The position numbers and the translations under genes are program-made. The notes beneath the pieces are model-generated. The model was not told the DNA's origin. It saw only the letters and a list, made by a program, of their open reading frames with translations, and did no database searches. Below, piece after piece: positions 1 to 64,000 of a stretch of 64,000 nt of DNA. This stretch comes from a virus, in the IMG/VR virus record IMGVR_UViG_3300033571_024432, positions 52,708 through 116,707 of that record; one strand, written 5' to 3'. How positions within the stretch are numbered: the stretch's first letter is position 1; each line of letters opens with the position of its first letter.

Positions 1-70
1 GGGGTTGGGATTTAATTAATTAATAAAATATAAAAAAAATAAATATATATAATAAAAAACAGGTATTTTT

Positions 71-1711
71 ATGATATTAAATGAAAAAAAATTAAATGAA
101 ATAATAAAAAAAGTTTTAAAGGAATCTAGATTTATTTTTGGTGATTATAAAGACGATCAAGGAAATTCTACAGATTTAAAAGCTGTTAATATATCAAAAA
201 AGTTGGGGAAACAATCAAACCCGCATGAAAGATGGACAAATCAGGATGAAAGAGAACAAATAATTGATGAAGTATATTCATTGGCAGGTCCAGATGTATT
301 TATTTCTTTTGTTGATCCATTTGAAAAAGGTGCAGATGGTTATTTAGCATCGCCTGCATTTAGTTTAAACCCGAATGCTACTTTTAATACACCTCATGGT
401 ATATATGCTTATCCTTTTGATAAAAACGATGCACAAAGATTTATAGAGACAGGTTCACCTACACCTTCTCCATTTGCTACAGGACGTAAATATTTTCATT
501 TAATGAGAATTGATTTAGCAAATCCAAATATAATTGTTTTTAATAAAGATGGAACATGTAATAGAAATATTAGTAATCAAGAATACGAGGCAAATATCGA
601 CGAAATGATTAGAATGCATTATTTGTTTTTTAAAGATGAAATAATGAATTGTGTAATGAAATATGATCGTGAATATTGGCCACGTGGTGTTAATAAGCAA
701 ACAGATAAAAATAAAAATGTTAAAATTGTTATTGATGAATATTATTTTAAAGATTCTAAAAAAGAAGAATTACAGAAATTTTTGAATAGTTTAAGATCTT
801 CAACTAGAAGCATGTATATTGATAATAATTATTATAGACTTTATAAAGCAGCATACCATTTATCAAAAAATAAATATATGGGTGATTCATCATCAGATGT
901 AAATATTGATGCCAACTTAAATGTTAAATTTTCAAAAACAAGAGAGGTAAATTCTGAATTTTTTACATTGTTATTGAATAGGATTGGTATAAAGTGTGTT
1001 ATCGATAAAGGAACAGGGGCAATACACCCAAATGAGCCAAGTCAAGTACATATTTTAACATTAGCAGATGATTCTTCTTATTATGAATATCTAGGTACAT
1101 ATCATAATAATTTAACAGCATCAGATGAATTGTTTTATTATTTCTTAAAAAATAATTTATCTGTTAATAAAAAATTTATTGCAATTGATAAAGATAAAAA
1201 AATATTTGTTTGTGATATTACAAATGCTGAGGCAAAATTGGTAACATCAGTAGAACAATATATGGTTGAACACCCTGAGGATTTTGGACATCATAAAATT
1301 AATAATGATGTTGATGTTGATGTTGATGTTGAAAATGAATATTCTAATGATCCTGATGTTATTCCATTAATAGATGAATGGGATGATGAAGATTATGAAG
1401 ATTATATTGAAACTTTCGGAATAAAGCCTACAAGAATGACAAAAAATCTAGAAAAAAAGTTCAAAAAAGAAAATTATCAAGAATTATATACATTTTTTAC
1501 TACAGAATTAGGATATCCACCAATTTTTATACCAGTCGATTGGAAAGAAATATCAAGCAAATTAAAAGTACCTTTATTGGTTTCTTTTGAGAAAAAAGTT
1601 AAAATATCTGCAATTTCAGGGTTAACATTTTTATTGAAAAAAATAGCTAAAAAATATTTTGGATATGAAAAAGTTTCGAACTCTTCTGATTCAAATGATG
1701 ATGATTTTTAA
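71..1711 (+). CDS. Putative head-packaged protein, ADP-ribosyltransferase-like family paralogue 1
   Basis: Blocks GPDVFISFVDP, NPNATFNTPHGIYAYPFD, YFHLMRIDL, IGIKCVIDKGTGAIHPNEPSQVHI shared with 3 other ORFs; leader MILNEKKLNEIIKKVLKE. ART assignment is inference. Confidence 0.6.
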   Translation: MILNEKKLNEIIKKVLKESRFIFGDYKDDQGNSTDLKAVNISKKLGKQSNPHERWTNQDEREQIIDEVYSLAGPDVFISFVDPFEKGADGYLASPAFSLNPNATFNTPHGIYAYPFDKNDAQRFIETGSPTPSPFATGRKYFHLMRIDLANPNIIVFNKDGTCNRNISNQEYEANIDEMIRMHYLFFKDEIMNCVMKYDREYWPRGVNKQTDKNKNVKIVIDEYYFKDSKKEELQKFLNSLRSSTRSMYIDNNYYRLYKAAYHLSKNKYMGDSSSDVNIDANLNVKFSKTREVNSEFFTLLLNRIGIKCVIDKGTGAIHPNEPSQVHILTLADDSSYYEYLGTYHNNLTASDELFYYFLKNNLSVNKKFIAIDKDKKIFVCDITNAEAKLVTSVEQYMVEHPEDFGHHKINNDVDVDVDVENEYSNDPDVIPLIDEWDDEDYEDYIETFGIKPTRMTKNLEKKFKKENYQELYTFFTTELGYPPIFIPVDWKEISSKLKVPLLVSFEKKVKISAISGLTFLLKKIAKKYFGYEKVSNSSDSNDDDF

Positions 1712-1754
1712 TTTTATTTAATATATATATATTAAAAAAAGTATATATTAAATT

Positions 1755-3587
1755 ATGATATTAACTAGAAACAAATTAAATAAAATAATAAAAAATAATT
1801 TAAAAGAAACCAGATTTATTTTCGGTGATTATGAAGAAGAAGATGTTGATTCTAATGATAAAAATTTAAAAAAATCAACAGGATTATCAGCAAAAAATAT
1901 GTCTAAAAATATAGGTTCAAAATTAAATTTCATGAAATTTAATTCTAATGAAGAATCTAAAGAATTTATAAAAAATATCGCAGGACCTGATACTTTTATT
2001 TCTTTTATAGACCCTTATGAAAAAGAAGACGCTGATTCTGATGATTCTGAATCTGCGATGAAGGTTCCGTCATTTAGTTTAAATCCAAATGCTACTTTTA
2101 ATACACCTCATGGTATATATGCTTATCCTTTTGATACTAAACACTGTGAAAAATTTATTATAACAGGACAACCTACAAATGCTGAATTTGCTATTGCAAG
2201 ACCTTATTTTCATTTAATTAGAATTGATTTAAATCACCCAAATGTAATTAGTTTTAATGCAGATGGTAGTAGTAATAAAAGTATAAATAGAAATAAATAT
2301 TTAAAAGAACTTAATGAACTTATAAGAGTTCATTGTAAATATTATAATAAAGATGAAAATGAAAAAGAAAATATTTCAGAATCAATTAATGAAAGGCTTA
2401 AAGAATCAATACATTTTCAATTAAGAGATCTAGGGATGAGTAATGATGAAAAATTTGACAAATTAAAAGAAAAATTTTTAAATAATCATTATTATAAATT
2501 ATATAAAGCAGCTTTTTATTTATGCTTTGAAAATGTTTTAAGAAAGTCATATGGATCTGAAGAAAAAAATTCAGAACTATATGCATTATTATTAAATGTA
2601 ATTGGTATGAAATGTATTGTTGATAATAATACAGGTACAATACACGAAAATGAACCAACGCAAATGCACATTTTGACATTTGGCGAAAATGATTCTTTTT
2701 ATGAATACGTAGGTACATTTAAAAATAATATAAAAGCAAATGAAAAAGAATTATCAGATTATATTTCAAATTTAAAGTATACAGATATTGTAAAATTTTA
2801 TTCAAAATTAGACGGTAGCAAATGTTTTGATAAAAATCTAATTGATACTATTTTTAATTTATATAAAAATGATGATGATATAATGTCATTGTTTGTAAAA
2901 TTAATTTATGAAAAATTAATGACATTTTGTTTCGATACAGAAGAAAGAATAGATATTATTAATAAAATAATATCACAAGACTTTGTTAATTGGTTAGAAA
3001 CTTCTGTAGTAAGTGCTAGTGGTATGAAAAATATAAAAAAATGGTTAGGTATAAACGAAGAAAATATATCAAACAAGTATACTTCTTTAAAAGACTGGAT
3101 ATCATTATTTAAAGAAAAAAGTAAAAGTCAAATTACATTTTTATTACACGAACATGTATTAAACAAATTTGATGGTCTAGAAATATTAATAGCAGCAAGA
3201 AATATAGATTTAAAAACATTTTGTTTATTATATGAAATAATAATGTATGAACATGAATTTAATAAAAAAATAACCGAACAAGATAATGCAACAAAAACTT
3301 TCCTGCTTAATACATTAAGTAATATTGATATAGATATATTTAAAAATATAATTAAAGCAACAGATATCGATTTATTTAAAGAACAAAATACTATAGAAAT
3401 GTTTATAAATAAAAACATTAATGATCTAAAAAGAATTGATATATTTTTTAATTATATTTCAAATTCTTTACCTCATATGGAAGATAAAATTAAGCAATAT
3501 ATAAAAAATAAAGTTAAAAATAAAAATGAATCATTAAAAAAATTAAAAGCGTTAATTAGATATGAATTAAAAAATATATTACATTAA
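1755..3587 (+). CDS. ART-like family paralogue 2
   Basis: Same blocks (TPHGIYAYPFD; IGMKCIVDNNTGTIHENEPTQMHI); leader MILTRNKLNKIIKNNLKE; unrelated C-terminal half. Confidence 0.6.
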   Translation: MILTRNKLNKIIKNNLKETRFIFGDYEEEDVDSNDKNLKKSTGLSAKNMSKNIGSKLNFMKFNSNEESKEFIKNIAGPDTFISFIDPYEKEDADSDDSESAMKVPSFSLNPNATFNTPHGIYAYPFDTKHCEKFIITGQPTNAEFAIARPYFHLIRIDLNHPNVISFNADGSSNKSINRNKYLKELNELIRVHCKYYNKDENEKENISESINERLKESIHFQLRDLGMSNDEKFDKLKEKFLNNHYYKLYKAAFYLCFENVLRKSYGSEEKNSELYALLLNVIGMKCIVDNNTGTIHENEPTQMHILTFGENDSFYEYVGTFKNNIKANEKELSDYISNLKYTDIVKFYSKLDGSKCFDKNLIDTIFNLYKNDDDIMSLFVKLIYEKLMTFCFDTEERIDIINKIISQDFVNWLETSVVSASGMKNIKKWLGINEENISNKYTSLKDWISLFKEKSKSQITFLLHEHVLNKFDGLEILIAARNIDLKTFCLLYEIIMYEHEFNKKITEQDNATKTFLLNTLSNIDIDIFKNIIKATDIDLFKEQNTIEMFINKNINDLKRIDIFFNYISNSLPHMEDKIKQYIKNKVKNKNESLKKLKALIRYELKNILH

Positions 3588-5053
3588 TTATTCTTTGATT
3601 CATTAAATTTTTCTAAGTAATATTGATATATTTCGTTTGTAATATTTTCAGTTGATTCTTTTTCTAAATCAATATTTCTTTCATTAACTATTTTTTTAAA
3701 ATTTTTTAATAAAGAAATAGAAGGTTTAGACTTTTTACTATTGTCTAGTTTTAAAAATTTCCTAAAATCATACATTTTATTATTTGAGTTTGATATATTT
3801 TTTAAAAATGTTATATCATTATTAATTTTTACTATTTTTTTTCTATCATTCATTAGTGGTAATTTATTCTTTCTACAAAAACTTTCCAAGTTTTGTAGAA
3901 AATATATAAAAACATCAATAATTTGATCTGTAATTTCAGTAGGATCTGTTCCACCATGAGCTTTTTTTAATTTTTCAATAAATGATTGATAATTATTAAT
4001 AATATTATCAACTTCTGGAATATCGCCAGATTGATAATCAAAAACGTATAATTTTCTACTTTCAATCCAATTTGAATTTGGTACAATTAAATGTTTATTA
4101 AAATATGCATCTGCAATTGACCAAGCGATAAAAGATCCTATAAATTTTAATACAGGAATGAAAAGCACCTCATTTAATTTATTTGTTTTTTTATAAGATT
4201 TGACATATGATTCGGTATATGGAATAAAACCCTTTACTTTATTTGGAAGCACTTCCTCGGCAACGTCAATAGGTTTAAAAGCATCTTTAACTTTATTTTT
4301 AATAAAAGATCCTATTTTTTTAGTTTGATTTTTAGCTACACCTGGTGATACTAGACTTGTTACGGCTGTAAATCCATCTCCTTCATCACCTTCAAAATAA
4401 TCTATCCAATCTTCATCGCCTGTATAATAAGATTTTTGTTTAGAAATATATAAACTACTTCCTTCTTCATTAATAACATCAGAAATTGCATGACGTATAT
4501 ATTCAGATTCTGAATTATCTAACATTATACATATTTTCTTTTTATTTCCATTTAATAATATTTTAAATTTAGATGTTAGAATTAATTCATTATATTCTTT
4601 TTGTTTATTATTATCAATTTTATCGCCATTTGATATAGATTTAAAAAATTTAGTATATTTTTGATAATTATCTATAGGTATTTGTTTCCATTCAGTAAAA
4701 TATTTTTTTAAATTTTCATCATCTTGAGACAATTTTTCAAAACCAGATAACTTAGCAATACTTTTATTAATTTCTTTTTTAATATTTGTGTTAAAAAAAG
4801 GTAAATTATCTGTAAGAGATTTTTTTTGATTATATAATTTTTGTACAGAACTCATAATTTGATTATTTGTAATAATCTTATAACATTTTTCATAAAATAA
4901 ATTTAGTACGTCGTCTCCTATAGTTGAATCATCTTCTTGTCCTTCTTTCTCGTCATATGAATCTTCTAAATTATTTTGATTAAGCTCTTTTAAAATTTTT
5001 TCTATAATTATTTTTTTTATTTGACTTTCATTAATAATTTTTATATCACTCAT
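3584..5053 (-). CDS. Hypothetical protein with head-targeting-like leader
   Basis: 489-aa ORF; leader IINESQIKKIIIEKILKE; RBS-like AGGA upstream on minus strand. Confidence 0.7.
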   Translation of the reverse strand: MSDIKIINESQIKKIIIEKILKELNQNNLEDSYDEKEGQEDDSTIGDDVLNLFYEKCYKIITNNQIMSSVQKLYNQKKSLTDNLPFFNTNIKKEINKSIAKLSGFEKLSQDDENLKKYFTEWKQIPIDNYQKYTKFFKSISNGDKIDNNKQKEYNELILTSKFKILLNGNKKKICIMLDNSESEYIRHAISDVINEEGSSLYISKQKSYYTGDEDWIDYFEGDEGDGFTAVTSLVSPGVAKNQTKKIGSFIKNKVKDAFKPIDVAEEVLPNKVKGFIPYTESYVKSYKKTNKLNEVLFIPVLKFIGSFIAWSIADAYFNKHLIVPNSNWIESRKLYVFDYQSGDIPEVDNIINNYQSFIEKLKKAHGGTDPTEITDQIIDVFIYFLQNLESFCRKNKLPLMNDRKKIVKINNDITFLKNISNSNNKMYDFRKFLKLDNSKKSKPSISLLKNFKKIVNERNIDLEKESTENITNEIYQYYLEKFNESKNN

Positions 5054-5168
5054 AAAACTTATATCCTATTTTTATATAAAATAAATATATTATACTTTTT
5101 TTTATTTATAAATTAAAATTGATTAATTTTCATTCTTAATCATAACAATAATTTTATTGAATTTATTT

Positions 5169-6575
5169 TTATTTTGATTGATTTAACTGTATAGTCTTTG
5201 TGTTTGGTTTATTTGAATTTGTTTGAAGTTGATTATTAGATGTTTTTTTAGCAGCTCTGTCTTTGAACATTTTTTCTAATGAAATATTGGCAGCGTCTTC
5301 TAACTCTGTTATTTTGCTTAATGCATCACTTACATTAATATTTGATTTAAGTACTTTATTTAAACCTTTTTCTTTTGCTTCTTGTAGGGATTTGTCTGTC
5401 CATTCTTTATCACTGTCAGCAATGCAATATAGGTATCTAAATAATGTTCTTGATATGACAATATATTGTGATACTTTAAACATTTGATTGCCATAAAAAG
5501 CAGCTAAATATTTTCCTAAATTATTAACATTTTTTAACTTATCTATAGTGGGTTGAAGTTTATCACTATTTTTATCGTTATTATACAAACCCACAAGTAT
5601 TTCGTTTTGCGGATTTGTTAAATAATCAGTAATTTTTGAAATTAAATCTTTATTTTCTGTAATTGGACCAAATTTTTTAATTCCTTTTTTAGCCAAAATT
5701 TGTTCAAATTTTTTAGTAGATTTAGAAGTGTCTTGTAAAGCATTCATTAATTGTGGATTTAACAAAATTTTTGCCAATTCAAAATAACCGCCATTAAGTT
5801 GAGGGATTCTAAATAATACTGGCAATTCATTACTTTCAACTGTTACGTTATTTTGATTTTGATTTTGTGTTTGAGGATTATTATTAGCAATATAATCTTT
5901 ATTATTATTAACATATTCATCATCTAAATATTTGAATACAGCACTTACGTCAATTAATTTTTTGTAAAGGTCAGATTCAGTAAATATAATTATTGCCTTA
6001 GCATCAAAAAAGTTTTTTTTCTCTGCACCGAATAACGTGACGGAATCATACTCAGTATAATAATTAACAAGATCAGAATCATATGTATATCCTTCAAATT
6101 GAGCAAATTTCTTTTGAAGTTCATCATATATATTATTATTTGACTTTTTAATCATTATTATTTTGTGCCTACCACCGTCAAAATGACTTGATTGAAGTTC
6201 GCTTGTTTTTAATATTAAAGTAGGATCAGCATCAAAAAGATTGCTTTTTGCATCTCCTTTAATTATATTATCACGATAAGATAAATTTTTGTTTGCAATA
6301 TCATCATCCACTTTTAAGTAATTTTCAATTACTCCTGCAATTTCTTTATTCAAATAAACTGATTTGTCTGTATTACTTGAATTTAAGAATTCGTTTAATT
6401 GATTGTCTGTGCTATCTTGTTGTTGATCAGCGACTGAAGTCGCTGTGTCATCTTGCTCTTCCCCAACAACGTCATCAACTTCTTCCTCTTCTTTTAATAA
6501 TTTTTTTTTATAATTTTCTATAAGCTTTGTTTTTATAATTTTTCTTATAACTGATTCGTTAATTCTTTTTAACAT
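5169..6575 (-). CDS. Hypothetical protein with head-targeting-like leader
   Basis: 468-aa ORF; MLKRINESVIRKIIKTKLIE...LLKEEEE followed by an acidic stretch; AAAGGA RBS. Confidence 0.7.
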   Translation of the reverse strand: MLKRINESVIRKIIKTKLIENYKKKLLKEEEEVDDVVGEEQDDTATSVADQQQDSTDNQLNEFLNSSNTDKSVYLNKEIAGVIENYLKVDDDIANKNLSYRDNIIKGDAKSNLFDADPTLILKTSELQSSHFDGGRHKIIMIKKSNNNIYDELQKKFAQFEGYTYDSDLVNYYTEYDSVTLFGAEKKNFFDAKAIIIFTESDLYKKLIDVSAVFKYLDDEYVNNNKDYIANNNPQTQNQNQNNVTVESNELPVLFRIPQLNGGYFELAKILLNPQLMNALQDTSKSTKKFEQILAKKGIKKFGPITENKDLISKITDYLTNPQNEILVGLYNNDKNSDKLQPTIDKLKNVNNLGKYLAAFYGNQMFKVSQYIVISRTLFRYLYCIADSDKEWTDKSLQEAKEKGLNKVLKSNINVSDALSKITELEDAANISLEKMFKDRAAKKTSNNQLQTNSNKPNTKTIQLNQSK

Positions 6576-6679
6576 AAAAATCCTTTAAATTGTTTTAATA
6601 ATAAATATATCTATGATTTAAATTTAGTTTATATAAAATAGATATATATTAATATTAAGAAGTATTTATGTGAGATGAT

Positions 6680-7129
6680 ATGATATATGTTAGAGTTGAA
6701 GATTTGTATTCTTTGATAAGAGAGAGTATATATGAAAATATGAATGTTGATCAGGAGTATTTGACTGAGACTGTATCTATGTGGTTGGATGATGAGACTG
6801 ATCATAAGATTGATGATACAGCTGAAAAGCATAATATGCCTCCTGGATCTTTAGCATCAATTTATCGAAAAGCATTGGCTAGATGGTTTAAAGTAAATAG
6901 ATATGGAGATGGTAAAGATCAGCATTTACATGCGTTGAAAGATGTGCAAAATTTTATATATAATAAAGATGAGTTTAGATCAAAACATCCTGTTGAGTGG
7001 AATCGTGTGAAAAAGTTTAGGAAGAAGAAGATATCTGATGATTTTGCACACAATATTGAGATGCGAAAGAAGCGATTGCAGAGATTGAAGATGAAAAAAA
7101 TGCGTCAGCGTATGTTAGATAATTCATAG
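6680..7129 (+). CDS. Hypothetical protein, basic C-terminus
   Basis: 149-aa ORF; leader LYSLIRESIYE; core TAEKHNMPPGSLASIYRKALARW...VQNFI resembles a small domain recurrent in large DNA viruses (recalled, unverified). Confidence 0.6.
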   Translation: MIYVRVEDLYSLIRESIYENMNVDQEYLTETVSMWLDDETDHKIDDTAEKHNMPPGSLASIYRKALARWFKVNRYGDGKDQHLHALKDVQNFIYNKDEFRSKHPVEWNRVKKFRKKKISDDFAHNIEMRKKRLQRLKMKKMRQRMLDNS

Positions 7130-7209
7130 AAAATATAAAATAGTAAAAGTATATTTTATTTATTATAATAGTATTATAAGTTTTATTTTATAGATTTATT
7201 AGAAAGAAA

Positions 7210-7854
7210 ATGAATATGAATTGTATTTATAATGTTTCTCCTAATTTAAAAGTTGTTGAATTGAGACAAGATCCGTTGATGATAAATATTACAACGATTG
7301 ATGAAGAAACAGCAGCTGAATTTAGAGATGCCATGTCCATGGCACATAATTCAGGACAAGAAGTTATTCCTATTATTATTGATAGTTATGGTGGTAATGT
7401 TCATAGTTTGTTATCTATGGTTGATTGTATTGTTGAATCTAAGCGAAAAGTTGCTACGATTGTAATAGGTAAAGCATTAGGTTGTGCTTCTATTTTGGCT
7501 GCTATGGGAAACAAAGGTTTACGTTTTGTATCTCCTAATGCATCATTAATGTTAAATAATGTAAGTAAAGAAAGTTGGGGTAAAACTGGTGATTTTAAAC
7601 CTGATAGTAGAGAAGTTGAAAGATTATATAAACTTGTATGTAAAATGCTTGACAAAAATTGTGATAAAGAAGAAGGATATTTTGAATCACTTATCAAAGA
7701 TAAAGGTGGTTGTGATTGGTATTTTGAAGCTTCTGATGCTGTTGATTATAACTTGATTGATCATATTAAACTGCCATGGATGGAAGTAAATATACAACCT
7801 GAATATCAATTTGATAATATTAAATATAAGGAGAATGTCAATGAAATTGATTAG
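7210..7854 (+). CDS. ClpP-fold protein lacking catalytic Ser and His (ClpR-like)
   Basis: IDSYGG, GKALGCA (Ser->Gly), SLMLNN (His->Asn), DWYFEASDAVDYNLID. Confidence 0.85.
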   Translation: MNMNCIYNVSPNLKVVELRQDPLMINITTIDEETAAEFRDAMSMAHNSGQEVIPIIIDSYGGNVHSLLSMVDCIVESKRKVATIVIGKALGCASILAAMGNKGLRFVSPNASLMLNNVSKESWGKTGDFKPDSREVERLYKLVCKMLDKNCDKEEGYFESLIKDKGGCDWYFEASDAVDYNLIDHIKLPWMEVNIQPEYQFDNIKYKENVNEID

Positions 7855-8449
7855 AAATATTTCTAAAAAGATTAAAGAATTAGAGATGAGATTGGCGCCT
7901 GTTATAATTTGTGTTAATGATTTTACAGAAGAGAATGCAAATCAATTTATTAAAGAAATTGGATTAGCACATAACACTGGACAGCCTATTATTCCTGTTG
8001 TAATTGATAGTTATGGCGGTGATGTATATTCATTAGGTCGTATGATTGATGCTATTAAAAATGCAACTTTACCTGTTGCGACTATAGTTGAAGGAAAAGC
8101 AATGAGTTGTGGAGCTATTCTGATGACATATGGAACCAAAGGATATCGTTATTGTAATCAAGATGCAACAGTTATGATGCATGATATTAGTGCTTCATCT
8201 TATGGTAAAATTGAAGAAATACGTAGTTCATTACAAGAAGTTGATAGATTACAAAGTAAAATTTTAGCAGAAGTTGATAGAAATTGTTGTCAGGAAAAAG
8301 GTTATTTTAATAAAAATATTCATGATAAAGGTCGAGCAGATTGGTTTATTAATCCTGATGAAGCTCTTGCGATAGGTATGTGTGATAAATTAGGAAATCC
8401 TAATTTAAATATTGATTTTAAAGTTGACATTTCGTTTAAATTTGATTGA
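7841..8449 (+). CDS. clpP: Clp protease proteolytic subunit, intact triad
   Basis: IDSYGG, GKAMSCG (Ser), VMMHD (His), ADWFINPDEAL (Asp); start moved to ATG 7841 behind AAGGAG. Confidence 0.9.
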   Translation: MKLIRNISKKIKELEMRLAPVIICVNDFTEENANQFIKEIGLAHNTGQPIIPVVIDSYGGDVYSLGRMIDAIKNATLPVATIVEGKAMSCGAILMTYGTKGYRYCNQDATVMMHDISASSYGKIEEIRSSLQEVDRLQSKILAEVDRNCCQEKGYFNKNIHDKGRADWFINPDEALAIGMCDKLGNPNLNIDFKVDISFKFD

Positions 8450-8461
8450 AAGAAAAAAAAT

Positions 8462-9157
8462 ATGGTAGAATATAATAACAAAATTTATTTATATGAAGAT
8501 AATATAGGATATGTTGAGTATATTCAACATGTTGGTAATGATTTAACAATCGTTAATGCTGCGCGTGTATCGACAGGAAAAGAATCTGTAAATTTTGAAG
8601 AGAAAGATAGGAAATTATTAGATTTTCTGATCAAATCAGGACATACATCAACTCTTGAACATAATATCTTAACTGTTAGATGTAAAGTTCCAATGTTTAT
8701 TTCTAAACAACATATGAGGCATAGAACACAATCATATAATGAAATAAGTAGAAGATATACAGCAGAAAAAATTGAATTTTATATCCCTGATTCATTAAGA
8801 CCGCAGGATAAAAAGAATCGTCAAGCAACATTGATGGAAGAATATAATCCTTTATTAGAAACAACAGGCTTTGATGCTATTAATAGTTTAAGATTACATT
8901 GTGAAAATTCAAAAAAAGTATATGATGAAATGATTCAAAAAGGTGTAGGAAGAGAAATGGCTAGAATGTATTTACCTCAGAATTTATATACTACATATTG
9001 GGCTACAGCTAATTTAAATAATTGGATGGATTTTGTATCTAAAAGATCTCATATAGATGCGCAATATGAGATTAGACAATTGGCTGAAGGTGTTGAAAAA
9101 ATTATTAGAGATTTATGGCCTTTTGCATATGAATCATATTTAAATAATAAAAAATAA
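8462..9157 (+). CDS. thyX: Flavin-dependent thymidylate synthase
   Basis: RHRx7SxR motif (RHRTQSYNEISRR), GHTSTLEH, REMARMYLP, AQYEIR. Confidence 0.95.
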   Translation: MVEYNNKIYLYEDNIGYVEYIQHVGNDLTIVNAARVSTGKESVNFEEKDRKLLDFLIKSGHTSTLEHNILTVRCKVPMFISKQHMRHRTQSYNEISRRYTAEKIEFYIPDSLRPQDKKNRQATLMEEYNPLLETTGFDAINSLRLHCENSKKVYDEMIQKGVGREMARMYLPQNLYTTYWATANLNNWMDFVSKRSHIDAQYEIRQLAEGVEKIIRDLWPFAYESYLNNKK

Positions 9158-9197
9158 TAATATTGAATAAATAGATATTAATTAAAAGGAATAAACA

Positions 9198-10919
9198 GTG
9201 TTAATATCTGATGAAAGTTTATTAAGAAAATATATTAATAATTTAATATTTGAAGGTTTTACTCCACAAAATCCTTCTATTTCTTTTGTTGATAGTAGTA
9301 AATTTATAAATCCTATTTATAATAAAATATGTAAGGAAATTTTACCATTAGTTTTAGGTGAATTAAATAAATTTTATCCTGATTTAAGTCAATTTATATT
9401 TAAATCATTTAATAATAAATATACAGTACATAAAGATAAATTATTAAATGCATTATCTGATCCTGCTTTTATTACATCAATATTGTCTAAACTTCCTGAT
9501 TTAAAAAATTTTATCGATATTAATGAAATGTTGACTCCAGATAATGTTCGATTTATAAAATTAATTAATAATAATTTAGGTGGATTTAAAATATTAAATT
9601 CTGATACTCCTTTTAATGTTCAAATATTTTTTTCAAATAATGATGCTGGTTTATGGTCAAATAATATAACAAATATAAATATCCCAAAAGACGCATATGC
9701 AGGGTTTTTTCAATTGGTCGGATATAAACAAACAGGTATAGAATGTTATATAACTTTTAATTTATTTCATTTTATATATCACTCTTTTTTTATATATTAT
9801 GTTGGTGTTACAAGAAAAAATGATTCATGGGAAAATGTATTTAATAAATATCTGAGTGATTCTATTAAAATTCAATTATTAAAAGTAATAAGACATGAAT
9901 TAGAGCACGCATTTCAGACAACAAATAATCTTTTAAATAAGATGAAAACTCGTCTTATTAATTATATAAATCCTATTTTAAAGCAGACAAGAAATAAAGA
10001 AAGAAAAATAAGGGCTAAAGATAGGTTAGCAGGTAAAAATATTGCCATACCAATTAAATCAAGTATTGTATCTTTTTTAAAAGATAAAAATACTGATTAT
10101 CTTCATTTTAAAAAATTGACGCTAATATTATTAGAAACATTACGTGAAAGTCCTTCAATATCTATACAATATAGTGTTAATAAAAAAAGAAAAGGATATG
10201 GCTTTACTAAAACAAATCCTAATATTTTAAAATATTCAAATCAAAAATATGTAAATCAAAATAATAATATTGCTAGTGATCGCGAATCTAAATTATATCG
10301 ATATGATCCAGTTGAAATAATTCCGCAATTAAATGATCTTGTAATGTCATATGTATTTGCTGCTGCTGGATTTTTTGCAAATGTAGAATCGGCAATAGAT
10401 TGGTTTTTTGAATTTATTGAATCTGATTTATTTAAAGAAAAATATGCTTTTGAAAAAGATTCAAAAACAAAAACTGATATATTAGAGGCATTTTTAAAGA
10501 ATTCTAATTGTTTAAAAAATAAAGAGTTTGTAATTGATGATGTATTAATTAATAATAAATTACCATATAAATCTTTTAATTTTACAGAAGATTTTAATGA
10601 AATAATTAATGAATTTATTAATAATTTTAATTATATAACAATTGGTCAATCAGACTTATTATTTGATTTATTATCTGTTAAATCAAATGAACGTAATATT
10701 TATTTTGATGAAAGCACACCTACAGTAAATATTAATAGATCTGAATCTGTTTTAACAGATACTGATATCTTAAACGATCCTCAAACAAAGTCAGTAAATA
10801 TTACTGATTTAAATAATTATAGAGATAAGCTTGGAAAAGAAATTAAAAATTTGTTTATTAAAAAAATGAAAAAATTGTGGCAACAAAAAAATATGTTGAA
10901 TATAAATTTAGATATTTAA
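9198..10919 (+). CDS. Putative zincin-like metallopeptidase with head-targeting-like leader
   Basis: HExxH (IRHELEHAFQ) plus downstream YRYDPVE; leader MLISDESLLRKYINNLIFE; GTG start with AAAGGA. Confidence 0.6.
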   Translation: MLISDESLLRKYINNLIFEGFTPQNPSISFVDSSKFINPIYNKICKEILPLVLGELNKFYPDLSQFIFKSFNNKYTVHKDKLLNALSDPAFITSILSKLPDLKNFIDINEMLTPDNVRFIKLINNNLGGFKILNSDTPFNVQIFFSNNDAGLWSNNITNINIPKDAYAGFFQLVGYKQTGIECYITFNLFHFIYHSFFIYYVGVTRKNDSWENVFNKYLSDSIKIQLLKVIRHELEHAFQTTNNLLNKMKTRLINYINPILKQTRNKERKIRAKDRLAGKNIAIPIKSSIVSFLKDKNTDYLHFKKLTLILLETLRESPSISIQYSVNKKRKGYGFTKTNPNILKYSNQKYVNQNNNIASDRESKLYRYDPVEIIPQLNDLVMSYVFAAAGFFANVESAIDWFFEFIESDLFKEKYAFEKDSKTKTDILEAFLKNSNCLKNKEFVIDDVLINNKLPYKSFNFTEDFNEIINEFINNFNYITIGQSDLLFDLLSVKSNERNIYFDESTPTVNINRSESVLTDTDILNDPQTKSVNITDLNNYRDKLGKEIKNLFIKKMKKLWQQKNMLNINLDI

Positions 10920-11122
10920 TCTATAATTTCATCTATAAAATGTTGCAACCAAACTAATGGTACTATATTCTTTTTACCATCTAAAAAATATTCTATTTCA
11001 TCATATCCACCGTCATTTTCAGCTAAATTTATTTTTATAAAAAGACCATATACATCATCTTTTTTAAATAATTTATTCACTAACTGTTCTTTTTTATCTA
11101 TGTTTTGTAAAACACTACTCAT
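10916..11122 (-). CDS. Small hypothetical protein
   Basis: 68-aa ORF filling the gap; stop overlaps convergent stop of previous gene. Confidence 0.55.
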   Translation of the reverse strand: MSSVLQNIDKKEQLVNKLFKKDDVYGLFIKINLAENDGGYDEIEYFLDGKKNIVPLVWLQHFIDEIID

Positions 11123-11133
11123 TTTATTATAAT
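11105..11133 (+). promoter_or_regulatory. Sigma70-like promoter, class B (TTGTAA-N17-TATAAT)
   Basis: Exact 17-nt spacer; upstream of 11177. Confidence 0.7.
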
Positions 11134-11176
11134 ATTCTATATACTTACGCTAATATAAAATTAAATAGGAGTAAAA

Positions 11177-11395
11177 ATGAAATTACATGATAATTCAATT
11201 TCGCATATTGCCAAAATTGTGCAAATGGCAATTTTAACAGGAACAGACATTGTTGATAATCTACGTTCTGTTGAATTTGATATTGAAAATGATTATTTAA
11301 AGGTAAATGAAGAATATGAAAAATCATTTGAATTAAATATTAATAAAATGATTGAAGATTTTATGAAATTACAACAAACACAAAACGAACAATAA
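11177..11395 (+). CDS. Hypothetical protein
   Basis: 72 aa, TAGGAG RBS, promoter upstream. Confidence 0.75.
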   Translation: MKLHDNSISHIAKIVQMAILTGTDIVDNLRSVEFDIENDYLKVNEEYEKSFELNINKMIEDFMKLQQTQNEQ

Positions 11396-11407
11396 TAAAG
11401 GAAAAAA

Positions 11408-11791
11408 ATGCAAAATTTTGATAGATTATCTGATATGTTTACTAAACGTGAATCATTTATGCATTTGTTAAGACAAAAATTCCCAAATGCTTATCCTGTT
11501 GCATGGCCAGTTGATTTAAGTAATAAAGATGCACAATCAAATATTAGAGATATTGCATTGAAAGGTGTTGAAGAAATGTTTGAAGCACTTCAGCATTTAA
11601 AAAACTGGAAATCACATAGAGAAACAGATATGCCTGATGTTAATAAGGATGAATTTTTAGAAGAAGTTGTTGATTCATTTAATTATTTTTTCTCTTTACT
11701 AATATTGGCTGGGTTTAATGAAAACGATTTTTTTGATGCCTTTAATAAAAAGGATGAAATTATCAGAAATCGTCTAACAAATAAATATTAA
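11408..11791 (+). CDS. All-alpha NTP pyrophosphohydrolase (dimeric dUTPase/dCTPase, MazG-like superfamily)
   Basis: EEMFEAL...KNWKSHR...FLEEVVDSFNY: paired ExxE/EExxD acidic motifs with KxWK. Confidence 0.8.
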   Translation: MQNFDRLSDMFTKRESFMHLLRQKFPNAYPVAWPVDLSNKDAQSNIRDIALKGVEEMFEALQHLKNWKSHRETDMPDVNKDEFLEEVVDSFNYFFSLLILAGFNENDFFDAFNKKDEIIRNRLTNKY

Positions 11792-11801
11792 ACCTATTAA
11801 A

Positions 11802-11832
11802 TTTTTCCTAATTATTTTAAAATTAGGAAAAA
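11802..11832. terminator. 12-bp perfect hairpin overlapping next RBS
   Basis: TTTTTCCTAATT-ATTTTAA-AATTAGGAAAAA. Confidence 0.5.
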
Positions 11833-11835
11833 AAA

Positions 11836-12522
11836 TTGTATAGAAAAAATGATAGAACAATACAAAAAATTATTAAAAACAGACAATCATGTTTTAAAAT
11901 AATAACAGAAATTTGGGAATATATTGAAACTGATTTGATATATTATTTAGGTATTTACAATGAATTTGATGCTCGTTTTGAATTAGTTGGAAATACTATT
12001 GATATTTGTTTTTTATCTAATAATGATGTTATTTTTGAAAAACAAATAGAATATGAATTTGAAAATAATAAAGAAATAGATTTTGAAATTGATATAAATT
12101 ATAAGTTAGCAGATATAAATTTTTTTGAAACATATATCTGTTATGATATAAATGCAATATCAGATCAAGGTAAAATTATTTCTTCAAAAATATTATTAAA
12201 CATAAACTATTCAGGAAATATTGATGGTCTAACATATTTTAAAATTGAGTTTATATTAAGTTTAATAAATGGAACACAAGAAATATTGAATATAAAAAAT
12301 AAAAACATAAAAGATAAAAATATTCTATTATTAGACTCTATATTAGAAGAAACGATTTGTTTAATGTTGCTTGATGATCTTATATTTCAAGATGCGATTG
12401 ACAAAATTTTTGAATTTCATAAAGGACTTTTTGATAAAATGAAGTATGAAGTTAAAGAAAAAATAAAGTTACAAATTGAAGAATTATATAATAGAATGTT
12501 TTTATTGGATTGTAAAAGTTAA
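11836..12522 (+). CDS. Hypothetical protein
   Basis: 228-aa ORF, TTG start after AGGA; no motif recognised. Confidence 0.6.
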   Translation: MYRKNDRTIQKIIKNRQSCFKIITEIWEYIETDLIYYLGIYNEFDARFELVGNTIDICFLSNNDVIFEKQIEYEFENNKEIDFEIDINYKLADINFFETYICYDINAISDQGKIISSKILLNINYSGNIDGLTYFKIEFILSLINGTQEILNIKNKNIKDKNILLLDSILEETICLMLLDDLIFQDAIDKIFEFHKGLFDKMKYEVKEKIKLQIEELYNRMFLLDCKS

Positions 12523-12538
12523 AAAATAAAATTATAAT
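12510..12538 (+). promoter_or_regulatory. Class B promoter (TTGTAA-N17-TATAAT)
   Basis: Exact spacing; upstream of 12577. Confidence 0.7.
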
Positions 12539-12576
12539 ATTAATATAATAAAAAAACAAACAAACAAAGGATAAAA

Positions 12577-13143
12577 ATGTTAAAAAAAATTAGCGAAAAT
12601 GCATATATGTTAACTGAAAATGTTTCTGTACAAAGATCAAACAGTGAAGTTATTAATTTAAATAAAGAAAAACATACTAAAACAAGATCTGATCGTTGGA
12701 AGGTTTATTTGGCATCTGGTTGGTTTAATCCGCCAGCATTACAAGAATTATTACAACTCGAAAACTTTTTCGATGAATTAAATGAAAAGATTGAATTAGC
12801 AGCACCACGACGTATTTTTGTTTGTCCTCCTGACGCCTCTCAGTCTGTTCAAGATGATACATTTAATGGTAATTGTCATCATATTGAAACAGCAGATTTT
12901 CTATTAGTAAACACACGTGATAAAGATATGGGTACTATTTGGGAAGCTGGTTATGCATATGCTCACTCAAAGCCGATTGTTTATTATTGTTCGGGATTAC
13001 CAGCAGGATCAAAATTTAATTTAATGTTGTCTAGATCAGGAATCAAAGTTTGTACATCTATTGAAGAATTAAAAGATTATTTCAATCGTTGTTTTGAAAT
13101 GGGTGGTTTAATTGTAGAAAATTATGATAGAGAAATTGAATAA
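12577..13143 (+). CDS. Nucleoside 2-deoxyribosyltransferase / dNMP N-glycosidase family protein
   Basis: KVYLASGWF, D-x-GTxxE-x-GYA (KDMGTIWEAGYAYAHSKPIV). Confidence 0.85.
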   Translation: MLKKISENAYMLTENVSVQRSNSEVINLNKEKHTKTRSDRWKVYLASGWFNPPALQELLQLENFFDELNEKIELAAPRRIFVCPPDASQSVQDDTFNGNCHHIETADFLLVNTRDKDMGTIWEAGYAYAHSKPIVYYCSGLPAGSKFNLMLSRSGIKVCTSIEELKDYFNRCFEMGGLIVENYDREIE

Positions 13144-13146
13144 TGT

Positions 13147-13524
13147 ATGATTCATCACATTTCAGATCACGAATATTGTCAGTTAATAGAGGCTGAAATC
13201 TCTCGAAATGAAAGTGTCATTATTAAAAAAACATTTTTCAATAAAGCTATTTTAAAAAAGTGTGCGATTAGTTTTGTTTTATGTTGTATTGGCGACTTAT
13301 GGTCGTCTTTTGATCATTATGCAATTACTCATGATTGGATATATACTCAAATAGCAACGGGTTTAATTTCTCAAGCAATTTGGTTAACATCTGGGTTTTT
13401 ATTTTTTGATGCCACTGATAAGAAAGAGAGAATTGCTATTGGTATTTCAAACGCCTTAGGATTTTCAGTAGGTTCAACTTTAATGTTAATATATCTTAAA
13501 CCTTTTTTCAACTCGTTTTTCTAA
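13147..13524 (+). CDS. Small multi-pass membrane protein
   Basis: Three hydrophobic segments in 125 aa. Confidence 0.6.
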   Translation: MIHHISDHEYCQLIEAEISRNESVIIKKTFFNKAILKKCAISFVLCCIGDLWSSFDHYAITHDWIYTQIATGLISQAIWLTSGFLFFDATDKKERIAIGISNALGFSVGSTLMLIYLKPFFNSFF

Positions 13525-13548
13525 AAATTATAATTTAAATTGTAATTA

Positions 13549-13983
13549 CTAAATAGAAAATTTAAATGTGATACCTGTTTCATCATGACCTAAATCATTT
13601 TTATTTCTATATAAATCTACTTCTAAAGATTTAATAAAGTGATTATTATCTAATTTTATTTTAAATGTAGGTGTTAATAAATTAAACAAAGAATTTTTAG
13701 CTGTATCAACGCCTACTTCTTCTTTCCACGTTTGCAAAAAATTATTTTTAAATTTTTGAGTGTCAGTATTATCATATAATTGAAAATTAAAATCAAAATC
13801 TTTTAATACATCTTGCATTTTTTCTAATATTTTATTTTGAATATTAGGTGATAAATTTAATTTAATATTTTTTGATAATTGTATATCTATTTCATTTGAA
13901 AATTTATTTTCTTCGTTTTCTAAAATTTTATGTATTTCTTTAATTTTATTTTCAAACAATAATTCTTTTAATTTATAATTCAT
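13549..13983 (-). CDS. Hypothetical protein with head-targeting-like leader
   Basis: 144 aa; MNYKLKELLFE; AGGT RBS. Confidence 0.65.
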   Translation of the reverse strand: MNYKLKELLFENKIKEIHKILENEENKFSNEIDIQLSKNIKLNLSPNIQNKILEKMQDVLKDFDFNFQLYDNTDTQKFKNNFLQTWKEEVGVDTAKNSLFNLLTPTFKIKLDNNHFIKSLEVDLYRNKNDLGHDETGITFKFSI

Positions 13984-14009
13984 TTTAAATAACCTATAAT
14001 TATATAATT

Positions 14010-14038
14010 TTGTAATTATCTGTTTTTAAGTATATAAT
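14010..14038 (+). promoter_or_regulatory. Class B promoter (TTGTAA-N17-TATAAT)
   Basis: Exact spacing; upstream of thioredoxin. Confidence 0.7.
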
Positions 14039-14095
14039 AAATAAAAAGTTAAAGCAAATTTAGAAGTCTTTTATTGATAATAAAGGTTTAATATT

Positions 14096-14437
14096 ATGTT
14101 AAATATTACAAGTGAAAATTTTGAAGCTGAGGTTTTACAAAGTAATCAAACTGTTTTGGTAGATTTTTGGGCACCTTGGTGTGGGCAATGTAAACAATTG
14201 AATCCAATTCTAGAACAATTAGAGATTGAATTTAAAGATAAAGTGAAATTTATTAAAATAGATATTTCTGATTCTGAAGGTATTGCTTCAAAATATTATG
14301 TATCATTATTACCTACTATTTTACTATTTACATCTGATGGTGTTTTGGCAAAAAGATTAGTAGGATTAAATAATAAAATATTTTTAACAAAAAACATACA
14401 AGAAACTATTGATAAAAAGATAGATGAGTTATATTAA
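14096..14437 (+). CDS. trxA: Thioredoxin
   Basis: VLVDFWAPWCGQC, cis-Pro motif LPTILLF. Confidence 0.95.
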   Translation: MLNITSENFEAEVLQSNQTVLVDFWAPWCGQCKQLNPILEQLEIEFKDKVKFIKIDISDSEGIASKYYVSLLPTILLFTSDGVLAKRLVGLNNKIFLTKNIQETIDKKIDELY

Positions 14438-15039
14438 TGGATAATATACAAAACAAAATATATAAAATTTATGATATTTATGAATTTATTGATAATCAAA
14501 ACATATTATCAAAAGATAATTTTTTAAATCATTTAATTTGTTATTCAAATTTTTTAAGTTTAATTAATTTAAAAAGTGAAGAAGAAAAAAATCATGCTAC
14601 ATCAATTGCTATTATTTATTCTGTCGTTAAAGAACTATATATTAAACATTTAGAAATAATAAATATTTATAATGAGAATGTAAAGAGAAAAATTAAAAAA
14701 GTTTCATGTAAAAAATATTTATTAAATAAAAAATTGAATATAAAAAATGAACCAAATAAAAGTATAAACACTTTATGTAATTTATATCAAAGTGCTTTTA
14801 ATTGTGTATTTATTGAAACAAATAAAATATTAAACAATTACATGAATAATCAAAAAACTAAATACACAGATGATGATGAATATTTTTCTTTATTATCAAA
14901 ACAAGGTAAATATTCTGATATTTGTACATTAGTAAATCAACACAATATAACAATAAATAATATTAATTATTGCTTTTATGAATGTTATAATGATTATGGA
15001 GTTTTTTATGTATTATCAGACTTTTTAAAAGAAATTTAA
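14437..15039 (+). CDS. Hypothetical protein
   Basis: 200-aa ORF coupled to trxA (TAATG). Confidence 0.6.
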   Translation: MDNIQNKIYKIYDIYEFIDNQNILSKDNFLNHLICYSNFLSLINLKSEEEKNHATSIAIIYSVVKELYIKHLEIINIYNENVKRKIKKVSCKKYLLNKKLNIKNEPNKSINTLCNLYQSAFNCVFIETNKILNNYMNNQKTKYTDDDEYFSLLSKQGKYSDICTLVNQHNITINNINYCFYECYNDYGVFYVLSDFLKEI

Positions 15040-15068
15040 CCTATTAAAAATTTTAAATATTTTTAAAT

Positions 15069-15102
15069 CATACATGAATATTATAATAATTTAAATTATA
15101 AT
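15069..15102 (+). promoter_or_regulatory. Class A promoter variant (CATAC-ATGAAT-N17-TATAAT)
   Basis: One mismatch to class A core; 17-nt spacer; upstream of dnaE. Confidence 0.7.
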
Positions 15103-15148
15103 TTTTTATAATATCTTTATTACAACTCTAAGTAGGAGATAATTTTTA

Positions 15149-18100
15149 ATGTTTTCTAATTTTCAAACACCTAAACAATTTGTAGGACTTCATGCACATT
15201 CACATTTTTCTGTTTATGATGGTTTAGGTTATCCATCTGATCATATTGATTTTGTATTACAAAATGGTATGAATGCGTGGGCTTTAACAGATCATGGTAA
15301 TGCTAATGGTTTAGCACATGCACGCAGTCATACTGCTAAGTTGCAAAAGAAAGGAATTGATTATAGACAACTTTATGGTGTTGAATGTTATTTTGTTCCT
15401 TCTTTAAAAGATTGGGCGTCTGATTATGCAAATCATAAACAAACAATTAAAGATGCTAGAACTGCTGCTGAAGCTGAAAAAATTGCAAAATCTAAGGTTG
15501 ATATTGATGCAGATGATGATGTTGATGCTGGCGGATTAGTAATTGAAGATGAAAATGAATCAAAATCTTTAAATGTAATGGATGATGAATGGAAAAGACG
15601 TTATCATTTAGTTGTATTGGCACGTAATAGAAAAGGTTTATCGAATCTTTTCACAATGGTAAAAAAATCTTATAAAGAAGGTTTTTATAGATATCCTAGA
15701 ATTGATTTTGAAATGTTAAAAGAATTCGGTTCTGATCTTATTGTTTCAACTGCATGTTTAGGTGGTATTTATTCTAATCGTATTTTGAGAGGTGTTGCAC
15801 ATGGTCAATCACGTGATCAAATTCAGAATGAATTAAAAAATTTAACAGATCGTTTTCATCAATATATTGGTGAAGGATTTCATTTGGAATTACAATTTAA
15901 TAAATTAGAAAAACAACATGTTGTAAACGATTATTTAATCGAACATTCTAAATTAACTGGGATTCCATTAATTGCAACTTGCGATAGTCATTATCCAACT
16001 CCTGATAAATGGCAAGCACGTGAAATGTATAAAAAATTAGGTTGGTTAGGTAGCGAATTAAATACAGAATTACCTAAATTTGAAGATTTAAAATGTGAAT
16101 TATATCCTAAAAATGCTGATCAAATGTGGCAAGAATTTAAAACAGCATGGGAAGAATTAGATTTTTATAAAGGTAATGAAGAAATTGTTAAAAATGCAAT
16201 TGAAAGAACATATGATATTGCATGGGAAATGTGTGAAGATACATGGATTGATACAAAAGTAAAATTACCTGTAACTGATTTACCTAATAAAACAACAATG
16301 CAACAATTAACAGAATTAGTTAAAGAAGCTTTAATTAATGAAGGTCTTGCAGATAATCAAATTTATATTGAAAGAGCAAAAGAAGAATTATCTGATATCA
16401 AATACTTGGGGCATGAGGCTTATTTCTTAACAATGTATAAAATTTTTAAGGAAGCAGAAAAACATACATTTTTAGGACCGGGTCGTGGCTCAGGTGCAGG
16501 ATCTTTAGTTAATTATTTATTAGGAATCACTCAACTTGATCCTATTCCTTACAATCTTCTTTGGAATCGATTTTTAGGTCGACATCGTGTAAATTGGCCT
16601 GATATTGATACTGATGCTGGTAATCGTGATGAATTGATTAAAGCAGCACAAAAATTGTTTGGCGAAGAAGCTGTAATCCCTGTCAGCAATTTTAATACTC
16701 TTAAATTAAAATCATTAGTAAAGGATATTTCAAAGTTTTATAATGTTCCATTTGAAGAAGTTAATGCAGTAACAGGTCCATTACAAGATGAAGTAATGTA
16801 TCATGCGATGGATGAATCTATGGAAAAATCTGTGTTTGTTCTAAAACATGAAGATTGTATGGAATATAGCACGCGTTATAAAGAATTTATGGAAAAATAT
16901 CCAAAAGTAGAAGAACATATCAGAACATTATTTACTCAAAATAAATCTATTGGTAGACATGCAGGTGGCGTTATTGTAGCTGACCCTAAAGAGTTAGAAC
17001 AAACAATGCCAATGGTTGGTGTACGTGGTGAATTACAGACGCCATGGGCTGAAGGTCTTAACTTTCGAAATTTAGAAGATAATGGTTTTTTAAAATTTGA
17101 CTTTTTAGGTTTAACATTATTACGTGATGTTGAAAACTGTATTAACAGAATCTTAAAAAGAGAGAATAAAAGAAAAGCAACATTTGAAGAAATTAAAAAG
17201 TTTTTTGATGAAAAATTAAATTGTCGTTATGTTAAACAAGATGATTTAATTGTATGGAAACATGTTTATGAAATGGGACATTTTACAGGTATTTTTCAAT
17301 TTGCACAAACAGGCGCACGTAATTTTGCAATGGAGGCTAAACCACAAAATATTGAAGATTTAGCAGCTGTTACAGCAATTTATCGCCCAGGCCCTTTAAA
17401 GGCAAATGTGCATAAAAAATATGTAAAAGCTAAAAATGATGCAATGATTAAAAAACCAAAATATGCGCATCCTGTAATCGAAGAAGTTTTAGGACCTACA
17501 TATGGATTTATTGCATTTCAAGAACAATTTATGTTATTAGCACAAAAATTAGCAGGATTTAGTCCTGCAGAAGGTGATAAGTTACGTAAAACGCTTGTTA
17601 AGAAATCTGTTGAAAAATTAGATGCAATTTATAAAGAAAGGCAAGATGCTCGTGAAAAATTTATTAAAGGTGCAAAAGAAGTAAGTAATGTTCAAGAAAG
17701 TGTAGCAATTGGTTTATGGGAAGAAATTGATTTTTTTGCGCAATATGGCTTCAATAAATCACATGCTGTTGCTTATGCAATTGATTCATATTACGCTGCA
17801 TGGTTACATACACATTATGAAACAGATTGGTTATCTACAATTTTAGAAACAGAAAAAACAGATCCTGCACGTATGGCAAAAGCTATTTCAGAAGTTAAAT
17901 CTTATGGATATAAATTTAGTCAAATAGATGTAAATTATTCTGGTGATGAATGGTATTATTCAAATGATTTAAAGGCTTTTGTTCCTCCTTTATCATCATT
18001 AAAAGGTACAGGTGATAAAGCTGTTGAAGAAATTATGAAATATAGACCATATAATAATTTAGAAGAATTATTATATAATGAAAATGGTGAATGGAAACAT

Positions 18101-18730
18101 TCAAAAATGAATAAAGCTTCATTTGGTTCATTATGTAAAATGGAAGCATTTGGTTCATTAGAAGAAATGAAGAATGGGCATATTGCAAATCATAGACAAT
18201 TATACGATTTAATCATTGGAAATTATGACACTTTGAAAAAAGGAAAATATGGAATAACAGATGCAGCACGAAAAAAGATTGAAAAAAGAGGTGAACAACC
18301 ACAATTAATTATTGATGTTTTATTATCAGATATATTACAGGATCACTCAGATTGGTCACGTACGCAAAAGATTAGTAATCAATTCGAACTTAGTTCTAAT
18401 TCATCAGATGAGCTCCTGTATCCATCTGAGTTAATTGATAAGTTAAAAAAGCAAGAAATACCTAGCGCATTAACATTACCTGAAGGTAAGTTTGTTGCTT
18501 GGTTCTGTATTATGGATGGATTTGAAATTAAAAAAACAAAAAATGATAAAAATTTTATAAAAGCTGCAGTGTCAGATAATGAAGGAAATATTAGTAAAAT
18601 TAAAATATGGGGTGACATAGATACAAATGATTTTGCATATACAGTTTGGATAGCTGAAGTGAATATGCAAGCAGATTGGGGATTATCAACTAATTCTTTT
18701 AAAATGAAAAGGGTTACTATTTTTGATTAA
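15149..18730 (+). CDS. dnaE: DNA polymerase III alpha subunit (family C)
   Basis: PHP LHAHSHFSVYDG/TDHG/CDSH; GRGSGAGSL; PDIDTD; KFDFLGL; FNKSHAVAY. Confidence 0.97.
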   Translation: MFSNFQTPKQFVGLHAHSHFSVYDGLGYPSDHIDFVLQNGMNAWALTDHGNANGLAHARSHTAKLQKKGIDYRQLYGVECYFVPSLKDWASDYANHKQTIKDARTAAEAEKIAKSKVDIDADDDVDAGGLVIEDENESKSLNVMDDEWKRRYHLVVLARNRKGLSNLFTMVKKSYKEGFYRYPRIDFEMLKEFGSDLIVSTACLGGIYSNRILRGVAHGQSRDQIQNELKNLTDRFHQYIGEGFHLELQFNKLEKQHVVNDYLIEHSKLTGIPLIATCDSHYPTPDKWQAREMYKKLGWLGSELNTELPKFEDLKCELYPKNADQMWQEFKTAWEELDFYKGNEEIVKNAIERTYDIAWEMCEDTWIDTKVKLPVTDLPNKTTMQQLTELVKEALINEGLADNQIYIERAKEELSDIKYLGHEAYFLTMYKIFKEAEKHTFLGPGRGSGAGSLVNYLLGITQLDPIPYNLLWNRFLGRHRVNWPDIDTDAGNRDELIKAAQKLFGEEAVIPVSNFNTLKLKSLVKDISKFYNVPFEEVNAVTGPLQDEVMYHAMDESMEKSVFVLKHEDCMEYSTRYKEFMEKYPKVEEHIRTLFTQNKSIGRHAGGVIVADPKELEQTMPMVGVRGELQTPWAEGLNFRNLEDNGFLKFDFLGLTLLRDVENCINRILKRENKRKATFEEIKKFFDEKLNCRYVKQDDLIVWKHVYEMGHFTGIFQFAQTGARNFAMEAKPQNIEDLAAVTAIYRPGPLKANVHKKYVKAKNDAMIKKPKYAHPVIEEVLGPTYGFIAFQEQFMLLAQKLAGFSPAEGDKLRKTLVKKSVEKLDAIYKERQDAREKFIKGAKEVSNVQESVAIGLWEEIDFFAQYGFNKSHAVAYAIDSYYAAWLHTHYETDWLSTILETEKTDPARMAKAISEVKSYGYKFSQIDVNYSGDEWYYSNDLKAFVPPLSSLKGTGDKAVEEIMKYRPYNNLEELLYNENGEWKHSKMNKASFGSLCKMEAFGSLEEMKNGHIANHRQLYDLIIGNYDTLKKGKYGITDAARKKIEKRGEQPQLIIDVLLSDILQDHSDWSRTQKISNQFELSSNSSDELLYPSELIDKLKKQEIPSALTLPEGKFVAWFCIMDGFEIKKTKNDKNFIKAAVSDNEGNISKIKIWGDIDTNDFAYTVWIAEVNMQADWGLSTNSFKMKRVTIFD

Positions 18731-18778
18731 TATTTATAATAAAACATAATTATTAATTTATAAAGAAATGGAAAATAT

Positions 18779-21505
18779 ATGTCACTAAATATATTAAAAA
18801 ATTATATTAAAATGATATCTGAGGGTAGCGCATCTACAGATTTAAGTCCTAATAAATTAAATGCAGGATATATGTCTAAAATTTTTGGAAAAAACAGAAG
18901 CAAATCTAATATCGATCAATATAATTTTAAATTACTTGCTGAAATTAATGAAAAATTAGAAAATTTTGATTATGATGAAATGCATAATAATTATAATATT
19001 GACAAAGAAGATATAAATTATAAAAAAAATTTAGCAATATATTATGCTATTTTAGGTAAATTACTAAATAATAGTTTATTAAAAAATATTTTTATAAAAA
19101 AAAATTTTACAAATGATCAATATATATACATTCCTGAAAACGCTATTTATACAACTGCTGATTATACAAATATTTCCAAAGGCGAAATAATATTAAAAAA
19201 AATAGATGAAGAAGATGAAAATTATGATGAAGAAAATTTAATAATTAATGAACTTAATAAACTTTTAAATATTTTAATGAGTGTTTACGATTTTTCTGTA
19301 CATGATACAGAAAATATAAAGTTTGATATCGATGAAAAATATTTTAATATATCAGAATTTGTGTCTGCCAAACCGAATGCAAATCAAACTAAAAAACAAA
19401 TATATGAACAACAAACAGGCGCAGATTATAACGCTCAAGTTAATTTTGCACAATTTTTATTAAATATATCAGGATCTGATATATTTATTTCTTTTGTTGA
19501 TCCATATGAAAAAAATAAAAATGGCACTTTTAAAGTACCTCTTTTAGGTATAAATCCAAATGCGACATTTGGGACTCCACATGGTATATATGCATATCCT
19601 TTTGATAAACATAATGCTTTAAGTTATATAGCTACTGGTACAGCAACTCATGCAAAATTCGCTAGAAAAAGAGAATATTTTCATTTAATTAGAGTTGATT
19701 TAAATCATCCGAATGTATTAAATATCGATGAATCAGGTAACTCAAAAATTGGTAGTAGAAAGTATGATAAAAATGATTATCAAAAAGATTTTAATGAACT
19801 TGTTAGAATGGCAAATATTTTATTTAATTTTCCTTTATCACGTAATTTTTCAGGAAATATTTTAGATTTAGAAAATAATATTACAGATTTAAAATATTCT
19901 CATACAAAAACTAGTATTTCACATATGTACACAGGCGTTACAAATAATTTAAGATATTTATTTAAGAAAGTAGCAACAGAATTAAATATTGATGCTCAAT
20001 TAACTGATAAGAAAATTAATGAAATAATAAATGATATTGCTAATTCTTGCGGTTTAACAGACTATGTTATGAAAAACTATGTTAATAAAATAATTGGTAA
20101 TAATATTGATAAAAATAATTTTGATAAAAATGCAGAGGAGCAATTTTATGATTTTGTTGAAGAATTTAAAAATATAACAGTAGAAGAGTTGCCTTCAAAA
20201 AGTAGTATTTATAGAAATTTTGTAAAAAATTATCCTCAATTTAATAATTTAATGAAAAAACATTATGATAATTATATGCAAGAAAATTTGCCTGAAAGAT
20301 ATTCAGAATTAGTTCCTGATAGTACAAATAGTATAAATATTAAAGATTTTATGACAAATAATGATGTTTTAAATGCAAAATTTCAATATAAAAAGCATGA
20401 TCCTCTAGGAAATATATCAACTAATTCAAATGCTGAATTGGCTGATAGGATACTTAGTAATATAGTTATTATTAAAGATGAATTAAATAAAATAAAAGAT
20501 TTTGGCGTCCGTATTTGGAAAGCAGCATTTTTTATATCAAGGATTTTTTCTTATAATCAAAAAAATCAAAACTTTAATATTACACGTCTAATGCATGATG
20601 CAAAAAGTAATAGTTTTATTAGTTCTCATGAAGGAAGATCTGAATTTTTTTCATTATTGTTAAATTCAATTGGCATTAAATGTGTGATTGATCAAGGTAG
20701 TGGTACTGTTCATGGAAATGAACCATCTCAAATGCATATTGCAACATTTGGAGAGGATAATTCTTTTTATGGATATATTGGCACATTTGATAACATTTTT
20801 GAATATGGAGATCAAGGTGAAGCCATAGAAGAGTTAAGAGAAAAAAAGCGTAGAGAACTTATTATTAGCGCATTAGGGGGAGAAAATATAGAAAATTTTA
20901 CTGGAACTCAACCTGCTTTTTATCTAAGAAACAAATCTCCTAAAGAATTTAAAGCAGAGAATGAAAAAAGTGCAAGAAAATTGACAGATGCATATTTAGA
21001 ATATGTCTTGAGATACAATAAACCTAAAGTTGATTATGGCCCATTGGGACCTCCAGGAAATAGATATATACCAAAAAATCCAAAGATTGAAAAGAAAGAT
21101 AAAACACAAGCACTTTCGACAGAAAACCCTTTAATATATAATCAACTAAAAGCAACAAATATTTTATCAGATATATATGAAAAAATATATGCATTAAATG
21201 ACGACATAAAAAATGAAAATTGGTATCGTGATATTGTTGAAAAAATTAATCAGAATTATTTCGATGATACTAAATATAAAGATTATTATCTACTTCAAGA
21301 TGAATATGGAAATATGCCACATGGTTATACAAACGCAATTGGTAAAAAGCCAGAAAAAGATGAAATTAAGCATTTTAAAGATGGTCGTAATATGAGGAAT
21401 ATGCCTATTGGTAAATTTCACTGGAGAAATCCTACTGTAAATGAAAATTTAAATAAAGAAATATTTAATGCTTTAAAGTATAAAAAATTAAAGTTATTAT
21501 ATTAA
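18779..21505 (+). CDS. ART-like family paralogue 3 (large inserts)
   Basis: NPNATFGTPHGIYAYPFD, YFHLIRVDLNHPNV, IGIKCVIDQGSGTVHGNEPSQMHI; leader LKNYIKMISE. Confidence 0.6.
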   Translation: MSLNILKNYIKMISEGSASTDLSPNKLNAGYMSKIFGKNRSKSNIDQYNFKLLAEINEKLENFDYDEMHNNYNIDKEDINYKKNLAIYYAILGKLLNNSLLKNIFIKKNFTNDQYIYIPENAIYTTADYTNISKGEIILKKIDEEDENYDEENLIINELNKLLNILMSVYDFSVHDTENIKFDIDEKYFNISEFVSAKPNANQTKKQIYEQQTGADYNAQVNFAQFLLNISGSDIFISFVDPYEKNKNGTFKVPLLGINPNATFGTPHGIYAYPFDKHNALSYIATGTATHAKFARKREYFHLIRVDLNHPNVLNIDESGNSKIGSRKYDKNDYQKDFNELVRMANILFNFPLSRNFSGNILDLENNITDLKYSHTKTSISHMYTGVTNNLRYLFKKVATELNIDAQLTDKKINEIINDIANSCGLTDYVMKNYVNKIIGNNIDKNNFDKNAEEQFYDFVEEFKNITVEELPSKSSIYRNFVKNYPQFNNLMKKHYDNYMQENLPERYSELVPDSTNSINIKDFMTNNDVLNAKFQYKKHDPLGNISTNSNAELADRILSNIVIIKDELNKIKDFGVRIWKAAFFISRIFSYNQKNQNFNITRLMHDAKSNSFISSHEGRSEFFSLLLNSIGIKCVIDQGSGTVHGNEPSQMHIATFGEDNSFYGYIGTFDNIFEYGDQGEAIEELREKKRRELIISALGGENIENFTGTQPAFYLRNKSPKEFKAENEKSARKLTDAYLEYVLRYNKPKVDYGPLGPPGNRYIPKNPKIEKKDKTQALSTENPLIYNQLKATNILSDIYEKIYALNDDIKNENWYRDIVEKINQNYFDDTKYKDYYLLQDEYGNMPHGYTNAIGKKPEKDEIKHFKDGRNMRNMPIGKFHWRNPTVNENLNKEIFNALKYKKLKLLY

Positions 21506-22764
21506 TAAAAATTTAATATATTTTCTAAAGTGCTTTTCGAAATAAATATACCATATTTTTTCCATTTTTCGATATTATCTTCTATATAATCTAAAATATT
21601 TAAATCTACATTATATTTTGAAGTGTATTCTCTTGAAAGATAAGCATTTAATAGTTCATTAATAATATTTCTTATATAATCTATTTGTGTTTCATCCCTT
21701 AATCCTGTATTATGATTAATAGGTGCTAGAGTATTAAAATTTGTTAAAGTTTTAAACTGATTTAAATCAATTAATGAAAAATATTTCATTTTATCAATAG
21801 GTTGTATGTTTAACATTATTTTTTCCAAATGATTTAAAATATTTAAACTTATTCCTGTTTTTTTATTAATTTCTATTTTTAAATTATCATTAAACTCAAA
21901 TTCTGTTTCTCCATATTTTGAGTTTAAGTAAAATGTATTATTTGAAGTAATTACGCTGGTTATTTTATTGCAATATATTTTTTCGCCAGAATTAGTTATT
22001 ATTTTTTTTAAACCTAAAGAAATTTTATTATGTCCTGATATATCGTTTTCTGGTAAAAAATAAAATATATTATCGCCGCTGAAAAAATATGTATTAAATA
22101 AATTTGAATCTAAACGAGCTGTACACCATTTTGTATCATCTTTATTATTTAAAACAATATCCTCAGCTAACCAATTTGTTCTAGCCCAAAAAATTGAAGA
22201 CGCCATATTTAATGGACAAACTACTAAAAAGCCATCAATAATATTATTATTAAATGGATAGAATGTTTTATTTTTTTTTAATAAATTTTTTTCTTCAATG
22301 ATTCTGTTTAATCCTGATATTTCTGATTTTTCTTGTATTTTTTGATAAACAAATAATAATTTTTCATATGTATTTGTTGAATATTCATAGTTATTTTTAT
22401 TATAGTTTAACATAAAATCATAAATATAATCTTTAAAAATAATACCATTTGTTGTTTTTTTAGATGTAACATCTTTTTGTTGATATAAAAACAATAATGA
22501 TGTGCATATATTTTCTATATAATATTGTATATTTGATTCATTAAATTTAGAAATATCATTAATACATTCATATAAAACATCAATAAAAAAACGTCCTGGT
22601 GAATTTTGATTATATAAAGAATATTTTATATTAATATTTTCAAATGTTTCATTAATTAAATTGAAAATAACATTTTTTTCTTTTAAATTAAATAATTTAT
22701 ATTTTGTCTCAAATAAAATATTTTCTCTTATTATTTTTTTGAAATCTGCTAATTTAATTATCAA
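21502..22764 (-). CDS. Putative PcfJ-like domain protein with head-targeting-like leader
   Basis: VVCPLNMASSIFW...TKWCTARLDSNLFNTY; leader FKKIIRENILFE. Confidence 0.5.
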   Translation of the reverse strand: MIIKLADFKKIIRENILFETKYKLFNLKEKNVIFNLINETFENINIKYSLYNQNSPGRFFIDVLYECINDISKFNESNIQYYIENICTSLLFLYQQKDVTSKKTTNGIIFKDYIYDFMLNYNKNNYEYSTNTYEKLLFVYQKIQEKSEISGLNRIIEEKNLLKKNKTFYPFNNNIIDGFLVVCPLNMASSIFWARTNWLAEDIVLNNKDDTKWCTARLDSNLFNTYFFSGDNIFYFLPENDISGHNKISLGLKKIITNSGEKIYCNKITSVITSNNTFYLNSKYGETEFEFNDNLKIEINKKTGISLNILNHLEKIMLNIQPIDKMKYFSLIDLNQFKTLTNFNTLAPINHNTGLRDETQIDYIRNIINELLNAYLSREYTSKYNVDLNILDYIEDNIEKWKKYGIFISKSTLENILNFY

Positions 22765-22824
22765 TTTAATATATCCTTATATTTTATTCATAATTATATT
22801 TAAAAAAGTATAAGAGTTAGATAA

Positions 22825-23757
22825 ATGAAAGAAAAAACAATAAGATTATATATAAAAAATTTATTAGAATCTAAATTTTTAGCAATGGCTTCAGATGACT
22901 TAAATGCAGATAATATTAGTCGTTTTTTTAATCAAAGATTAAATTTTATAGATATAAAAAATGTAAATGATTTAAAAGATTATTTAATAGATATTTCTGG
23001 ACCTGATGTTTTTATTTCATTTACAAACCCATGGAATCAAAATATTCCTACTTTTTCAATAAATCCTATAGCAAAGTTTGGAACTCCACACGGAATATAT
23101 TTTTATCCCTTTGATATAAAAAATGCTATTAAATTTATAAATGAAGGTAAACCTACAAATGCTAATTTTGCAATCAGAAATGATTATTTTCATTTGTTAA
23201 AAGTAGATTTAAATCATCCAAGTGTATTGATATTAAATCAAGATGAAACAGTAAATAGAAAAGATTTATCAATTATTGAATTTAAAATATGTTTAAATGA
23301 AATAATAAGAATATGTAAAGAATACTCAAATATTGAAATAAATAAAAATGAATTATTTTTTGAATTAAAAAAATATAATAAACAATATAACAATTTTTAT
23401 ATAAAATTATATCAAATATGTGGTATAATATCAAAAAAAGTATCATTAAAAAATAATTCTGAATTATTTGGTTTATTATTAAATAGTTTGAATATAAAGT
23501 GTGTAATTGATCGTGGTTTAGGTGTAATACATCATAATGAACCTAATCAAATGCATATTTTACAATATGATGATAATGATAGTTTTTATGAATATATTGG
23601 CACTTTTAAAAATTTAATTAAAGATTACGTTTATTTTGAAGACAGAACTATTGCACAACCTAAAAAAGATTTTCAAAATATAAACAATTTATTAAAACAA
23701 AAATCATTAAATATCGATGATGTTATGAATAATCCTAATTTTAAAATTAATAATTAA
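22825..23757 (+). CDS. ART-like family paralogue 4 (minimal core)
   Basis: GPDVFISFTNP, GTPHGIYFYPFD, NIKCVIDRGLGVIHHNEPNQMHI; leader IRLYIKNLLE. Confidence 0.6.
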   Translation: MKEKTIRLYIKNLLESKFLAMASDDLNADNISRFFNQRLNFIDIKNVNDLKDYLIDISGPDVFISFTNPWNQNIPTFSINPIAKFGTPHGIYFYPFDIKNAIKFINEGKPTNANFAIRNDYFHLLKVDLNHPSVLILNQDETVNRKDLSIIEFKICLNEIIRICKEYSNIEINKNELFFELKKYNKQYNNFYIKLYQICGIISKKVSLKNNSELFGLLLNSLNIKCVIDRGLGVIHHNEPNQMHILQYDDNDSFYEYIGTFKNLIKDYVYFEDRTIAQPKKDFQNINNLLKQKSLNIDDVMNNPNFKINN

Positions 23758-23759
23758 TA

Positions 23760-23796
23760 TTACATACGTGAATATTTAAAATTTTTTATTTAAAAT
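23760..23796 (+). promoter_or_regulatory. Class A promoter (TTACATAC-GTGAAT-N17-TAAAAT)
   Basis: 15-nt identity with 59443-59457; 17-nt spacer. Confidence 0.8.
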
Positions 23797-23837
23797 TTTT
23801 TTATAACTACAAAATTTAATAATATTAAAAGAGTAAA

Positions 23838-24770
23838 ATGATGAATAGCATTTCAAAACTAAATAAACCTATTGAGAATAGTTATTGGGTAATACCTAAT
23901 ACATTTTTAGCTGCAGAATATCCTAGAACAATTGATGAAGATGAATCACATGAAAAAATAAAAAACATTTTAAAATCAGGTATTACATGTTTTGTTGATT
24001 TAACTGATGATAAGCATTTAAAAGAATATGAATATATTATCGATAAATATAAAAAAGAATATCCAGGTGTTAAAAGAATCAATTTTAAAATAAAAGATGG
24101 ATATACACCTAGTGTTGATTTTATGGATCAAATTTTAAATAAAATTGACGAATTATTATGTAATGGCGAAAAGATATATCTTCATTGTTGGGGCGGAATT
24201 GGAAGAACAGGTACTGTTGTTGATTGTTGGTTACATAAAAATGTTAATGGAAGAATTAATAATAATGTAGGTAAAAATAATTTTACAGGAAAAGTTGAAA
24301 GTGATCTAAATTTAGTTAAATTATGGTGTACTAATTTTAAAGCACTTAGAAAAAGAGAACCTAAAAAACCAACGAATCATAGACAAAGAATATTTGTAGG
24401 TAATTGGATTGATGAATATATCAAAAATAATAAATTAAATCAAACACATTTAAATGTAAATGAAGTTTTAAATAGAAATATAAATTTAGATTTAAATAGT
24501 TTAAATGAAAATTTATATAAAAATCTGATAAAAATTATTGATATTATGAATGTAAAAATAGAAGATAAAGAGTATTTTTGTCAAAATGTATTATTAAATT
24601 TACTTAAAAAATACAATAAAGTAAATATTGAAACGCAAAATTTTTCTTTAATTTTTCAAAATAAAAATAATGATTTTATAACTTTAAAATTTATAGATTT
24701 AAAAGAAAACAAAAAAATAAATACTTTTTTGTTTTGCAGTAATGGATTTAGACAAATAGAAGGTTTATAA
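23838..24770 (+). CDS. Protein tyrosine/dual-specificity phosphatase family protein
   Basis: CX5R loop HCWGGIGRTG; SYWVIP N-terminus; general-acid loop IKDG. Confidence 0.9.
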   Translation: MMNSISKLNKPIENSYWVIPNTFLAAEYPRTIDEDESHEKIKNILKSGITCFVDLTDDKHLKEYEYIIDKYKKEYPGVKRINFKIKDGYTPSVDFMDQILNKIDELLCNGEKIYLHCWGGIGRTGTVVDCWLHKNVNGRINNNVGKNNFTGKVESDLNLVKLWCTNFKALRKREPKKPTNHRQRIFVGNWIDEYIKNNKLNQTHLNVNEVLNRNINLDLNSLNENLYKNLIKIIDIMNVKIEDKEYFCQNVLLNLLKKYNKVNIETQNFSLIFQNKNNDFITLKFIDLKENKKINTFLFCSNGFRQIEGL

Positions 24771-24851
24771 TTATTTAAATTTTAAATAAAAAATTTTTAT
24801 AAAATAAAAAAAAATAAATAATAATAAAAATTTATAAAATAAAAGGTGAGT

Positions 24852-25415
24852 ATGATTGACCCTAAATTTATTGTATATACAGGTCCTATGTATGGATCAA
24901 AAACTACTAAATTGTTAGCGATGATTGATAGATTTGCTAGACAAAAGAAAAATGTGATTGCTTTTAAACCTAAAATAGATAATAGATATGCAGATTCATA
25001 TATACAATCTCATAATGGTGGTAAATTTACAGCATATCAAGTATCAAACGGACATGAACTATTAAATGAATTAAAAAAGCAAGAATTAAATAATAAAATT
25101 AATTATGATGTGATTGCAATAGATGAAGCATTTATGATTGATGATTGTTCAGATGCATTAATTGGATTATTTTGTAATGGTTATACAATTATTGTATCGT
25201 CTATTCAATTAGATGCACATTTTAAACCATTTACTGAAATTATGAAAATTATGCCTTATGCAACACAAATTGAAATTTGTCCCGCTGTATGTCCTATAAC
25301 AGGAAATGATGCTTACTATACAATGGCCAAATTTGATTATAAAGAAGTTACTGTTGGTGGAGACATTTTATATGAACCAAGAAGTTGGTCTGCATTCCCA
25401 ATAATCAAAGGATAA
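24852..25415 (+). CDS. tdk: Thymidine kinase (TK1 type)
   Basis: GPMYGSKTT, FKPKIDNRY, IAIDEAF, GG..YEP. Confidence 0.9.
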   Translation: MIDPKFIVYTGPMYGSKTTKLLAMIDRFARQKKNVIAFKPKIDNRYADSYIQSHNGGKFTAYQVSNGHELLNELKKQELNNKINYDVIAIDEAFMIDDCSDALIGLFCNGYTIIVSSIQLDAHFKPFTEIMKIMPYATQIEICPAVCPITGNDAYYTMAKFDYKEVTVGGDILYEPRSWSAFPIIKG

Positions 25416-25419
25416 AATC

Positions 25420-25824
25420 ATGACAAGACCTACTTGGAAAGAAATATGGATGAATGTAACAGAATTAATTGCACAACGTTCTCATCATCCTACATTTAAG
25501 GTTGGTGCAATTATTACATCAAATGATAATACACAAATTTTATCAATAGGTTATAATGGTAATGAAGCAGGAGGTAATAATATACCTGATAGCTGTGAGC
25601 CTGGTATGAGTGGATTATTACATGCAGAAATAAATTGTTTAATTAAATTAGATTATAATAATTATAAAGATAAAACAATGTGGCTAACGTTAAGTCCTTG
25701 TGCACAATGTGCAAAAGCAATTGTAAATGCTGGTATTAAAAGTGTTATATATAAAAATCAATATCGTGATATTGAAGGAATTAATATATTAGTAAATTCA
25801 GGAGTTAATGTCGAAAAATATTAA
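25420..25824 (+). CDS. dCMP deaminase family protein
   Basis: VGAII, IGYNG, HAE and SPCxxC zinc motifs. Confidence 0.9.
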   Translation: MTRPTWKEIWMNVTELIAQRSHHPTFKVGAIITSNDNTQILSIGYNGNEAGGNNIPDSCEPGMSGLLHAEINCLIKLDYNNYKDKTMWLTLSPCAQCAKAIVNAGIKSVIYKNQYRDIEGINILVNSGVNVEKY

Positions 25825-25841
25825 TAATTAATATATAAGTA

Positions 25842-25870
25842 TTGACAATATTTTATAATTAAAATATAAA
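25842..25870 (+). promoter_or_regulatory. Near-canonical sigma70 promoter (TTGACA-N17-TATAAA)
   Basis: Exact -35 hexamer, 17-nt spacer; upstream of 25887. Confidence 0.5.
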
Positions 25871-25886
25871 AAGGAATTATGTTATT

Positions 25887-26390
25887 ATGTTTCAATTGAA
25901 TGAAAATAGTATGAAACGTATTATGCGTGAGGAATATTTTAAAAGATTAAAACATTTTTTACAAGAAGAAATGTCTATAATGTATAAAAATGGTTCAAAT
26001 GAAATAGATGTATTGTCAGATGCTTCAAAATTAAAAGTAAGAAATGATAAAAGTGGTTTAGAATATACTGTTTTAAAATTTGATAAAGCTAATAAAAAGG
26101 TTGTATTATTATGTCCTGAATTTTCTAGATTTGATTCTAGTTATAAACCTAAATCAACAAAAAAATTAACTGAGGTTGATTTTGATAATGATGGTGTTGA
26201 TGATTTAAGTATTAAATTAAACAAAATAGATAGTTTATTAGACGATGAAGATGAAAAAGATTCTAGAAAAACAACGAATGATAAAATAAAATTAATGGAT
26301 TTTAATAAAGATGATGATTCAAGCATATCTAAAAATAAAGATTATATTATCGTTGATTTAGATGAATTTATTAAAGAATATAGTTTATAA
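25887..26390 (+). CDS. Acidic hypothetical protein with head-targeting-like leader
   Basis: MFQLNENSMKRIMREE...FLQEE; DxDxDG motif DFDNDG. Confidence 0.7.
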   Translation: MFQLNENSMKRIMREEYFKRLKHFLQEEMSIMYKNGSNEIDVLSDASKLKVRNDKSGLEYTVLKFDKANKKVVLLCPEFSRFDSSYKPKSTKKLTEVDFDNDGVDDLSIKLNKIDSLLDDEDEKDSRKTTNDKIKLMDFNKDDDSSISKNKDYIIVDLDEFIKEYSL

Positions 26391-26401
26391 AAGGATATAA
26401 A

Positions 26402-27133
26402 ATGTTTGATAAAAAATTAGAAAATTTAGTTAAACAAAGCGTTATTAAAACAATGAATGAAAATAACGTTTTATTAAAAAATAGTAATATTAAAAATGAA
26501 AATGAAAAAAAATTAAATGAAGCATATGTTGCACAACCAACAAACTTTAATTTAAATACTGAATTGTTATCAGAAAAAACAAAAATAGCCCATCAGGAAT
26601 TATTTGAAGGTTATATAAAAGAATTAAATACTGTTTCTGCAAAATTAGATACAGCTGATCGTGAAAATGTTAATCCAAATAATAGTCAATTTCGTTCTTT
26701 AAAATTAGATGAAATACATAATCATAATGCTTCATTTTTACACGGTTTATATTTTCAAAATATAAGCGATGTAAATAGTGAAATAACAGCAGATAGTTTA
26801 GCATTTATGAGAATTGAAAGGGATTTTGGAAGTTTTGATTTGTGGCAAGAAGATTTTATTGCTTGTTGTATGTCTTCAAGAAATGGTTGGGCTATGACTG
26901 TATATAGTTCAACATTAAAAAGATATATTAATACTATAGTAGATTTACATGATCAACATGTTTTAATAAGTTCTTTTCCTGTAATTGTTATGGATTGTTG
27001 GGAACATAGTTATTATAGAGATTATTTAAAAAATAGAAAAGCCTATGTATATGGTATGATGAAAGAATTAAATTGGAATGTCATTGAAGAACGTTTCAAA
27101 ATAGCAGATAAAATAGGAGCTTTAATTAAATGA
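26402..27133 (+). CDS. sod: Fe/Mn superoxide dismutase family protein with N-terminal extension
   Basis: Ligands KIAHQ, FLHGLYF, DCWEHSYY; RDFGSF; GWA; LNW. Confidence 0.9.
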   Translation: MFDKKLENLVKQSVIKTMNENNVLLKNSNIKNENEKKLNEAYVAQPTNFNLNTELLSEKTKIAHQELFEGYIKELNTVSAKLDTADRENVNPNNSQFRSLKLDEIHNHNASFLHGLYFQNISDVNSEITADSLAFMRIERDFGSFDLWQEDFIACCMSSRNGWAMTVYSSTLKRYINTIVDLHDQHVLISSFPVIVMDCWEHSYYRDYLKNRKAYVYGMMKELNWNVIEERFKIADKIGALIK

Positions 27134-28170
27134 TCAAAAGAAATAATTTAAATTATATTGAAAAACTTTTATTAGAAAAAAAACTGCCTAGTTTAAAAAT
27201 TTTATTAGAAGACGAAGAAAAACAATCAAAAACTAAAGAATCAAAACCTGCAGAAAATAAATCTTCAAGTACTGATTCATCAAGGCAAAGTAGTTCTGGT
27301 GATAGTGCGGCTGCAGATAATAACACGGGTGGTGATACAGGAGGTACTGGTGGTGGGTTAGATGATTTATTTGCAGATTCAGGAAGTGGTGGAGATACAG
27401 GCGACGGTGAAGAAGGTGGTGGAGATGTAGGTGGTGGAGATATTTTTGCAGGTGGAGGTGGTGATCCAAATGCGCAACAAGACATTAGTCAACAGTCTGC
27501 TGATCCTGAAAAGGAAAAGGATGAAAAGGAAAAGAAAATTAAAAAAGGTCTTAAATTAGCTGCAGATACATTATATGATGTGTCTAGCGGAGGCTTTGAC
27601 CCAAATATAAGTCATCAAATTACTCAGAATTTATTTGATATTAAAAATGAATCAAGATTTTACAATAAAAATAAAAAGAAGTTAATTGAAAATATTAGCA
27701 AATTTTTATTTAAAAATGTAAAAGATTATGATATTAAAAAATATAAAAAATTATCATTAAAAGATAAAAGTTTTTATTTAAACGAAAAAAAATTATTAAG
27801 AATGAATAAAATTTTATTAGAAAATGAAACTGACGATATTATAGGTGATAAATTTTGGCAAGAAAATGCACCAATTGATGCTATTGTAAATAATGCTGTT
27901 GAATTGACGAATAATTTTATAGATAAAGTTGATATACCATCATTAATTATAAATTCTGTATCTATTAAATTTGGTAAAATGGCAGGCGAAGAGCAAGAAG
28001 AAAATAAAAATGCGCCAAATGAATATAAGCAAAAATTGGCAGATTTTATTCAAAAATATACATCAGCATTAAAAAATATACCTGATTATAAAAATTATCC
28101 TACAGATAAATTTGCAGTTAATTCAAATATTCCTGATATTCAAGCAGTTGGTGCTTCAAATAGTCAATAA
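27130..28170 (+). CDS. Hypothetical protein with Gly/Asp-rich flexible linker
   Basis: GGDTGGTGGGLDDLF...; repeated LLE near N-terminus. Confidence 0.75.
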   Translation: MIKRNNLNYIEKLLLEKKLPSLKILLEDEEKQSKTKESKPAENKSSSTDSSRQSSSGDSAAADNNTGGDTGGTGGGLDDLFADSGSGGDTGDGEEGGGDVGGGDIFAGGGGDPNAQQDISQQSADPEKEKDEKEKKIKKGLKLAADTLYDVSSGGFDPNISHQITQNLFDIKNESRFYNKNKKKLIENISKFLFKNVKDYDIKKYKKLSLKDKSFYLNEKKLLRMNKILLENETDDIIGDKFWQENAPIDAIVNNAVELTNNFIDKVDIPSLIINSVSIKFGKMAGEEQEENKNAPNEYKQKLADFIQKYTSALKNIPDYKNYPTDKFAVNSNIPDIQAVGASNSQ

Positions 28171-28209
28171 AAAATAAACATTATAAAAAAAAGAATATAA
28201 TTTTATATT

Positions 28210-28638
28210 ATGAAAGATAACAATAAAAATAAAGGATTGTCAATTCAAACAGAGGCTGAAAAATTTGGTATTGCTCAAAAATATATTATGCGAGTTAGTA
28301 CAACTCATCCTCAAATGAGATTTTTTAAATCTTTATTGGTTTTAAGAGATTTAACAACACAAGATTTTTTTCATACATTTTTTAGATTAGTAATGGATGA
28401 AGATGAAAAAATAGTTGGTTTAATTGAAGAAGCTTATAAAATGAAAAAAGACAAGAGCATATCTAGATTAGTAAATCATGATAAGGAAAATATATATGAG
28501 CTTATTGAAAAACATTCTCCAATTGATCCAGGAGGAATTGGAGAAACAGAGTATAATGAATCAGAGTGGGGACCAAAAAATTATAAACAAAGACTTAGAG
28601 TCAACAGAGAAATATGTTCAAGAGACTCAGACGAATGA
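28210..28638 (+). CDS. Hypothetical protein (possible ribbon-helix-helix-like N-half)
   Basis: Short strand then two helices (KYIMRVS...FFKSLL...TQDFFHTFF); 3' end overlaps next gene. Confidence 0.55.
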   Translation: MKDNNKNKGLSIQTEAEKFGIAQKYIMRVSTTHPQMRFFKSLLVLRDLTTQDFFHTFFRLVMDEDEKIVGLIEEAYKMKKDKSISRLVNHDKENIYELIEKHSPIDPGGIGETEYNESEWGPKNYKQRLRVNREICSRDSDE

Positions 28639-28960
28639 TGATATTATAAAAAGAATTTCAAAAATAGAAAACAAAATATCTGAAATTGAAAAATTACAAG
28701 ATTTATCTATTAAAAATATATTGCAATTTGATAAAAATTTAAAAACATTAAATGAAGATTTTGCTTTAATAGCAAAAACAATTACTGATATTTTATATTT
28801 TTTTAATAGCATAAAGATTGTAAATTTAGATGAAGATTTAAATGAAGATTTAGATGAAGATTTAAATGAAAAAGATAAAGAAGAATCTGAAAATGATAAT
28901 AGTGAAACGATTGAAGATCTTGACGAATTTATAAAAAGAAATAAAAAAAAATATCAATAA
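28496..28960 (+). CDS. Coiled-coil acidic protein, possible head scaffold/internal protein
   Basis: ATG 28496 after AAGGA; MSLLKNILQLIQEE; tail LDEDLNEDLDEDLNE. Confidence 0.65.
   Translation: MSLLKNILQLIQEELEKQSIMNQSGDQKIINKDLESTEKYVQETQTNDDIIKRISKIENKISEIEKLQDLSIKNILQFDKNLKTLNEDFALIAKTITDILYFFNSIKIVNLDEDLNEDLDEDLNEKDKEESENDNSETIEDLDEFIKRNKKKYQ
28826..28870 (+). repeat. 24-bp tandem repeat (about 1.9 copies) encoding LDEDLNED
   Basis: TTAGATGAAGATTTAAATGAAGAT followed by a near-complete copy. Confidence 0.8.
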
Positions 28961-29026
28961 TAAAAAAATTATTTATAATTTAAATCGATAATTATTGTTT
29001 ATATAATAAAGCATCGAGGTAAATAT

Positions 29027-29521
29027 ATGAAAATTAATCTAAATGAAAAAACAGTTAGAGCCTTAGCAAGAAATATTTTATTTGAATCAAATGAAAAAAT
29101 AAATTTGCACGAAATGAGTTTATCTCCTGATAAAACAGGTGGAGGTAATAGTAATATTAATACTACTGCTAATAATCAAAAAGCAGATATTTTCAAAAAA
29201 GGGCCAAAAACTTCATCAATAAAAAAACAAAAAGAATACGGCGAAAAAGAATTTGAAGTCGATGATGAATTACCTATTAATGACAAAAAATATGGAGGTA
29301 ATATTTCTTATGAAATGTCACCAAATTTTTATGAAACATCAGAAGGTGATGTTGAAAATTATTTAGATAATGACGATTTTTATCCTCCAAAAGCAACATT
29401 ACCAACTGTTATGACAAAAATTGGTAAAGAAATTGGTAAAGAAGTTAAAGATAGTAATGTTAAAAAATATTATGATGAATTAAAATCTTTAAGCAAAAAA
29501 TATTTAAAGGATAATAAATAA
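29027..29521 (+). CDS. Hypothetical protein with head-targeting-like leader
   Basis: MKINLNEKTVRALARNILFE; GAGGT RBS. Confidence 0.75.
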   Translation: MKINLNEKTVRALARNILFESNEKINLHEMSLSPDKTGGGNSNINTTANNQKADIFKKGPKTSSIKKQKEYGEKEFEVDDELPINDKKYGGNISYEMSPNFYETSEGDVENYLDNDDFYPPKATLPTVMTKIGKEIGKEVKDSNVKKYYDELKSLSKKYLKDNK

Positions 29522-29522
29522 A

Positions 29523-32500
29523 ATGTTAAATAAAAAAATAATAAATTTCTTAATAGAATCTATAAACGATGATGATGATGATTTCGAAATTAATAAAGAA
29601 GAATTAGGGAAATATAGAAGTGAAATTTCATTAGTAGGTAAATCAAAATTTCTTAAATTAAAAAAACACAAAAAAAAATATTATAAAAGTGGATTATTTA
29701 CGAAAGATTTCCAAGATGCTTTAAAAGACGCGGCAGATAGAGCACAGGAAAGTACTGAACGTGGTCAAATGTCAGATGAAGAATTTGAATTACATAAGAA
29801 GTCTTTAGCTAAAGATGTATCAAAGGCACAATTAGAAATTGAAAATAATAAATTATTTTATTATATAGCATGGTTAAAAGGTAATTATTTTTGGAAAAAT
29901 TTATATATTAAATATTTAGATGCATGTGTAAAAAATTCTCAATCATATGAAAGAAATAAAAAATTTGATAAAAATAAAAGAGCGCTTGCAGACAAAGATG
30001 ATGAAGAAAATCCAACAGGTAAAGTTTTAGATTGGACTGCATCTGACTATATTGATTATGCTGTTCCTAGAAAAACAGAAGAATCTGTTAAAGAATGGAA
30101 TAGCTTTCAAGCTGCTTTTATAAAAGAATTAATAACTTTATTATATAAAGATGTTTCACAAGCTGATTATGATAGAATGTTAAATTTTAAAAATATTAAA
30201 TCAACAAACGATTCTTTTAAAGAAAAAACTTTTTCAAATTGGGTAATGAAAGATAATACAGCTATTGAGGATTATTATCTTGAAAAAAATAAAGATAAAA
30301 ACTTAATGGATTATAATTTTGAGGCTGCTAATAAATTATTAGCAGATATGTCTGGTATTGATATATCAACAGGTGAATTTGATTCAAAAAATATTACTAG
30401 CGAAGATTTGGATGAAATAAAAGAATCATTTATTAATAATCCTTATGATCAAATAGAATTTGAAATAAAAAAAGAAAATGAAAGACAATCTGATTTTGAA
30501 AATGAAACAAATGAATATAATGAATTAATGTCTACAAATAATAGATTATCTAATAATGAAGATGATAATTTATCGTATGATGATCAAGTGGCATTTAAGC
30601 AAAACAAAATGGATTCAGATTTTTATGATTTATCATTTAATAATAATCAAAATAAATTATCAATTGAAGAAAAAATTAAAAATTTTAATAAAAACAAGGA
30701 AAGAGAATTAAAAAATTTAATCGATAATATTAGATATCCATCAAATATTCAAGGTTCAAGAAAAGATGAATTTTTAAATAATAGAATAAAAGCTTTTGAA
30801 CAAAAGAAAGAAATAGAATATCAACAATTAATAAATTCAGAAAATGATATTAATGTAAGAATAGACAATTTTAATAAAAAGCAAGACGCTGATTTACAAA
30901 GAATAATTGCTGATTTAAATGATACATTTTCAAATGAAACTGAAGAATTTCGTGAAAAAATAGTCGCTGATGAAATTAAAAATTTTGAAAAAGAAAAAGA
31001 AAGAAAATTTAAAGCATTATTCTCTTCAAAATTATTGTCAGATGAAGAAAATATGAAAATGCGTGCAGAAGATTTTGAACAATCAAATGAAATGTTAGAT
31101 AAAATAAAAAATGGAGATGATTCAAATGTATATATTAGCGATTCAGAAAAGGTAATTGAATATATTGCTGCATATAATGAATTAGACAAAATGATAAATA
31201 GCGAGCAATTTTTACCTGAAAATTTAAATAAATACGCTTCTGAATTTGAAAATATTAATAATAATGAATTTGAAGAAATAGAAGATATTCAAGATGAAAA
31301 TAATGAAAAAATTTCTTCAAGGGAAATAATAAATAATGTTTTATCTAGAAAAGATAATCCAAAAAATATTGATAGATTGGAAGATATTTTTTATATATAT
31401 GCTTTATTAAAAGCTGATATTGCAATGATTACAGAACGTTTATCTAAACAAAAAAATGTTAAATATAAATATGGTGATATTACTAAAAAAATGGATGCTG
31501 CGTTAAAAGAGGTAGTAACGCAAGTATATAAAATGATTAATAATATACAATCATCTAATCCTATTGCAACAAATAAACTGGCAATGATTGCAAGAAATAT
31601 AGATCAATATAGAAATAAATTAAACAATCCTAAAAAAGATAAATTTTGGACTTTACCAGTAATGGTTACTGCAGCGGGAGGTTTATATGCAATTGATACA
31701 ACTGGAAAAAATATAGCAACATCTGGTTTACAAAGATCAATGGCTGAAATGCTTATGCAAGCAACATGGGCACAATCAATGTTAAAACAGAACAAAATAG
31801 CAGAATTACGTATTATATCAATGCAATCATGGTTAGATGATCTTGATTTAAATTATAATTTATCTTTGGGTTATGAAGAAAAATATAAAGAAGGTATAAC
31901 ATTACAAGAAAAATTAAAACAATTAGTCTCTCAATTAAGTGATTCTGAAAAAAAGAAAATTAAACCAAGAACGCAAGATGTCGTAAGAAAAGAATATAAA
32001 AAAATTGCTGTTGATAATTTAAATATAGATCCTTTATATACTAAATTAACAGATAAATATTATGAATATGAAGAAAAAATTGAAGATTTAATTGAAGAGA
32101 TGGATATCATGGGTGGTTCTGAATTAACCAGTATTCGTGAATTAAAAATACAATTAAATTATTTTACAGAAAAATATGAAAAAACAAAGCAACAAATGTC
32201 TAAAATTGAATATCAATTTGAAAGATTAGCAAAGAATGAATATTTTTCTGAACGTGAAGAAAAGAAAAAACAAATGTCTGATGAAATAATTAATCAGATT
32301 GAAAAAATACAAGATGAAATTTATGAATTAGATTCATGGAATAAAAAATCATATATAAAAGCTGGTACAGTTAAAGGTGTTAAACAATATGATAAAAAAG
32401 ACTTTGATAGTTTTATAGATAATGATATTAGAAAAGATAAAACATTAACACCTGAATATATTTTAAATCAAGCAAAGGTAGCAGATTATAATCCAACAGA

Positions 32501-33332
32501 TAAACGTCTTGAGATAAATAAAAATATGAAATCTGCGATTGAAAAATATTATAATTATCCTGATATGACTGATCAATCTGAATTAGGTGAAACATTGAGA
32601 GATATGTATTTAGATTCTATGAGGAAATCATTTGTAGGTAAAGATATAGACGTTTTTTATATTGAAAAATTAATGAATGATAATAAAAGCCCATTTTCAA
32701 ATTATCATAGAATATTAGTTAGTAAATTTTTTGATTCAGAAAAATCAGAATCATATTATACATCTGTAAATGATGCGATTATAGATTATTTAAATCAAAA
32801 TTATGGGCAAATAAATGTTGTTAGAAATAGATCAGATGAATTGTTAGTAAAATATATTAAAGAATACACATTTGGATATTCAAATTCAGAATATGATTAT
32901 TCTCTTAAAAAAACCTATATTAAACAAAATCAAAAACAATTTGTAGCTGATCTTGAAAAATATTGGACAGATAAAGGTTTTTGTAATACATTGTCTCAAT
33001 GTCAAATTGATGGTTTTTATAAATATCCACATATAAGAAAAGCATTTTGGAATGAATTGGTAAAAAGCGCTACAACTCTTTCATTTCAAAAAGAAACTGG
33101 CGAAAGAAGACCTGGCGGACAAATAGCAGCTGCTTTTTTAAAAAATATTTATGATCCAAATGTAACACAAAAATATGAAGAATTTGTAAATTCTTTATCA
33201 AAATCTGTTAGACAATCTGCGTTTAATCAATCTTTAAATGCAACTAATTTTTATTCAAGATTTAATAAAAAAGATGAACATATAATTATTGAACCTGAAA
33301 GTTATTTTAAGAGTAAAGAATTAAAAAAATAG
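29523..33332 (+). CDS. Large helical hypothetical protein (1269 aa)
   Basis: Long ORF; leader IINFLIE; internal diverged repeat IKNFNKNKERE / IDNFNKKQDAD / IKNFEKEKERK. Confidence 0.85.
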   Translation: MLNKKIINFLIESINDDDDDFEINKEELGKYRSEISLVGKSKFLKLKKHKKKYYKSGLFTKDFQDALKDAADRAQESTERGQMSDEEFELHKKSLAKDVSKAQLEIENNKLFYYIAWLKGNYFWKNLYIKYLDACVKNSQSYERNKKFDKNKRALADKDDEENPTGKVLDWTASDYIDYAVPRKTEESVKEWNSFQAAFIKELITLLYKDVSQADYDRMLNFKNIKSTNDSFKEKTFSNWVMKDNTAIEDYYLEKNKDKNLMDYNFEAANKLLADMSGIDISTGEFDSKNITSEDLDEIKESFINNPYDQIEFEIKKENERQSDFENETNEYNELMSTNNRLSNNEDDNLSYDDQVAFKQNKMDSDFYDLSFNNNQNKLSIEEKIKNFNKNKERELKNLIDNIRYPSNIQGSRKDEFLNNRIKAFEQKKEIEYQQLINSENDINVRIDNFNKKQDADLQRIIADLNDTFSNETEEFREKIVADEIKNFEKEKERKFKALFSSKLLSDEENMKMRAEDFEQSNEMLDKIKNGDDSNVYISDSEKVIEYIAAYNELDKMINSEQFLPENLNKYASEFENINNNEFEEIEDIQDENNEKISSREIINNVLSRKDNPKNIDRLEDIFYIYALLKADIAMITERLSKQKNVKYKYGDITKKMDAALKEVVTQVYKMINNIQSSNPIATNKLAMIARNIDQYRNKLNNPKKDKFWTLPVMVTAAGGLYAIDTTGKNIATSGLQRSMAEMLMQATWAQSMLKQNKIAELRIISMQSWLDDLDLNYNLSLGYEEKYKEGITLQEKLKQLVSQLSDSEKKKIKPRTQDVVRKEYKKIAVDNLNIDPLYTKLTDKYYEYEEKIEDLIEEMDIMGGSELTSIRELKIQLNYFTEKYEKTKQQMSKIEYQFERLAKNEYFSEREEKKKQMSDEIINQIEKIQDEIYELDSWNKKSYIKAGTVKGVKQYDKKDFDSFIDNDIRKDKTLTPEYILNQAKVADYNPTDKRLEINKNMKSAIEKYYNYPDMTDQSELGETLRDMYLDSMRKSFVGKDIDVFYIEKLMNDNKSPFSNYHRILVSKFFDSEKSESYYTSVNDAIIDYLNQNYGQINVVRNRSDELLVKYIKEYTFGYSNSEYDYSLKKTYIKQNQKQFVADLEKYWTDKGFCNTLSQCQIDGFYKYPHIRKAFWNELVKSATTLSFQKETGERRPGGQIAAAFLKNIYDPNVTQKYEEFVNSLSKSVRQSAFNQSLNATNFYSRFNKKDEHIIIEPESYFKSKELKK

Positions 33333-33380
33333 ATATTTATATATAATAAAATATGTTTTATATAATATTATGGAAAATAA

Positions 33381-33764
33381 ATGAATATATCTAATTTAAT
33401 GAAAAATTATTTTAATGAAGAAAATCAATATATGATAAATGAGAATTTAAATACAAAAAATAAATCAATACCTATCGTTGTTTCTAAATCAAAATGGAAT
33501 ATAGAAAGTAATATTATGTCAAGAATATACGAATTTTCTGAAAAGGATCATTCAGTTTATTTTATGCAACAAATAATGCAATATATTTCAAACTCTGAAC
33601 ATAATATAGAGGTTAGGTTTAAAAAGGAAAAATGTACAGTTATTATTAGGGCTTTAGCATCTTTTATAAATGAATATGAAATAGAAGCTTGTAAATATTT
33701 TGATAAAATTTATAATGATACTAATTACATAAAATTAAAATATGATTATGAGGATGAATTTTAA
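33381..33764 (+). CDS. Pterin-4a-carbinolamine dehydratase-like fold protein, degenerate
   Basis: W...MSRIYEF...F...I...SEHNIEV...CTVII...NEYEIE...FDKIY follows the PCD pattern; HHP motif reduced to EHN. Confidence 0.55.
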   Translation: MNISNLMKNYFNEENQYMINENLNTKNKSIPIVVSKSKWNIESNIMSRIYEFSEKDHSVYFMQQIMQYISNSEHNIEVRFKKEKCTVIIRALASFINEYEIEACKYFDKIYNDTNYIKLKYDYEDEF

Positions 33765-34148
33765 ATGAGTAATGATAAAAATATATTTTTAAGTCAAAAC
33801 TTAGTTGATTTAATAGATATCGATTATTTATATGAAGATGATAATAAAAGAAACGAAGAAGATAAATTAAATATAAATTTTGAGTTTGAAAATAGTGATA
33901 TATCTATTAGAAAAGGCAAAATACAAAAATTAATTAAAAAATCAAATGAACAAAATTATAAAATTTCATTGGATTTAAATAAAAATGAAGCACAATATTT
34001 TTTTATTAATGACGAAATAAAAAAGATTGAACTAAATTTAGACTTTGAAAAAAGAGTATTTGAATCAGATAAATATTTAATTAAATATTGTATAATTTAT
34101 AGCAATGAAAATAATTACAATTTAAAAGTAATAATTAAAGGTATTTAA
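33765..34148 (+). CDS. Hypothetical protein
   Basis: 127 aa, abuts previous stop. Confidence 0.65.
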   Translation: MSNDKNIFLSQNLVDLIDIDYLYEDDNKRNEEDKLNINFEFENSDISIRKGKIQKLIKKSNEQNYKISLDLNKNEAQYFFINDEIKKIELNLDFEKRVFESDKYLIKYCIIYSNENNYNLKVIIKGI

Positions 34149-34149
34149 A

Positions 34150-34323
34150 ATGAGCAATCAATTCGATAAATTTATGACAGATATGTTATATAATCAAAAA
34201 AGAAATAAAAATTGGCAAATGCCTATTTTAGATCAACAAGGTACTCATGAAGAATACATGAAAAGATTAAGAATGTATCGTGAAAGAGAACTTTGGCAGA
34301 ATAGAATAAATTGGAGTAAATAA
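34150..34323 (+). CDS. Small hypothetical protein (57 aa, missed by ORF track)
   Basis: MSNQFDKFMTDMLYNQK...WQNRINWSK fills the gap exactly between coupled genes; AAAGGT RBS. Confidence 0.6.
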   Translation: MSNQFDKFMTDMLYNQKRNKNWQMPILDQQGTHEEYMKRLRMYRERELWQNRINWSK

Positions 34324-34324
34324 C

Positions 34325-35083
34325 ATGAATATATCAAAATTTATTTCATTATTAGAAAGATCAATTAAAGAGGGTGATGTAACAGCTAATGAAAAAAAAC
34401 AACAACAATCAATTGATTTAGAAATATCTCCAAGTTTAAAAGCACCTAAAAAACAAAATAAAAACCAAGATAATAATAAAAAAAACGATAAAAATCAAAA
34501 TAAAAAAAATAATAATCAATTAGATGATGAAGAAGTTTCTGAGGATCAAGATTCTCCATATGACGCATTTGAAAAATCTGTAAAGAAAAATGATTCACAA
34601 GACGAAGATTATGAAGAATTAGATGATACAGAAGATATTGATGAAGATGATGAAGAAAAAAGAGAAAAAAAAGAAAGATCAGGATTTAAATTATCAAATG
34701 CAAAACAATACACTTATTTTAAAGATTTAGTAAATAAATTCAGAGCAGCTGAAAGTATTAATAAAAGTAATGCAGCTGAAAAATTTTATAATAAATTAAC
34801 ATTAGGCGAAAAGCAAACAATTTGTTTATTTTTTGATTCAATGACAAAAGTTTTAAATGCAAATACAGATGCAGATTTTAAAATGCCTAAGACACCTTTA
34901 CAACATGGTATTAAAATAAAAGAAAAGGTTTCTTCTAACGAAGAACATATGAAAACAATTTCAGCTGCAGCTTCAGGTGACAAAAAAGCTGAAAAGAAAA
35001 TGTCTTCAATGGCTCCTATCACAGTAGGTGAATCAATAAAAAGATTTACATCAATAGATAATTTATTAAAAGAAGTAAAATAA
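34325..35083 (+). CDS. Acidic/low-complexity hypothetical protein with leader
   Basis: MNISKFISLLERSIKE; D/E-rich middle. Confidence 0.75.
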   Translation: MNISKFISLLERSIKEGDVTANEKKQQQSIDLEISPSLKAPKKQNKNQDNNKKNDKNQNKKNNNQLDDEEVSEDQDSPYDAFEKSVKKNDSQDEDYEELDDTEDIDEDDEEKREKKERSGFKLSNAKQYTYFKDLVNKFRAAESINKSNAAEKFYNKLTLGEKQTICLFFDSMTKVLNANTDADFKMPKTPLQHGIKIKEKVSSNEEHMKTISAAASGDKKAEKKMSSMAPITVGESIKRFTSIDNLLKEVK

Positions 35084-35084
35084 C

Positions 35085-35360
35085 ATGGAACCAGTACATT
35101 TATATGTTAATCAAATTTTATTAGAAAGCTTTCGAAAAAATATTGATCATGAACATTATATCAGTATTAATGGTGAAAGATTAAAATTTGGAAGTAAAAA
35201 ATGTATTCAAGATCTTGAATATAGAATTGGCGATGCTGTAAGGGTTAGAGATAGCTATCAAGCAAGAACAGACGGACGTGTATACTTCTCAGGTATTTTA
35301 AGAATACTACGTAGAGAACTACAAACTGCTAAAAAGATATACCAGAATTTACCAGTTTAA
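35085..35360 (+). CDS. Hypothetical protein
   Basis: 91 aa in tightly coupled operon. Confidence 0.7.
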   Translation: MEPVHLYVNQILLESFRKNIDHEHYISINGERLKFGSKKCIQDLEYRIGDAVRVRDSYQARTDGRVYFSGILRILRRELQTAKKIYQNLPV

Positions 35361-35432
35361 TTTTTATTTAAAATATATAAAATTATATATAAAAATAATT
35401 TCTAATCAATAGAGAAGATCCCAGGATAGTCT

Positions 35433-36038
35433 ATGAAGCATTTATACGCATGTAATATATTAAATCATCCATATATTAAAAACGAAGAAGATGTCAAAAA
35501 ATTAATACATATTTTAAACACAACTGATTCTTGGGAAATAAATGAAGGAGAATCGTATATTATAAGAAGAACTCTTTCAGGATCATGGGTATGGGATAAA
35601 ATGACAAGAAATCCAATAGATATTGGCGGAAGATTATACGAAAATAAATGGACAGAACTTTTTAATAATAATAAAATGAATCAAGATTTTTATGGTGTAG
35701 GAAGAAATCCAAATAAAGGGTTTTTAATGATAAATGATACTTTATGGGGAATAGTAACATTTGATGTTAATATTAAAGGAAGAAATTTAAAAAGATTAAA
35801 TATACCAAATGAAATATTAAATAATATTTGTGATGAAATAGGCTTCAATAAAAAAACAAAACACCAATCAACCAACCCAATCTACTACGTGGACAAAGAT
35901 GATTTTAAAACAAATTTATCAAATATTCAAAATTACTTTGATAAATTAATTGTTAATTTAAGTGATGAATTTAAAATTCCTATTTATATTTCAAAATATA
36001 AAAAAGAAAATGATCAAATAATAATGGAAGAAAATTAA
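35433..36038 (+). CDS. Hypothetical protein
   Basis: 201 aa, AGGA RBS. Confidence 0.7.
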   Translation: MKHLYACNILNHPYIKNEEDVKKLIHILNTTDSWEINEGESYIIRRTLSGSWVWDKMTRNPIDIGGRLYENKWTELFNNNKMNQDFYGVGRNPNKGFLMINDTLWGIVTFDVNIKGRNLKRLNIPNEILNNICDEIGFNKKTKHQSTNPIYYVDKDDFKTNLSNIQNYFDKLIVNLSDEFKIPIYISKYKKENDQIIMEEN

Positions 36039-36039
36039 T

Positions 36040-38526
36040 ATGCATAATCAATATAAATTAATTATAAAAAATAATATGAAAATATTGAAGGAAGATGCCT
36101 CACAATATTCTGTTGGAGATTTAAAAGCATTTGTTACAGATATTTATCAAATTGTTTCGAAAACTACAGAAGCAACAATTAGAAATTTTAGTGCTCAATT
36201 AGAATATGTCATATTAGCAACAAAAATTATTGGTTTTGCAGATATGAAAGCATTAAATGAAGACTTTGAAGAAAAATTAAAAAAATCTGCAGAATTATAT
36301 GATGCAGCAATTCCTGATAAAATTAAGGATGATGTTGATACTTTATTAAAATTTTCAAATCCAGGTGCATTTATGTTACAAAAAGCAACTAGCGCATTAT
36401 CTGAAAAAGATGGTATATTATCAGCAACACCTTTTTATAAATTTGCTAAAAGTTTAATATCAGGTGATTTTTTTAAAACAAGTGTTGAAAATTGGGGTAA
36501 AGAAGGATTATTTGGTTTACAATTTAATAATATTATTTGGTATAATGGTTTTGTGAGAAAAGAATTATTATATGATAATGTAAAATATTTACAAAAATAT
36601 ATTGACAGAGGAGGTTTAACAGGCACTTCTTTACAAATAACAGATATGAATGATTTAAGAACAAAAATGCCACTTATTTGGTATGGTATTAAATCTGCAG
36701 ATGTTTATGAAATATATAACAGAGGAACATTTACTTTTTATGATTTTTGTAAAAATTCTAATGATACAATGTTAACATATTTAGGCCGAGAAATGCAACA
36801 TAGATCAAATCCAGAACCTGAACAAGGTACTCCTGAATGGGATGTTTGGGATAGACAACAAACAGCATTAAAAAAAGATCAAGAAATCATTTTAAATGAT
36901 TTTATGACAAGATGTAATCAAAATTTATCACATTTAAATAATACTATACCTGATGCATATCGTTTAATTATGGATGAAGAATTTGAAGTATCTGACGCAT
37001 TTATGATGGTATTAGGAGCTACAAATGTTGTTGATGATATTGTTGAAGATACAACATTTATACCTTCTGCTATTTCAAATTTTGCTACAGCATCAACTAG
37101 CCCTTTTGTCACAATTGGTAGTTGGTTAGGTATAAATCCGCCTGCTGAACCTGGACAAATAAATGGATTTATACAACAAGTATTAAATATACTTGATAAT
37201 GCTTTTATAATTAATGAATCAAATGTAGCTAAATCTAAATTAATATTAAGAGGAAATAAAAAAATATTATTAGAAAATGATATGCAAGAAAAATCTAATA
37301 ATAAAAAAAAGCCAATACAATTTTTAGATGAACAAAATGAAATGATTAATGAATTAATACCTGATTCTGATAAAAGTAAAAAGTTAAAAGATTGGAAAGA
37401 ATTTATATTAAGAGTAAAAGCTATTAAACCAGGTGAAAATAAAAATAAAAAAAATAAGTTAATTCTAGAAATGATGGAATATTCTTTACAATTTTTTGAT
37501 CAGGTATTTGATGAGTTAAAAGGAAAATTAAAATTAATAGAAGATGAATCAAACGAGTATACTCAAAACTTTAATAATAAAATTGAAAAAAAATTTGGAT
37601 TTGAAATGACGCCAAAGGGTTTTGCGACAAAACAAAATTTTGATTTTGAATTAATTTGTGAAAATAGCAGATTAACAAGTATATCACATATCATGAATAT
37701 AGAAATAATTTTAGAAGAATTGAATATATTAAAAAATTTATTAATGAATATTGAAAAAAGTGAAAATAAAAATATTAATTTATTAATAAATGAATTTAAA
37801 AATAAATTGATGCAAAAAGAAAAAATTATTAATGATAATGCAACATTAAAAAAGTTTAATACGATACATTCACAAATTAAAAAAGAATTTGGAGAAAAAT
37901 CTAAAACTTTGGAAAATTTTGAAAATAATTTAAAAAAATCAAGAGAAAGTTTTAATAATTTAAAAAAGAAATCAATTCAATTTTGTGATAATATAATACA
38001 AATAGTACAAAAAAGATCAGAAATTCAAAATGAATCAGAAATTATTAATTTATTAAAAAGTATTATTAAAAACATCGAAGACAATTCAAAGTCAATGAAT
38101 GAAAAATTATATTCTAAGTTATTACCAGATTTAGAAAAAAATAAAAATTATTTCGAAAAAGATTTAAAAAAAATGAAAAATGATTTAAATCAAAAATTTG
38201 GAAAAATTTGTGAAAAAATAAATCTTGAATCTTTTGATAAAATATACAATGAAAATATACAGAAATTTTATTATGCATATAATGAATGTATAAAAATATT
38301 GAAAAAAATTGATTCTAAAAATATATTGAAAGATATATTACAAAATTTAAATAAAAAAATATCTAATCACGATATTAATTTAGATAAAAACGAAAAAGAT
38401 CAATTAATAAATCAAAAAGATATAAACAATAAAGATGATGTTAAAGACAATGATGAAGCTGTTTTATCGATATCAAATGATGAAAAGTCTTTAACACCAA
38501 TTAAAGTAAAAAATAAAGAAGAATAA
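36040..38526 (+). CDS. Large hypothetical protein, coiled-coil C-half
   Basis: 828 aa; ILKE and ILLE motifs begin each half. Confidence 0.8.
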   Translation: MHNQYKLIIKNNMKILKEDASQYSVGDLKAFVTDIYQIVSKTTEATIRNFSAQLEYVILATKIIGFADMKALNEDFEEKLKKSAELYDAAIPDKIKDDVDTLLKFSNPGAFMLQKATSALSEKDGILSATPFYKFAKSLISGDFFKTSVENWGKEGLFGLQFNNIIWYNGFVRKELLYDNVKYLQKYIDRGGLTGTSLQITDMNDLRTKMPLIWYGIKSADVYEIYNRGTFTFYDFCKNSNDTMLTYLGREMQHRSNPEPEQGTPEWDVWDRQQTALKKDQEIILNDFMTRCNQNLSHLNNTIPDAYRLIMDEEFEVSDAFMMVLGATNVVDDIVEDTTFIPSAISNFATASTSPFVTIGSWLGINPPAEPGQINGFIQQVLNILDNAFIINESNVAKSKLILRGNKKILLENDMQEKSNNKKKPIQFLDEQNEMINELIPDSDKSKKLKDWKEFILRVKAIKPGENKNKKNKLILEMMEYSLQFFDQVFDELKGKLKLIEDESNEYTQNFNNKIEKKFGFEMTPKGFATKQNFDFELICENSRLTSISHIMNIEIILEELNILKNLLMNIEKSENKNINLLINEFKNKLMQKEKIINDNATLKKFNTIHSQIKKEFGEKSKTLENFENNLKKSRESFNNLKKKSIQFCDNIIQIVQKRSEIQNESEIINLLKSIIKNIEDNSKSMNEKLYSKLLPDLEKNKNYFEKDLKKMKNDLNQKFGKICEKINLESFDKIYNENIQKFYYAYNECIKILKKIDSKNILKDILQNLNKKISNHDINLDKNEKDQLINQKDINNKDDVKDNDEAVLSISNDEKSLTPIKVKNKEE

Positions 38527-38535
38527 GGTATTAAT

Positions 38536-38937
38536 ATGTCAAATACAAAATGGATTCCAAATATATATTATGAAGAAAATAAAGATGGTATTACTGGTGG
38601 ATTGCCATTTATAGACGTTCCATATGGACGTAGTATGCCAGGATGTTTATTTATTTGTGAGGCTAAGGATTATAAGGATTTATCCCAAGAAACAAAAGAT
38701 AACTTGGATTTAGAGCATCTTGAAAAAGAAATAGTTGTTCATTCTTACGCTAATATGACAATATTAAAACAAAAATTATCTCCTGAACTTTTTGATGATG
38801 TTAGACTTGCGATTGGTTTACAACCGTTACAAACTGCTTTATTAGAAGGCGCAAAAAAAACATACGAAATTCAAAAAAACATAGATCAAATGATAAATAA
38901 GATTAATGATAAAAACTCATTACAGAAAGAGGAATAA
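38536..38937 (+). CDS. Hypothetical protein
   Basis: 133 aa, AAGGT RBS. Confidence 0.75.
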   Translation: MSNTKWIPNIYYEENKDGITGGLPFIDVPYGRSMPGCLFICEAKDYKDLSQETKDNLDLEHLEKEIVVHSYANMTILKQKLSPELFDDVRLAIGLQPLQTALLEGAKKTYEIQKNIDQMINKINDKNSLQKEE

Positions 38938-39264
38938 ATGAGCAAGCAAAGAATTCAAAAATCACGTTTAATGGAACTTTCAGGTTTCAATAAAGGACGC
39001 GAACCCTTATTAATTACAGAATCAGGACCTGTATATGCATATGATCTAGCAGAAATGATTCAACAAGAAATTAGAAATGTTTTAAATGAAATGAAATTAA
39101 AAAATTTCCAAAGTGATATTATTACAGCACAAAATACAAAATCTGTATCAGCTGCAATGGGTTTTGTAGGACCAGGTTTTTCATCATATAATAATATTGC
39201 TGGAAATAGAATATTTAAAGGTGCTGGCGGAACAAGAAGTATGTTAGGGCCAGGCTTTAGATAA
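38938..39264 (+). CDS. Hypothetical Gly-rich protein
   Basis: 108 aa; RLMELSG motif; repeated GPGF. Confidence 0.7.
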   Translation: MSKQRIQKSRLMELSGFNKGREPLLITESGPVYAYDLAEMIQQEIRNVLNEMKLKNFQSDIITAQNTKSVSAAMGFVGPGFSSYNNIAGNRIFKGAGGTRSMLGPGFR

Positions 39265-39279
39265 AAATTAATTTTTATA

Positions 39280-39308
39280 TTGTATTTTTTTAATTTTTTT
39301 ATTATAAT
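39280..39308 (+). promoter_or_regulatory. Class B promoter (TTGTAT-N17-TATAAT)
   Basis: Exact spacing; upstream of 39339. Confidence 0.65.
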
Positions 39309-39338
39309 ATTTTTATTATATCTTTTAAAGAGGCTATT

Positions 39339-39767
39339 ATGTCATATTTATTTAAAGTTGGACAGTTTGCATATATTAATTATACAAAAAAACGATTAAT
39401 TATTCCTGTAAAAATAACTGAACAAATTATTAGAAAAACAGAAAATAATGAATTTGTTGATTGGAGTTTAATGGCTCCAGATTCAACACAATTATTATTT
39501 TCAGAATTATCAGACCCTATTTTTGCTTCATTAGATGAAGCAAAAGCTGATTTATTAAGAATAGCATCTGAAACTATTGAAAAAATGTGTGTTACATGTA
39601 TAGATATTCAAAATAAAACTTGGCCTAAAGTAGATGTTGAATTAAAAAATAATACACACGTGAATAATAATAAAAAGTTAGATAAAATTAAAGTAAAGTT
39701 ATCTGATGGTAGCTTAGCGAATGTATCAATTCCTGATTTACAAAATGTAAATGTCGAAGAAATGTAA
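39339..39767 (+). CDS. Hypothetical protein (SH3-like beta N-terminus)
   Basis: FKVGQFAYI...IIPVKITE; GAGG RBS. Confidence 0.65.
   Translation: MSYLFKVGQFAYINYTKKRLIIPVKITEQIIRKTENNEFVDWSLMAPDSTQLLFSELSDPIFASLDEAKADLLRIASETIEKMCVTCIDIQNKTWPKVDVELKNNTHVNNNKKLDKIKVKLSDGSLANVSIPDLQNVNVEEM
39653..39688 (+). promoter_or_regulatory. Class A promoter embedded in CDS (TACACAC-GTGAAT-N17-TAAAAT)
   Basis: Matches class A with exact spacer, about 90 bp upstream of exonuclease. Confidence 0.7.
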
Positions 39768-39776
39768 AGGCATAAT

Positions 39777-40589
39777 ATGAAAACACTAATATTAGATGGC
39801 TACAATTTATTTTATAGGGCAAGATTTTCAGGTGTTAAAGATAATGAAACAACAACTGTTTTTAATTTTTTTAGAGGTCTTAGACTGATAGTTGATACAT
39901 TAAATTGTGACAATATTTTTCTAGTATTAGAAGGTTATCCTAAAAAAAGATTTGAAGCATTTCCTGAATATAAAGCAAATAGAAATTATTTAGATAATTC
40001 TGATAAGTTTAAAGAGCAAAGAAGACAAATAATAGATATTTTACAAAATTATTTTCCGATACAAATTGTAAAACATGAGAATTATGAATGTGATGATATT
40101 ATTGCTTATTTGGCTAGAAAAGAAGAACAAGAAAATAATGATGTAATTGTAGTATCATCAGATACTGATTTTATTCAATTAATATCAGATAAAATTAAAT
40201 TATATAGTCCTATTAAAAAAGAATTTACTGAAAAAACTTTATATGATTATGTTACATTTAAGTCATTAAAAGGCGATTCTTCTGATAATATTGACGGGTT
40301 TAATGGGATTGGTCCTAAAAAGGCTGAGTTATTATCTTTAGATGAAAATAAATTACAATCTTTTCTAAATGAAAATAATAATTTAGAAAAATTTAATTAT
40401 AATGTTGAATTAATTAATTTTCATAAACTATCAGATGAAGATATTTCAACAATTAATTATTTTCAAAAACAAACAGAAAATAAATTTAATGAATTACGTA
40501 AACTATTTCAAGAATTACGTTTTTATTCTTTGACAAATGATACATCTTGGAATAAATTTTTAAAAACATTTGATAAATATTTTAAATAA
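39777..40589 (+). CDS. 5'-3' exonuclease / flap endonuclease (T4 RNase H, T5 FEN family)
   Basis: ILDGYNL, YKANR, ECDDII, SSDTDF, KGDSSDNIDG, GIGPKKA. Confidence 0.93.
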   Translation: MKTLILDGYNLFYRARFSGVKDNETTTVFNFFRGLRLIVDTLNCDNIFLVLEGYPKKRFEAFPEYKANRNYLDNSDKFKEQRRQIIDILQNYFPIQIVKHENYECDDIIAYLARKEEQENNDVIVVSSDTDFIQLISDKIKLYSPIKKEFTEKTLYDYVTFKSLKGDSSDNIDGFNGIGPKKAELLSLDENKLQSFLNENNNLEKFNYNVELINFHKLSDEDISTINYFQKQTENKFNELRKLFQELRFYSLTNDTSWNKFLKTFDKYFK

Positions 40590-40594
40590 AAAAA

Positions 40595-40623
40595 TTGTAA
40601 AAACTTTGTTTTTATATTATAAT
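40595..40623 (+). promoter_or_regulatory. Class B promoter (TTGTAA-N17-TATAAT)
   Basis: Exact spacing; upstream of the 40655-groEL operon. Confidence 0.7.
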
Positions 40624-40654
40624 AAATTATATCTTTTAATAATAAGGAAAAAAA

Positions 40655-40846
40655 ATGGAAAAAGTATTGGATGATTCAACACAAAAACAATTACGAGAAC
40701 AAAAAGTTATTGGTAATGATGAAGTAGCAATGAAGGTTGGAGATTTATTTTTAGCTGAAAATGTTTTAACTAAAACACGTAGAAAAATTGATGTTTCTTT
40801 AAAACTAACAGAACATAAATCAACATCTAGTTTACTAAAAGGATAA
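40655..40846 (+). CDS. Small hypothetical protein
   Basis: 63 aa, AAGGA RBS; no GroES motifs. Confidence 0.7.
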   Translation: MEKVLDDSTQKQLREQKVIGNDEVAMKVGDLFLAENVLTKTRRKIDVSLKLTEHKSTSSLLKG

Positions 40847-40853
40847 TATACAC

Positions 40854-42506
40854 ATGAGCGATTTTTTATTTTTTGATATTGAAGCACAACAACATTTAAG
40901 AGTAGGCGTTGAAAAATTATATAAGGCAGTTTCTCAAACAATGGGACCACATGGCAAATTAGCATTAATTGAAAGAATGGGAAAACCACCTCATTTAACA
41001 AAAGATGGTGCTACAGTTGCAAAAAATGTAAAATTATCAAATCCTATTGAAAGTTTAGGCGCGTCATTAATCAGACAAGCAAGTGAACAAACTGCGCAAA
41101 CAGTTGGTGATGGATCTACAACAGCAACAGTCCTAACAAGAGAATTATACAATAAATCAATTCAAGCATTACAAACTGGTATTATTTCTTCAAATGAAAT
41201 GTCTAAATTATTAAAAAGTCGAGTTGAATTATTAGTAGAATATTTAAACGAAAACGCTCATAATATTTCAACTAATGAAGAAATTAGACAAATTGCAGCA
41301 GTATCAGCGAATGGAGATACAAAAATTGGTGATCTGATTGCACAAGCAATTTCAGAGGTAGGTTCTGCAAAATTAGTAACTGTTCAAAAAAGTAAAACAA
41401 CTCAAACAAATCTACAATTAGTAAAAGGTGTTAGAGTTGAAAGAGGTTATATTTCTCATTATTTTGCGAATGGTGAAGAAAGAAATAAATGTACATTAGA
41501 AGAACCTTTCGTATTAATTTTGAATTGTAAATTAAATTCTTTGTCTCAATTAATTCCTGTTTTAGAAAAAGTAGCAGCTTCAGAAAAAAGTATTTTAGTT
41601 ATTGCAAATGACTTTGAAGATGAAGTAATTCAAGCTATGATTACTAATGTAACAAGAGGCGCATTAAAAATTTGTGCAATTAAATCTCCTTTTTATGGCG
41701 AAAATAGAGCACAAATTCTTCAAGATTTGGCTGATTCATTACATAGTAAAGTGTTAAACGAAATTGATGAAAAGCAAATTAAAAATTTAAATTTAAACGA
41801 TTTAGGAACATGCAAATCTGCAATCATTTCTAATAATGAAACATTACTTGTTGAATGTGGTAAAAATAATGTTAAGAAATCAAAAGAAACAAATACCGGA
41901 GAAAGTATTAAACAAATTGACGTTTTATTACAAAACAAAGATTTATCAAAAGAAGAAGAATCATTTTTAAAACAAAGATTAGTTATTCTTAAAGGTGTAG
42001 TTGCTGTTTTATCAATTGGGGCATATACTGAAAGTGAATTACTTGAAACTTTTGATCGTGTTGATGATGCTTTACATGCAACAAAAGCTGCGATGGATGG
42101 AGGATTTTTACCAGGTGGTGGTTTATCATTATTACGAGCTGGTCAATTTTTAAGCAATATTGAATGTAGTGATTTAAAACAAAAAACTATAAATAAAATT
42201 GTTGCAGATGCTTGCATTTCACCAATGAGACAAATTTTAAAAAATGCAGAATTATCATCAGATTATATTATTGAAAAAATAAAAGATATTAATGATTTTA
42301 ATTATGGATATGATATTAGTAATGGAGAATTTTGTAATTTAATTAATGCAGGTATAATTGATCCATTACATGTTTCGATTACAGCATTAAGAAATGCAGC
42401 ATCATCTGCTTCATCATTAATAAATATTGGATGCGTTATTTTAGATAATCCACAAGAATATCAACAAGATGTTCAAATGGTGCAATTAGATGAAAATATG
42501 GAATAA
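40854..42506 (+). CDS. groEL: Phage GroEL-like chaperonin
   Basis: TMGPHGK, TKDGATVA, VGDGSTTA, SANGD, DDALHATKAA, PGGG, GIIDP. Confidence 0.95.
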   Translation: MSDFLFFDIEAQQHLRVGVEKLYKAVSQTMGPHGKLALIERMGKPPHLTKDGATVAKNVKLSNPIESLGASLIRQASEQTAQTVGDGSTTATVLTRELYNKSIQALQTGIISSNEMSKLLKSRVELLVEYLNENAHNISTNEEIRQIAAVSANGDTKIGDLIAQAISEVGSAKLVTVQKSKTTQTNLQLVKGVRVERGYISHYFANGEERNKCTLEEPFVLILNCKLNSLSQLIPVLEKVAASEKSILVIANDFEDEVIQAMITNVTRGALKICAIKSPFYGENRAQILQDLADSLHSKVLNEIDEKQIKNLNLNDLGTCKSAIISNNETLLVECGKNNVKKSKETNTGESIKQIDVLLQNKDLSKEEESFLKQRLVILKGVVAVLSIGAYTESELLETFDRVDDALHATKAAMDGGFLPGGGLSLLRAGQFLSNIECSDLKQKTINKIVADACISPMRQILKNAELSSDYIIEKIKDINDFNYGYDISNGEFCNLINAGIIDPLHVSITALRNAASSASSLINIGCVILDNPQEYQQDVQMVQLDENME

Positions 42507-42550
42507 TAATTCAATTTTCACACCATACCTAAATATTAGGAGGTAAAAAA

Positions 42551-42736
42551 ATGAATAAACAATTTATCTTAGAAGATTTAGATATTTCATTATTAAATGA
42601 AATTAAAAAGAAAAAACAAAATGAAGAATTTACACAATTACAATTAGAACTACCAATATATCAAGAAATTATAAATGAAAAAAAAGAAGACTCATGCGTG
42701 AATAATAATAATAATATTATTATAATTGAGTTATAA
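42551..42736 (+). CDS. Small hypothetical protein
   Basis: 61 aa, AGGAGG RBS; QLQLELP motif. Confidence 0.65.
   Translation: MNKQFILEDLDISLLNEIKKKKQNEEFTQLQLELPIYQEIINEKKEDSCVNNNNNIIIIEL
42693..42726 (+). promoter_or_regulatory. Class A promoter embedded in CDS, upstream of sigma (CATGC-GTGAAT-N17-TATAAT)
   Basis: One mismatch to core; exact spacer; ends 63 bp before sigma ATG. Confidence 0.75.
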
Positions 42737-42789
42737 TAAAAATTAAATATTAAAAATTTAAATACATTAACATAAACAAAGGCTATAAA

Positions 42790-43575
42790 ATGTCAAATAT
42801 ATTATCTGAATATCAAGAAATTATTAAATCAAATCCTTTACTTTCACGTGAGCAAGAAGTAATTCTGGCTAAAAAAATTAAGGAAGGTGATTTAAATGCA
42901 AAAAATAAAATGATTGAAAGTAATTATAGATTAGTTATTAATATGGCTAAAAAATATTATGAAAACAATAAAAATTTAGATTTTCGTGATTTAATTGCTG
43001 AATCTCAATTAGGTTTATTAAAAGCAATTGAAAGATTTGATTATGAAAAAGGTTTTAAATTTTCCACTTATGCTTGTTGGTGGATTAAACAAGCATTAAT
43101 GAGTTTTATTAATGACTCTTCATGTTTAATTAAAACACCTCAAAACAATAGAGTTATTTCTTCAAAAGCAAAAAAAATAAGAAAAGAATATTTAGAGAAT
43201 TTTGGTTATACACCTGATAATTCAGAAATTGCAGATATTTTAGGTATTTCAAATACAACATTAAATAATGTCGAAAAAAATTCTCTTAAAATTATTTCAA
43301 TTGATGAAGAATTAAATTCTCAAAGTAATAATTCTTCATCAGATGCAAAGAAAACAAGTATTGGAGATGTTATTCCATCTAATGAATCATCACAATATGA
43401 CAAGATGGTAAATCAAGAATTAAGAAAAATATTAATTGATTCTTTAAAATTACTTAGTCCTAGAGAAGAAAAAATATTAAGATTAAGATTTGGATTATAT
43501 TCAAGTGATGATGACATTGATAATTTTCCAATGACATTAAATGAACTTTTAACATTAAACGCAAGAGATAAATAA
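42790..43575 (+). CDS. Sigma70-family (RpoD/RpoS-like) factor truncated before region 4.2
   Basis: Region 1.2 LLSREQE; region 2 SNYRLV, DLIAES, KAIERFD, FSTYACWWIKQA; region 3 SIDE; region 4.1 LSPREEKILRLRFGL; stops after MTLNELL. Confidence 0.92.
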   Translation: MSNILSEYQEIIKSNPLLSREQEVILAKKIKEGDLNAKNKMIESNYRLVINMAKKYYENNKNLDFRDLIAESQLGLLKAIERFDYEKGFKFSTYACWWIKQALMSFINDSSCLIKTPQNNRVISSKAKKIRKEYLENFGYTPDNSEIADILGISNTTLNNVEKNSLKIISIDEELNSQSNNSSSDAKKTSIGDVIPSNESSQYDKMVNQELRKILIDSLKLLSPREEKILRLRFGLYSSDDDIDNFPMTLNELLTLNARDK

Positions 43576-43576
43576 A

Positions 43577-43867
43577 ATGACAAAAAGAAAAAGAAATGTA
43601 TCAGTTGCAAATACAACAGGCTTGTCATATACAGAAATTAGTAAAATTATGACAGATTCAGGTGATAAAATGAATCATAATAATGTTAGAGCAATTATGA
43701 TTAAATCTTTTGCAAAAATTGCTGATCATATTGGTAAATTTTATAATGTGTATCATGATAAAGAAAAATTAGAAAAAATTGTAATTAATGCAAGTTTTCA
43801 AAATAATATAATTGAAATATTAAAAGAAGAAATTTTAATAAAAGAAAACGAAAAAGGTAAAAATTAA
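43577..43867 (+). CDS. Stand-alone HTH resembling sigma region 4.2
   Basis: GLSYTEISKIM...NHNNVRAIMIKSFAKI aligns with the xTLEEIG...TRERVRQIExKAxxKL pattern; starts 1 nt after sigma stop. Confidence 0.65.
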   Translation: MTKRKRNVSVANTTGLSYTEISKIMTDSGDKMNHNNVRAIMIKSFAKIADHIGKFYNVYHDKEKLEKIVINASFQNNIIEILKEEILIKENEKGKN

Positions 43868-44529
43868 TGACTGTAAAAAAAATATTGATTTATCCTAATG
43901 ATAAACTAAAACAAGCAGCAAATAAAAGTGAATTGCAAGTAGATACTTTGAGAAATGTTATTAAAGATTTGTTAGACACAATTAGGCATTATGAAGGAAA
44001 TAAATTTTTAACAACAACGCAAATTGAATCTTCTGAAAATATTGCTATATTTGATTTACAAATGATTTATTCTAAAATGTTCAGAAATGATGAACGATTT
44101 TTAATAATTGCAAATCCTGAAATTCTTGATAAATCTAATGAAACAATTTGTATTCAGGAAACTTCTGGTTCAACACCGTTTTTTCAATGTGCATCAACAA
44201 AAAGTAAAAGTGTAAAAGTAAAATTTAATATTGTTAAACTAAAAGAACAAGACACAATTGAAAATGAAAGTCAAAATGAAAATGATGTTTCAATTATTAA
44301 AGGTTTAGATATTAATGATTTTACTTTTGAAGAACAAACTGTAACATTTTGGGATGATATGTCAATCGTAATGCAGTCTGCTATAGATCAATTAAATGGT
44401 AAATGTTTTTTAGATAATTTATCTTGGTTTAATAAATCTAGATATATGAAAAAACATAAAAATCAACTTAATTCATTCAAAAAATTGATTAAAAAAAATA
44501 TGTTAAGAGGCTTTGATAATTTAAAATGA
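43867..44529 (+). CDS. Peptide deformylase-fold protein, catalytic motifs lost
   Basis: KILIYPNDKL, IIANPEIL, KSVKVKF, QSAIDQLNG..F.D.L; EGCLS->ETSGS, HExDH->SAIDQ. Confidence 0.8.
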   Translation: MTVKKILIYPNDKLKQAANKSELQVDTLRNVIKDLLDTIRHYEGNKFLTTTQIESSENIAIFDLQMIYSKMFRNDERFLIIANPEILDKSNETICIQETSGSTPFFQCASTKSKSVKVKFNIVKLKEQDTIENESQNENDVSIIKGLDINDFTFEEQTVTFWDDMSIVMQSAIDQLNGKCFLDNLSWFNKSRYMKKHKNQLNSFKKLIKKNMLRGFDNLK

Positions 44530-44548
44530 TAATAGGTAATATTTTAAA

Positions 44549-44580
44549 TTTTATTTCTTTTCTAAAGAAAAGAAATAAAA
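44549..44580. terminator. Long perfect hairpin after the sigma-HTH-PDF operon
   Basis: TTTTATTTCTTTTCT-AA-AGAAAAGAAATAAAA. Confidence 0.55.
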
Positions 44581-44664
44581 AAATTGAAACAAGAAAAATT
44601 GAAAATATTTCAAATATAGATAAAAATAAAAAAGAAGAGAATAAATAATAATAAAAGAATTATT

Positions 44665-45489
44665 ATGATGCAAGAAAAAAAATTTTTATTAAATGAAAAA
44701 TTAATTAGAGAATTTATACAAATATTAGTTGAAGAAAAAAATGAAAATTACGATTTTATAAAAAATGAAATAAAAGCAATTGTACAAATTAGTTTAATTC
44801 TTACAGGTTTTATTTTATTATTAAATCCTGTTTCTTTGACAGCATCTGGTGGAATATTATCAATTGAGATTATTTTAGCAAGTATTAATGTTATACTTGA
44901 TTTAACAAATCATGAATATAATAAAAGAAAAAATAAATATGAATATTCTCCTGAATTATTTGATGCATTAATTAATATTGGCGGTGTAGGTGTTTTAAAG
45001 TTTTTAAATATTTTAAAAAATAAAAATATTTTAAATAATATTGATTTTCAAAACGAAAATAAAATAAAAATGTATAATATTATTACAAATTTAATAAATG
45101 TATCTCTAATAAGTTATGATGTTGTTGATTTGTCTAATATATTTAAAAAAATGTATAAAGAAATTAATGAAAAATATCCAGATATTAAAAATGATAATGA
45201 AATAAAAAAAACATTTGAAGAATATTCACAGTTAATAAATAATGCATCAAATACAAAAAAAATAACAAATGAAGAATTAGAAAATATACAATATTTAAAA
45301 GATGAATTATCATTAATTACAAATAATTTAAATTTACAAGAAAAAGTTAATCAAAAATATGAGATTATTATAAAAAAAATTAAAAGTAAAACAATTAATA
45401 AAAAAAACGAAGAAGATAATTCTTGGGATTTTTCTTGGCTTAAAAAAGCATTTAAGCCAATGAAAGACAAATTTAATAAAACAAAATAG
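44665..45489 (+). CDS. Hypothetical protein with leader and hydrophobic helices
   Basis: LLNEKLIREFIQILVEE then ISLILTGFILLL...IILASINVIL. Confidence 0.7.
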   Translation: MMQEKKFLLNEKLIREFIQILVEEKNENYDFIKNEIKAIVQISLILTGFILLLNPVSLTASGGILSIEIILASINVILDLTNHEYNKRKNKYEYSPELFDALINIGGVGVLKFLNILKNKNILNNIDFQNENKIKMYNIITNLINVSLISYDVVDLSNIFKKMYKEINEKYPDIKNDNEIKKTFEEYSQLINNASNTKKITNEELENIQYLKDELSLITNNLNLQEKVNQKYEIIIKKIKSKTINKKNEEDNSWDFSWLKKAFKPMKDKFNKTK

Positions 45490-45546
45490 ATACATTAAAT
45501 ATTCATATATATAATATTATAATATCATAATAAGGTTATAATAAAA

Positions 45547-46512
45547 ATGTTTTCAATTAAAGGTTCTTATAAATATCTTTTCGAAAGTGAAGAAGAAAAA
45601 AAAGAAAATAAAAAAAAATCAATGTCTAAAATTAATAAAAAAAAATTATCTAACTTGTTTAAAAAATCATATCCTGAATTTGTTCCTGCTTTAGCAGAAT
45701 TAACTAGTAATGATAAATTTATGAATTCTTTAGAAGGCGATGGACAAGGAGAAGATAAATTAGTTATTGAAACAAAACAAATAAGATGTAAGGATTTAAT
45801 ACCATTACAAAATGAAATAGGTGCATCTGAAAGTTTGGATTTTCCTTTAAAAAATAGATTACCTATTGAAAAAATTATAAAAATATGCAGTAATGAAGTA
45901 TGTGATGAAAATATATATGACAGTAAAGGAAGATCAATTATAACATCAGGTGGAAAATATATAGTAGATGGTCATCATAGATGGTCATCAATTTTTATAT
46001 TAAATCCAAATTGTATTATTGAAGTAAAAGATATTGGTACATATAAAAAAGGTGTTGATGCATTAAAATTATCGCAAATAATAATCGCTACTTTATCTAA
46101 ATTAAAAGGAACTATGCCATCTAAAAAGGCAAAAGGTATAAATATAATAAAGGCTGATCGATCAGAAATAATGAACTATATAGCAAATGAAATAACAAAT
46201 GATTTTATGTTAAACTATATTAAATCTATTAATTTAAACAAAATAGGAAATAGAATATTATTAAGTAAAAAATTTCAAAATAAAGCAGGTATTATTAGAT
46301 TTATTACAGCAAATTGTATGCTTTTACAATCAAATGGAATCGATTCTGAAGCTGAATATAATGATAGAAATTTAATGCCACAATTTGATGATTCAGGACA
46401 ATACTTATCAAGAGCATCTGATGGTGAGGTTAATTTAAGTGATATTAGACTAGCATTGGATGAAAATAAATTGCAATTAAATAAATGGAAAAAATTAGCG
46501 GGTTTATTATGA
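45547..46512 (+). CDS. ParB/sulfiredoxin-like domain protein
   Basis: DLIPLQNEI, IITSGGKYIVDGHHRW; leader YKYLFESEE; C-terminal KWKKLAG. Confidence 0.75.
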   Translation: MFSIKGSYKYLFESEEEKKENKKKSMSKINKKKLSNLFKKSYPEFVPALAELTSNDKFMNSLEGDGQGEDKLVIETKQIRCKDLIPLQNEIGASESLDFPLKNRLPIEKIIKICSNEVCDENIYDSKGRSIITSGGKYIVDGHHRWSSIFILNPNCIIEVKDIGTYKKGVDALKLSQIIIATLSKLKGTMPSKKAKGINIIKADRSEIMNYIANEITNDFMLNYIKSINLNKIGNRILLSKKFQNKAGIIRFITANCMLLQSNGIDSEAEYNDRNLMPQFDDSGQYLSRASDGEVNLSDIRLALDENKLQLNKWKKLAGLL

Positions 46513-46850
46513 AAAAATTATCTTTAAAAGAAGCATTTGATAGTCAAAAAGGGTTTGAAGAAATTATTAATTTTTCAAATAATATTGCAGATCAAATGAA
46601 TAAAGAACATGAAAATGAAATTAATAATCAAAAAGGTAGAAATTTTGATTATGGCACACAAATGTCAGATTCAGGTGAAGGTCAAATGGCAAAAGAAACT
46701 TGTAAATCAATAATTGAAAACGCAAGACAATTAGATTCTTTTTTATTAAATGAAGATGATATACCTGAATGGTGTCAAACTTATTTAGCAGTTTGTCAAG
46801 ATAGATTAAGAACTGTATTAGATTATTTAAAATCAAAGGATATTAAATGA
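46509..46850 (+). CDS. Hypothetical protein, probable head-associated
   Basis: ATGA overlap start; MKKLSLKE; EGQMAK...DDIPEWCQ...VLDYL. Confidence 0.7.
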   Translation: MKKLSLKEAFDSQKGFEEIINFSNNIADQMNKEHENEINNQKGRNFDYGTQMSDSGEGQMAKETCKSIIENARQLDSFLLNEDDIPEWCQTYLAVCQDRLRTVLDYLKSKDIK

Positions 46851-47029
46851 TTCATTTATTAATAACTTTTAATTTTTTATTTTTTCAAAATCAAAACTTA
46901 CAACAAAAATATGAAGATGTAATTGATGTAAATATTATAAGATTTAAACCAAAAAAATCTGAAGATGAATTGGAATTATTACCTCCTATTCAATCAGAAA
47001 GACCTGAAGCTTTATCAATGAGTTATTGA
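46847..47029 (+). CDS. Small protein with hydrophobic N-terminus
   Basis: 60 aa, ATGA overlap. Confidence 0.5.
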   Translation: MIHLLITFNFLFFQNQNLQQKYEDVIDVNIIRFKPKKSEDELELLPPIQSERPEALSMSY

Positions 47030-47031
47030 TA

Positions 47032-47160
47032 ATGATAAAATTATTACAGGATATTTTAACAATTGTTTTGTTAATATCAATATTTTTTATTATATTCATT
47101 TATATTCTATTAGAAGATGTAATTATTAAAATAAAACAAAAATTAAAGGTTAAAAAATAA
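47032..47160 (+). CDS. 42-aa single-TM protein (missed by ORF track)
   Basis: MIKLLQDILTIVLLISIFFIIFIYILLEDVIIKIKQKLKVKK; its TAA overlaps the next ATG. Confidence 0.4.
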   Translation: MIKLLQDILTIVLLISIFFIIFIYILLEDVIIKIKQKLKVKK

Positions 47161-48887
47161 TGATAAAAATTACTTATATTTTTTTTTTAATGATATTATT
47201 TTCATGCACAAATTCTGAAAAATCATTAAATTTAAACTTAAAAGCAGAAAAAAAAGATGTGACATCTGGAGAAAATTTAAATATAAAATATGATATAAAT
47301 GAAGATATATCTACAATAAAAGCAGCATTAATTTCAGAAAACGGTAGAACAATTGAAATATATAATAAGCAAAACGCTAATGGTATATTTACAATTAGAA
47401 GAATTTTTTCAAATTTAGATAAATTAAATTATTCAAAAAATAATAAAATAGAATTTTTAGGCTTTGATAAAAATAATAATATAATTTTATCTGACGAAAT
47501 CAATATTAATTTAAATCCTTCAATAGTTATTAAATCACTTTGTGCAACTAATAATTGTGATACATTAACAGGTAATGTTATTGGAGATTTACCACAAAAA
47601 ATTAAAATAGAATCTTTCGGCTTTCAACCAATTAAATATAAATATATTGTTAATACTAAAAAAGAAAGTATTACATTTGAACATTCATATAATACACCTG
47701 TTTCTGATGATTATTTAGATAATATAATTTGGGAAAAGCCTTCAAATAATGAATCTTTTTATTTAACATCAATTATTATAATTGTATCAGATATTAATGG
47801 TTTTGAAGTTTTAAATGCTTTACCTGTTAAAGTTGTTAGACCTTTAGAAATAAGATATGACGGAACTTATGAATTAGCACAAACTTTCGAACCTGTGCCT
47901 GTATCAGGCTGTATTACAGGTTCGATTGATAATAGAATTGATTATAATGAAAGTAAATCAGAAACTCGTGAGAATTCAATTGATATATCAATTAGCAAAG
48001 ATTGGAATAAATCAATTGGTTTATCTGTATCACAGGAACTCACAGAAGGTATTCAAATTAGTCAAACAATAGGGAATTCCATTTCTTCATCTTCTGAACA
48101 ATCTGAATCAACTGAGAATGGTTGGGAGACGTCTCAATCAAAATCTAGTTCTAATGAATTTAATTGGTCAACATCAAATGGCGAAAGTTGGGAATTTAAT
48201 AATTCAAATTCAATTGGCAATTCACAAACTAATGAAACGCAAAATGAAATTAATGGAAGTGTAACTGTTGGTGTAGAAGGAGAAGGTAGTTTACCATTTT
48301 TAGGTAAAATTGGTGGAAATGTTTCAACAACAGGTGGCGTTAGAAGAGGATGGAATAATGCAAATACTAATTCTACTGAACAAACACGAGGATATAGTAT
48401 TAGCGGAAATTCTGAAAAGTCACAATCATTTGGATCTGTACAAACTGATGAAGCGACAACTGGATTAAATGGAGCTTATGTAGTAGGTAAGTCATTCTCT
48501 AATTCAATTGAAACTGCAGAGGAGCAATCAAATACTCGTGTTTGGGATATGACAAATGGCACATCTCAAGAAAATGTAGTATCTGTTGGTAATGCTGAAA
48601 GTATTAGTAAAACACAAACAATTTCAACAAGTGTGACAACATCATTAAACTTTTCAGTATTTTTGCCTAGAAATAGAAAAGGAATATTTTATCGTCAGAC
48701 TAGTCGTTGGATTAGAGAGATTAAGATTATTACATATGATTTGAATGGAACACCTAAATTGGCAGGTAAAATGTTTGCTAATGAATGGAATTGGGCTGTA
48801 TCAATGTCTATTGGTAATTCATGCCAAGAGATTAGTAAACCTAATAATATGGATATTGCAAGTTGTTATATTGAGCCATGTTTTTAA
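47160..48887 (+). CDS. Lipoprotein with Ser/Thr-rich aerolysin/ETX-MTX2-like C-terminal region
   Basis: Lipobox-like MILFS-C; amphipathic GSVTVGVEGEGSLPFLGKIGGNVSTTG; SVFLPRN; fold call is inference. Confidence 0.55.
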   Translation: MIKITYIFFLMILFSCTNSEKSLNLNLKAEKKDVTSGENLNIKYDINEDISTIKAALISENGRTIEIYNKQNANGIFTIRRIFSNLDKLNYSKNNKIEFLGFDKNNNIILSDEININLNPSIVIKSLCATNNCDTLTGNVIGDLPQKIKIESFGFQPIKYKYIVNTKKESITFEHSYNTPVSDDYLDNIIWEKPSNNESFYLTSIIIIVSDINGFEVLNALPVKVVRPLEIRYDGTYELAQTFEPVPVSGCITGSIDNRIDYNESKSETRENSIDISISKDWNKSIGLSVSQELTEGIQISQTIGNSISSSSEQSESTENGWETSQSKSSSNEFNWSTSNGESWEFNNSNSIGNSQTNETQNEINGSVTVGVEGEGSLPFLGKIGGNVSTTGGVRRGWNNANTNSTEQTRGYSISGNSEKSQSFGSVQTDEATTGLNGAYVVGKSFSNSIETAEEQSNTRVWDMTNGTSQENVVSVGNAESISKTQTISTSVTTSLNFSVFLPRNRKGIFYRQTSRWIREIKIITYDLNGTPKLAGKMFANEWNWAVSMSIGNSCQEISKPNNMDIASCYIEPCF

Positions 48888-48927
48888 TTTAATATTATGA
48901 TATATATAAAAAAAGGAAAATATTAAT

Positions 48928-49146
48928 ATGAACAAATTAAAGTTGGTAGAATATATAAAAGAATTATTAAATTTATTGGTAAAAGAAGAAAATGATAATG
49001 GAAAAATTGATTTGGATAAACTTCAAAAAAAGTATCCTGATTTTGGCATTTCATATGATGATGATGATGAACAGCAAATTGAAAAAGAAAGAGATAAAAA
49101 ATATTTTGAAGAAAAAATGAAAAGAAAAATCAGAAAAGACTTTTAA
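48928..49146 (+). CDS. Small hypothetical protein with leader
   Basis: LVEYIKELLNLLVKEE; AAGGA RBS. Confidence 0.65.
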   Translation: MNKLKLVEYIKELLNLLVKEENDNGKIDLDKLQKKYPDFGISYDDDDEQQIEKERDKKYFEEKMKRKIRKDF

Positions 49147-49147
49147 A

Positions 49148-49348
49148 ATGAAATTAAATGAAAACAAATTGAAAAAATTATTAAAAGAATATTTATTTGA
49201 AATATATTCAGGATCATATTCAGATGAATCTTATAAAGATGGACATATTGATGATATGATGTTAGATAAAGAAGGATGGATAACTGATCCGGATGATCGT
49301 AAAAAAATTAAAAAATGGTACTTAGATATGAAATTATCTCATAAATGA
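49148..49348 (+). CDS. Small hypothetical protein with leader
   Basis: MKLNENKLKKLLKEYLFE. Confidence 0.7.
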   Translation: MKLNENKLKKLLKEYLFEIYSGSYSDESYKDGHIDDMMLDKEGWITDPDDRKKIKKWYLDMKLSHK

Positions 49349-49382
49349 ATATATATATATTAAAAATAAATAGGTGCTTTTC

Positions 49383-50135
49383 ATGTTATTAAATGAAATA
49401 AAATTAAAAAAAATTATTAAAAATTTATTATCTGAACATTTTCTTTTAATTGAACAAGCAATCGATGATAAAATTAAAAAAGAATGGATAACTTTTCTAA
49501 AATTAAAAAACAAAATAAATTCTGATTATTTTAATAGCGCAAGCGCTGATAGTAATTCTCAAGGCAATATGTGCAATTCACGCTTTGGCGCTTATGCTAT
49601 AGCAAATCAAGCAGATAAAGGTAAAGCTTTTTTTAACGATGTATTTAATGATATAAATGTTGATGAATTAGATCTTGATATTGTTAATAAAAATATAGAT
49701 GAATTATATTCTTTTTTATTTCATCATTATATTAATCCAAATAAGGCAAATGTGAAAGAATTTATTGATATGTTTAAAAATATTAAAATACATGTTAAAG
49801 AAAGTAATAAAATGAATTTAAATTTATTCATTTCTAATGTTATTAAAATATTAGAAGCATGTAAAGGTATAAATATTTGGAATGATGAACTTATAGAAGA
49901 AGATATAGGTATTATTTCAACAATTGATGATATTTCTGAAATTACTTCAACAGATCAACTAACAGGTAGATTAAATAAAAATTATCCTGGTGAAATTATA
50001 TTTTCTAATTTAAATAGCAGAAATACACATTTAGCAAAACTTTTATCTAAAAAATTAAATGACAATGTAATTAAAGAAATAGTTTATAGATTAAAAAGTA
50101 CATTAAATTATAGAAAAAAAAATAAAAAAATGTAA
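49383..50135 (+). CDS. Hypothetical protein with leader
   Basis: MLLNEIKLKKIIKNLLSE; ATG 49383 after AGGTG. Confidence 0.7.
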   Translation: MLLNEIKLKKIIKNLLSEHFLLIEQAIDDKIKKEWITFLKLKNKINSDYFNSASADSNSQGNMCNSRFGAYAIANQADKGKAFFNDVFNDINVDELDLDIVNKNIDELYSFLFHHYINPNKANVKEFIDMFKNIKIHVKESNKMNLNLFISNVIKILEACKGINIWNDELIEEDIGIISTIDDISEITSTDQLTGRLNKNYPGEIIFSNLNSRNTHLAKLLSKKLNDNVIKEIVYRLKSTLNYRKKNKKM

Positions 50136-50240
50136 TAATAATAAAAATTTATTTAGTATCTTAAAATAATTATTATGAAACTTTTACATAAATAAATATA
50201 AAATATAAAATATAAAAAATTAAATCAAATTTAAAAAATT

Positions 50241-50280
50241 TTGTAATCTACGTGAATATTATATATAATTAGAATATAAT
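50241..50280 (+). promoter_or_regulatory. Interleaved class B (50241-50269) and class A (50249-50280) promoters
   Basis: TTGTAA-N17-TATAAT and TAC-GTGAAT-N17-TATAAT offset by 11 bp. Confidence 0.75.
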
Positions 50281-50331
50281 TTAATTATAAATATTTATTT
50301 TATTTTCGCTATAATATATCTAGGAGTATAT

Positions 50332-51246
50332 ATGCCAGTTTCTTTAGGTTATGCATGTATTAATACATTATTACCATCAGCAAATTCTACTATGCGTAAA
50401 GCAACATTTGATCAAAAAGGTATTGAATATGCAGGTGAAATTGCTTTAAAAAATTTTAATGCTATTATTCCAATAATTGAATGGAATAACAAAAATAATA
50501 TTAGATTATATAGAATGTCATCAGATATGATGCCATGGGCATCTGAATACAATATGGAAGATTTACCGCAGTTTGATGAAATAAAAAAAGTATTATATAA
50601 AATTGGTGAATTATCTAAATTGTATAATCAAAGATTAACATTTCATCCTGGACAATTTGATTGTTTAGCTTCTGATAATGAAAATGTTATTAAAAATACT
50701 ATCATAGATCTAGAAATACATGGAAAAATAATGGATTTAATTGGTGTTTCTAAAACACATTATAATAAAATAAATGTTCATTTAGGCTCCTCATGTGGCG
50801 GAAATCATAAATTAGCAATGGACAATTTTTGTAGAAATTTTGATAAGTTATCTGAATCTGTTAAATCTAGATTGACAATTGAAAATGATGATAAAAAAGG
50901 TATGTTTTCTGTAAATATGTTGTATGAAGGTGTTTATAAAAATATTAAAGTGCCTATTGTTTATGATCAACATCATTGGGAATGTGGACCTCAAGATCAA
51001 TCACAACAAGATGCATTTGAGACTGCATATTTGACATGGGATAAAATAAAACCTGTTTGTCATTTAAGTAATAGTAAAAAAGAATATGAAGATAATAGCG
51101 TTGTAATAACAGCACATTCAGATTATATTTATAAACCATTTAATAATTACGATCTTGATGTTGATGTTGTTGTTGAGGCAAAAATGAAAGAACAAGCTGT
51201 TTTAAATTATTTAAAGAAATGGGATACAAATGGAAAAGAAAGATAA
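50332..51246 (+). CDS. uvsE: UV damage endonuclease
   Basis: LGYACIN, YRMSSD, RLTFHPGQF, RLTIENDD, YDQHH, AHSDYI, VEAKMKEQA. Confidence 0.95.
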   Translation: MPVSLGYACINTLLPSANSTMRKATFDQKGIEYAGEIALKNFNAIIPIIEWNNKNNIRLYRMSSDMMPWASEYNMEDLPQFDEIKKVLYKIGELSKLYNQRLTFHPGQFDCLASDNENVIKNTIIDLEIHGKIMDLIGVSKTHYNKINVHLGSSCGGNHKLAMDNFCRNFDKLSESVKSRLTIENDDKKGMFSVNMLYEGVYKNIKVPIVYDQHHWECGPQDQSQQDAFETAYLTWDKIKPVCHLSNSKKEYEDNSVVITAHSDYIYKPFNNYDLDVDVVVEAKMKEQAVLNYLKKWDTNGKER

Positions 51247-51469
51247 TTTTATCAAATTTTATACATTTTATTTATGGATACTTTTTATTATATTGGTATC
51301 TACTTGGTTTATTGGAATTAATTCAGTTCAATTAAATGCACAAGAGCATAATGAATATAAAGAATTATTAGAAGAAAATCAACGATTAAGATTAGAAATA
51401 GAAAATTTAAAGAACGATAAATTTGAAGCGACATTCAAAAGTTGTAGTAAATTTTGTAGGAGATTATAA
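51230..51469 (+). CDS. Single-TM coiled-coil protein
   Basis: TM LWILFIILVSTWFIGI then LLEENQRLRLEIENLK. Confidence 0.6.
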   Translation: MEKKDNFIKFYTFYLWILFIILVSTWFIGINSVQLNAQEHNEYKELLEENQRLRLEIENLKNDKFEATFKSCSKFCRRL

Positions 51470-51666
51470 TGACAGAAGAACAATACGTTTTTTTATATTC
51501 AACTATATCTGATATAATTCAAATAAGTTGTGATTATTTATTAAATTCAGATTTATTAATGTCTTTTCCAGATTGGAATGGGTCTTTTTTATGGGTTAAT
51601 GAACATGTTTTGAAAACATGTGAAAATTTAGGTTATATTAGCGAACATTGTGGAACAATTGATTAA
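51469..51666 (+). CDS. Small hypothetical protein
   Basis: 65 aa, TAATG coupling, AGGAG RBS. Confidence 0.6.
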   Translation: MTEEQYVFLYSTISDIIQISCDYLLNSDLLMSFPDWNGSFLWVNEHVLKTCENLGYISEHCGTID

Positions 51667-51681
51667 TAAGGAAAAAATTTT

Positions 51682-52182
51682 ATGGTAGATTTAGATTATT
51701 TATTTGCAAGTAAAGAAGAAAAGCAAAAAATTGATTTAGAAAAAAAACGACAAAAAGATAAAGAATTAAATGAAAGATTAGAGAAAGATAAAGAAATCGA
51801 TCCTAATGTTGATTTTAACAAAAATCCTTTTATGTATGATTTAAAAGAATTTGATAGAAAAAGATTTATATGTTTACCTTATAAACGTGAGATTGATAGA
51901 ATTTTAAAAGAAAGTTTTCATGCTGACGCTGCGCAAGAATTGAATGAATTATATGAAAAATATATTAATATGGGTGATTTTTTAGGAGCCGATAGTTGTC
52001 GTAAAGGTTTAGTAACATTAGGTTCTCAAATGAAAGAAAAGTCAATTGATCTTTTTGCTGATTATATAAATCAATCAAAACAAATTGAATTAGATCCTAG
52101 ATATGTTTCATGTAGGAGAACATTTTTATTTTTACAAAGAAAATATCCACAAGATAAATATATTCCTTCTCAAAAAGTATAA
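51682..52182 (+). CDS. Hypothetical protein
   Basis: 166 aa, AAGGA RBS. Confidence 0.7.
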   Translation: MVDLDYLFASKEEKQKIDLEKKRQKDKELNERLEKDKEIDPNVDFNKNPFMYDLKEFDRKRFICLPYKREIDRILKESFHADAAQELNELYEKYINMGDFLGADSCRKGLVTLGSQMKEKSIDLFADYINQSKQIELDPRYVSCRRTFLFLQRKYPQDKYIPSQKV

Positions 52183-52235
52183 TAATAATAATTAAATGAT
52201 ATAAATATATTTATAAAATAAAAGGTTATTATAAA

Positions 52236-55200
52236 TTGAATAAAAATCAAATAATAAATGAGATGATAAAAATTGAATTATTATATCGTAAGAATCAAAG
52301 GAAAAAAAAATTAAAATTTTTAAATGAATCTAGTGAATCCAATGAATCTTCTGAAGATATTAATACTAAATTTTGGAATAATTTTTTTGATACTAATTTT
52401 ACTGATTTTTTAACTAAATCTAAATTAATTTTGTCTTCTTATAATTTAATTTTACAAAAATTAAATGATATAGGTAATCAATTTGTGCAAGGAAATTCAT
52501 TGAATATTGAAAAAAGTAAATTTGATGAATTTAAAAGTATATTATCTACTTGTTTTGATGAATCTCATTTAAATATAAAAAATGATTTTATCGATAATAT
52601 TTTAAAAAACAACAAACAACCCGGCAATATTATGAAGTTTTCATTAGAAATGCCTAATAATATTTCTGAAAATATGTTTGATATTAATTCAATAGATGAT
52701 GACTCAATAAATAAATTATATAATTTATATAATTATTTTAATATTAATGAAAAAAGTTTAGGGAATAATATAAGTTTATTTGAAATATTATCTAGAAATA
52801 TTTTGTCTGATTTGACTTTTAAATTAGAACATGCAATAACTAAAAAATTAGTAGGTAATGTTTTTCAAACTAGTAATCCTATTACTATACAAATGTGTAA
52901 TATAATATCTAATAAATTACGTAATTGTAATTTACAAGAAAATCAAGTAGCAGAAGTATGTAATAAATTATTTACAAACAATTTAAGTATAGATAATTTT
53001 TCTTCAATTTTTAAATTTCCTTTTTCAGCATATAATAAAGATGATTTGCAAAAAGATAATAGTCCATTATTTAAAAAATTATCTGATAAGAATTTTAGAA
53101 AAAACTTTTACGCCAAAACTATTTATAATGTTGTAGCGCCTAGCGGAGCAACTAATTATAATACAGGTAAAGGTGAATTTTTATTATTATCATTATTGGA
53201 TAATTTTACATCTGGTGGAAGTAGAAGTGTAGATTTAATTTCTAAGGATAGATCTTTTGAGGTTGAAGTAAAACAAGTTGTTGAAAAAGCAGTGGCGGGT
53301 TCTTCTGATAAGGTTATTCTTTCAACTAATTCTAAATTTAGAATATCTTTAAGACAAAATAAAAATTCTACAAAAACAAAAACAAAGTTTTTCGATAAAT
53401 TTAATGATTTTGTTAAAAAGTTTTCTCAAAATACAAAAGGTATGAATAATTTATTAAAATTAACTGATCAATTGGAAACAATTGCTTTTAATGAAAGTAC
53501 AATGTTATTAAATGTAGGCAAAGATTATGGTCCAAGTCCTGCACAAACATCTGATAGCGATATTTCTAGATTATTAGATATTGATGAAATTGACGCAGCA
53601 AAAATAAAATCAATTATATCTTATAGTGGAAAACCAGCTGATTCAGCTGTTAAAGAATTTGTTGTTGCTTTGGATAAAGAATATGCAAATTATGCCAGTG
53701 CTCCTGGATCTAAGCAAGCTAATAATAAAATTACACAAGCACTTGCTAATCTAGATGGTCAAGGTAAATTTATTACAAATCAAAAAATAGATTTAGATAA
53801 TGTCAAAGGTTTATTTGATTGGTTTAAGGCAAAAACGCCAGAAGATTTAAATAAATTAAAAAATAGTAATAAAAAGTTTTTTTTATTTAATAGTTTAGTA
53901 GGCACAAATGGTACTATAAAAGGTGGAACTATATATGATGAAAAAAATCCTACTCATAAAGAATATGAAAAATGTTTTGTATCAGCATATGATGTATATA
54001 AAAATCTTAAAAAAAGTGTAGAAAGTTTAAATATATATGGAGATTTAACATCTTTGAATGATATTACATCTACGCAAATTGATATATTAAATGTTTTCTT
54101 TTTTAATAATATTGTTAATAAATATTTAGCATCATTAATGTTATACAATGATTTTTTAAACAATATGTCTAAAAATTTTGAAAATTTAACTAATAATGTT
54201 TTATCTAGTAATAATGAACAAAATGAAATAAATAAATTATGGGCAAATATAAAATTTGATGTTGTAAATAAGATAAAGGAAATGAATTTATCAAATTTAG
54301 ATTTATCAGAACTTAAAGATCCTTTACAAAAAGAAACATTTAAAGATTTATTAAAATACAAAGTATTTACAGAATTTTCAGAAAGTTTAGGACTTAATGA
54401 CGAAGAAATAATAGTCACATTTAAACATTTAGATTCAAATAAAAAAGTTAAAAGTATAAAAAAAGTGATAAATAAAATAAATCCAGATAATTTAAATGAT
54501 GAAAATAATGAATTTAATATTTTAGAGCCAAATGCAATTACAAATATCGATCAATTTTTTAATGATAAAAATAATAAACAATTTACAATAAAAATAAATA
54601 ATGATGAATTAACAGACGAACAAATTGAAAATATTTTAAGTAATAAATCAATGTTTTCATTCTTTTCTAAAAGTAATTTGACTAAAAAAGAAAATGATAG
54701 TGATTTAAAAGTAGTAGAACCAATAAATAATGATAATGATTTAAAAGTTGTAGAACCAATAAATGATTCATTTATTATAAAAAATAAAAACATATTAAAA
54801 GAAGATTTTGAAAAATTAATTAATGAAAAAAATAAATATATTATTGATTATTTAGATGGTGTAATAAAAACATTAATAGAATTACATGAAAGTATTCAAG
54901 AAGATTATTCTAAAAATGCTGTATTAATATTAAGTGAAGAAGATTCTGAATCTTTTAATCGTTTTAGAATTATGTTTGGACCAAATAATAAAACAAATTA
55001 TAGTGATATTAAATCTGATGATGAAGTAATCGAAAAATTTGCATCTGGAAAAGCTCTTTTTATTACAAGTATAAAACATAATGAAATAGTATTAATGCAA
55101 AATCCAGAAAGTGAAGCTGATTCTTTTGAAAAAAGAAAAGACGTTATACTTCTTTATAGATTTTTAAAATTAAAAAAAGATTTAAATGCAACAATTAATG

Positions 55201-55328
55201 AAATCGATGAAGTTAAAAATGATATTAGAAATAAATCAAAAGTTTTAATGAAAGTTTTTAATTTAAATAAATTTAGTGAAATTCCTAAATATTTAAATAG
55301 TATTAATCAGAATAAGACAGGAGTGTAA
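52236..55328 (+). CDS. Large protein with putative PD-(D/E)xK nuclease-like motif
   Basis: GKGEFLL...SVDL...FEVEVK; leader KLKFLNESSES. Confidence 0.55.
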   Translation: MNKNQIINEMIKIELLYRKNQRKKKLKFLNESSESNESSEDINTKFWNNFFDTNFTDFLTKSKLILSSYNLILQKLNDIGNQFVQGNSLNIEKSKFDEFKSILSTCFDESHLNIKNDFIDNILKNNKQPGNIMKFSLEMPNNISENMFDINSIDDDSINKLYNLYNYFNINEKSLGNNISLFEILSRNILSDLTFKLEHAITKKLVGNVFQTSNPITIQMCNIISNKLRNCNLQENQVAEVCNKLFTNNLSIDNFSSIFKFPFSAYNKDDLQKDNSPLFKKLSDKNFRKNFYAKTIYNVVAPSGATNYNTGKGEFLLLSLLDNFTSGGSRSVDLISKDRSFEVEVKQVVEKAVAGSSDKVILSTNSKFRISLRQNKNSTKTKTKFFDKFNDFVKKFSQNTKGMNNLLKLTDQLETIAFNESTMLLNVGKDYGPSPAQTSDSDISRLLDIDEIDAAKIKSIISYSGKPADSAVKEFVVALDKEYANYASAPGSKQANNKITQALANLDGQGKFITNQKIDLDNVKGLFDWFKAKTPEDLNKLKNSNKKFFLFNSLVGTNGTIKGGTIYDEKNPTHKEYEKCFVSAYDVYKNLKKSVESLNIYGDLTSLNDITSTQIDILNVFFFNNIVNKYLASLMLYNDFLNNMSKNFENLTNNVLSSNNEQNEINKLWANIKFDVVNKIKEMNLSNLDLSELKDPLQKETFKDLLKYKVFTEFSESLGLNDEEIIVTFKHLDSNKKVKSIKKVINKINPDNLNDENNEFNILEPNAITNIDQFFNDKNNKQFTIKINNDELTDEQIENILSNKSMFSFFSKSNLTKKENDSDLKVVEPINNDNDLKVVEPINDSFIIKNKNILKEDFEKLINEKNKYIIDYLDGVIKTLIELHESIQEDYSKNAVLILSEEDSESFNRFRIMFGPNNKTNYSDIKSDDEVIEKFASGKALFITSIKHNEIVLMQNPESEADSFEKRKDVILLYRFLKLKKDLNATINEIDEVKNDIRNKSKVLMKVFNLNKFSEIPKYLNSINQNKTGV
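54693..54764 (+). repeat. 36-bp tandem duplication in CDS
   Basis: Two copies with 2 mismatches encoding ND(S/N)DLKVVEPIN. Confidence 0.85.
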
Positions 55329-55330
55329 TT

Positions 55331-56053
55331 ATGAAAAAATTAAATGAAAGAGAAATAACTAAAAAATTTATACAAAATAATTTATATGATGAAATTAGAA
55401 ATGATAGAAAAAATAATTTGTTATTAAAAGAGGCAGGATTTTCAATTGGAGGTATTGGCTTTGGAAATTCTGGTAATGGTTTTGGTTCATCACCTAATAT
55501 GACTATTCAATCTTGGTCTGATTTTGATGATGAATATGATGAATCATCTGAAGATTCTTTTTATGATGAAAGTGTTGAATCATTAGGAGATGAAGAGCAT
55601 AATGTTTATGGTTTTAATGCTGGAGATCATTTTGATACATCACATATGTTTGGAACTGAAAGTGATTATTATATGAATGGTGAAAAAGGTGCTGCTGAAA
55701 AACCTCCTAAGTTAGATAGAAATGGAAATATTTCACCTGCTGAATTACATAGACATTTCGATTTAGATGGTGATGGTGATGTAGATATGTATGAATATAC
55801 AGAACATATTGATTTTCATTCAAAACATCCTGATTTATTATCTCAATGGCGTAATGCAAAAAATACAAATAGGAAAGCATGTAAAGATTATGATTCTTAT
55901 TGTATGGTAGGTGATTCAATTATGGATAATTATGATGATTTAACTAATTTTATAGATGATATTATGTGTAAATCCGGATCTACATGTACAGATTCAACAG
56001 TAAAAGCATTAACAGATGTAATTAATATTTTAAAAAAATCAGGAATTATCTAA
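55331..56053 (+). CDS. Acidic EF-hand-like protein with leader
   Basis: DLDGDGDVDMYE is a canonical 12-residue loop; preceded by KLDRNGNISPAE; leader ends LLLKE. Confidence 0.65.
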   Translation: MKKLNEREITKKFIQNNLYDEIRNDRKNNLLLKEAGFSIGGIGFGNSGNGFGSSPNMTIQSWSDFDDEYDESSEDSFYDESVESLGDEEHNVYGFNAGDHFDTSHMFGTESDYYMNGEKGAAEKPPKLDRNGNISPAELHRHFDLDGDGDVDMYEYTEHIDFHSKHPDLLSQWRNAKNTNRKACKDYDSYCMVGDSIMDNYDDLTNFIDDIMCKSGSTCTDSTVKALTDVINILKKSGII

Positions 56054-56098
56054 AATAATTTTTTTATTTCCTAAATATATTAAAAAAAGGAAATAAAA

Positions 56099-56497
56099 AT
56101 GGAAAACTTATTAAATGAAAAATTAGTTGAAGCAATTATAATGTCAGCCTCAGTAGGTCAATTTGCTCAACAATTATGTGAAGAAACATTTAGCGAAATT
56201 TGGAAAAGCTTTGATAAAGCAAAAACGCAATTGGTTAATACATGTGTATCAGGTTTTGGTGCATTAAGTATTTATTTTTTTACACAAGATCAATTTGTAG
56301 CTAAAGCTGCTGGCATTTCTTTTTTAAGTGGCGTATTTGCCACAACAGCATTAAAAATGTTGAAAAAGAAAAACGAAACAGCAAATGAAAAGACAGCACA
56401 ATTAGCTGTAAAATTACATAAGCAAGAAATATCAGAAAAAAATCAAATAATAAAAGATTTAGAAGATAAATTAAAAAAACAATCAACTGGCAATTAA
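56099..56497 (+). CDS. Holin-like membrane protein
   Basis: Two to three hydrophobic helices then basic tail; upstream of lysins. Confidence 0.45.
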   Translation: MENLLNEKLVEAIIMSASVGQFAQQLCEETFSEIWKSFDKAKTQLVNTCVSGFGALSIYFFTQDQFVAKAAGISFLSGVFATTALKMLKKKNETANEKTAQLAVKLHKQEISEKNQIIKDLEDKLKKQSTGN

Positions 56498-56498
56498 A

Positions 56499-57173
56499 AT
56501 GAAAAATTGTATAATAAATGAACCAATGTTATTTGCAATAGGAGAAAGTGGAACTAAATATCTTTATTTAAAGAATTCTAAATATTATGTAAAAATGGAC
56601 GACTTAATTAATTGTAAATTTGAAGATGGGGCTAAATTTATTTTTTATACAAATGATGAATCACCACCTAAAAAAAAGGATATGAAAAAGGAAAAAGAAT
56701 ATGAATATATTCATAATATTAGAAATGACATTTCGTTCATTAATAATAATAATTATTCTTTATCTCCTTCAAAATTAAAAATAGAAAGAATTGTTTTACA
56801 AAATCAAAAAAATGAAGAAAGATTCCCTAAAAATATTGATTATATATCTAATAGCATTAGTGATTTTTTTATTGGTGGAATTGCATCGATTGCTTTATTT
56901 CTTTCTATCTTTAATCAAATAAAACAAAAGAAAAAAGATATTGAAAGTAATAATTGTTGTATAAACAATAAAACCGAAATAGAAAATATAAAAGTTGAAA
57001 TTGAAAAAGCAAAGGAACAAATAAATAAAAACAATCAAAATTCAAATAAAGCAATTTACGCTGAAATGATTGAACATTATAAAGAATTAAAAGAAACAAA
57101 AGATGATTTAAATAATGTTAAAGATATTTTAGAAAAAATAATTGACAAAAAAGGAGAAAAAAATGTCAAATAA
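56499..57173 (+). CDS. Single-TM coiled-coil protein (possibly lysis-related)
   Basis: FFIGGIASIALFLSIF TM followed by coiled coil. Confidence 0.55.
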   Translation: MKNCIINEPMLFAIGESGTKYLYLKNSKYYVKMDDLINCKFEDGAKFIFYTNDESPPKKKDMKKEKEYEYIHNIRNDISFINNNNYSLSPSKLKIERIVLQNQKNEERFPKNIDYISNSISDFFIGGIASIALFLSIFNQIKQKKKDIESNNCCINNKTEIENIKVEIEKAKEQINKNNQNSNKAIYAEMIEHYKELKETKDDLNNVKDILEKIIDKKGEKNVK

Positions 57174-57588
57174 AATGTTATTGAAGGAAGAAAAAACGAA
57201 TATACAAGTAACAAAAAATTTTAACATTTCAGAAATGGAATATTATGATCGTGTTCCACCTGCATTAATTGCTGCTGCAACAGAATTACTTACAAATTTG
57301 CAAGTATTACGCGAAGTTTTAAATAAAGGAATTAGTATTATGTCCGGATATAGAAGTCCTGAACGTAATGCTACTGTAGGAGGTGCTAAAAACTCGCAAC
57401 ACATGTATGCAAATGCTGCTGATATACAGGTTTCAGGTGTATCACCAAAAATTGTTTATGATACATGCGAAAAGTTAATTAAGGAAGGTAAAATGAAGCA
57501 AGGTGGTTTAGGTATTTATGATACTTGGGTACACTATGATACAAGAGGAACAAAGGCTCGTTGGGACGAAAGAAAAATTACTAAGTAA
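57163..57588 (+). CDS. Peptidase M15-family endolysin
   Basis: SGYRSPERN...GGAKNSQHMYANAADI...WVHYDTR; ATG 57163 after AAGGAG. Confidence 0.92.
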   Translation: MSNKMLLKEEKTNIQVTKNFNISEMEYYDRVPPALIAAATELLTNLQVLREVLNKGISIMSGYRSPERNATVGGAKNSQHMYANAADIQVSGVSPKIVYDTCEKLIKEGKMKQGGLGIYDTWVHYDTRGTKARWDERKITK

Positions 57589-57615
57589 CTGTATATGTTA
57601 CACATTTCAATTTAA

Positions 57616-57644
57616 TTGTATTTATTTTGTTTTTTATATATAAT
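57616..57644 (+). promoter_or_regulatory. Class B promoter (TTGTAT-N17-TATAAT)
   Basis: Exact spacing; upstream of 57669. Confidence 0.65.
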
Positions 57645-57668
57645 AATATAAATGAATAAGGAATATTT

Positions 57669-57869
57669 ATGTATTATAAAAAAGGTGATAAAGTATCTCA
57701 TTTTATGTCAACTAACAAAATAGGGACAGTCGTTGATATAATTCAAGAAAAAACAAATGTATGGACAACATTAGGCGTTCCTGATTTAAAAACTATTCTA
57801 ATAGTTGAATATAGTGATAAATCATTACATAAAATTATTACAAGTGACGCTATAAAAGTATATCAATAA
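57669..57869 (+). CDS. Small SH3/KOW-like protein
   Basis: KKGDKVSH...IGTVVDI. Confidence 0.6.
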   Translation: MYYKKGDKVSHFMSTNKIGTVVDIIQEKTNVWTTLGVPDLKTILIVEYSDKSLHKIITSDAIKVYQ

Positions 57870-57883
57870 GAAAGGATTTAAAA

Positions 57884-58414
57884 TTGACTTTACAAGCTAT
57901 TGCAATTTGTGCATTTTTTTATTTATCTGATGAACATAAATTAGATATTAAACCAGAATCTGTAGATTTAATATGTAAAAACGCAGAATTAATAGTTGAA
58001 TATAGTATAAAAAATAATATATATCCTGAATTAATGTTAAGTTTAATGTGGAGTGAATCTCGATTTCAAACAGATGTTATATCAAATCATGGAGCATGTG
58101 GTATGATGCAAATAATTCCTAAATGGTCTGATAATAAAACGTGTAATCAATTAAAAATACCTTTAGAAACAATTATAGAAGGATCTAGACAATTAAATTT
58201 TTGGATTTCAGAATATGGTAAAGGATCTATTGAAAAAGGATTATGTGGATATGCAGCAGGATATAAATGTAAAGAATCAGGAAAGGCAAAAAAATATGCT
58301 AAAATGATTAATAATAAATCTAAAAAGCTTAGAAATAAAATTAATAAATTAATAATTTTATTGTCTGAAAAAAAAGAATTTCAAAAGTATTTAGTTAATA
58401 AATACAAATTATAA
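57884..58414 (+). CDS. Lytic transglycosylase (SLT family)
   Basis: LMWSESRF...VISNHGACGMMQI...GLCGYAAG. Confidence 0.88.
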   Translation: MTLQAIAICAFFYLSDEHKLDIKPESVDLICKNAELIVEYSIKNNIYPELMLSLMWSESRFQTDVISNHGACGMMQIIPKWSDNKTCNQLKIPLETIIEGSRQLNFWISEYGKGSIEKGLCGYAAGYKCKESGKAKKYAKMINNKSKKLRNKINKLIILLSEKKEFQKYLVNKYKL

Positions 58415-58430
58415 AATATAATTAAAACTT

Positions 58431-58467
58431 TTACAAATGTGAATATTAATAATTTCTAATATATAAT
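58431..58467 (+). promoter_or_regulatory. Class A promoter (TTACAAAT-GTGAAT-N17-TATAAT)
   Basis: 13/15 match to core; exact spacer. Confidence 0.75.
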
Positions 58468-58516
58468 TCTTATTAAAAAAACTAAATCTATATCTAATCT
58501 AATACGTGGACAAAAA

Positions 58517-59002
58517 ATGAAAGCAAACAAAAAAGAAAAATGTTTTACTAAACAAATTGAAATTGTGCATGATTTTATTAAACAGAATGGTTATATTGTA
58601 AAATGTAACGAAGATAACGAAGATGAATTTTATCCTTATTTAAAAACAATTTTTATAAAGAAAAGACTTGATAAAGAATTAGAATTGTTTTATTTATTAC
58701 ATGAAACAGGACACTTAATAACTCATATTAATATACACAAATGGCGTTTTGAAAATTTGCCTTATACAATAGAAAAAGGCGTTGATGAAAAGAAAGAAAT
58801 GAAAAAAGCTTTATGGCAAGCAGCATCATTATCTGAAGAACATGAAGCTTGGAAAAATGGTAAAATATTATCTATGCAATTAGGCTTATCATTTGATAAT
58901 AAAAGATATGAAAATGAATGGGCAGATTGCATTAAAGATTATATAAAATTTGCGTATGATAATTTATTTTTACCAGATAATGGCCAGAGCAACCAAGATT
59001 AA
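58517..59002 (+). CDS. HExxH metallopeptidase-like (ImmA/IrrE-like) protein
   Basis: LLHETGHL with downstream EEHEAWKNG. Confidence 0.65.
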   Translation: MKANKKEKCFTKQIEIVHDFIKQNGYIVKCNEDNEDEFYPYLKTIFIKKRLDKELELFYLLHETGHLITHINIHKWRFENLPYTIEKGVDEKKEMKKALWQAASLSEEHEAWKNGKILSMQLGLSFDNKRYENEWADCIKDYIKFAYDNLFLPDNGQSNQD

Positions 59003-59073
59003 AAAATAATAAGTACATATAGATTTATTTGTTTATTATTTTAAAATAAAACGTGATAAAAGAAGGAGTTAAA

Positions 59074-59412
59074 ATGTCAATATCTTTATCAAAGAATTTA
59101 AATAAAAAAGAACTTAATAAATTAAAACAAAATCTGAGAATTGCAGTTAAAGATATAACTCATGAAAAAAAGTTGGAATGGAATTTAAAAGAAGGAGAAT
59201 TGGTTACAACTAAAATAGACACAATTTGTTACTATAAAGATGAATCAGGATATATACATTCCATACAATTAGAAAAAGATTCAATATTGATCGTCTCAAA
59301 ATATCCTAATCCTGGTTCAAATGATTATTATTATAACAATAATCAAAATATTTTTTGTTTATATGATGGCAAAATTATATTTATGAATCCACTTAATTTA
59401 TTAAAAATATAG
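59074..59412 (+). CDS. Hypothetical protein
   Basis: ATG 59074 after AAGGAG. Confidence 0.6.
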   Translation: MSISLSKNLNKKELNKLKQNLRIAVKDITHEKKLEWNLKEGELVTTKIDTICYYKDESGYIHSIQLEKDSILIVSKYPNPGSNDYYYNNNQNIFCLYDGKIIFMNPLNLLKI

Positions 59413-59442
59413 ATTTCATTATCTTTATATGATTTATATTTT

Positions 59443-59479
59443 TTACATACGTGAATAATAAAAAATTTTAAAGTATAAT
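59443..59479 (+). promoter_or_regulatory. Class A promoter (TTACATAC-GTGAAT-N17-TATAAT)
   Basis: 15-nt identity with 23760-23774; exact spacer. Confidence 0.8.
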
Positions 59480-59537
59480 TTTAGTATAATTTAAACAATT
59501 ATAAAAATAAAATATTTTAAACAAACGAAGGAAAAAA

Positions 59538-60629
59538 ATGAATATCAATACTTTTTTATCAGTTGCAAAAGTTCTTCCACCCAATAAATCAGTATTACTT
59601 CGTGGTTCTACTGGTATTGGTAAATCATTTGTTGTCAAAACATTGGCAAAAGAATTTGGTGTTGAAATGATTGATGTACGTGGTTCAACAATGTCTGAAG
59701 GTGATGTTGCAGGTTATCCTGATCTTGAAAGTATGAAGAAAACAGGCGTTATGACATTTTGTATGCCCTCATGGTTTATGGCTGCATGTAAACGACCAGT
59801 AGTTCTTTTTCTAGATGAATTTAATAGAGCAACGCCACAAGTTATGCAAAGTTTTTTCCAGATTGTTTTGGATAGAGAGCTTGGAAATGATGAAAATGGT
59901 AGACCATATAGACTACATCCTGAAACTCGCGTTTATGCTGCTATTAATGCTGGTAATGAATATAGTGTAAATGATATGGATCCTGCATTACTTAATCGTT
60001 TTGCATCTTTTGAATTGCAATCTTCTAAAGATGATTGGATTGATTGGGCTAAAAACAACAATGTAAACAAATATATTATTGAATTTATCAATACACATTC
60101 TGAACAACTTGCAGTTGATGTTTCAAAAATCCAACCAGGTGAAGTATTTTCAACACCTAGATCATGGGCATCATTCGATGATTGTTTAAAATATGCAAAA
60201 ATAGATTTAAATGATATTATTGGTACAAATGCACATACTGCATTAATTAATAATATTGCTTGTAGTTTGGTAGGTCAATCACCTGCTGCTGAATTCACAA
60301 AATTTGTAAGAGACTATAAAATCTTATTAACGCCTGAAGATATTTTAAATCGATTTGATGAAAATATCGAAAGAATCAAAAAATGCGAAAACGATCATTT
60401 AAATGCTTTAATCAATAAATTAGTTGATCATGCAAAATCAAATGATTGGACAGTTGATCAATCATTAAATGCATCACAATTTGGATTAATTTTGCCTGAT
60501 GAAATGTTAGTGTATATGTGGAATCAATTATCTAAATGTAAGAAAATTGAAAATATTCAAAAAGTACACAAATTTATTGGTAATAAATTATTACAAATTA
60601 TTAATAATAGCAAATCAATATCAAAATAA
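59538..60629 (+). CDS. MoxR-like AAA+ ATPase
   Basis: Walker A GSTGIGKS, Walker B VLFLDEFNR, AAIN, MDPALLNRF, TPRSW. Confidence 0.9.
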   Translation: MNINTFLSVAKVLPPNKSVLLRGSTGIGKSFVVKTLAKEFGVEMIDVRGSTMSEGDVAGYPDLESMKKTGVMTFCMPSWFMAACKRPVVLFLDEFNRATPQVMQSFFQIVLDRELGNDENGRPYRLHPETRVYAAINAGNEYSVNDMDPALLNRFASFELQSSKDDWIDWAKNNNVNKYIIEFINTHSEQLAVDVSKIQPGEVFSTPRSWASFDDCLKYAKIDLNDIIGTNAHTALINNIACSLVGQSPAAEFTKFVRDYKILLTPEDILNRFDENIERIKKCENDHLNALINKLVDHAKSNDWTVDQSLNASQFGLILPDEMLVYMWNQLSKCKKIENIQKVHKFIGNKLLQIINNSKSISK

Positions 60630-60662
60630 TTATAAAAAAGATTAAAATCAAAAGGAATCAAA

Positions 60663-61994
60663 ATGTCTAAAAAACAATCACAAAAAACAACTGAACATGA
60701 TTTATTACATTCGAATGAAATTGTTGATCCAATTAAATTAAAGAATTTTGATTTATCTAGATATTTAATTGGATTAATTAGTTATGAACCATTTTATTCT
60801 AGAATTTTGCGATCTGTTAATAAGGTTGAAACAACTTCTGTTTCAACAGCAGGTGTTTCAACAACAGTTGATAAAATTACATTATTTTGGAATAGAAATT
60901 TTTTAGCATCATTAGAAGACAAACAAGTTATTGGTGTTTTAAAACATGAATGCTTACATTTATTATATGACCACACTACATTTAGAAAAAGAGATCCACA
61001 TATTATTTGGAATTATGCAACAGATCTCAGTATTAATACTTTATTAAATCCTGATGAATTACCAAAAGGTGGTTTAATACCAGGAGTTAAATTTGATGAA
61101 TTACCAGATGAAAAAATTGCTAATATGACATCTGAACAAATTGAAAGATATAATAAATTATCTGAACTAATTGGTAATTTTCCTCCGGAAAAATCTGCAG
61201 ATTGGTATTTTGAAAAATTAATGAATGATGATACAATCAAAGATATGATTGAAAAAGGTGAACAGCAATTAAATGAATTAAAAGAATTATTAGGTAAAAT
61301 GGATGATCATGATTCTTGGGGAGAAATGAGTGAAGATGAGCGTGAGCAAATTCAACAAAAAATTAAAGAAATCATCAAAGACGCTAATATTGAATGTCAA
61401 ACAAAAAACTCATGGGGTTCAGTACATCAATCAATTCAAAAAGAAATTAGGAGATTATTACATAAAGAAATCAGTTGGAAGGATGTATTAAAAAGATTTA
61501 TTGGTTTTAGTTCTAGAAATGAAAGAACTCAAACTGTAACTAAATTAAATAGAAAATATCCAGGCGTACATGCAGGTATTATGAAAGAATATAAACCAAA
61601 AATCGCTGTGTATATTGATGAATCAGGTTCTGTTGATGATGGATCATTAGAAAAATTCTTTGCTGAATTACATAATTTATCTAATTTTTGCGATTTTACT
61701 TTATTCAAATTTGATACAGCAGTTGATGATTCTACAAAATTAGAATTTTCAAAAGGCAAAAAATATAATTTAAATAGACAATGTTCTGGTGGCACTGATT
61801 TTAATGCACCTACTTTACATGGAAATAAAAATAGAAATGAATTCGATGGCATGATTATCATGACAGATGGTGACGCTCCTAAACCTGAAAAATCACGTAT
61901 TAGAAGATGTTGGGTATTATGTAATAATAACGATTTATATTTTGGTAATGATCAAGCAGATACAAGAGATTTTATAGTGAAAATGTCAAAATAA
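60663..61994 (+). CDS. Metallopeptidase-VWA fusion (MoxR partner)
   Basis: KHECLH, WNYATDLSIN; MIDAS DESGS, GGTDF, MTDG. Confidence 0.88.
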   Translation: MSKKQSQKTTEHDLLHSNEIVDPIKLKNFDLSRYLIGLISYEPFYSRILRSVNKVETTSVSTAGVSTTVDKITLFWNRNFLASLEDKQVIGVLKHECLHLLYDHTTFRKRDPHIIWNYATDLSINTLLNPDELPKGGLIPGVKFDELPDEKIANMTSEQIERYNKLSELIGNFPPEKSADWYFEKLMNDDTIKDMIEKGEQQLNELKELLGKMDDHDSWGEMSEDEREQIQQKIKEIIKDANIECQTKNSWGSVHQSIQKEIRRLLHKEISWKDVLKRFIGFSSRNERTQTVTKLNRKYPGVHAGIMKEYKPKIAVYIDESGSVDDGSLEKFFAELHNLSNFCDFTLFKFDTAVDDSTKLEFSKGKKYNLNRQCSGGTDFNAPTLHGNKNRNEFDGMIIMTDGDAPKPEKSRIRRCWVLCNNNDLYFGNDQADTRDFIVKMSK

Positions 61995-61999
61995 ATGTT

Positions 62000-62028
62000 T
62001 TGTAAAGTTATAATAATTTTTATATAAT
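62000..62028 (+). promoter_or_regulatory. Class B promoter (TTGTAA-N17-TATAAT)
   Basis: Exact spacing; upstream of 62071. Confidence 0.7.
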
Positions 62029-62070
62029 AATAATATAATAAAAAATAAATTATCTATGAAAGGTAAAAAA

Positions 62071-62364
62071 ATGGCAAGTTTTAGTCAAAATAATAAAGTA
62101 AATAATAATAATATTTGGTTTGATGAAAGAGATCTAAGAAACTACAATAGAGCTCAAGTAACATGTATGAGATCAGGTTTGTCAGATGATGAGCAATCTT
62201 TAATTCCAAATATCTTTAATGCACAAGATTTAAATGAAATGCTTAGGGCTACAAATTCATATCTAAACTCATACAATAGACAAACATTTAGATGCAGTTA
62301 TAATACAAAGTTCTTTCTTGAAGCATTAGCTACAAGTATCGAAGCTGATTTATCAGGTGTTTAA
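62071..62364 (+). CDS. Hypothetical protein
   Basis: ATG 62071 after AAGGT (alternative start 62056). Confidence 0.65.
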   Translation: MASFSQNNKVNNNNIWFDERDLRNYNRAQVTCMRSGLSDDEQSLIPNIFNAQDLNEMLRATNSYLNSYNRQTFRCSYNTKFFLEALATSIEADLSGV

Positions 62365-62389
62365 TATTTAAATAATAAAAGAAAATAAA

Positions 62390-63142
62390 ATGAAATATAA
62401 AACATTATTTGTATCAGATATTCATTTAGGTCATCCATCATCAAAAGCAGAACAATTATTAGAAATTATAGATAATAATGAATTTGAAAATATATATTTA
62501 ATTGGTGATATAATAGATTTATGGTATCTAAAAAGACACAAATTAAAATTTTATAAATCTCATACTAGACTTATAGAAAAAATAATACATTTGTCTAATA
62601 AAAATACAAATGTGTTTTACATAATTGGTAACCATGATGAAAGTTTAAGAAGTTTTTTAAAAGATAATAAATTTAATTTTGGAAATATTTCTTTATTAAA
62701 CGAAACTGTTTATATTTCTAATAACAAAAAGTTTTTAATTACGCATGGCGACAAATATGATTCACTAACATATAGTAAATCAGGTCGTTTTGTAATGTTA
62801 TTTGGCGATTTTCTATATGATTTAGTTTCATTTATCGATAGAATTCAATTATCTTTTCGTAAATTATTTAAAATGAAATATTGGTCATTATCTGGATTTT
62901 GTAAGAAAGTCGTAAAAGGTGCTATTACATTTATTCAAAATTATGAAAAGATAATTACTCATGATGCAAAAGAACTAGGATATGATGGCGTAATTTGTGG
63001 TCATATTCATCACCCTAAAAAGGAGATTATTAATGGAATATTATATCTCAACGATGGCGATTTTATGGAGTCATGTTCAGTGCTAATAGAAAATGAAAAC
63101 TCAGAATTTTCATTTATATTTAATGAACCGAAATACAAATAA
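62390..63142 (+). CDS. Calcineurin-like metallophosphoesterase, UDP-2,3-diacylglucosamine hydrolase-like
   Basis: SDIHLG, GDIID, GNHD, THGD, CGHIH, NDGDFMESCS. Confidence 0.85.
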   Translation: MKYKTLFVSDIHLGHPSSKAEQLLEIIDNNEFENIYLIGDIIDLWYLKRHKLKFYKSHTRLIEKIIHLSNKNTNVFYIIGNHDESLRSFLKDNKFNFGNISLLNETVYISNNKKFLITHGDKYDSLTYSKSGRFVMLFGDFLYDLVSFIDRIQLSFRKLFKMKYWSLSGFCKKVVKGAITFIQNYEKIITHDAKELGYDGVICGHIHHPKKEIINGILYLNDGDFMESCSVLIENENSEFSFIFNEPKYK

Positions 63143-63186
63143 AAATATTTTTAAAAACATATATAGTATAAAATAAAGGATTATAT

Positions 63187-63784
63187 ATGTTAATATCTGA
63201 AAGAAATTTAAGAAGTATTATTCAAAATATTATTTATGAAGCAAGAGCAACAGGTAAAGGATCAAGAGGACCATATAAAAAACATCCAAAAAAAAGAACT
63301 TCCACCTGAGCCACCTATTAGATGGGCTAAAGGATATGGTCCTGATTCATTTGAAATAGATCTTGATGCAGAAGTTGAAAGAATTAATGCTGAATCTGCA
63401 GAACTTGAAAGAAGAAGAAATTTAAAACCAACATACGTTAAATCTGTATCATATGACTTTAAACCTCCAAGAAATAGTAATGGTTATTATGATACAAATA
63501 CCTTAAATAACGAAGATTGGAATTCAAATTATTCTAATAAAAGCGAAACATATGGAACTACATATCCTGGAGAAGATATAGAAGATTTTAAAGGAGAAAG
63601 TTTAAACAGCACAGGATATTCAGATACTATAGGTGAACAATGTTGGGAAGAACAAAATCCTGGTGTATTACCTATAGACGGTGATATATGTTCTAATGAA
63701 GTAGGAACTTTTGAATATTTCAATAATAGATGGAATATTATGAATACATTAAAAAAGAAAATAAAAAGAACAAATGTTAAATAA
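63187..63784 (+). CDS. Leader-bearing hypothetical protein interrupted by a +1 frame change at A8 (63288-63295)
   Basis: AAAGGA RBS and MLISERNLRSIIQNIIYE in frame 1 (stop at 63309); frame 2 continues KELPPEPPIRWAKG to 63784. Confidence 0.6.
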
Positions 63785-63842
63785 AGATTTTAAAAAACAA
63801 AAAAAGTCTTTATAATAAATTAAAAAGAAAGAGATCAATAAA

Positions 63843-64000
63843 ATGGAACAAGATCAATTATTAGTTGTAGATGCAGGATTAGTTGACGCAACAACAGAAC
63901 AAACAGACTTATCAGCAGGTACATCAGCAGGTGTTGAAGCAGGTACATCAGCAGGTGTTGAAGCAGGTACATCAGCAGGTGTTGAAGCAGGTACATCAGC
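63843..64000 (+). CDS. Low-complexity repeat protein, partial (runs off window)
   Basis: MEQDQLLVVDAGLVDATTEQTDLS(AGTSAGVE)n. Confidence 0.7.
   Translation, partial: MEQDQLLVVDAGLVDATTEQTDLSAGTSAGVEAGTSAGVEAGTSAGVEAGTS
63915..64000 (+). repeat. Perfect 24-bp tandem repeat, at least 3.6 copies
   Basis: GCAGGTACATCAGCAGGTGTTGAA at 63915, 63939, 63963, partial at 63987. Confidence 0.95.

Follow-up and report, generated by a model that had tools for sequence, protein, structure and literature searches.

Genes and predicted promoters at the locus

The DNA described here comes from a giant freshwater phage, uncultured and very rich in AT (IMG/VR record IMGVR_UViG_3300033571_024432, 116,707 bp in full and 44% complete), of which we analysed a window of 64,000 nucleotides at record positions 52,708-116,707; coordinates are those of the window unless stated otherwise. 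It carries two kinds of predicted promoter, namely class A, defined as [A/G]TGAAT-N17-TA(T/A)AAT with an extended box (A)CGTGAAT, and class B, defined as TTGTA(A/T/G)-N17-TATAAT. The class A copies, the two class B copies relevant here and the genes behind them are as follows.

15068..15102, +, class A copy 1, TCATAC-ATGAAT-N17-TATAAT, before dnaE (leave-one-out score 18.7 bits)
15149..18730, +, dnaE, first gene behind copy 1 (Pfam)
23762..23796, +, class A copy 2, ACATAC-GTGAAT-N17-TAAAAT, before the phosphatase, thymidine kinase and dCMP deaminase genes
23838..25824, +, DSP-type phosphatase, thymidine kinase and dCMP deaminase, behind copy 2 (Pfam)
39654..39688, +, class A copy 3, ACACAC-GTGAAT-N17-TAAAAT, in ORF 39339-39767, 88 nt 5' of the 5'-3' exonuclease gene
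39777..40589, +, 5'-3' exonuclease, behind copy 3 (Pfam)
40595..40623, +, class B, TTGTAA-N17-TATAAT, before a 63-aa ORF, a chaperonin gene, a 61-aa ORF and the sigma gene
42692..42726, +, class A copy 4, TCATGC-GTGAAT-N17-TATAAT, in the C-terminal codons of the 61-aa ORF 42551-42736, 63 nt 5' of the sigma gene
42790..43575, +, phage sigma-70-type factor, 261 aa, regions 1.2, 2, 3 and 4.1 only, proposed -10 reader (Pfam)
43577..43867, +, 96-aa helix-turn-helix (HTH) protein, 1 nt after the sigma stop, proposed -35-box reader
43867..44529, +, peptide deformylase, last gene of the sigma/HTH unit
50241..50269, +, class B, TTGTAA-N17-TATAAT, overlaps the class A copy at 50252 from 11 nt upstream
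50246..50280, +, class A copy 5, ATCTAC-GTGAAT-N17-TATAAT, before uvdE, downstream half of the tandem
50332..51246, +, UvdE UV-damage endonuclease, behind the tandem of class B and class A (Pfam)
58433..58467, +, class A copy 6, ACAAAT-GTGAAT-N17-TATAAT, before the 161-aa M78-like gene
58517..59002, +, 161-aa protein, weak M78/IrrE-like match (E 0.002, under Pfam's cut-off), behind copy 6
59445..59479, +, class A copy 7, ACATAC-GTGAAT-N17-TATAAT, before the MoxR-type AAA ATPase and DUF2201/VWA genes
59538..61994, +, MoxR-type AAA_5 ATPase and DUF2201 metallopeptidase/VWA-like protein, behind copy 7

Pfam matches downstream of the class A copies (DnaE, DSP-type phosphatase, thymidine kinase, dCMP deaminase, 5'-3' exonuclease, UvdE, sigma-70 regions 1.2 to 4.1, AAA_5/MoxR-type ATPase, DUF2201 VWA-like and, weakly, M78-like) agree with the gene names of a first-pass annotation of this DNA, the M78-like gene being its HExxH protein. 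Its remark that no leader-bearing gene lies behind class A holds for the first genes, none of the seven encoding the shared N-terminal leader, but a leader-bearing 908-aa ORF at 18779 trails dnaE by 48 nt. That class A marks replication and repair genes is likewise true in part, as copies head the genes for DnaE, nucleotide salvage, the exonuclease and UvdE as well as the sigma operon. It is not the replication/repair regulon, since class A is absent before gp32, RecA, a second exonuclease, DnaB, dUTPase and ribonucleotide reductase (record 41.7-52.7 kb), while it does precede the M78-like and MoxR/VWA genes.

A seven-copy class with a single spacer

All seven copies of [A/G]TGAAT-N17-TA(T/A)AAT lie on the gene strand, against a chance expectation of about 0.2. 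The exact form GTGAAT-N17-TAWAAT occurs six times, always on the + strand, where dinucleotide shuffles predict 0.17 and 0 of 100 shuffles reached six; with the ACAYRC extension added and up to two mismatches allowed, seven copies compare with 0.07 expected. The hexamers start at 15074 (ATGAAT), 23768, 39660, 42698, 50252, 58439 and 59451, which confirms the sites annotated earlier and places them 3-8 nt downstream of the positions then given. No further + strand copy exists across the entire 116,707-bp record, in which a position matrix built from the seven sites scores them at 36-52 bits (15-42 in leave-one-out) and the next best sequence at 11.8. The spacing of exactly 17 nt recurs in seven of seven copies, and among the 38 GTGAAT hexamers of the + strand TAWAAT follows at spacer 17 in six, at spacer 11 in one and at no other spacer in the range 10-25. 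Two copies also share 15 identical nucleotides, TTACATACGTGAATA, as had been noticed at the outset. The box thus sits at the exact -35 position, 17 bp from the -10 with no spread, and at 12 nt it extends beyond a normal -35 hexamer.

In a genome whose intergenic DNA is 86% AT, and in which TATAAT-like hexamers are common there, such sites might arise by chance or as a by-product of coding, the more so as ORFs contain two of them (39660 in ORF 39339-39767 and 42698 in ORF 42551-42736, both correctly placed within upstream coding sequences by the first-pass annotation). We reject this origin as having next to no probability, given the 6-7 copies observed against 0.07-0.17 expected, the use of no spacer but 17, the placement of every copy on the + strand 41-88 nt ahead of a start codon, and the orthologous sites in relatives, where the box stands in shifted codon frames. 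The copy counts and the matrix scan establish the seven sites, at the level of sequence, as a discrete, non-canonical and strand-specific class of predicted promoters with a fixed 17-nt spacer.

Counterparts in related phages

For six of the seven class A sites, related uncultured phages have a box at the corresponding position, of the form GTG(T/C)AA, GTGAAA or GTGTAT and followed after 16-18 bases by a TATAAT-like -10. At the dnaE site, two relatives (L125 and L127) carry GTGTAA-N17/18-TATAAT, and the closest relative for this region (G006/L128, with 55-94% protein identity) carries TTGTAT-N17-TATAAT; in 58.6 kb of G006 there is no GTGAA-N18-TAWAAT, a pattern that covers GTGAAT and GTGAAA at N17. 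Copy 2 (23762) is the one site lacking a comparable orthologous site, the phosphatase being missing in G006, where thymidine kinase lies behind a TTGTAT promoter.

Another 28 loci (29 in all) preserve the exonuclease site as GTG[TCA]A[ATC]-N17/18-TA..AT, and tblastn matched the ORF that contains it (39339-39767) in 26 fetched loci. Where the spacer is N17 the box falls in codon frame 0, and where it is N18 in frame 1, so that it encodes different residues; selection therefore acts on the DNA, as the first-pass annotation had supposed. Upstream of the sigma gene, where the C-terminal peptide of the 61-aa ORF 42551-42736 is readable in relatives, the box is CGTGAAT in L042, ACGTGTAAG in L043-L055 and CGTGTAAT or GTGTAAC in marine relatives, with a TATAAT-like box some 17 nt away in every case. 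A lone GTGYAA promoter precedes uvdE in L039, L081 and L020, as does GTGCAA-N17-TAAATT in L037; the M78-like orthologue of L059 has CGTGTAT-N16-TATAAT upstream, and MoxR orthologues in L081, L129 and L130 lie behind GTGYAA-N17/18 promoters. The extension of the box beyond ACGTG is not conserved among close relatives.

Across the family, GTGYAA-N17/18-TATAAT is found 36, 19 and 13 times in three relatives of 200-270 kb (0-1 for the reversed-pattern control), every copy lying on one strand in two of the three, while TTG[AT][AC]A-N17/18-TATAAT stays near its control in the same records (0-4 copies vs 0-2). Across 611 kb of relatives, the hexamers that most often stand 17 nt 5' of TATAAT are GTGTAA and GTGCAA, and TTGACA is outside the twelve commonest listed. 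Phages that keep the box range from 25% to 55% GC and come from marine as well as freshwater samples, a spread easier to reconcile with a reader carried by the phage than with many different host sigma factors. By position, then, the class A sites are the counterparts of predicted GTG(T/C)AA-N17/18-TATAAT promoters across a family of uncultured giant phages. With its marine relatives the target shares a truncated sigma and HTH gene pair, the 17-18-nt register and the -10; it differs in lacking GTGTAA throughout the record, in a box, (A)CGTGAAT, that matches GTGTAA at four of six positions, and in a TTGTA(A/T/G) class that is more numerous and stands in tandem with the other before uvdE. Relatives such as G001 carry dense GTGTAAC promoter arrays that resemble early regions.

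A second class and the uvdE tandem

Class B sites outnumber class A in the target, and all 17 found by means of TA.AAT have a perfect TATAAT, whereas in class A and its orthologues the -10 may be TAAAAT, TATTAT or TAAGAT; this tolerance in class A fits a heavier reliance on the upstream box. Predicted promoters of replication genes are not limited to class A. The target has no intermediates (0 GTGTAA-N16-18-TA.AAT), and a split between CGTGAA(T/A) and nTGTA(A/T) is maintained at orthologous sites across the freshwater clade. Before uvdE the tandem of B and A at an 11-nt offset is found in three lineages with diverged spacers, L042 having TTGTAT and CGTGAAT, and L055 TTGTAA and CGTGAAA. A distant relative, G005, has one class, GTGYAA-N17-TAAATT, before sigma and uvdE and another, TTGTAAA-N17-TATAAT, elsewhere. 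At the site before the 63-aa ORF, orthologues in L042-L061 read TTGTAA, ATGTAA or GTGTAA.

A truncated sigma factor and its HTH partner

The phage sigma factor matches the Pfam profiles for regions 1.2, 2 and 3, and that for region 4 over profile positions 2-18 of 50 only. The same truncation is present in all relatives examined except L040, the ORF ending after '...REEKI(I/L)RLRFG(I/L)...' in those with the box code. Sigma factors of IMG/VR relatives are 37-47% identical to that of the target, those of relatives from freshwater metagenomes 56-69%. Region 2 retains FSTYACWWIKQA, which we take to be close to the -10-reading segment of primary sigma factors and to fit a TATAAT -10.

The HTH gene is the conserved partner of sigma in relatives, an ORF of about 85-110 aa with an invariant '...MNH...R...K' helix, and each record has one sigma and one HTH gene, a complete 293-kb genome included. 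The reading-frame offset between them differs among relatives, so they are separate proteins and do not arise by frameshifting. An AF2 model of the HTH protein (pLDDT 84) has four helices. Compared by VIA-align, it scores weakly (Z <=5) and equally well against many small DNA-binding HTH domains, one of them from sigma region 4, and Foldseek gave no match. Pfam Sigma70_r4_2 is matched by only two of 26 family members (E 0.02), a profile comparison with a full-length sigma factor gave nothing, and a weak search found no fused sigma-HTH protein. In L046 the recognition helix, NHNNVRAIM, is identical to that of the target, yet the boxes are GTGACT and GTGTCT, so there is no simple helix-to-box code. 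The sigma and HTH pair nevertheless appears the likeliest reader of class A.

How class A may be read

On balance we think it probable, if not strongly so, that class A sites are the phage's own two-element promoters, with the -10 read by the phage sigma and the -35 box by the HTH protein. RNA polymerase core would carry the phage sigma (regions 1.2 to 4.1), region 2 of which would read TATAAT/TAAAAT, and the HTH protein would fill in the missing region 4.2 and read (A)CGTGAAT at the -35 position. Such a polymerase would drive dnaE, the phosphatase-thymidine kinase-dCMP deaminase genes, the exonuclease gene, uvdE, the M78-like gene and MoxR-VWA, and also the sigma-HTH-deformylase unit, giving positive feedback. 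As the sigma gene itself lies behind a class A promoter, its expression needs an outside start: the first sigma might come from basal transcription or from read-through of the TTGTAA promoter at 40595, a possible source of the first transcripts. TTGTA(A/T/G)-N17-TATAAT would be a separate class that lies nearer the bacterial consensus and that host sigma might read. The early-looking arrays of the G001 type fit poorly with a reader whose own synthesis has to come first.

Alternatively, host sigma-70 holoenzyme could recognize the TATAAT while a phage activator bound at ACAYRCGTGAAT, either the HTH protein or some other phage protein, replaces the -35 contact in the manner of MotA with AsiA, the HTH protein then being no piece of a sigma factor. 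The consensus -10, a box exceeding the usual -35 hexamer, the typical middle genes served and an HTH protein not demonstrable as sigma region 4 by Pfam, Foldseek, profile or VIA-align all suit such an activator. We nonetheless consider it unlikely: the box lies at exactly 17 nt, in the canonical -35 register, whereas a MotA box is centred near -30; its extension past ACGTG is not conserved in close relatives; the 44%-complete record has no MotA_activ domain; and the constant coupling of the HTH gene to a sigma missing just its -35-reading part would go unexplained if sigma were uninvolved. The register, the truncated sigma and the separate HTH protein together make a phage sigma reader likelier than appropriation of the MotA/AsiA type. 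A host sigma, primary or alternative, that prefers this -35, with the phage copying host promoters, is highly improbable; the -10 is the bacterial consensus, but the related GTGYAA box spans phages of such different GC and habitat, TTGACA-type boxes are unused beside TATAAT in these phages, and the box co-occurs with the phage-encoded pair.

A further reading, which we regard as rather doubtful, holds that GTGAAT and TTGTAA are strong and weak, or drifting, versions of one nTGnAn box served by the same holoenzyme, with no separate temporal regulon. The two classes agree at T2, G3 and A5, in a 17-nt spacer and in TATAAT, both serve replication genes, each genome has a single sigma and a single HTH gene, and the first base at the site before the 63-aa ORF may be T, A or G in relatives. 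The dnaE site, ATGAAT in the target and TTGTAT in G006, with G006 devoid of the GTGAA pattern, indicates that the classes can substitute for one another and that one reader might serve both. The dedicated temporal class of the first-pass annotation stays a hypothesis. Against a single class stand the missing intermediates, the gap of >24 bits between the seven sites and all else in the matrix scan, the persistence of both types 11 nt apart before uvdE despite spacer divergence in three lineages, and the different -10 that G005 gives each box.

Comparison with known systems

T4 middle promoters combine a MotA box, (a/t)(a/t)(a/t)TGCTTtA, centred near -30 and 11-13 bp from the -10, with a sigma-70 -10, and work with AsiA. 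The likeness to them suggested in the first-pass annotation survives as a functional analogy, in that a phage-specific upstream element stands in place of the host -35 beside a host-like -10, and replication and nucleotide metabolism genes are among those served; it does not extend to placement, the target box lying at exactly 17 bp, nor to the proteins, as the target has a phage sigma and T4 uses none for its middle genes.

The jumbo phages vB_PcaM_CBB and GAP32 have predicted 'divergent RpoD-like' promoters with a classic -10 and a -35 of TGAAACG, in about 18 copies concentrated before DNA-synthesis genes, and the CBB sigma is reported to hold regions 2, 3 and 4 in one protein (PMC5259590). 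They resemble the target in the classic -10, the non-canonical -35, an own sigma-70-type factor and the presence of RpoD-like promoters too, and both promoter sets are predictions; the box differs, and the target sigma lacks region 4.2 and has a separate HTH gene next to it. SPO1 gp28 and gp33-gp34 and phiEco32 gp36 direct sigma-dependent middle or late promoters (PMC13401047, PMC12276001). As proposed for the target, a phage sigma there retargets host core polymerase to private promoters and sets a temporal class, but those are single-protein sigmas of other subfamilies (gp33-gp34 being a pair) with both promoter elements changed, whereas here the -10 remains TATAAT and the -35 code alone is private. 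Split sigma factors, namely B. subtilis SigO-RsoA, Tn916 Sig7-Sig8 and T4 gp55-gp33 (bioRxiv 10.64898/2026.10.01.756105), divide -10 and -35 (or flap-binding) functions between two adjacently encoded polypeptides, as may be the case here. Those are group-4-like or highly diverged, while the target sigma is group-1/2-like, with regions 1.2-4.1 and only 4.2 missing, and its partner is a candidate region 4.2.

The GTGAAT variant is new here, as is the presence of two stable classes that a single conserved tandem brings together. If the proposed reading is right, class A genes would switch on after the first sigma has been made, and would thus form a middle-type class.

Class A, a very probable promoter class with a non-canonical -35 element

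Seven + strand sites in the target phage share the form [A/G]TGAAT-N17-TA(T/A)AAT, here termed class A, and they are very probably promoters. GTGAAT-N17-TA(A/T)AAT occurs six times, on the + strand only, against 0.17 expected from shuffles, and a search extended by the upstream ACAYRC and tolerating two mismatches also picks up the dnaE copy (ATGAAT), for a total of seven where 0.07 are expected; no further + strand copy was found elsewhere in the 116,707-bp record. A matrix of the seven sites scores them at 36-52 bits (15-42 in leave-one-out), the next best score in 116.7 kb being 11.8. Among 38 + strand GTGAAT words, a -10 box follows at a spacer of 17 in six, at a spacer of 11 in one and at other spacers from 10 to 25 in none. 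The informative positions of the matrix are C-A-y-r-C-G-T-G-A-A-T-A and TAwAAT, the -10 being TATAAT in five copies and TAAAAT in two, which fits the TAnnnT of sigma-70-type promoters, and it ends 41-63 nt before the next start codon (88 nt at the exonuclease). Two earlier observations hold, namely that two copies share 15 identical nt and that two lie in upstream coding sequences, these being ORFs 39339-39767 and 42551-42736 (61 aa).

Class A departs from the canonical sigma-70 definition (TTGACA, 17 +/- 1 bp, TATAAT) at the -35, where GTGAAT matches TTGACA at three of six positions and the mismatched positions are invariant; spacer and -10 are canonical. TTGACA-N16-18-TA.AAT has no copy on the + strand of the target. 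A terminator scan of 12000-30000 returned four sites against 2.3 expected, none of them ahead of a class A site. Of the public sequencing runs, none listed for window 39000-47000 contains RNA. Two candidate features were rejected: a second TATAAT-like box 4-6 nt past the -10, present in five of the seven class A sites but also in 7 of 17 sites of the second class described below and in 28 of 83 other intergenic TAWAAT words, and a dyad symmetry in the class A 12-mer, unconvincing by eye with half-sites agreeing at three of six positions.

Genes served by class A

The class A sites head dnaE; phosphatase, TK and dCMP deaminase; the exonuclease; the sigma gene, its HTH neighbour and peptide deformylase; uvdE; an M78-like gene; and MoxR with VWA. 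Pfam confirms the gene names given by the first-pass annotation, and the shared N-terminal leader that it had reported missing from the first downstream genes is indeed not seen when their N-termini are read by eye. Its description of the set as a replication/repair regulon needs narrowing, in that some such genes are marked but not all, and other kinds of genes are marked too. Because no class A copy lies in the block at record 41.7-52.7 kb (gp32-like SSB, RecA, another exonuclease, DnaB, dUTPase and ribonucleotide reductase), and the gp32 promoter is of the second class, class A marks only part of replication and repair.

In this block, outside the window (locus L136; record 42698-45007 and 47973-50973), RecA is split over two ORFs, the second with a Vsr/DUF559-type endonuclease domain, and the ribonucleotide reductase large subunit likewise occupies two ORFs, an intein splicing motif opening the second. 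DnaE matches in L126-L128, fetched loci of related uncultured phages, span 4.7-5.0 kb against 3.6 kb in the target, which suggests inteins in these relatives.

A family promoter in uncultured relatives

The source record, whose right-hand 64 kb are the window, has 25% GC and holds 119 of its 127 called ORFs on the + strand, and because CheckV puts its 116,707 bp at ~44% complete, the target phage probably has a giant genome of some 250 kb or more. At its end (window 63880-64000) lie tandem repeats of GCAGGTACATCAGCAGGTGTTGAA within an ORF starting ATGGAACAAGAT, where the contig is probably cut inside a repeat. No close cultured relative was found: a DNA search of a phage collection gave no match, DnaE reached at most 28% identity, and for the sigma the best match, at 40% identity, is a full-length rpoD from Microcystis phage MaAM05. 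Uncultured relatives comprise 41 sigma relatives in IMG/VR (37-47% identity, on contigs of up to 290 kb and 25-54% GC), closer ones in a metagenome collection (56-69%, mostly freshwater contigs), and G006, a record collinear with positions 23.6-88.7 kb of the target record at 55-94% protein identity.

None of the 41 IMG/VR loci contains the exact GTGAAT-N16-18-TAWAAT. When the hexamers lying 17 nt ahead of each TATAAT in 611 kb from relatives are tallied without bias, GTGTAA (14) and GTGCAA (9) come out on top, with TTGACA outside the twelve commonest hexamers listed. Whole records of three relatives were scanned for the corresponding promoter, and in the same records TTG[AT][AC]A-N17/18-TATAAT is near control, at 0-4 copies against 0-2.

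Copies of GTGYAA-N17/18-TATAAT in whole records of relatives
G001: 36 copies; reversed-pattern control, 1
G002: 19 copies, all on one strand; reversed-pattern control, 0
G004: 13 copies, all on one strand; reversed-pattern control, 0

Class A shares with this family promoter a box in the -35 register, a distance of 17-18 bp to a TATAAT-like -10, the gene strand and a place before non-structural genes. It differs in the hexamer, which is GTGAAT, once ATGAAT, in place of GTG(T/C)AA, and GTGTAA-N16-18-TA.AAT has no copy in the target record; GTGAAA and GTGTAAG in close relatives bridge the two kinds of box. Since relatives have counterparts at the same places for six sites (those of the exonuclease, sigma, uvdE, dnaE, MoxR and M78-like genes; the seventh, the phosphatase site, lay outside the comparison), class A is the local form of the family promoter and not a new invention.

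At the exonuclease, the site internal to the upstream ORF reads GTG[TCA]A[ATC]-N17/18-TA..AT in 29 distinct loci, and because the hexamer falls in codon frame 0 with a spacer of 17 (Val-Gln, Val-Lys, Val-Asn) and in frame 1 with a spacer of 18 (Cys-Asn, Cys-Lys), the DNA word is kept while the residues differ. The sigma-upstream site lies within the final codons of a small conserved ORF. Many marine relatives have CGTGTAAT as its box (codons Arg-Val-Ile) and others have GTGTAAC, L043-L055 have ACGTGTAAG, and L042 and the target have CGTGAAT (codons x-Val-Asn). Elsewhere, the counterpart is GTGTAA at dnaE in L125 and L127, and TTGTAT in G006; GTGYAA at MoxR in L081, L129 and L130; and CGTGTAT-N16-TATAAT at the M78-like gene in L059.

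Further box forms were noticed among the relatives. Upstream of sigma in the sub-clade L056-L060 and of MoxR in L059 (2000-2098) the CGTG box is missing and TCAGGAAAAAAT(T)AATAA precedes TATAAT instead, which may be a further variant, seen at two sites only. G001, the record of L039, carries a dense GTGTAAC(T/C)-N-TATAAT array at 88.6-96.8 kb, one per 0.4-1.4 kb, and GTGTAA(A/T)T boxes outside it; these may be two sub-classes split at the base after the hexamer.

A second class and the uvdE tandem

The second class, TTGTA(A/T/G)-N17-TATAAT, here termed class B, has 17 + strand copies in the target, more than class A, all with a perfect TATAAT. They are spread over the whole record, many of them intergenic, and examples in the window are:

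11105, 12510, 14010, 39280, 40595, 50241 and 62000, + strand: class B promoters

As seven TTGTAA-type copies also occur on the minus strand, mostly antisense within genes, the class B background lies above the shuffle estimate. One minus-strand match to TTGTAA-N17-TATAAT (window 58408-58436) adjoins class A copy 6 with no minus-strand gene behind it, and its TTGTAAAAGT is the reverse complement of ACTTTTACAA directly upstream of the copy 6 box. By eye, T(T/A)ACA(T/A/C) stands directly upstream in four of seven class A copies and, reversed, gives an nTGTAA-like word.

Across close relatives the class B site before ORF 39339 is TTGTAT, ATGTAT or GTGTAT, that before the 63-aa ORF and chaperonin is TTGTAA, ATGTAA or GTGTAA, and that inside the coding sequence ahead of record gene 37186 is TTGTAA, in G006 likewise. 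Within the freshwater clade, TGTA(A/T) is constant in class B and the first base varies, and in class A (A)CGTG is constant and the variable positions are 4 and 6. The two meet at uvdE, where the target, L042 and L055 have TTGTA(A/T)-N17-TA(T/A)AAT and then, 11 nt on, CGTGAA(T/A)-N17-TAT(A/T)AT, with diverged spacers; the uvdE promoter is a single GTGYAA in L039, L081 and L020, and GTGCAA-N17-TAAATT in L037. G005, a distant relative, has five GTGYAA-N17-TAAATT, including those before sigma and uvdE, and eleven TTGTAAA-N17/18-TATAAT, eight of them on the gene strand, and shows a split parallel to the target's two classes.

A truncated sigma and its HTH neighbour

The proposed reader of class A is a pair of adjacent genes:

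42790-43575, + strand: sigma-70-type protein; Pfam regions 1.2, 2 and 3, with Sigma70_r4 matched only at profile positions 2-18 of 50
43577-43867, + strand: HTH protein, 96 aa; ORF begins one base after sigma

The sigma is without the -35-reading region 4.2, its ORF stopping 24 residues past LRLRFGL. In the relatives examined, except L040, sigma ends after REEKI(I/L)RLRFG(I/L) and a short tail, and the ORF behind it has roughly 85-110 aa, among which M, G, N-H, R, K and F-Q are invariant. The exception, L040 (~30% identity), has a normal full-length sigma, and a pattern search of its locus gave no GTG-type promoter. Because the frame offset varies between +1 and +2 among relatives and every one of the small ORFs opens with a start codon of its own, sigma and HTH are separate proteins; a weak search found no fused form. 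One sigma and one small ORF occur per record, and this holds for a 293-kb genome that is complete and has terminal repeats; no second copy of either, as a possible reader of class B, was found in the record and five relatives, save one sub-threshold r2 match in G002.

The HTH protein model (pLDDT 84) has four helices, the first two forming a helix-loop-helix, and the stretch SYTEISKIM...MNHNNVRAIMIKSFAKI aligns by eye with the region 4.2 helix-turn-helix of primary sigmas. Pfam Sigma70_r4_2 matches two of 26 members of the HTH family (E 0.02), and in VIA-align, where the best Z is 5.0, the SigL region 4 domain scores Z 4.0, level with further small HTH domains such as those of LysR and LuxR. 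Nothing came from hhalign of the family against the full-length L040 sigma, Foldseek with the HTH protein gave no match, and a PDB sequence search gave unrelated weak matches only. None of these comparisons bears out the alignment made by eye, and we infer that the HTH protein may be the missing region 4.2.

In window 40655-44529 the sigma unit is flanked by a chaperonin (Cpn60 family, 550 aa, with a conserved 63-aa ORF ahead) and peptide deformylase. In L042, the closest sigma relative, the interval 10700-11120 has a (DDDIVE)n acidic repeat in the sigma tail and an extra 69-aa ORF between the sigma and HTH genes.

An A-run and C/A-rich element

A separate element of ~45 nt has four copies, at window 35870-35910 and 58480-58516 and, outside the window, at record 1620-1667 and 40360-40405. 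It consists of an A-run, a G-free C/A-rich tract (e.g. CAACAACACCATCTAACCAATCTA) and then ATACGTGGACAAA, and in three of four copies an ATG follows directly, one opening a GIY-YIG-like ORF and one the M78-like gene. TTACGTGGACAG is present at the L059 M78-like orthologue and at one G006 site, and an ACGTG core is common to the element and the class A boxes. Its role may be that of a leader, translation signal, operator or mobile-element end.

How the two classes may be read

On balance we favour the reading that class A is recognised by the phage sigma with its HTH partner, an assignment based on the fact that pair and box occur together and that the box persists in phages differing widely in base composition. 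As the sigma gene is itself served by a class A promoter, some initial sigma would be needed, and this could be supplied by read-through from the class B promoter at 40595, which stands ahead of the 63-aa ORF, the chaperonin and the 61-aa ORF and after which no terminator was recognised.

Chance is a negligible explanation, as the enrichment over shuffled background (6-7 copies seen against 0.07-0.17 expected) upholds the first-pass claim of a seven-copy class. A host sigma having class A specificity is highly improbable. The MotA box of T4, (a/t)(a/t)(a/t)TGCTTtA, has its centre near -30 and is separated from the -10 by 11-13 bp, and the analogy with T4 middle promoters drawn by the first-pass annotation extends to the sigma-70-type -10 but not to the box, which in class A is (A)CGTGAAT, with a distance to the -10 of exactly 17 bp in each of the seven copies. 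A MotA-like activator acting with the host sigma is accordingly unlikely, and MotA_activ (PF09114) has no match at E <= 1 in the ~44%-complete record. That A and B are one degenerate class with one reader would suit two facts that speak against their strict separation, namely that G006 has class B at dnaE, where the target has class A, and that each genome holds a single sigma/HTH pair. Two modes of recognition are favoured over this improbable alternative, because the classes stay distinct in the freshwater clade, G005 shows its split, and class A with its orthologues tolerates weaker -10 boxes (TAAAAT, TATTAT, TAAGAT). Whether class A is also a temporal class apart from the TTGTAA promoters is somewhat doubtful, if quite possible.

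A more specific form of the two-mode reading, which we regard as rather unlikely, posits two private -35 codes, CGTGAA(T/A) and nTGTA(A/T), served by one truncated sigma and one detachable HTH, so that a removable -35 module would act as a promoter switch. Class B would then be read by polymerase lacking the HTH piece (or carrying host sigma), whereas reading of class A would require that piece, and the uvdE tandem with its 11-nt offset would be the meeting place of both states. The progression of the box from GTGTAA through GTGAAA to GTGAAT parallels that of the recognition helix from NHSTxRN through NHSNVRA to NHNNVRA; this covariation is suggestive, resting on one or two evolutionary events and contradicted by L046, and is a lead only. 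If real, this parallel drift would offer a natural series for the study of how a -35 code and its reader co-evolve.

Relation to known systems and significance

A phage sigma that reads a phage-specific promoter class is a known means of timing expression, and in the known cases one protein, or a pair that is very diverged, makes up this sigma. Among published systems the nearest parallel to class A comes from the jumbo phages CBB and GAP32, which also carry their own sigma and for which 'divergent RpoD-like' promoters are predicted, with a -35 of TGAAACG and a classic -10, mainly before DNA-synthesis genes (PMC5259590). Split sigmas are known in SigO-RsoA, Tn916 Sig7-Sig8, T4 gp55-gp33 and SPO1 gp33-gp34 (bioRxiv 10.64898/2026.10.01.756105). 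Our literature search found no primary-like sigma that is without region 4.2 alone and coupled to an HTH gene.

What is new in the window is the shifted box, the lack of GTGTAA, two stable classes together and the conserved uvdE tandem. Class A promoters are practical markers of transcription units in unannotated phage genomes, and if the sigma/HTH pair is indeed the reader, the two proteins and the seven sites would form a compact, testable system of -35 recognition and a possible source of orthogonal promoter/sigma parts. More broadly, a large aquatic family of uncultured giant phages has kept the bacterial -10 and replaced only the -35 code, apparently by cutting the -35-reading part from sigma and encoding a small HTH protein instead, and the target shows that this private code is not fixed, having shifted to CGTGAAT in one freshwater lineage, beside a second class.

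Follow-up and report, generated by a model that had tools for sequence, protein, structure and literature searches.

Peptide deformylase (PDF) is essential in bacteria and a target of antibiotics, and few viral auxiliary genes are as abundant as phage PDFs. The locus treated here raises the question of what a phage does with a member of this family in which the residues needed for deformylation have been replaced. The gene lies in a stretch of 64,000 nucleotides, in the following called the window, which runs from base 52708 to base 116707 of an IMG/VR virus record; the record is 116.7 kb long and has a CheckV completeness of 44%. The DNA of the window has about 23% G+C, and the + strand carries nearly all genes. 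A contig of 219 kb encodes a protein identical to the PDF-like protein of the window, and the source is therefore a giant phage. Other genes recognized by Pfam in the window code for a DnaE-type PolIII alpha subunit (15149-18730), a dual-specificity phosphatase (23838-24770), a protein with an Fe/Mn superoxide dismutase domain (26402-27133) and a UvdE UV endonuclease (50332-51246).

Family, active site and fold

The gene and the three stretches which correspond to the catalytic motifs of PDF are:

43867..44529, + strand: gene of the PDF-like pseudo-enzyme, 220 aa (open reading frame, PF01327, AlphaFold2, Foldseek)
43987..44022, + strand: degenerate motif 1, residues 41-52, HYEGNKFLTTTQ (alignments to solved and active PDFs)
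44158..44172, + strand: degenerate motif 2, residues 98-102, ETSGS, with Ser100 in place of the metal-ligand Cys (alignments)
44374..44400, + strand: degenerate motif 3, residues 170-178, QSAIDQLNG, with both His ligands and the catalytic Glu gone (alignments)

A preliminary description of this DNA, made from the letters alone, had placed the gene at these positions and had taken the product for a homologue of PDF; the reading frame is found at exactly this place, on the + strand, with 220 aa. The Pfam family PF01327 (Pep_deformylase) matches the protein with 73.7 bits (E=1.7e-20; cut-off 22.8 bits), phmmer finds 28 sequence matches among solved PDFs, and the PHROG family "peptide deformylase" gives a weak match. 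In the phage's own record, which is 44% complete, the PDF-like gene is the only match to PF01327, and a search of the same record for MetAP and formyltransferase found neither.

In the PDF of E. coli the metal is coordinated by Cys90, His132 and His136, and Glu133 acts as the general base (PMC12690207). For the motifs, phmmer alignments to solved PDFs were set beside alignments to 83 active PDFs drawn from a full-library search. In motif 1 the sequence GIGLAAPQ has become G-N-K-F-L-T-T-T-Q, which is one residue longer and retains only Gly44 and Gln52; Phe47 and one extra residue stand at the position of the second Gly. Motif 2 is changed from EGCLS to ETSGS, the Cys ligand being replaced by Ser100, and motif 3 from QHEIDH to QSAIDQ, with Ser171 for the first His, Ala172 for the Glu and Gln175 for the second His. 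The active PDFs of the outgroup carry the Cys in 82/83, the first His in 83/83, the Glu in 81/83 and the second His in 82/83 of the sequences. In the clade to which the window protein belongs (see below) the changes of Cys to Ser and of the second His to Gln are found in 11/11 rows, while the first His is replaced by S, A or R, the Glu by A or V and the Gly of EGC in motif 2 by Thr, Ser or Asn. The claim of the preliminary description that all three motifs are altered is confirmed by this comparison at the level of single residues. Since all three metal ligands and the general-base Glu are lost, the protein, judged from its residues, cannot be a deformylase. By descent and by fold it belongs to the PDF family, and its sequence would place it outside the deformylase enzyme class.

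Sporadic degenerate PDFs were also seen among the canonical relatives in the outgroup (P0041, P0057 and P0048); two of these have Ala for the catalytic Glu and one has Ser for the Cys together with Tyr for the second His.

Two further features set the protein apart from a standard PDF fold:

44242..44319, + strand: clade-specific insert, residues 126-151, which caps an extended beta-hairpin (model, alignment)
44425..44523, + strand: long basic C-terminal helix, residues 187-219 (model, phmmer, tail statistics)

The AlphaFold2 model, made with 94 aligned sequences, has a mean pLDDT of 90.3 and a pTM of 0.83. When it was compared to the PDB with Foldseek the top matches were all type 1B PDFs, with probability 1.00 and target-normalised TM values of 0.79-0.90, and included the enzymes from E. 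coli, Vibrio, Legionella, Pseudomonas and Ehrlichia. The alignments cover about 200 columns and take in the C-terminal helix (E. coli, Vibrio and Legionella PDFs). The fold, on which the preliminary description had staked its reading, thus came out as that of PDF. The most divergent relative (P0010, 35% identity) was modelled separately with a pLDDT of 91.1, and the core, the arm and the helix match those of the window protein; its arm strands are at residues 115-127 and 146-161 and its terminal helix has 30 residues.

The hairpin following motif 2 is lengthened in the model, with strands at residues 115-125 and 152-162, and the insert between them (residues 126-151) is modelled as low-confidence coil with pLDDT 56-79. 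From residue 121 to 163 the protein has 43 aa with a net charge of -8, against 14-15 aa in active PDFs, so that the acidic insert of about 25 aa proposed earlier is real. In the whole clade this region comprises 42-57 aa, against the same 14-15 aa in the actives, with a mean charge of -7. The first half of the insert is acidic and variable; it is followed by a conserved stretch (E/D)-V-x-V-I and by h-x-F-x-x-F-x-F.

The C-terminus is modelled as one single helix of 33 residues (187-219; pLDDT 93-95), which comprises the basic stretch FNKSRYMKKHK that the preliminary description had pointed to as a C-terminal helix. In phmmer alignments residues 165-200 pair with PDF residues 127-162, which hold eta-3 and alpha-3, and by this pairing the first half of the helix is homologous to alpha-3 of the type 1B enzymes. 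Behind motif 3 the clade has a tail of 36-48 aa with a mean charge of +10.3, compared to 29.8 aa and +6.2 in the actives. Within the helix region of the clade S186 and K195 are invariant and the patterns LSW(F/Y)N(K/R) and FKK are conserved.

The resemblance to a type 1B PDF such as E. coli Def extends to the fold, the order of the secondary structures and the N-terminus. The structural residues that survive are those of the INPE strand, Gln in motif 1, the leading Glu in motif 2 and, in motif 3, the Q..D.L.G frame; the eta-3 turn is kept as well, and so is the type 1B trait of an alpha-helical, basic C-terminus behind it (187-219 here, 186-215 in P0010). Unlike type 1B enzymes the protein lacks the metal ligands and the catalytic Glu and has one more residue and a Phe in motif 1; its clade has an insert of 28-43 aa in the form of a long beta-arm, and a C-helix which is about 12 residues longer and more basic.

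Descent and selection

The relatives of the protein were found in two steps of different depth. A word-indexed search gave four close relatives with 47-80% identity; the clade members P0002-P0004 have 77-81% identity. An exhaustive phmmer search added the representatives P0006-P0010 with E values from 1e-51 to 4e-22. The clade comprises at least seven sequence clusters of 1-5 members, with identities down to 35%, and its members are found only on contigs from uncultured phages or metagenomes. The replacement of motif 1 reads H-(Y/F)-E-G-x-x-F-(L/I)-T-x-x-Q in every member, that of motif 2 E-(T/S/N)-S-x-S and that of motif 3 Q-(S/A/R)-(A/V)-x-D-Q-L-(N/D)-G. Ser100 and Gln175, which stand for the Cys and the second His, are invariant across the clade, and the reading frames are intact in all members.

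A maximum-likelihood tree was calculated from 94 sequences, in which the actives were the 83 nearest only. In this tree the clade is monophyletic (SH-aLRT 99). No inner branch is longer than its stem, which measures 1.02 changes per site, the median being 0.09, and the sister of the clade among these 83 nearest actives is the type-1B-like active PDF P0013. Monophyly together with the longest inner stem indicates a single loss of catalysis and a burst of change, followed by conservation. The mean pairwise column identity in the clade is 0.41 for the whole protein, 0.71 for motif 1, 0.60 for motif 2, 0.54 for the motif 3 helix, 0.65 for the eta-3 linker, and 0.39 and 0.23 for the first and second half of the C-helix. 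The best-conserved parts are the altered motifs, i.e., the segments of the former cleft, with motif 1 the highest.

DNA of three relatives was used (L003-L005). Pairs at 38-49% identity are saturated and were left out of the dN/dS analysis, and the single informative pair is L004 versus L005, in which the PDF-like genes are 90% identical. For this pair dS is 0.356, dN 0.051 and dN/dS 0.145 (non-neutral, p=1.7e-11), and the neighbouring genes have dN/dS values of 0.045-0.09. The gene is under purifying selection, slightly looser than that on its neighbours. The neutral decay among homologues that was to be looked for according to the preliminary description is not what was found, since the altered motifs are in addition invariant down to 35% identity, and the reading of the protein as a pseudo-enzyme is strongly supported by the PDF fold, the lost catalytic residues and the purifying selection. 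We regard it as nearly certain that the protein is a working pseudo-enzyme. That it is a non-catalytic, selectively maintained descendant of a type-1B-like PDF which arose once in AT-rich giant phages is strongly supported.

A comparison of the L004 and L005 loci gene by gene shows that dS varies about 100-fold. It is lowest in the 120-aa gene (0.015) and the 574-aa gene (0.04), reaches 0.33-0.36 in the ParB-like and PDF-like genes and 0.82 in GroEL, and exceeds 2 in sigma-N. This unevenness points to mosaic recombination.

The distribution of the clade was followed in several collections. Two scans of viral contigs with the clade alignments gave no further relatives. A scan of contigs from 185,579 prokaryotic species gave no clade members, and therefore neither a prophage copy nor a clue to the host. 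The collection of isolate phages contains no clade members, the best matches being PDFs at 24-28% identity, and in BFVD there are viral PDFs only at 15-18% identity to the protein. Scans that started from P0012 and P0013, the nearest active PDFs, found only distant viral PDFs and did not reveal an ancestral locus.

The characterised viral PDFs, from Vibrio phage Vp16, cyanophage S-SSM7 and the marine "type 4" group, have all three motifs, are active and have no ribosome-binding C-terminal helix (PMC5591237). They share with the window protein that they are phage-encoded members of the PDF family; in motifs, activity and helix everything is reversed. The accessory "type 3" PDFs, which are weak or inactive, comprise the second PDFs of Staphylococcus aureus and Streptococcus pneumoniae as well as archaeal and trypanosomatid proteins (PMC12690207, PMC5591237). 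These resemble the window protein in having substitutions in the catalytic motifs and yet being retained in genomes. They differ from it in that the window protein is phage-borne, has all three motifs changed and branches beside the active P0013 in the tree with the 83 nearest actives. The literature searched on phage, jumbo-phage or pseudoenzyme PDFs gave no description of a phage pseudo-PDF.

A separate lineage of dead PDFs was found on six IMG/VR viral contigs (L018-L023) with about 30% GC. These proteins have 190 aa (e.g., L019, 670-1242), match PF01327 with 32.7 bits, carry TG(V/I)VFNASD, FEKDTN and QRAIDAING in the places of the motifs and end in GRNERVMLQGP; downstream of their genes are small ORFs and a 248-aa ORF of unknown family. 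Like the window clade they are phage-encoded PF01327 homologues with all motifs replaced; unlike it they are 190 aa long, have no beta-arm insert and have a different, non-helical type of C-terminus. An assignment of the window clade to this QRAIDAING lineage was considered and rejected, 26 residues around motif 3 being what aligns (E=0.007).

The split sigma genes

Upstream of the PDF-like gene lie a chaperonin gene and a sigma factor in two pieces:

40854..42506, + strand: GroEL-type chaperonin, upstream of the sigma genes (PF00118, E=2e-54; syntenic in L003-L006)
42790..43575, + strand: N-part of a sigma-70-type factor with regions 1.2, 2, 3 and the start of 4 (Pfam r1_2, r2, r3, r4; phrog_351)
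43577..43867, + strand: 96-aa ORF with a region-4.2-like helix-turn-helix, the second piece of the split sigma (sequence; orthologues in L003-L005)

The order in the window is FEN-type exonuclease, GroEL, a 61-aa acidic ORF, sigma-N, the 96-aa sigma-C and the PDF-like gene. The N-part ends ahead of the helix-turn-helix of region 4.2, and a Pfam search with the 96-aa ORF gave no matches. One base separates sigma-N from sigma-C, and the stop codon of sigma-C overlaps the ATG of the PDF-like gene in TAATG at 43865-43869. The order GroEL, sigma-N, sigma-C, PDF-like gene is common to L003, L004 and L005, which together with the window represent three subclades at 38-49% identity. At the junction between sigma-C and the PDF-like gene the two reading frames overlap by 1 nt in the window and by 11 nt in L004 and L005; in L003 they are 3 nt apart. 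Genes directly 3' of the PDF-like gene vary between the loci; further along, the ParB-like gene, the 120-aa gene and the 575-aa gene are also kept in L003-L005.

Two IMG/VR phages of higher GC (L006 and L007) have GroEL and a two-piece sigma as well, with a sigma-C that is 38% identical, followed by an unrelated 148-aa ORF. A search of their records, which are 27% and 38% complete, gave no match to PF01327, and a split sigma can therefore do without the PDF-like gene. The synteny is region-wide, and with the arrangement in these two phages this means that adjacency alone cannot establish a functional tie. The preliminary description had proposed that the pseudo-enzyme is translationally coupled to the split-sigma genes; the geometry of the junction stands and is conserved in three loci, whereas the functional link is weakened by the region-wide synteny and by L006 and L007.

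Because the split is kept in the three related loci and in the distant lineage of higher GC, it is genuine and does not stem from an error of sequencing. The two pieces are found at 42790-43867 in the window, 4212-5293 in L003, 6596-8011 in L004, 6584-8011 in L005 and 4179-5234 in L006; the sigma-C piece has 94-105 aa and its own helix-turn-helix (GLSY.EIS..MT..GDKMNH), and the N-part runs through region 4.1. In L004 (6596-7495) and L005 (6584-7507) the N-part carries a long acidic C-terminal tail, which in L005 contains tandem DDDIVE repeats; the window and L003 are without such a tail. Among isolate phages the nearest sigma is that of Microcystis phage MaAM05 (40.6% identity), which is unsplit and has no PDF-like neighbour, and searches with PolIII-alpha and sigma among cultured phages found no close relative. 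A scan for promoters and terminators was uninformative at 23% GC: promoter-like sites are fewer than in shuffled sequences, and the stretch from sigma to the PDF-like gene contains no terminator.

Some other genes of the region and of the phage should be mentioned. The window codes for two overlapping tandem ClpP homologues (7210-7854 and 7811-8449, both PF00574 with about 80 bits), one of which had in an earlier sequence reading been described as being without the catalytic Ser and His. There may be two pseudo-enzymes in the protein-handling set of GroEL, the ClpP pair and the dead PDF. A 321-aa protein (45547-46512) has a weak ParB-like signal (DGHHRW motif; phrog_2859, E=3e-5); its gene is present in all related loci and overlaps at the 3' end a conserved 120-aa ORF. 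The 575-aa protein (47160-48887) is rich in Ser, Thr and Asn, has a lipoprotein-like N-terminus and no Pfam match. It is clearly alignable in all four loci (8080-9810 in L003, 10496-12220 in L004 and L005), with 99% identity between L004 and L005.

What the protein may do

The C-terminal helix of E. coli PDF (residues 147-168) is the primary ribosome anchor; it lies between uL22 and bL32, against the 23S helices H24/H47, and overlaps the MetAP site (10.1101/312850; 10.1101/2022.04.20.488877). The reading we favour, at a probability of roughly 45%, is that the window protein is a non-catalytic binder of this exit site. Its helix would bind next to the exit tunnel of the ribosome, in the place which alpha-3 takes between uL22 and bL32 and on H24/H47, and the docked protein would act without chemistry. 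It might compete with the host PDF and MetAP, which would alter N-terminal processing during infection; or it might be an exit-site adaptor or holdase, in which the remodelled cleft and the acidic arm touch nascent chains or a phage partner.

The one ground for placing the protein at the exit site is that the C-terminal helix is retained, longer and more basic. The known viral PDFs have kept the motifs and have no helix; here the helix is kept and the chemistry discarded, which makes docking the candidate for the selected function. The presence of GroEL and two ClpP homologues, a protein-handling set, in the same phage also speaks for the docking reading. The conserved cleft and the (E/D)VxVI and FxxFxF elements of the arm suggest that something else may be bound too, and this second partner could be nascent chains or a phage protein. 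Several observations speak against docking. An amphipathic helix of this length and Lys content could have other nucleic acids or proteins as its targets, and the conservation of its first half is about that of the protein average and that of its second half lower still. Conservation is strongest in what was the active-site cleft, a part that a pure site-blocker could do without, and the conserved abutment on the sigma genes offers another partner. A more specific version, in which the dead PDF would be a dominant-negative deformylase that docks by its longer helix and displaces host PDF and MetAP, we hold to be somewhat improbable. Were it true, the phage would control N-terminal formyl/Met processing and hence fMet-dependent degradation or maturation, maybe jointly with its GroEL and ClpP.

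The gene order leads to a different proposal, which we consider unlikely: the scaffold of PDF would have been taken over to assemble, bridge or regulate the two-piece sigma or would serve RNA polymerase, with the basic helix or the acidic arm contacting DNA, RNA polymerase or the sigma pieces. The succession sigma-N, sigma-C, PDF-like gene with overlapping or near-abutting codons is found in 4/4 loci with DNA, these loci span the three subclades, and as the 3' neighbours vary the constant neighbour is sigma. The synteny, however, extends from GroEL to the 575-aa protein and makes the adjacency unspecific, and L006 and L007, whose incomplete records lack PF01327, have an unrelated ORF after their split sigma. 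Longer, fused forms were looked for and not found, which counts weakly against the proposal. To our knowledge no PDF-fold protein is known in transcription, and this also counts against it. The pattern of conservation could instead be explained if the protein were a non-cleaving reader of N-terminal (formyl-)Met peptides, whose cleft shields or sequesters N-termini and for which ribosome docking is optional. All three cleft-lining motifs are conserved above the protein average, Q52 and E98, which correspond to Gln50 and Glu88 in E. coli, do not vary, and the Ser at 100 and the Gln at 175 are fixed and not random. Such conservation is equally explicable by location in the fold core, and the Gly of EGC has become Thr, Ser or Asn. 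The metal which binds the formyl oxygen is gone, and motif 1 has an inserted residue and Phe47 at the backbone-pairing Gly, in the strand that pairs with the substrate; for these reasons fMet recognition in the style of PDF appears unlikely, and the reader as a whole is given a rather small chance.

About as small is the chance that the scaffold has been reused for a partner that is neither ribosome nor sigma, such as the phage chaperonin, a Clp protease, a host defence or a virion protein. The two arm elements resemble a new interaction surface and the very long stem branch suggests a shift of function; no particular partner is indicated, however, and the retained and lengthened PDF-type C-helix is left unexplained. 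Hardly any weight is given to a decaying relic or to a deformylase still active by way of other residues, even though some bacterial PDFs with imperfect motifs still work (PMC12690207). A decaying pseudogene was rejected on the dN/dS value and the intact ORFs in every member. A still-active enzyme was rejected as all four catalytic positions are occupied by non-ligand residues and there is no alternative conserved set of Cys and His, C108 and C180 not being invariant.

The clade can be seen as a natural separation-of-function variant, in which the chemistry has been discarded and the docking-type helix kept and lengthened. If binding to the exit site is true, the protein would be the first example from a virus of a factor shown to compete for the platform on which nascent chains are processed, and it would be a tool for studying the traffic of PDF, MetAP, trigger factor and SRP on the ribosome. 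Several members of the clade have been named "peptide deformylase" automatically, and since pipelines use this name for such proteins, non-enzymes are counted among the viral PDF "auxiliary metabolic genes". The occurrence of dead PDFs in unrelated phage lineages suggests that a non-enzymatic use of the PDF fold has been selected repeatedly.
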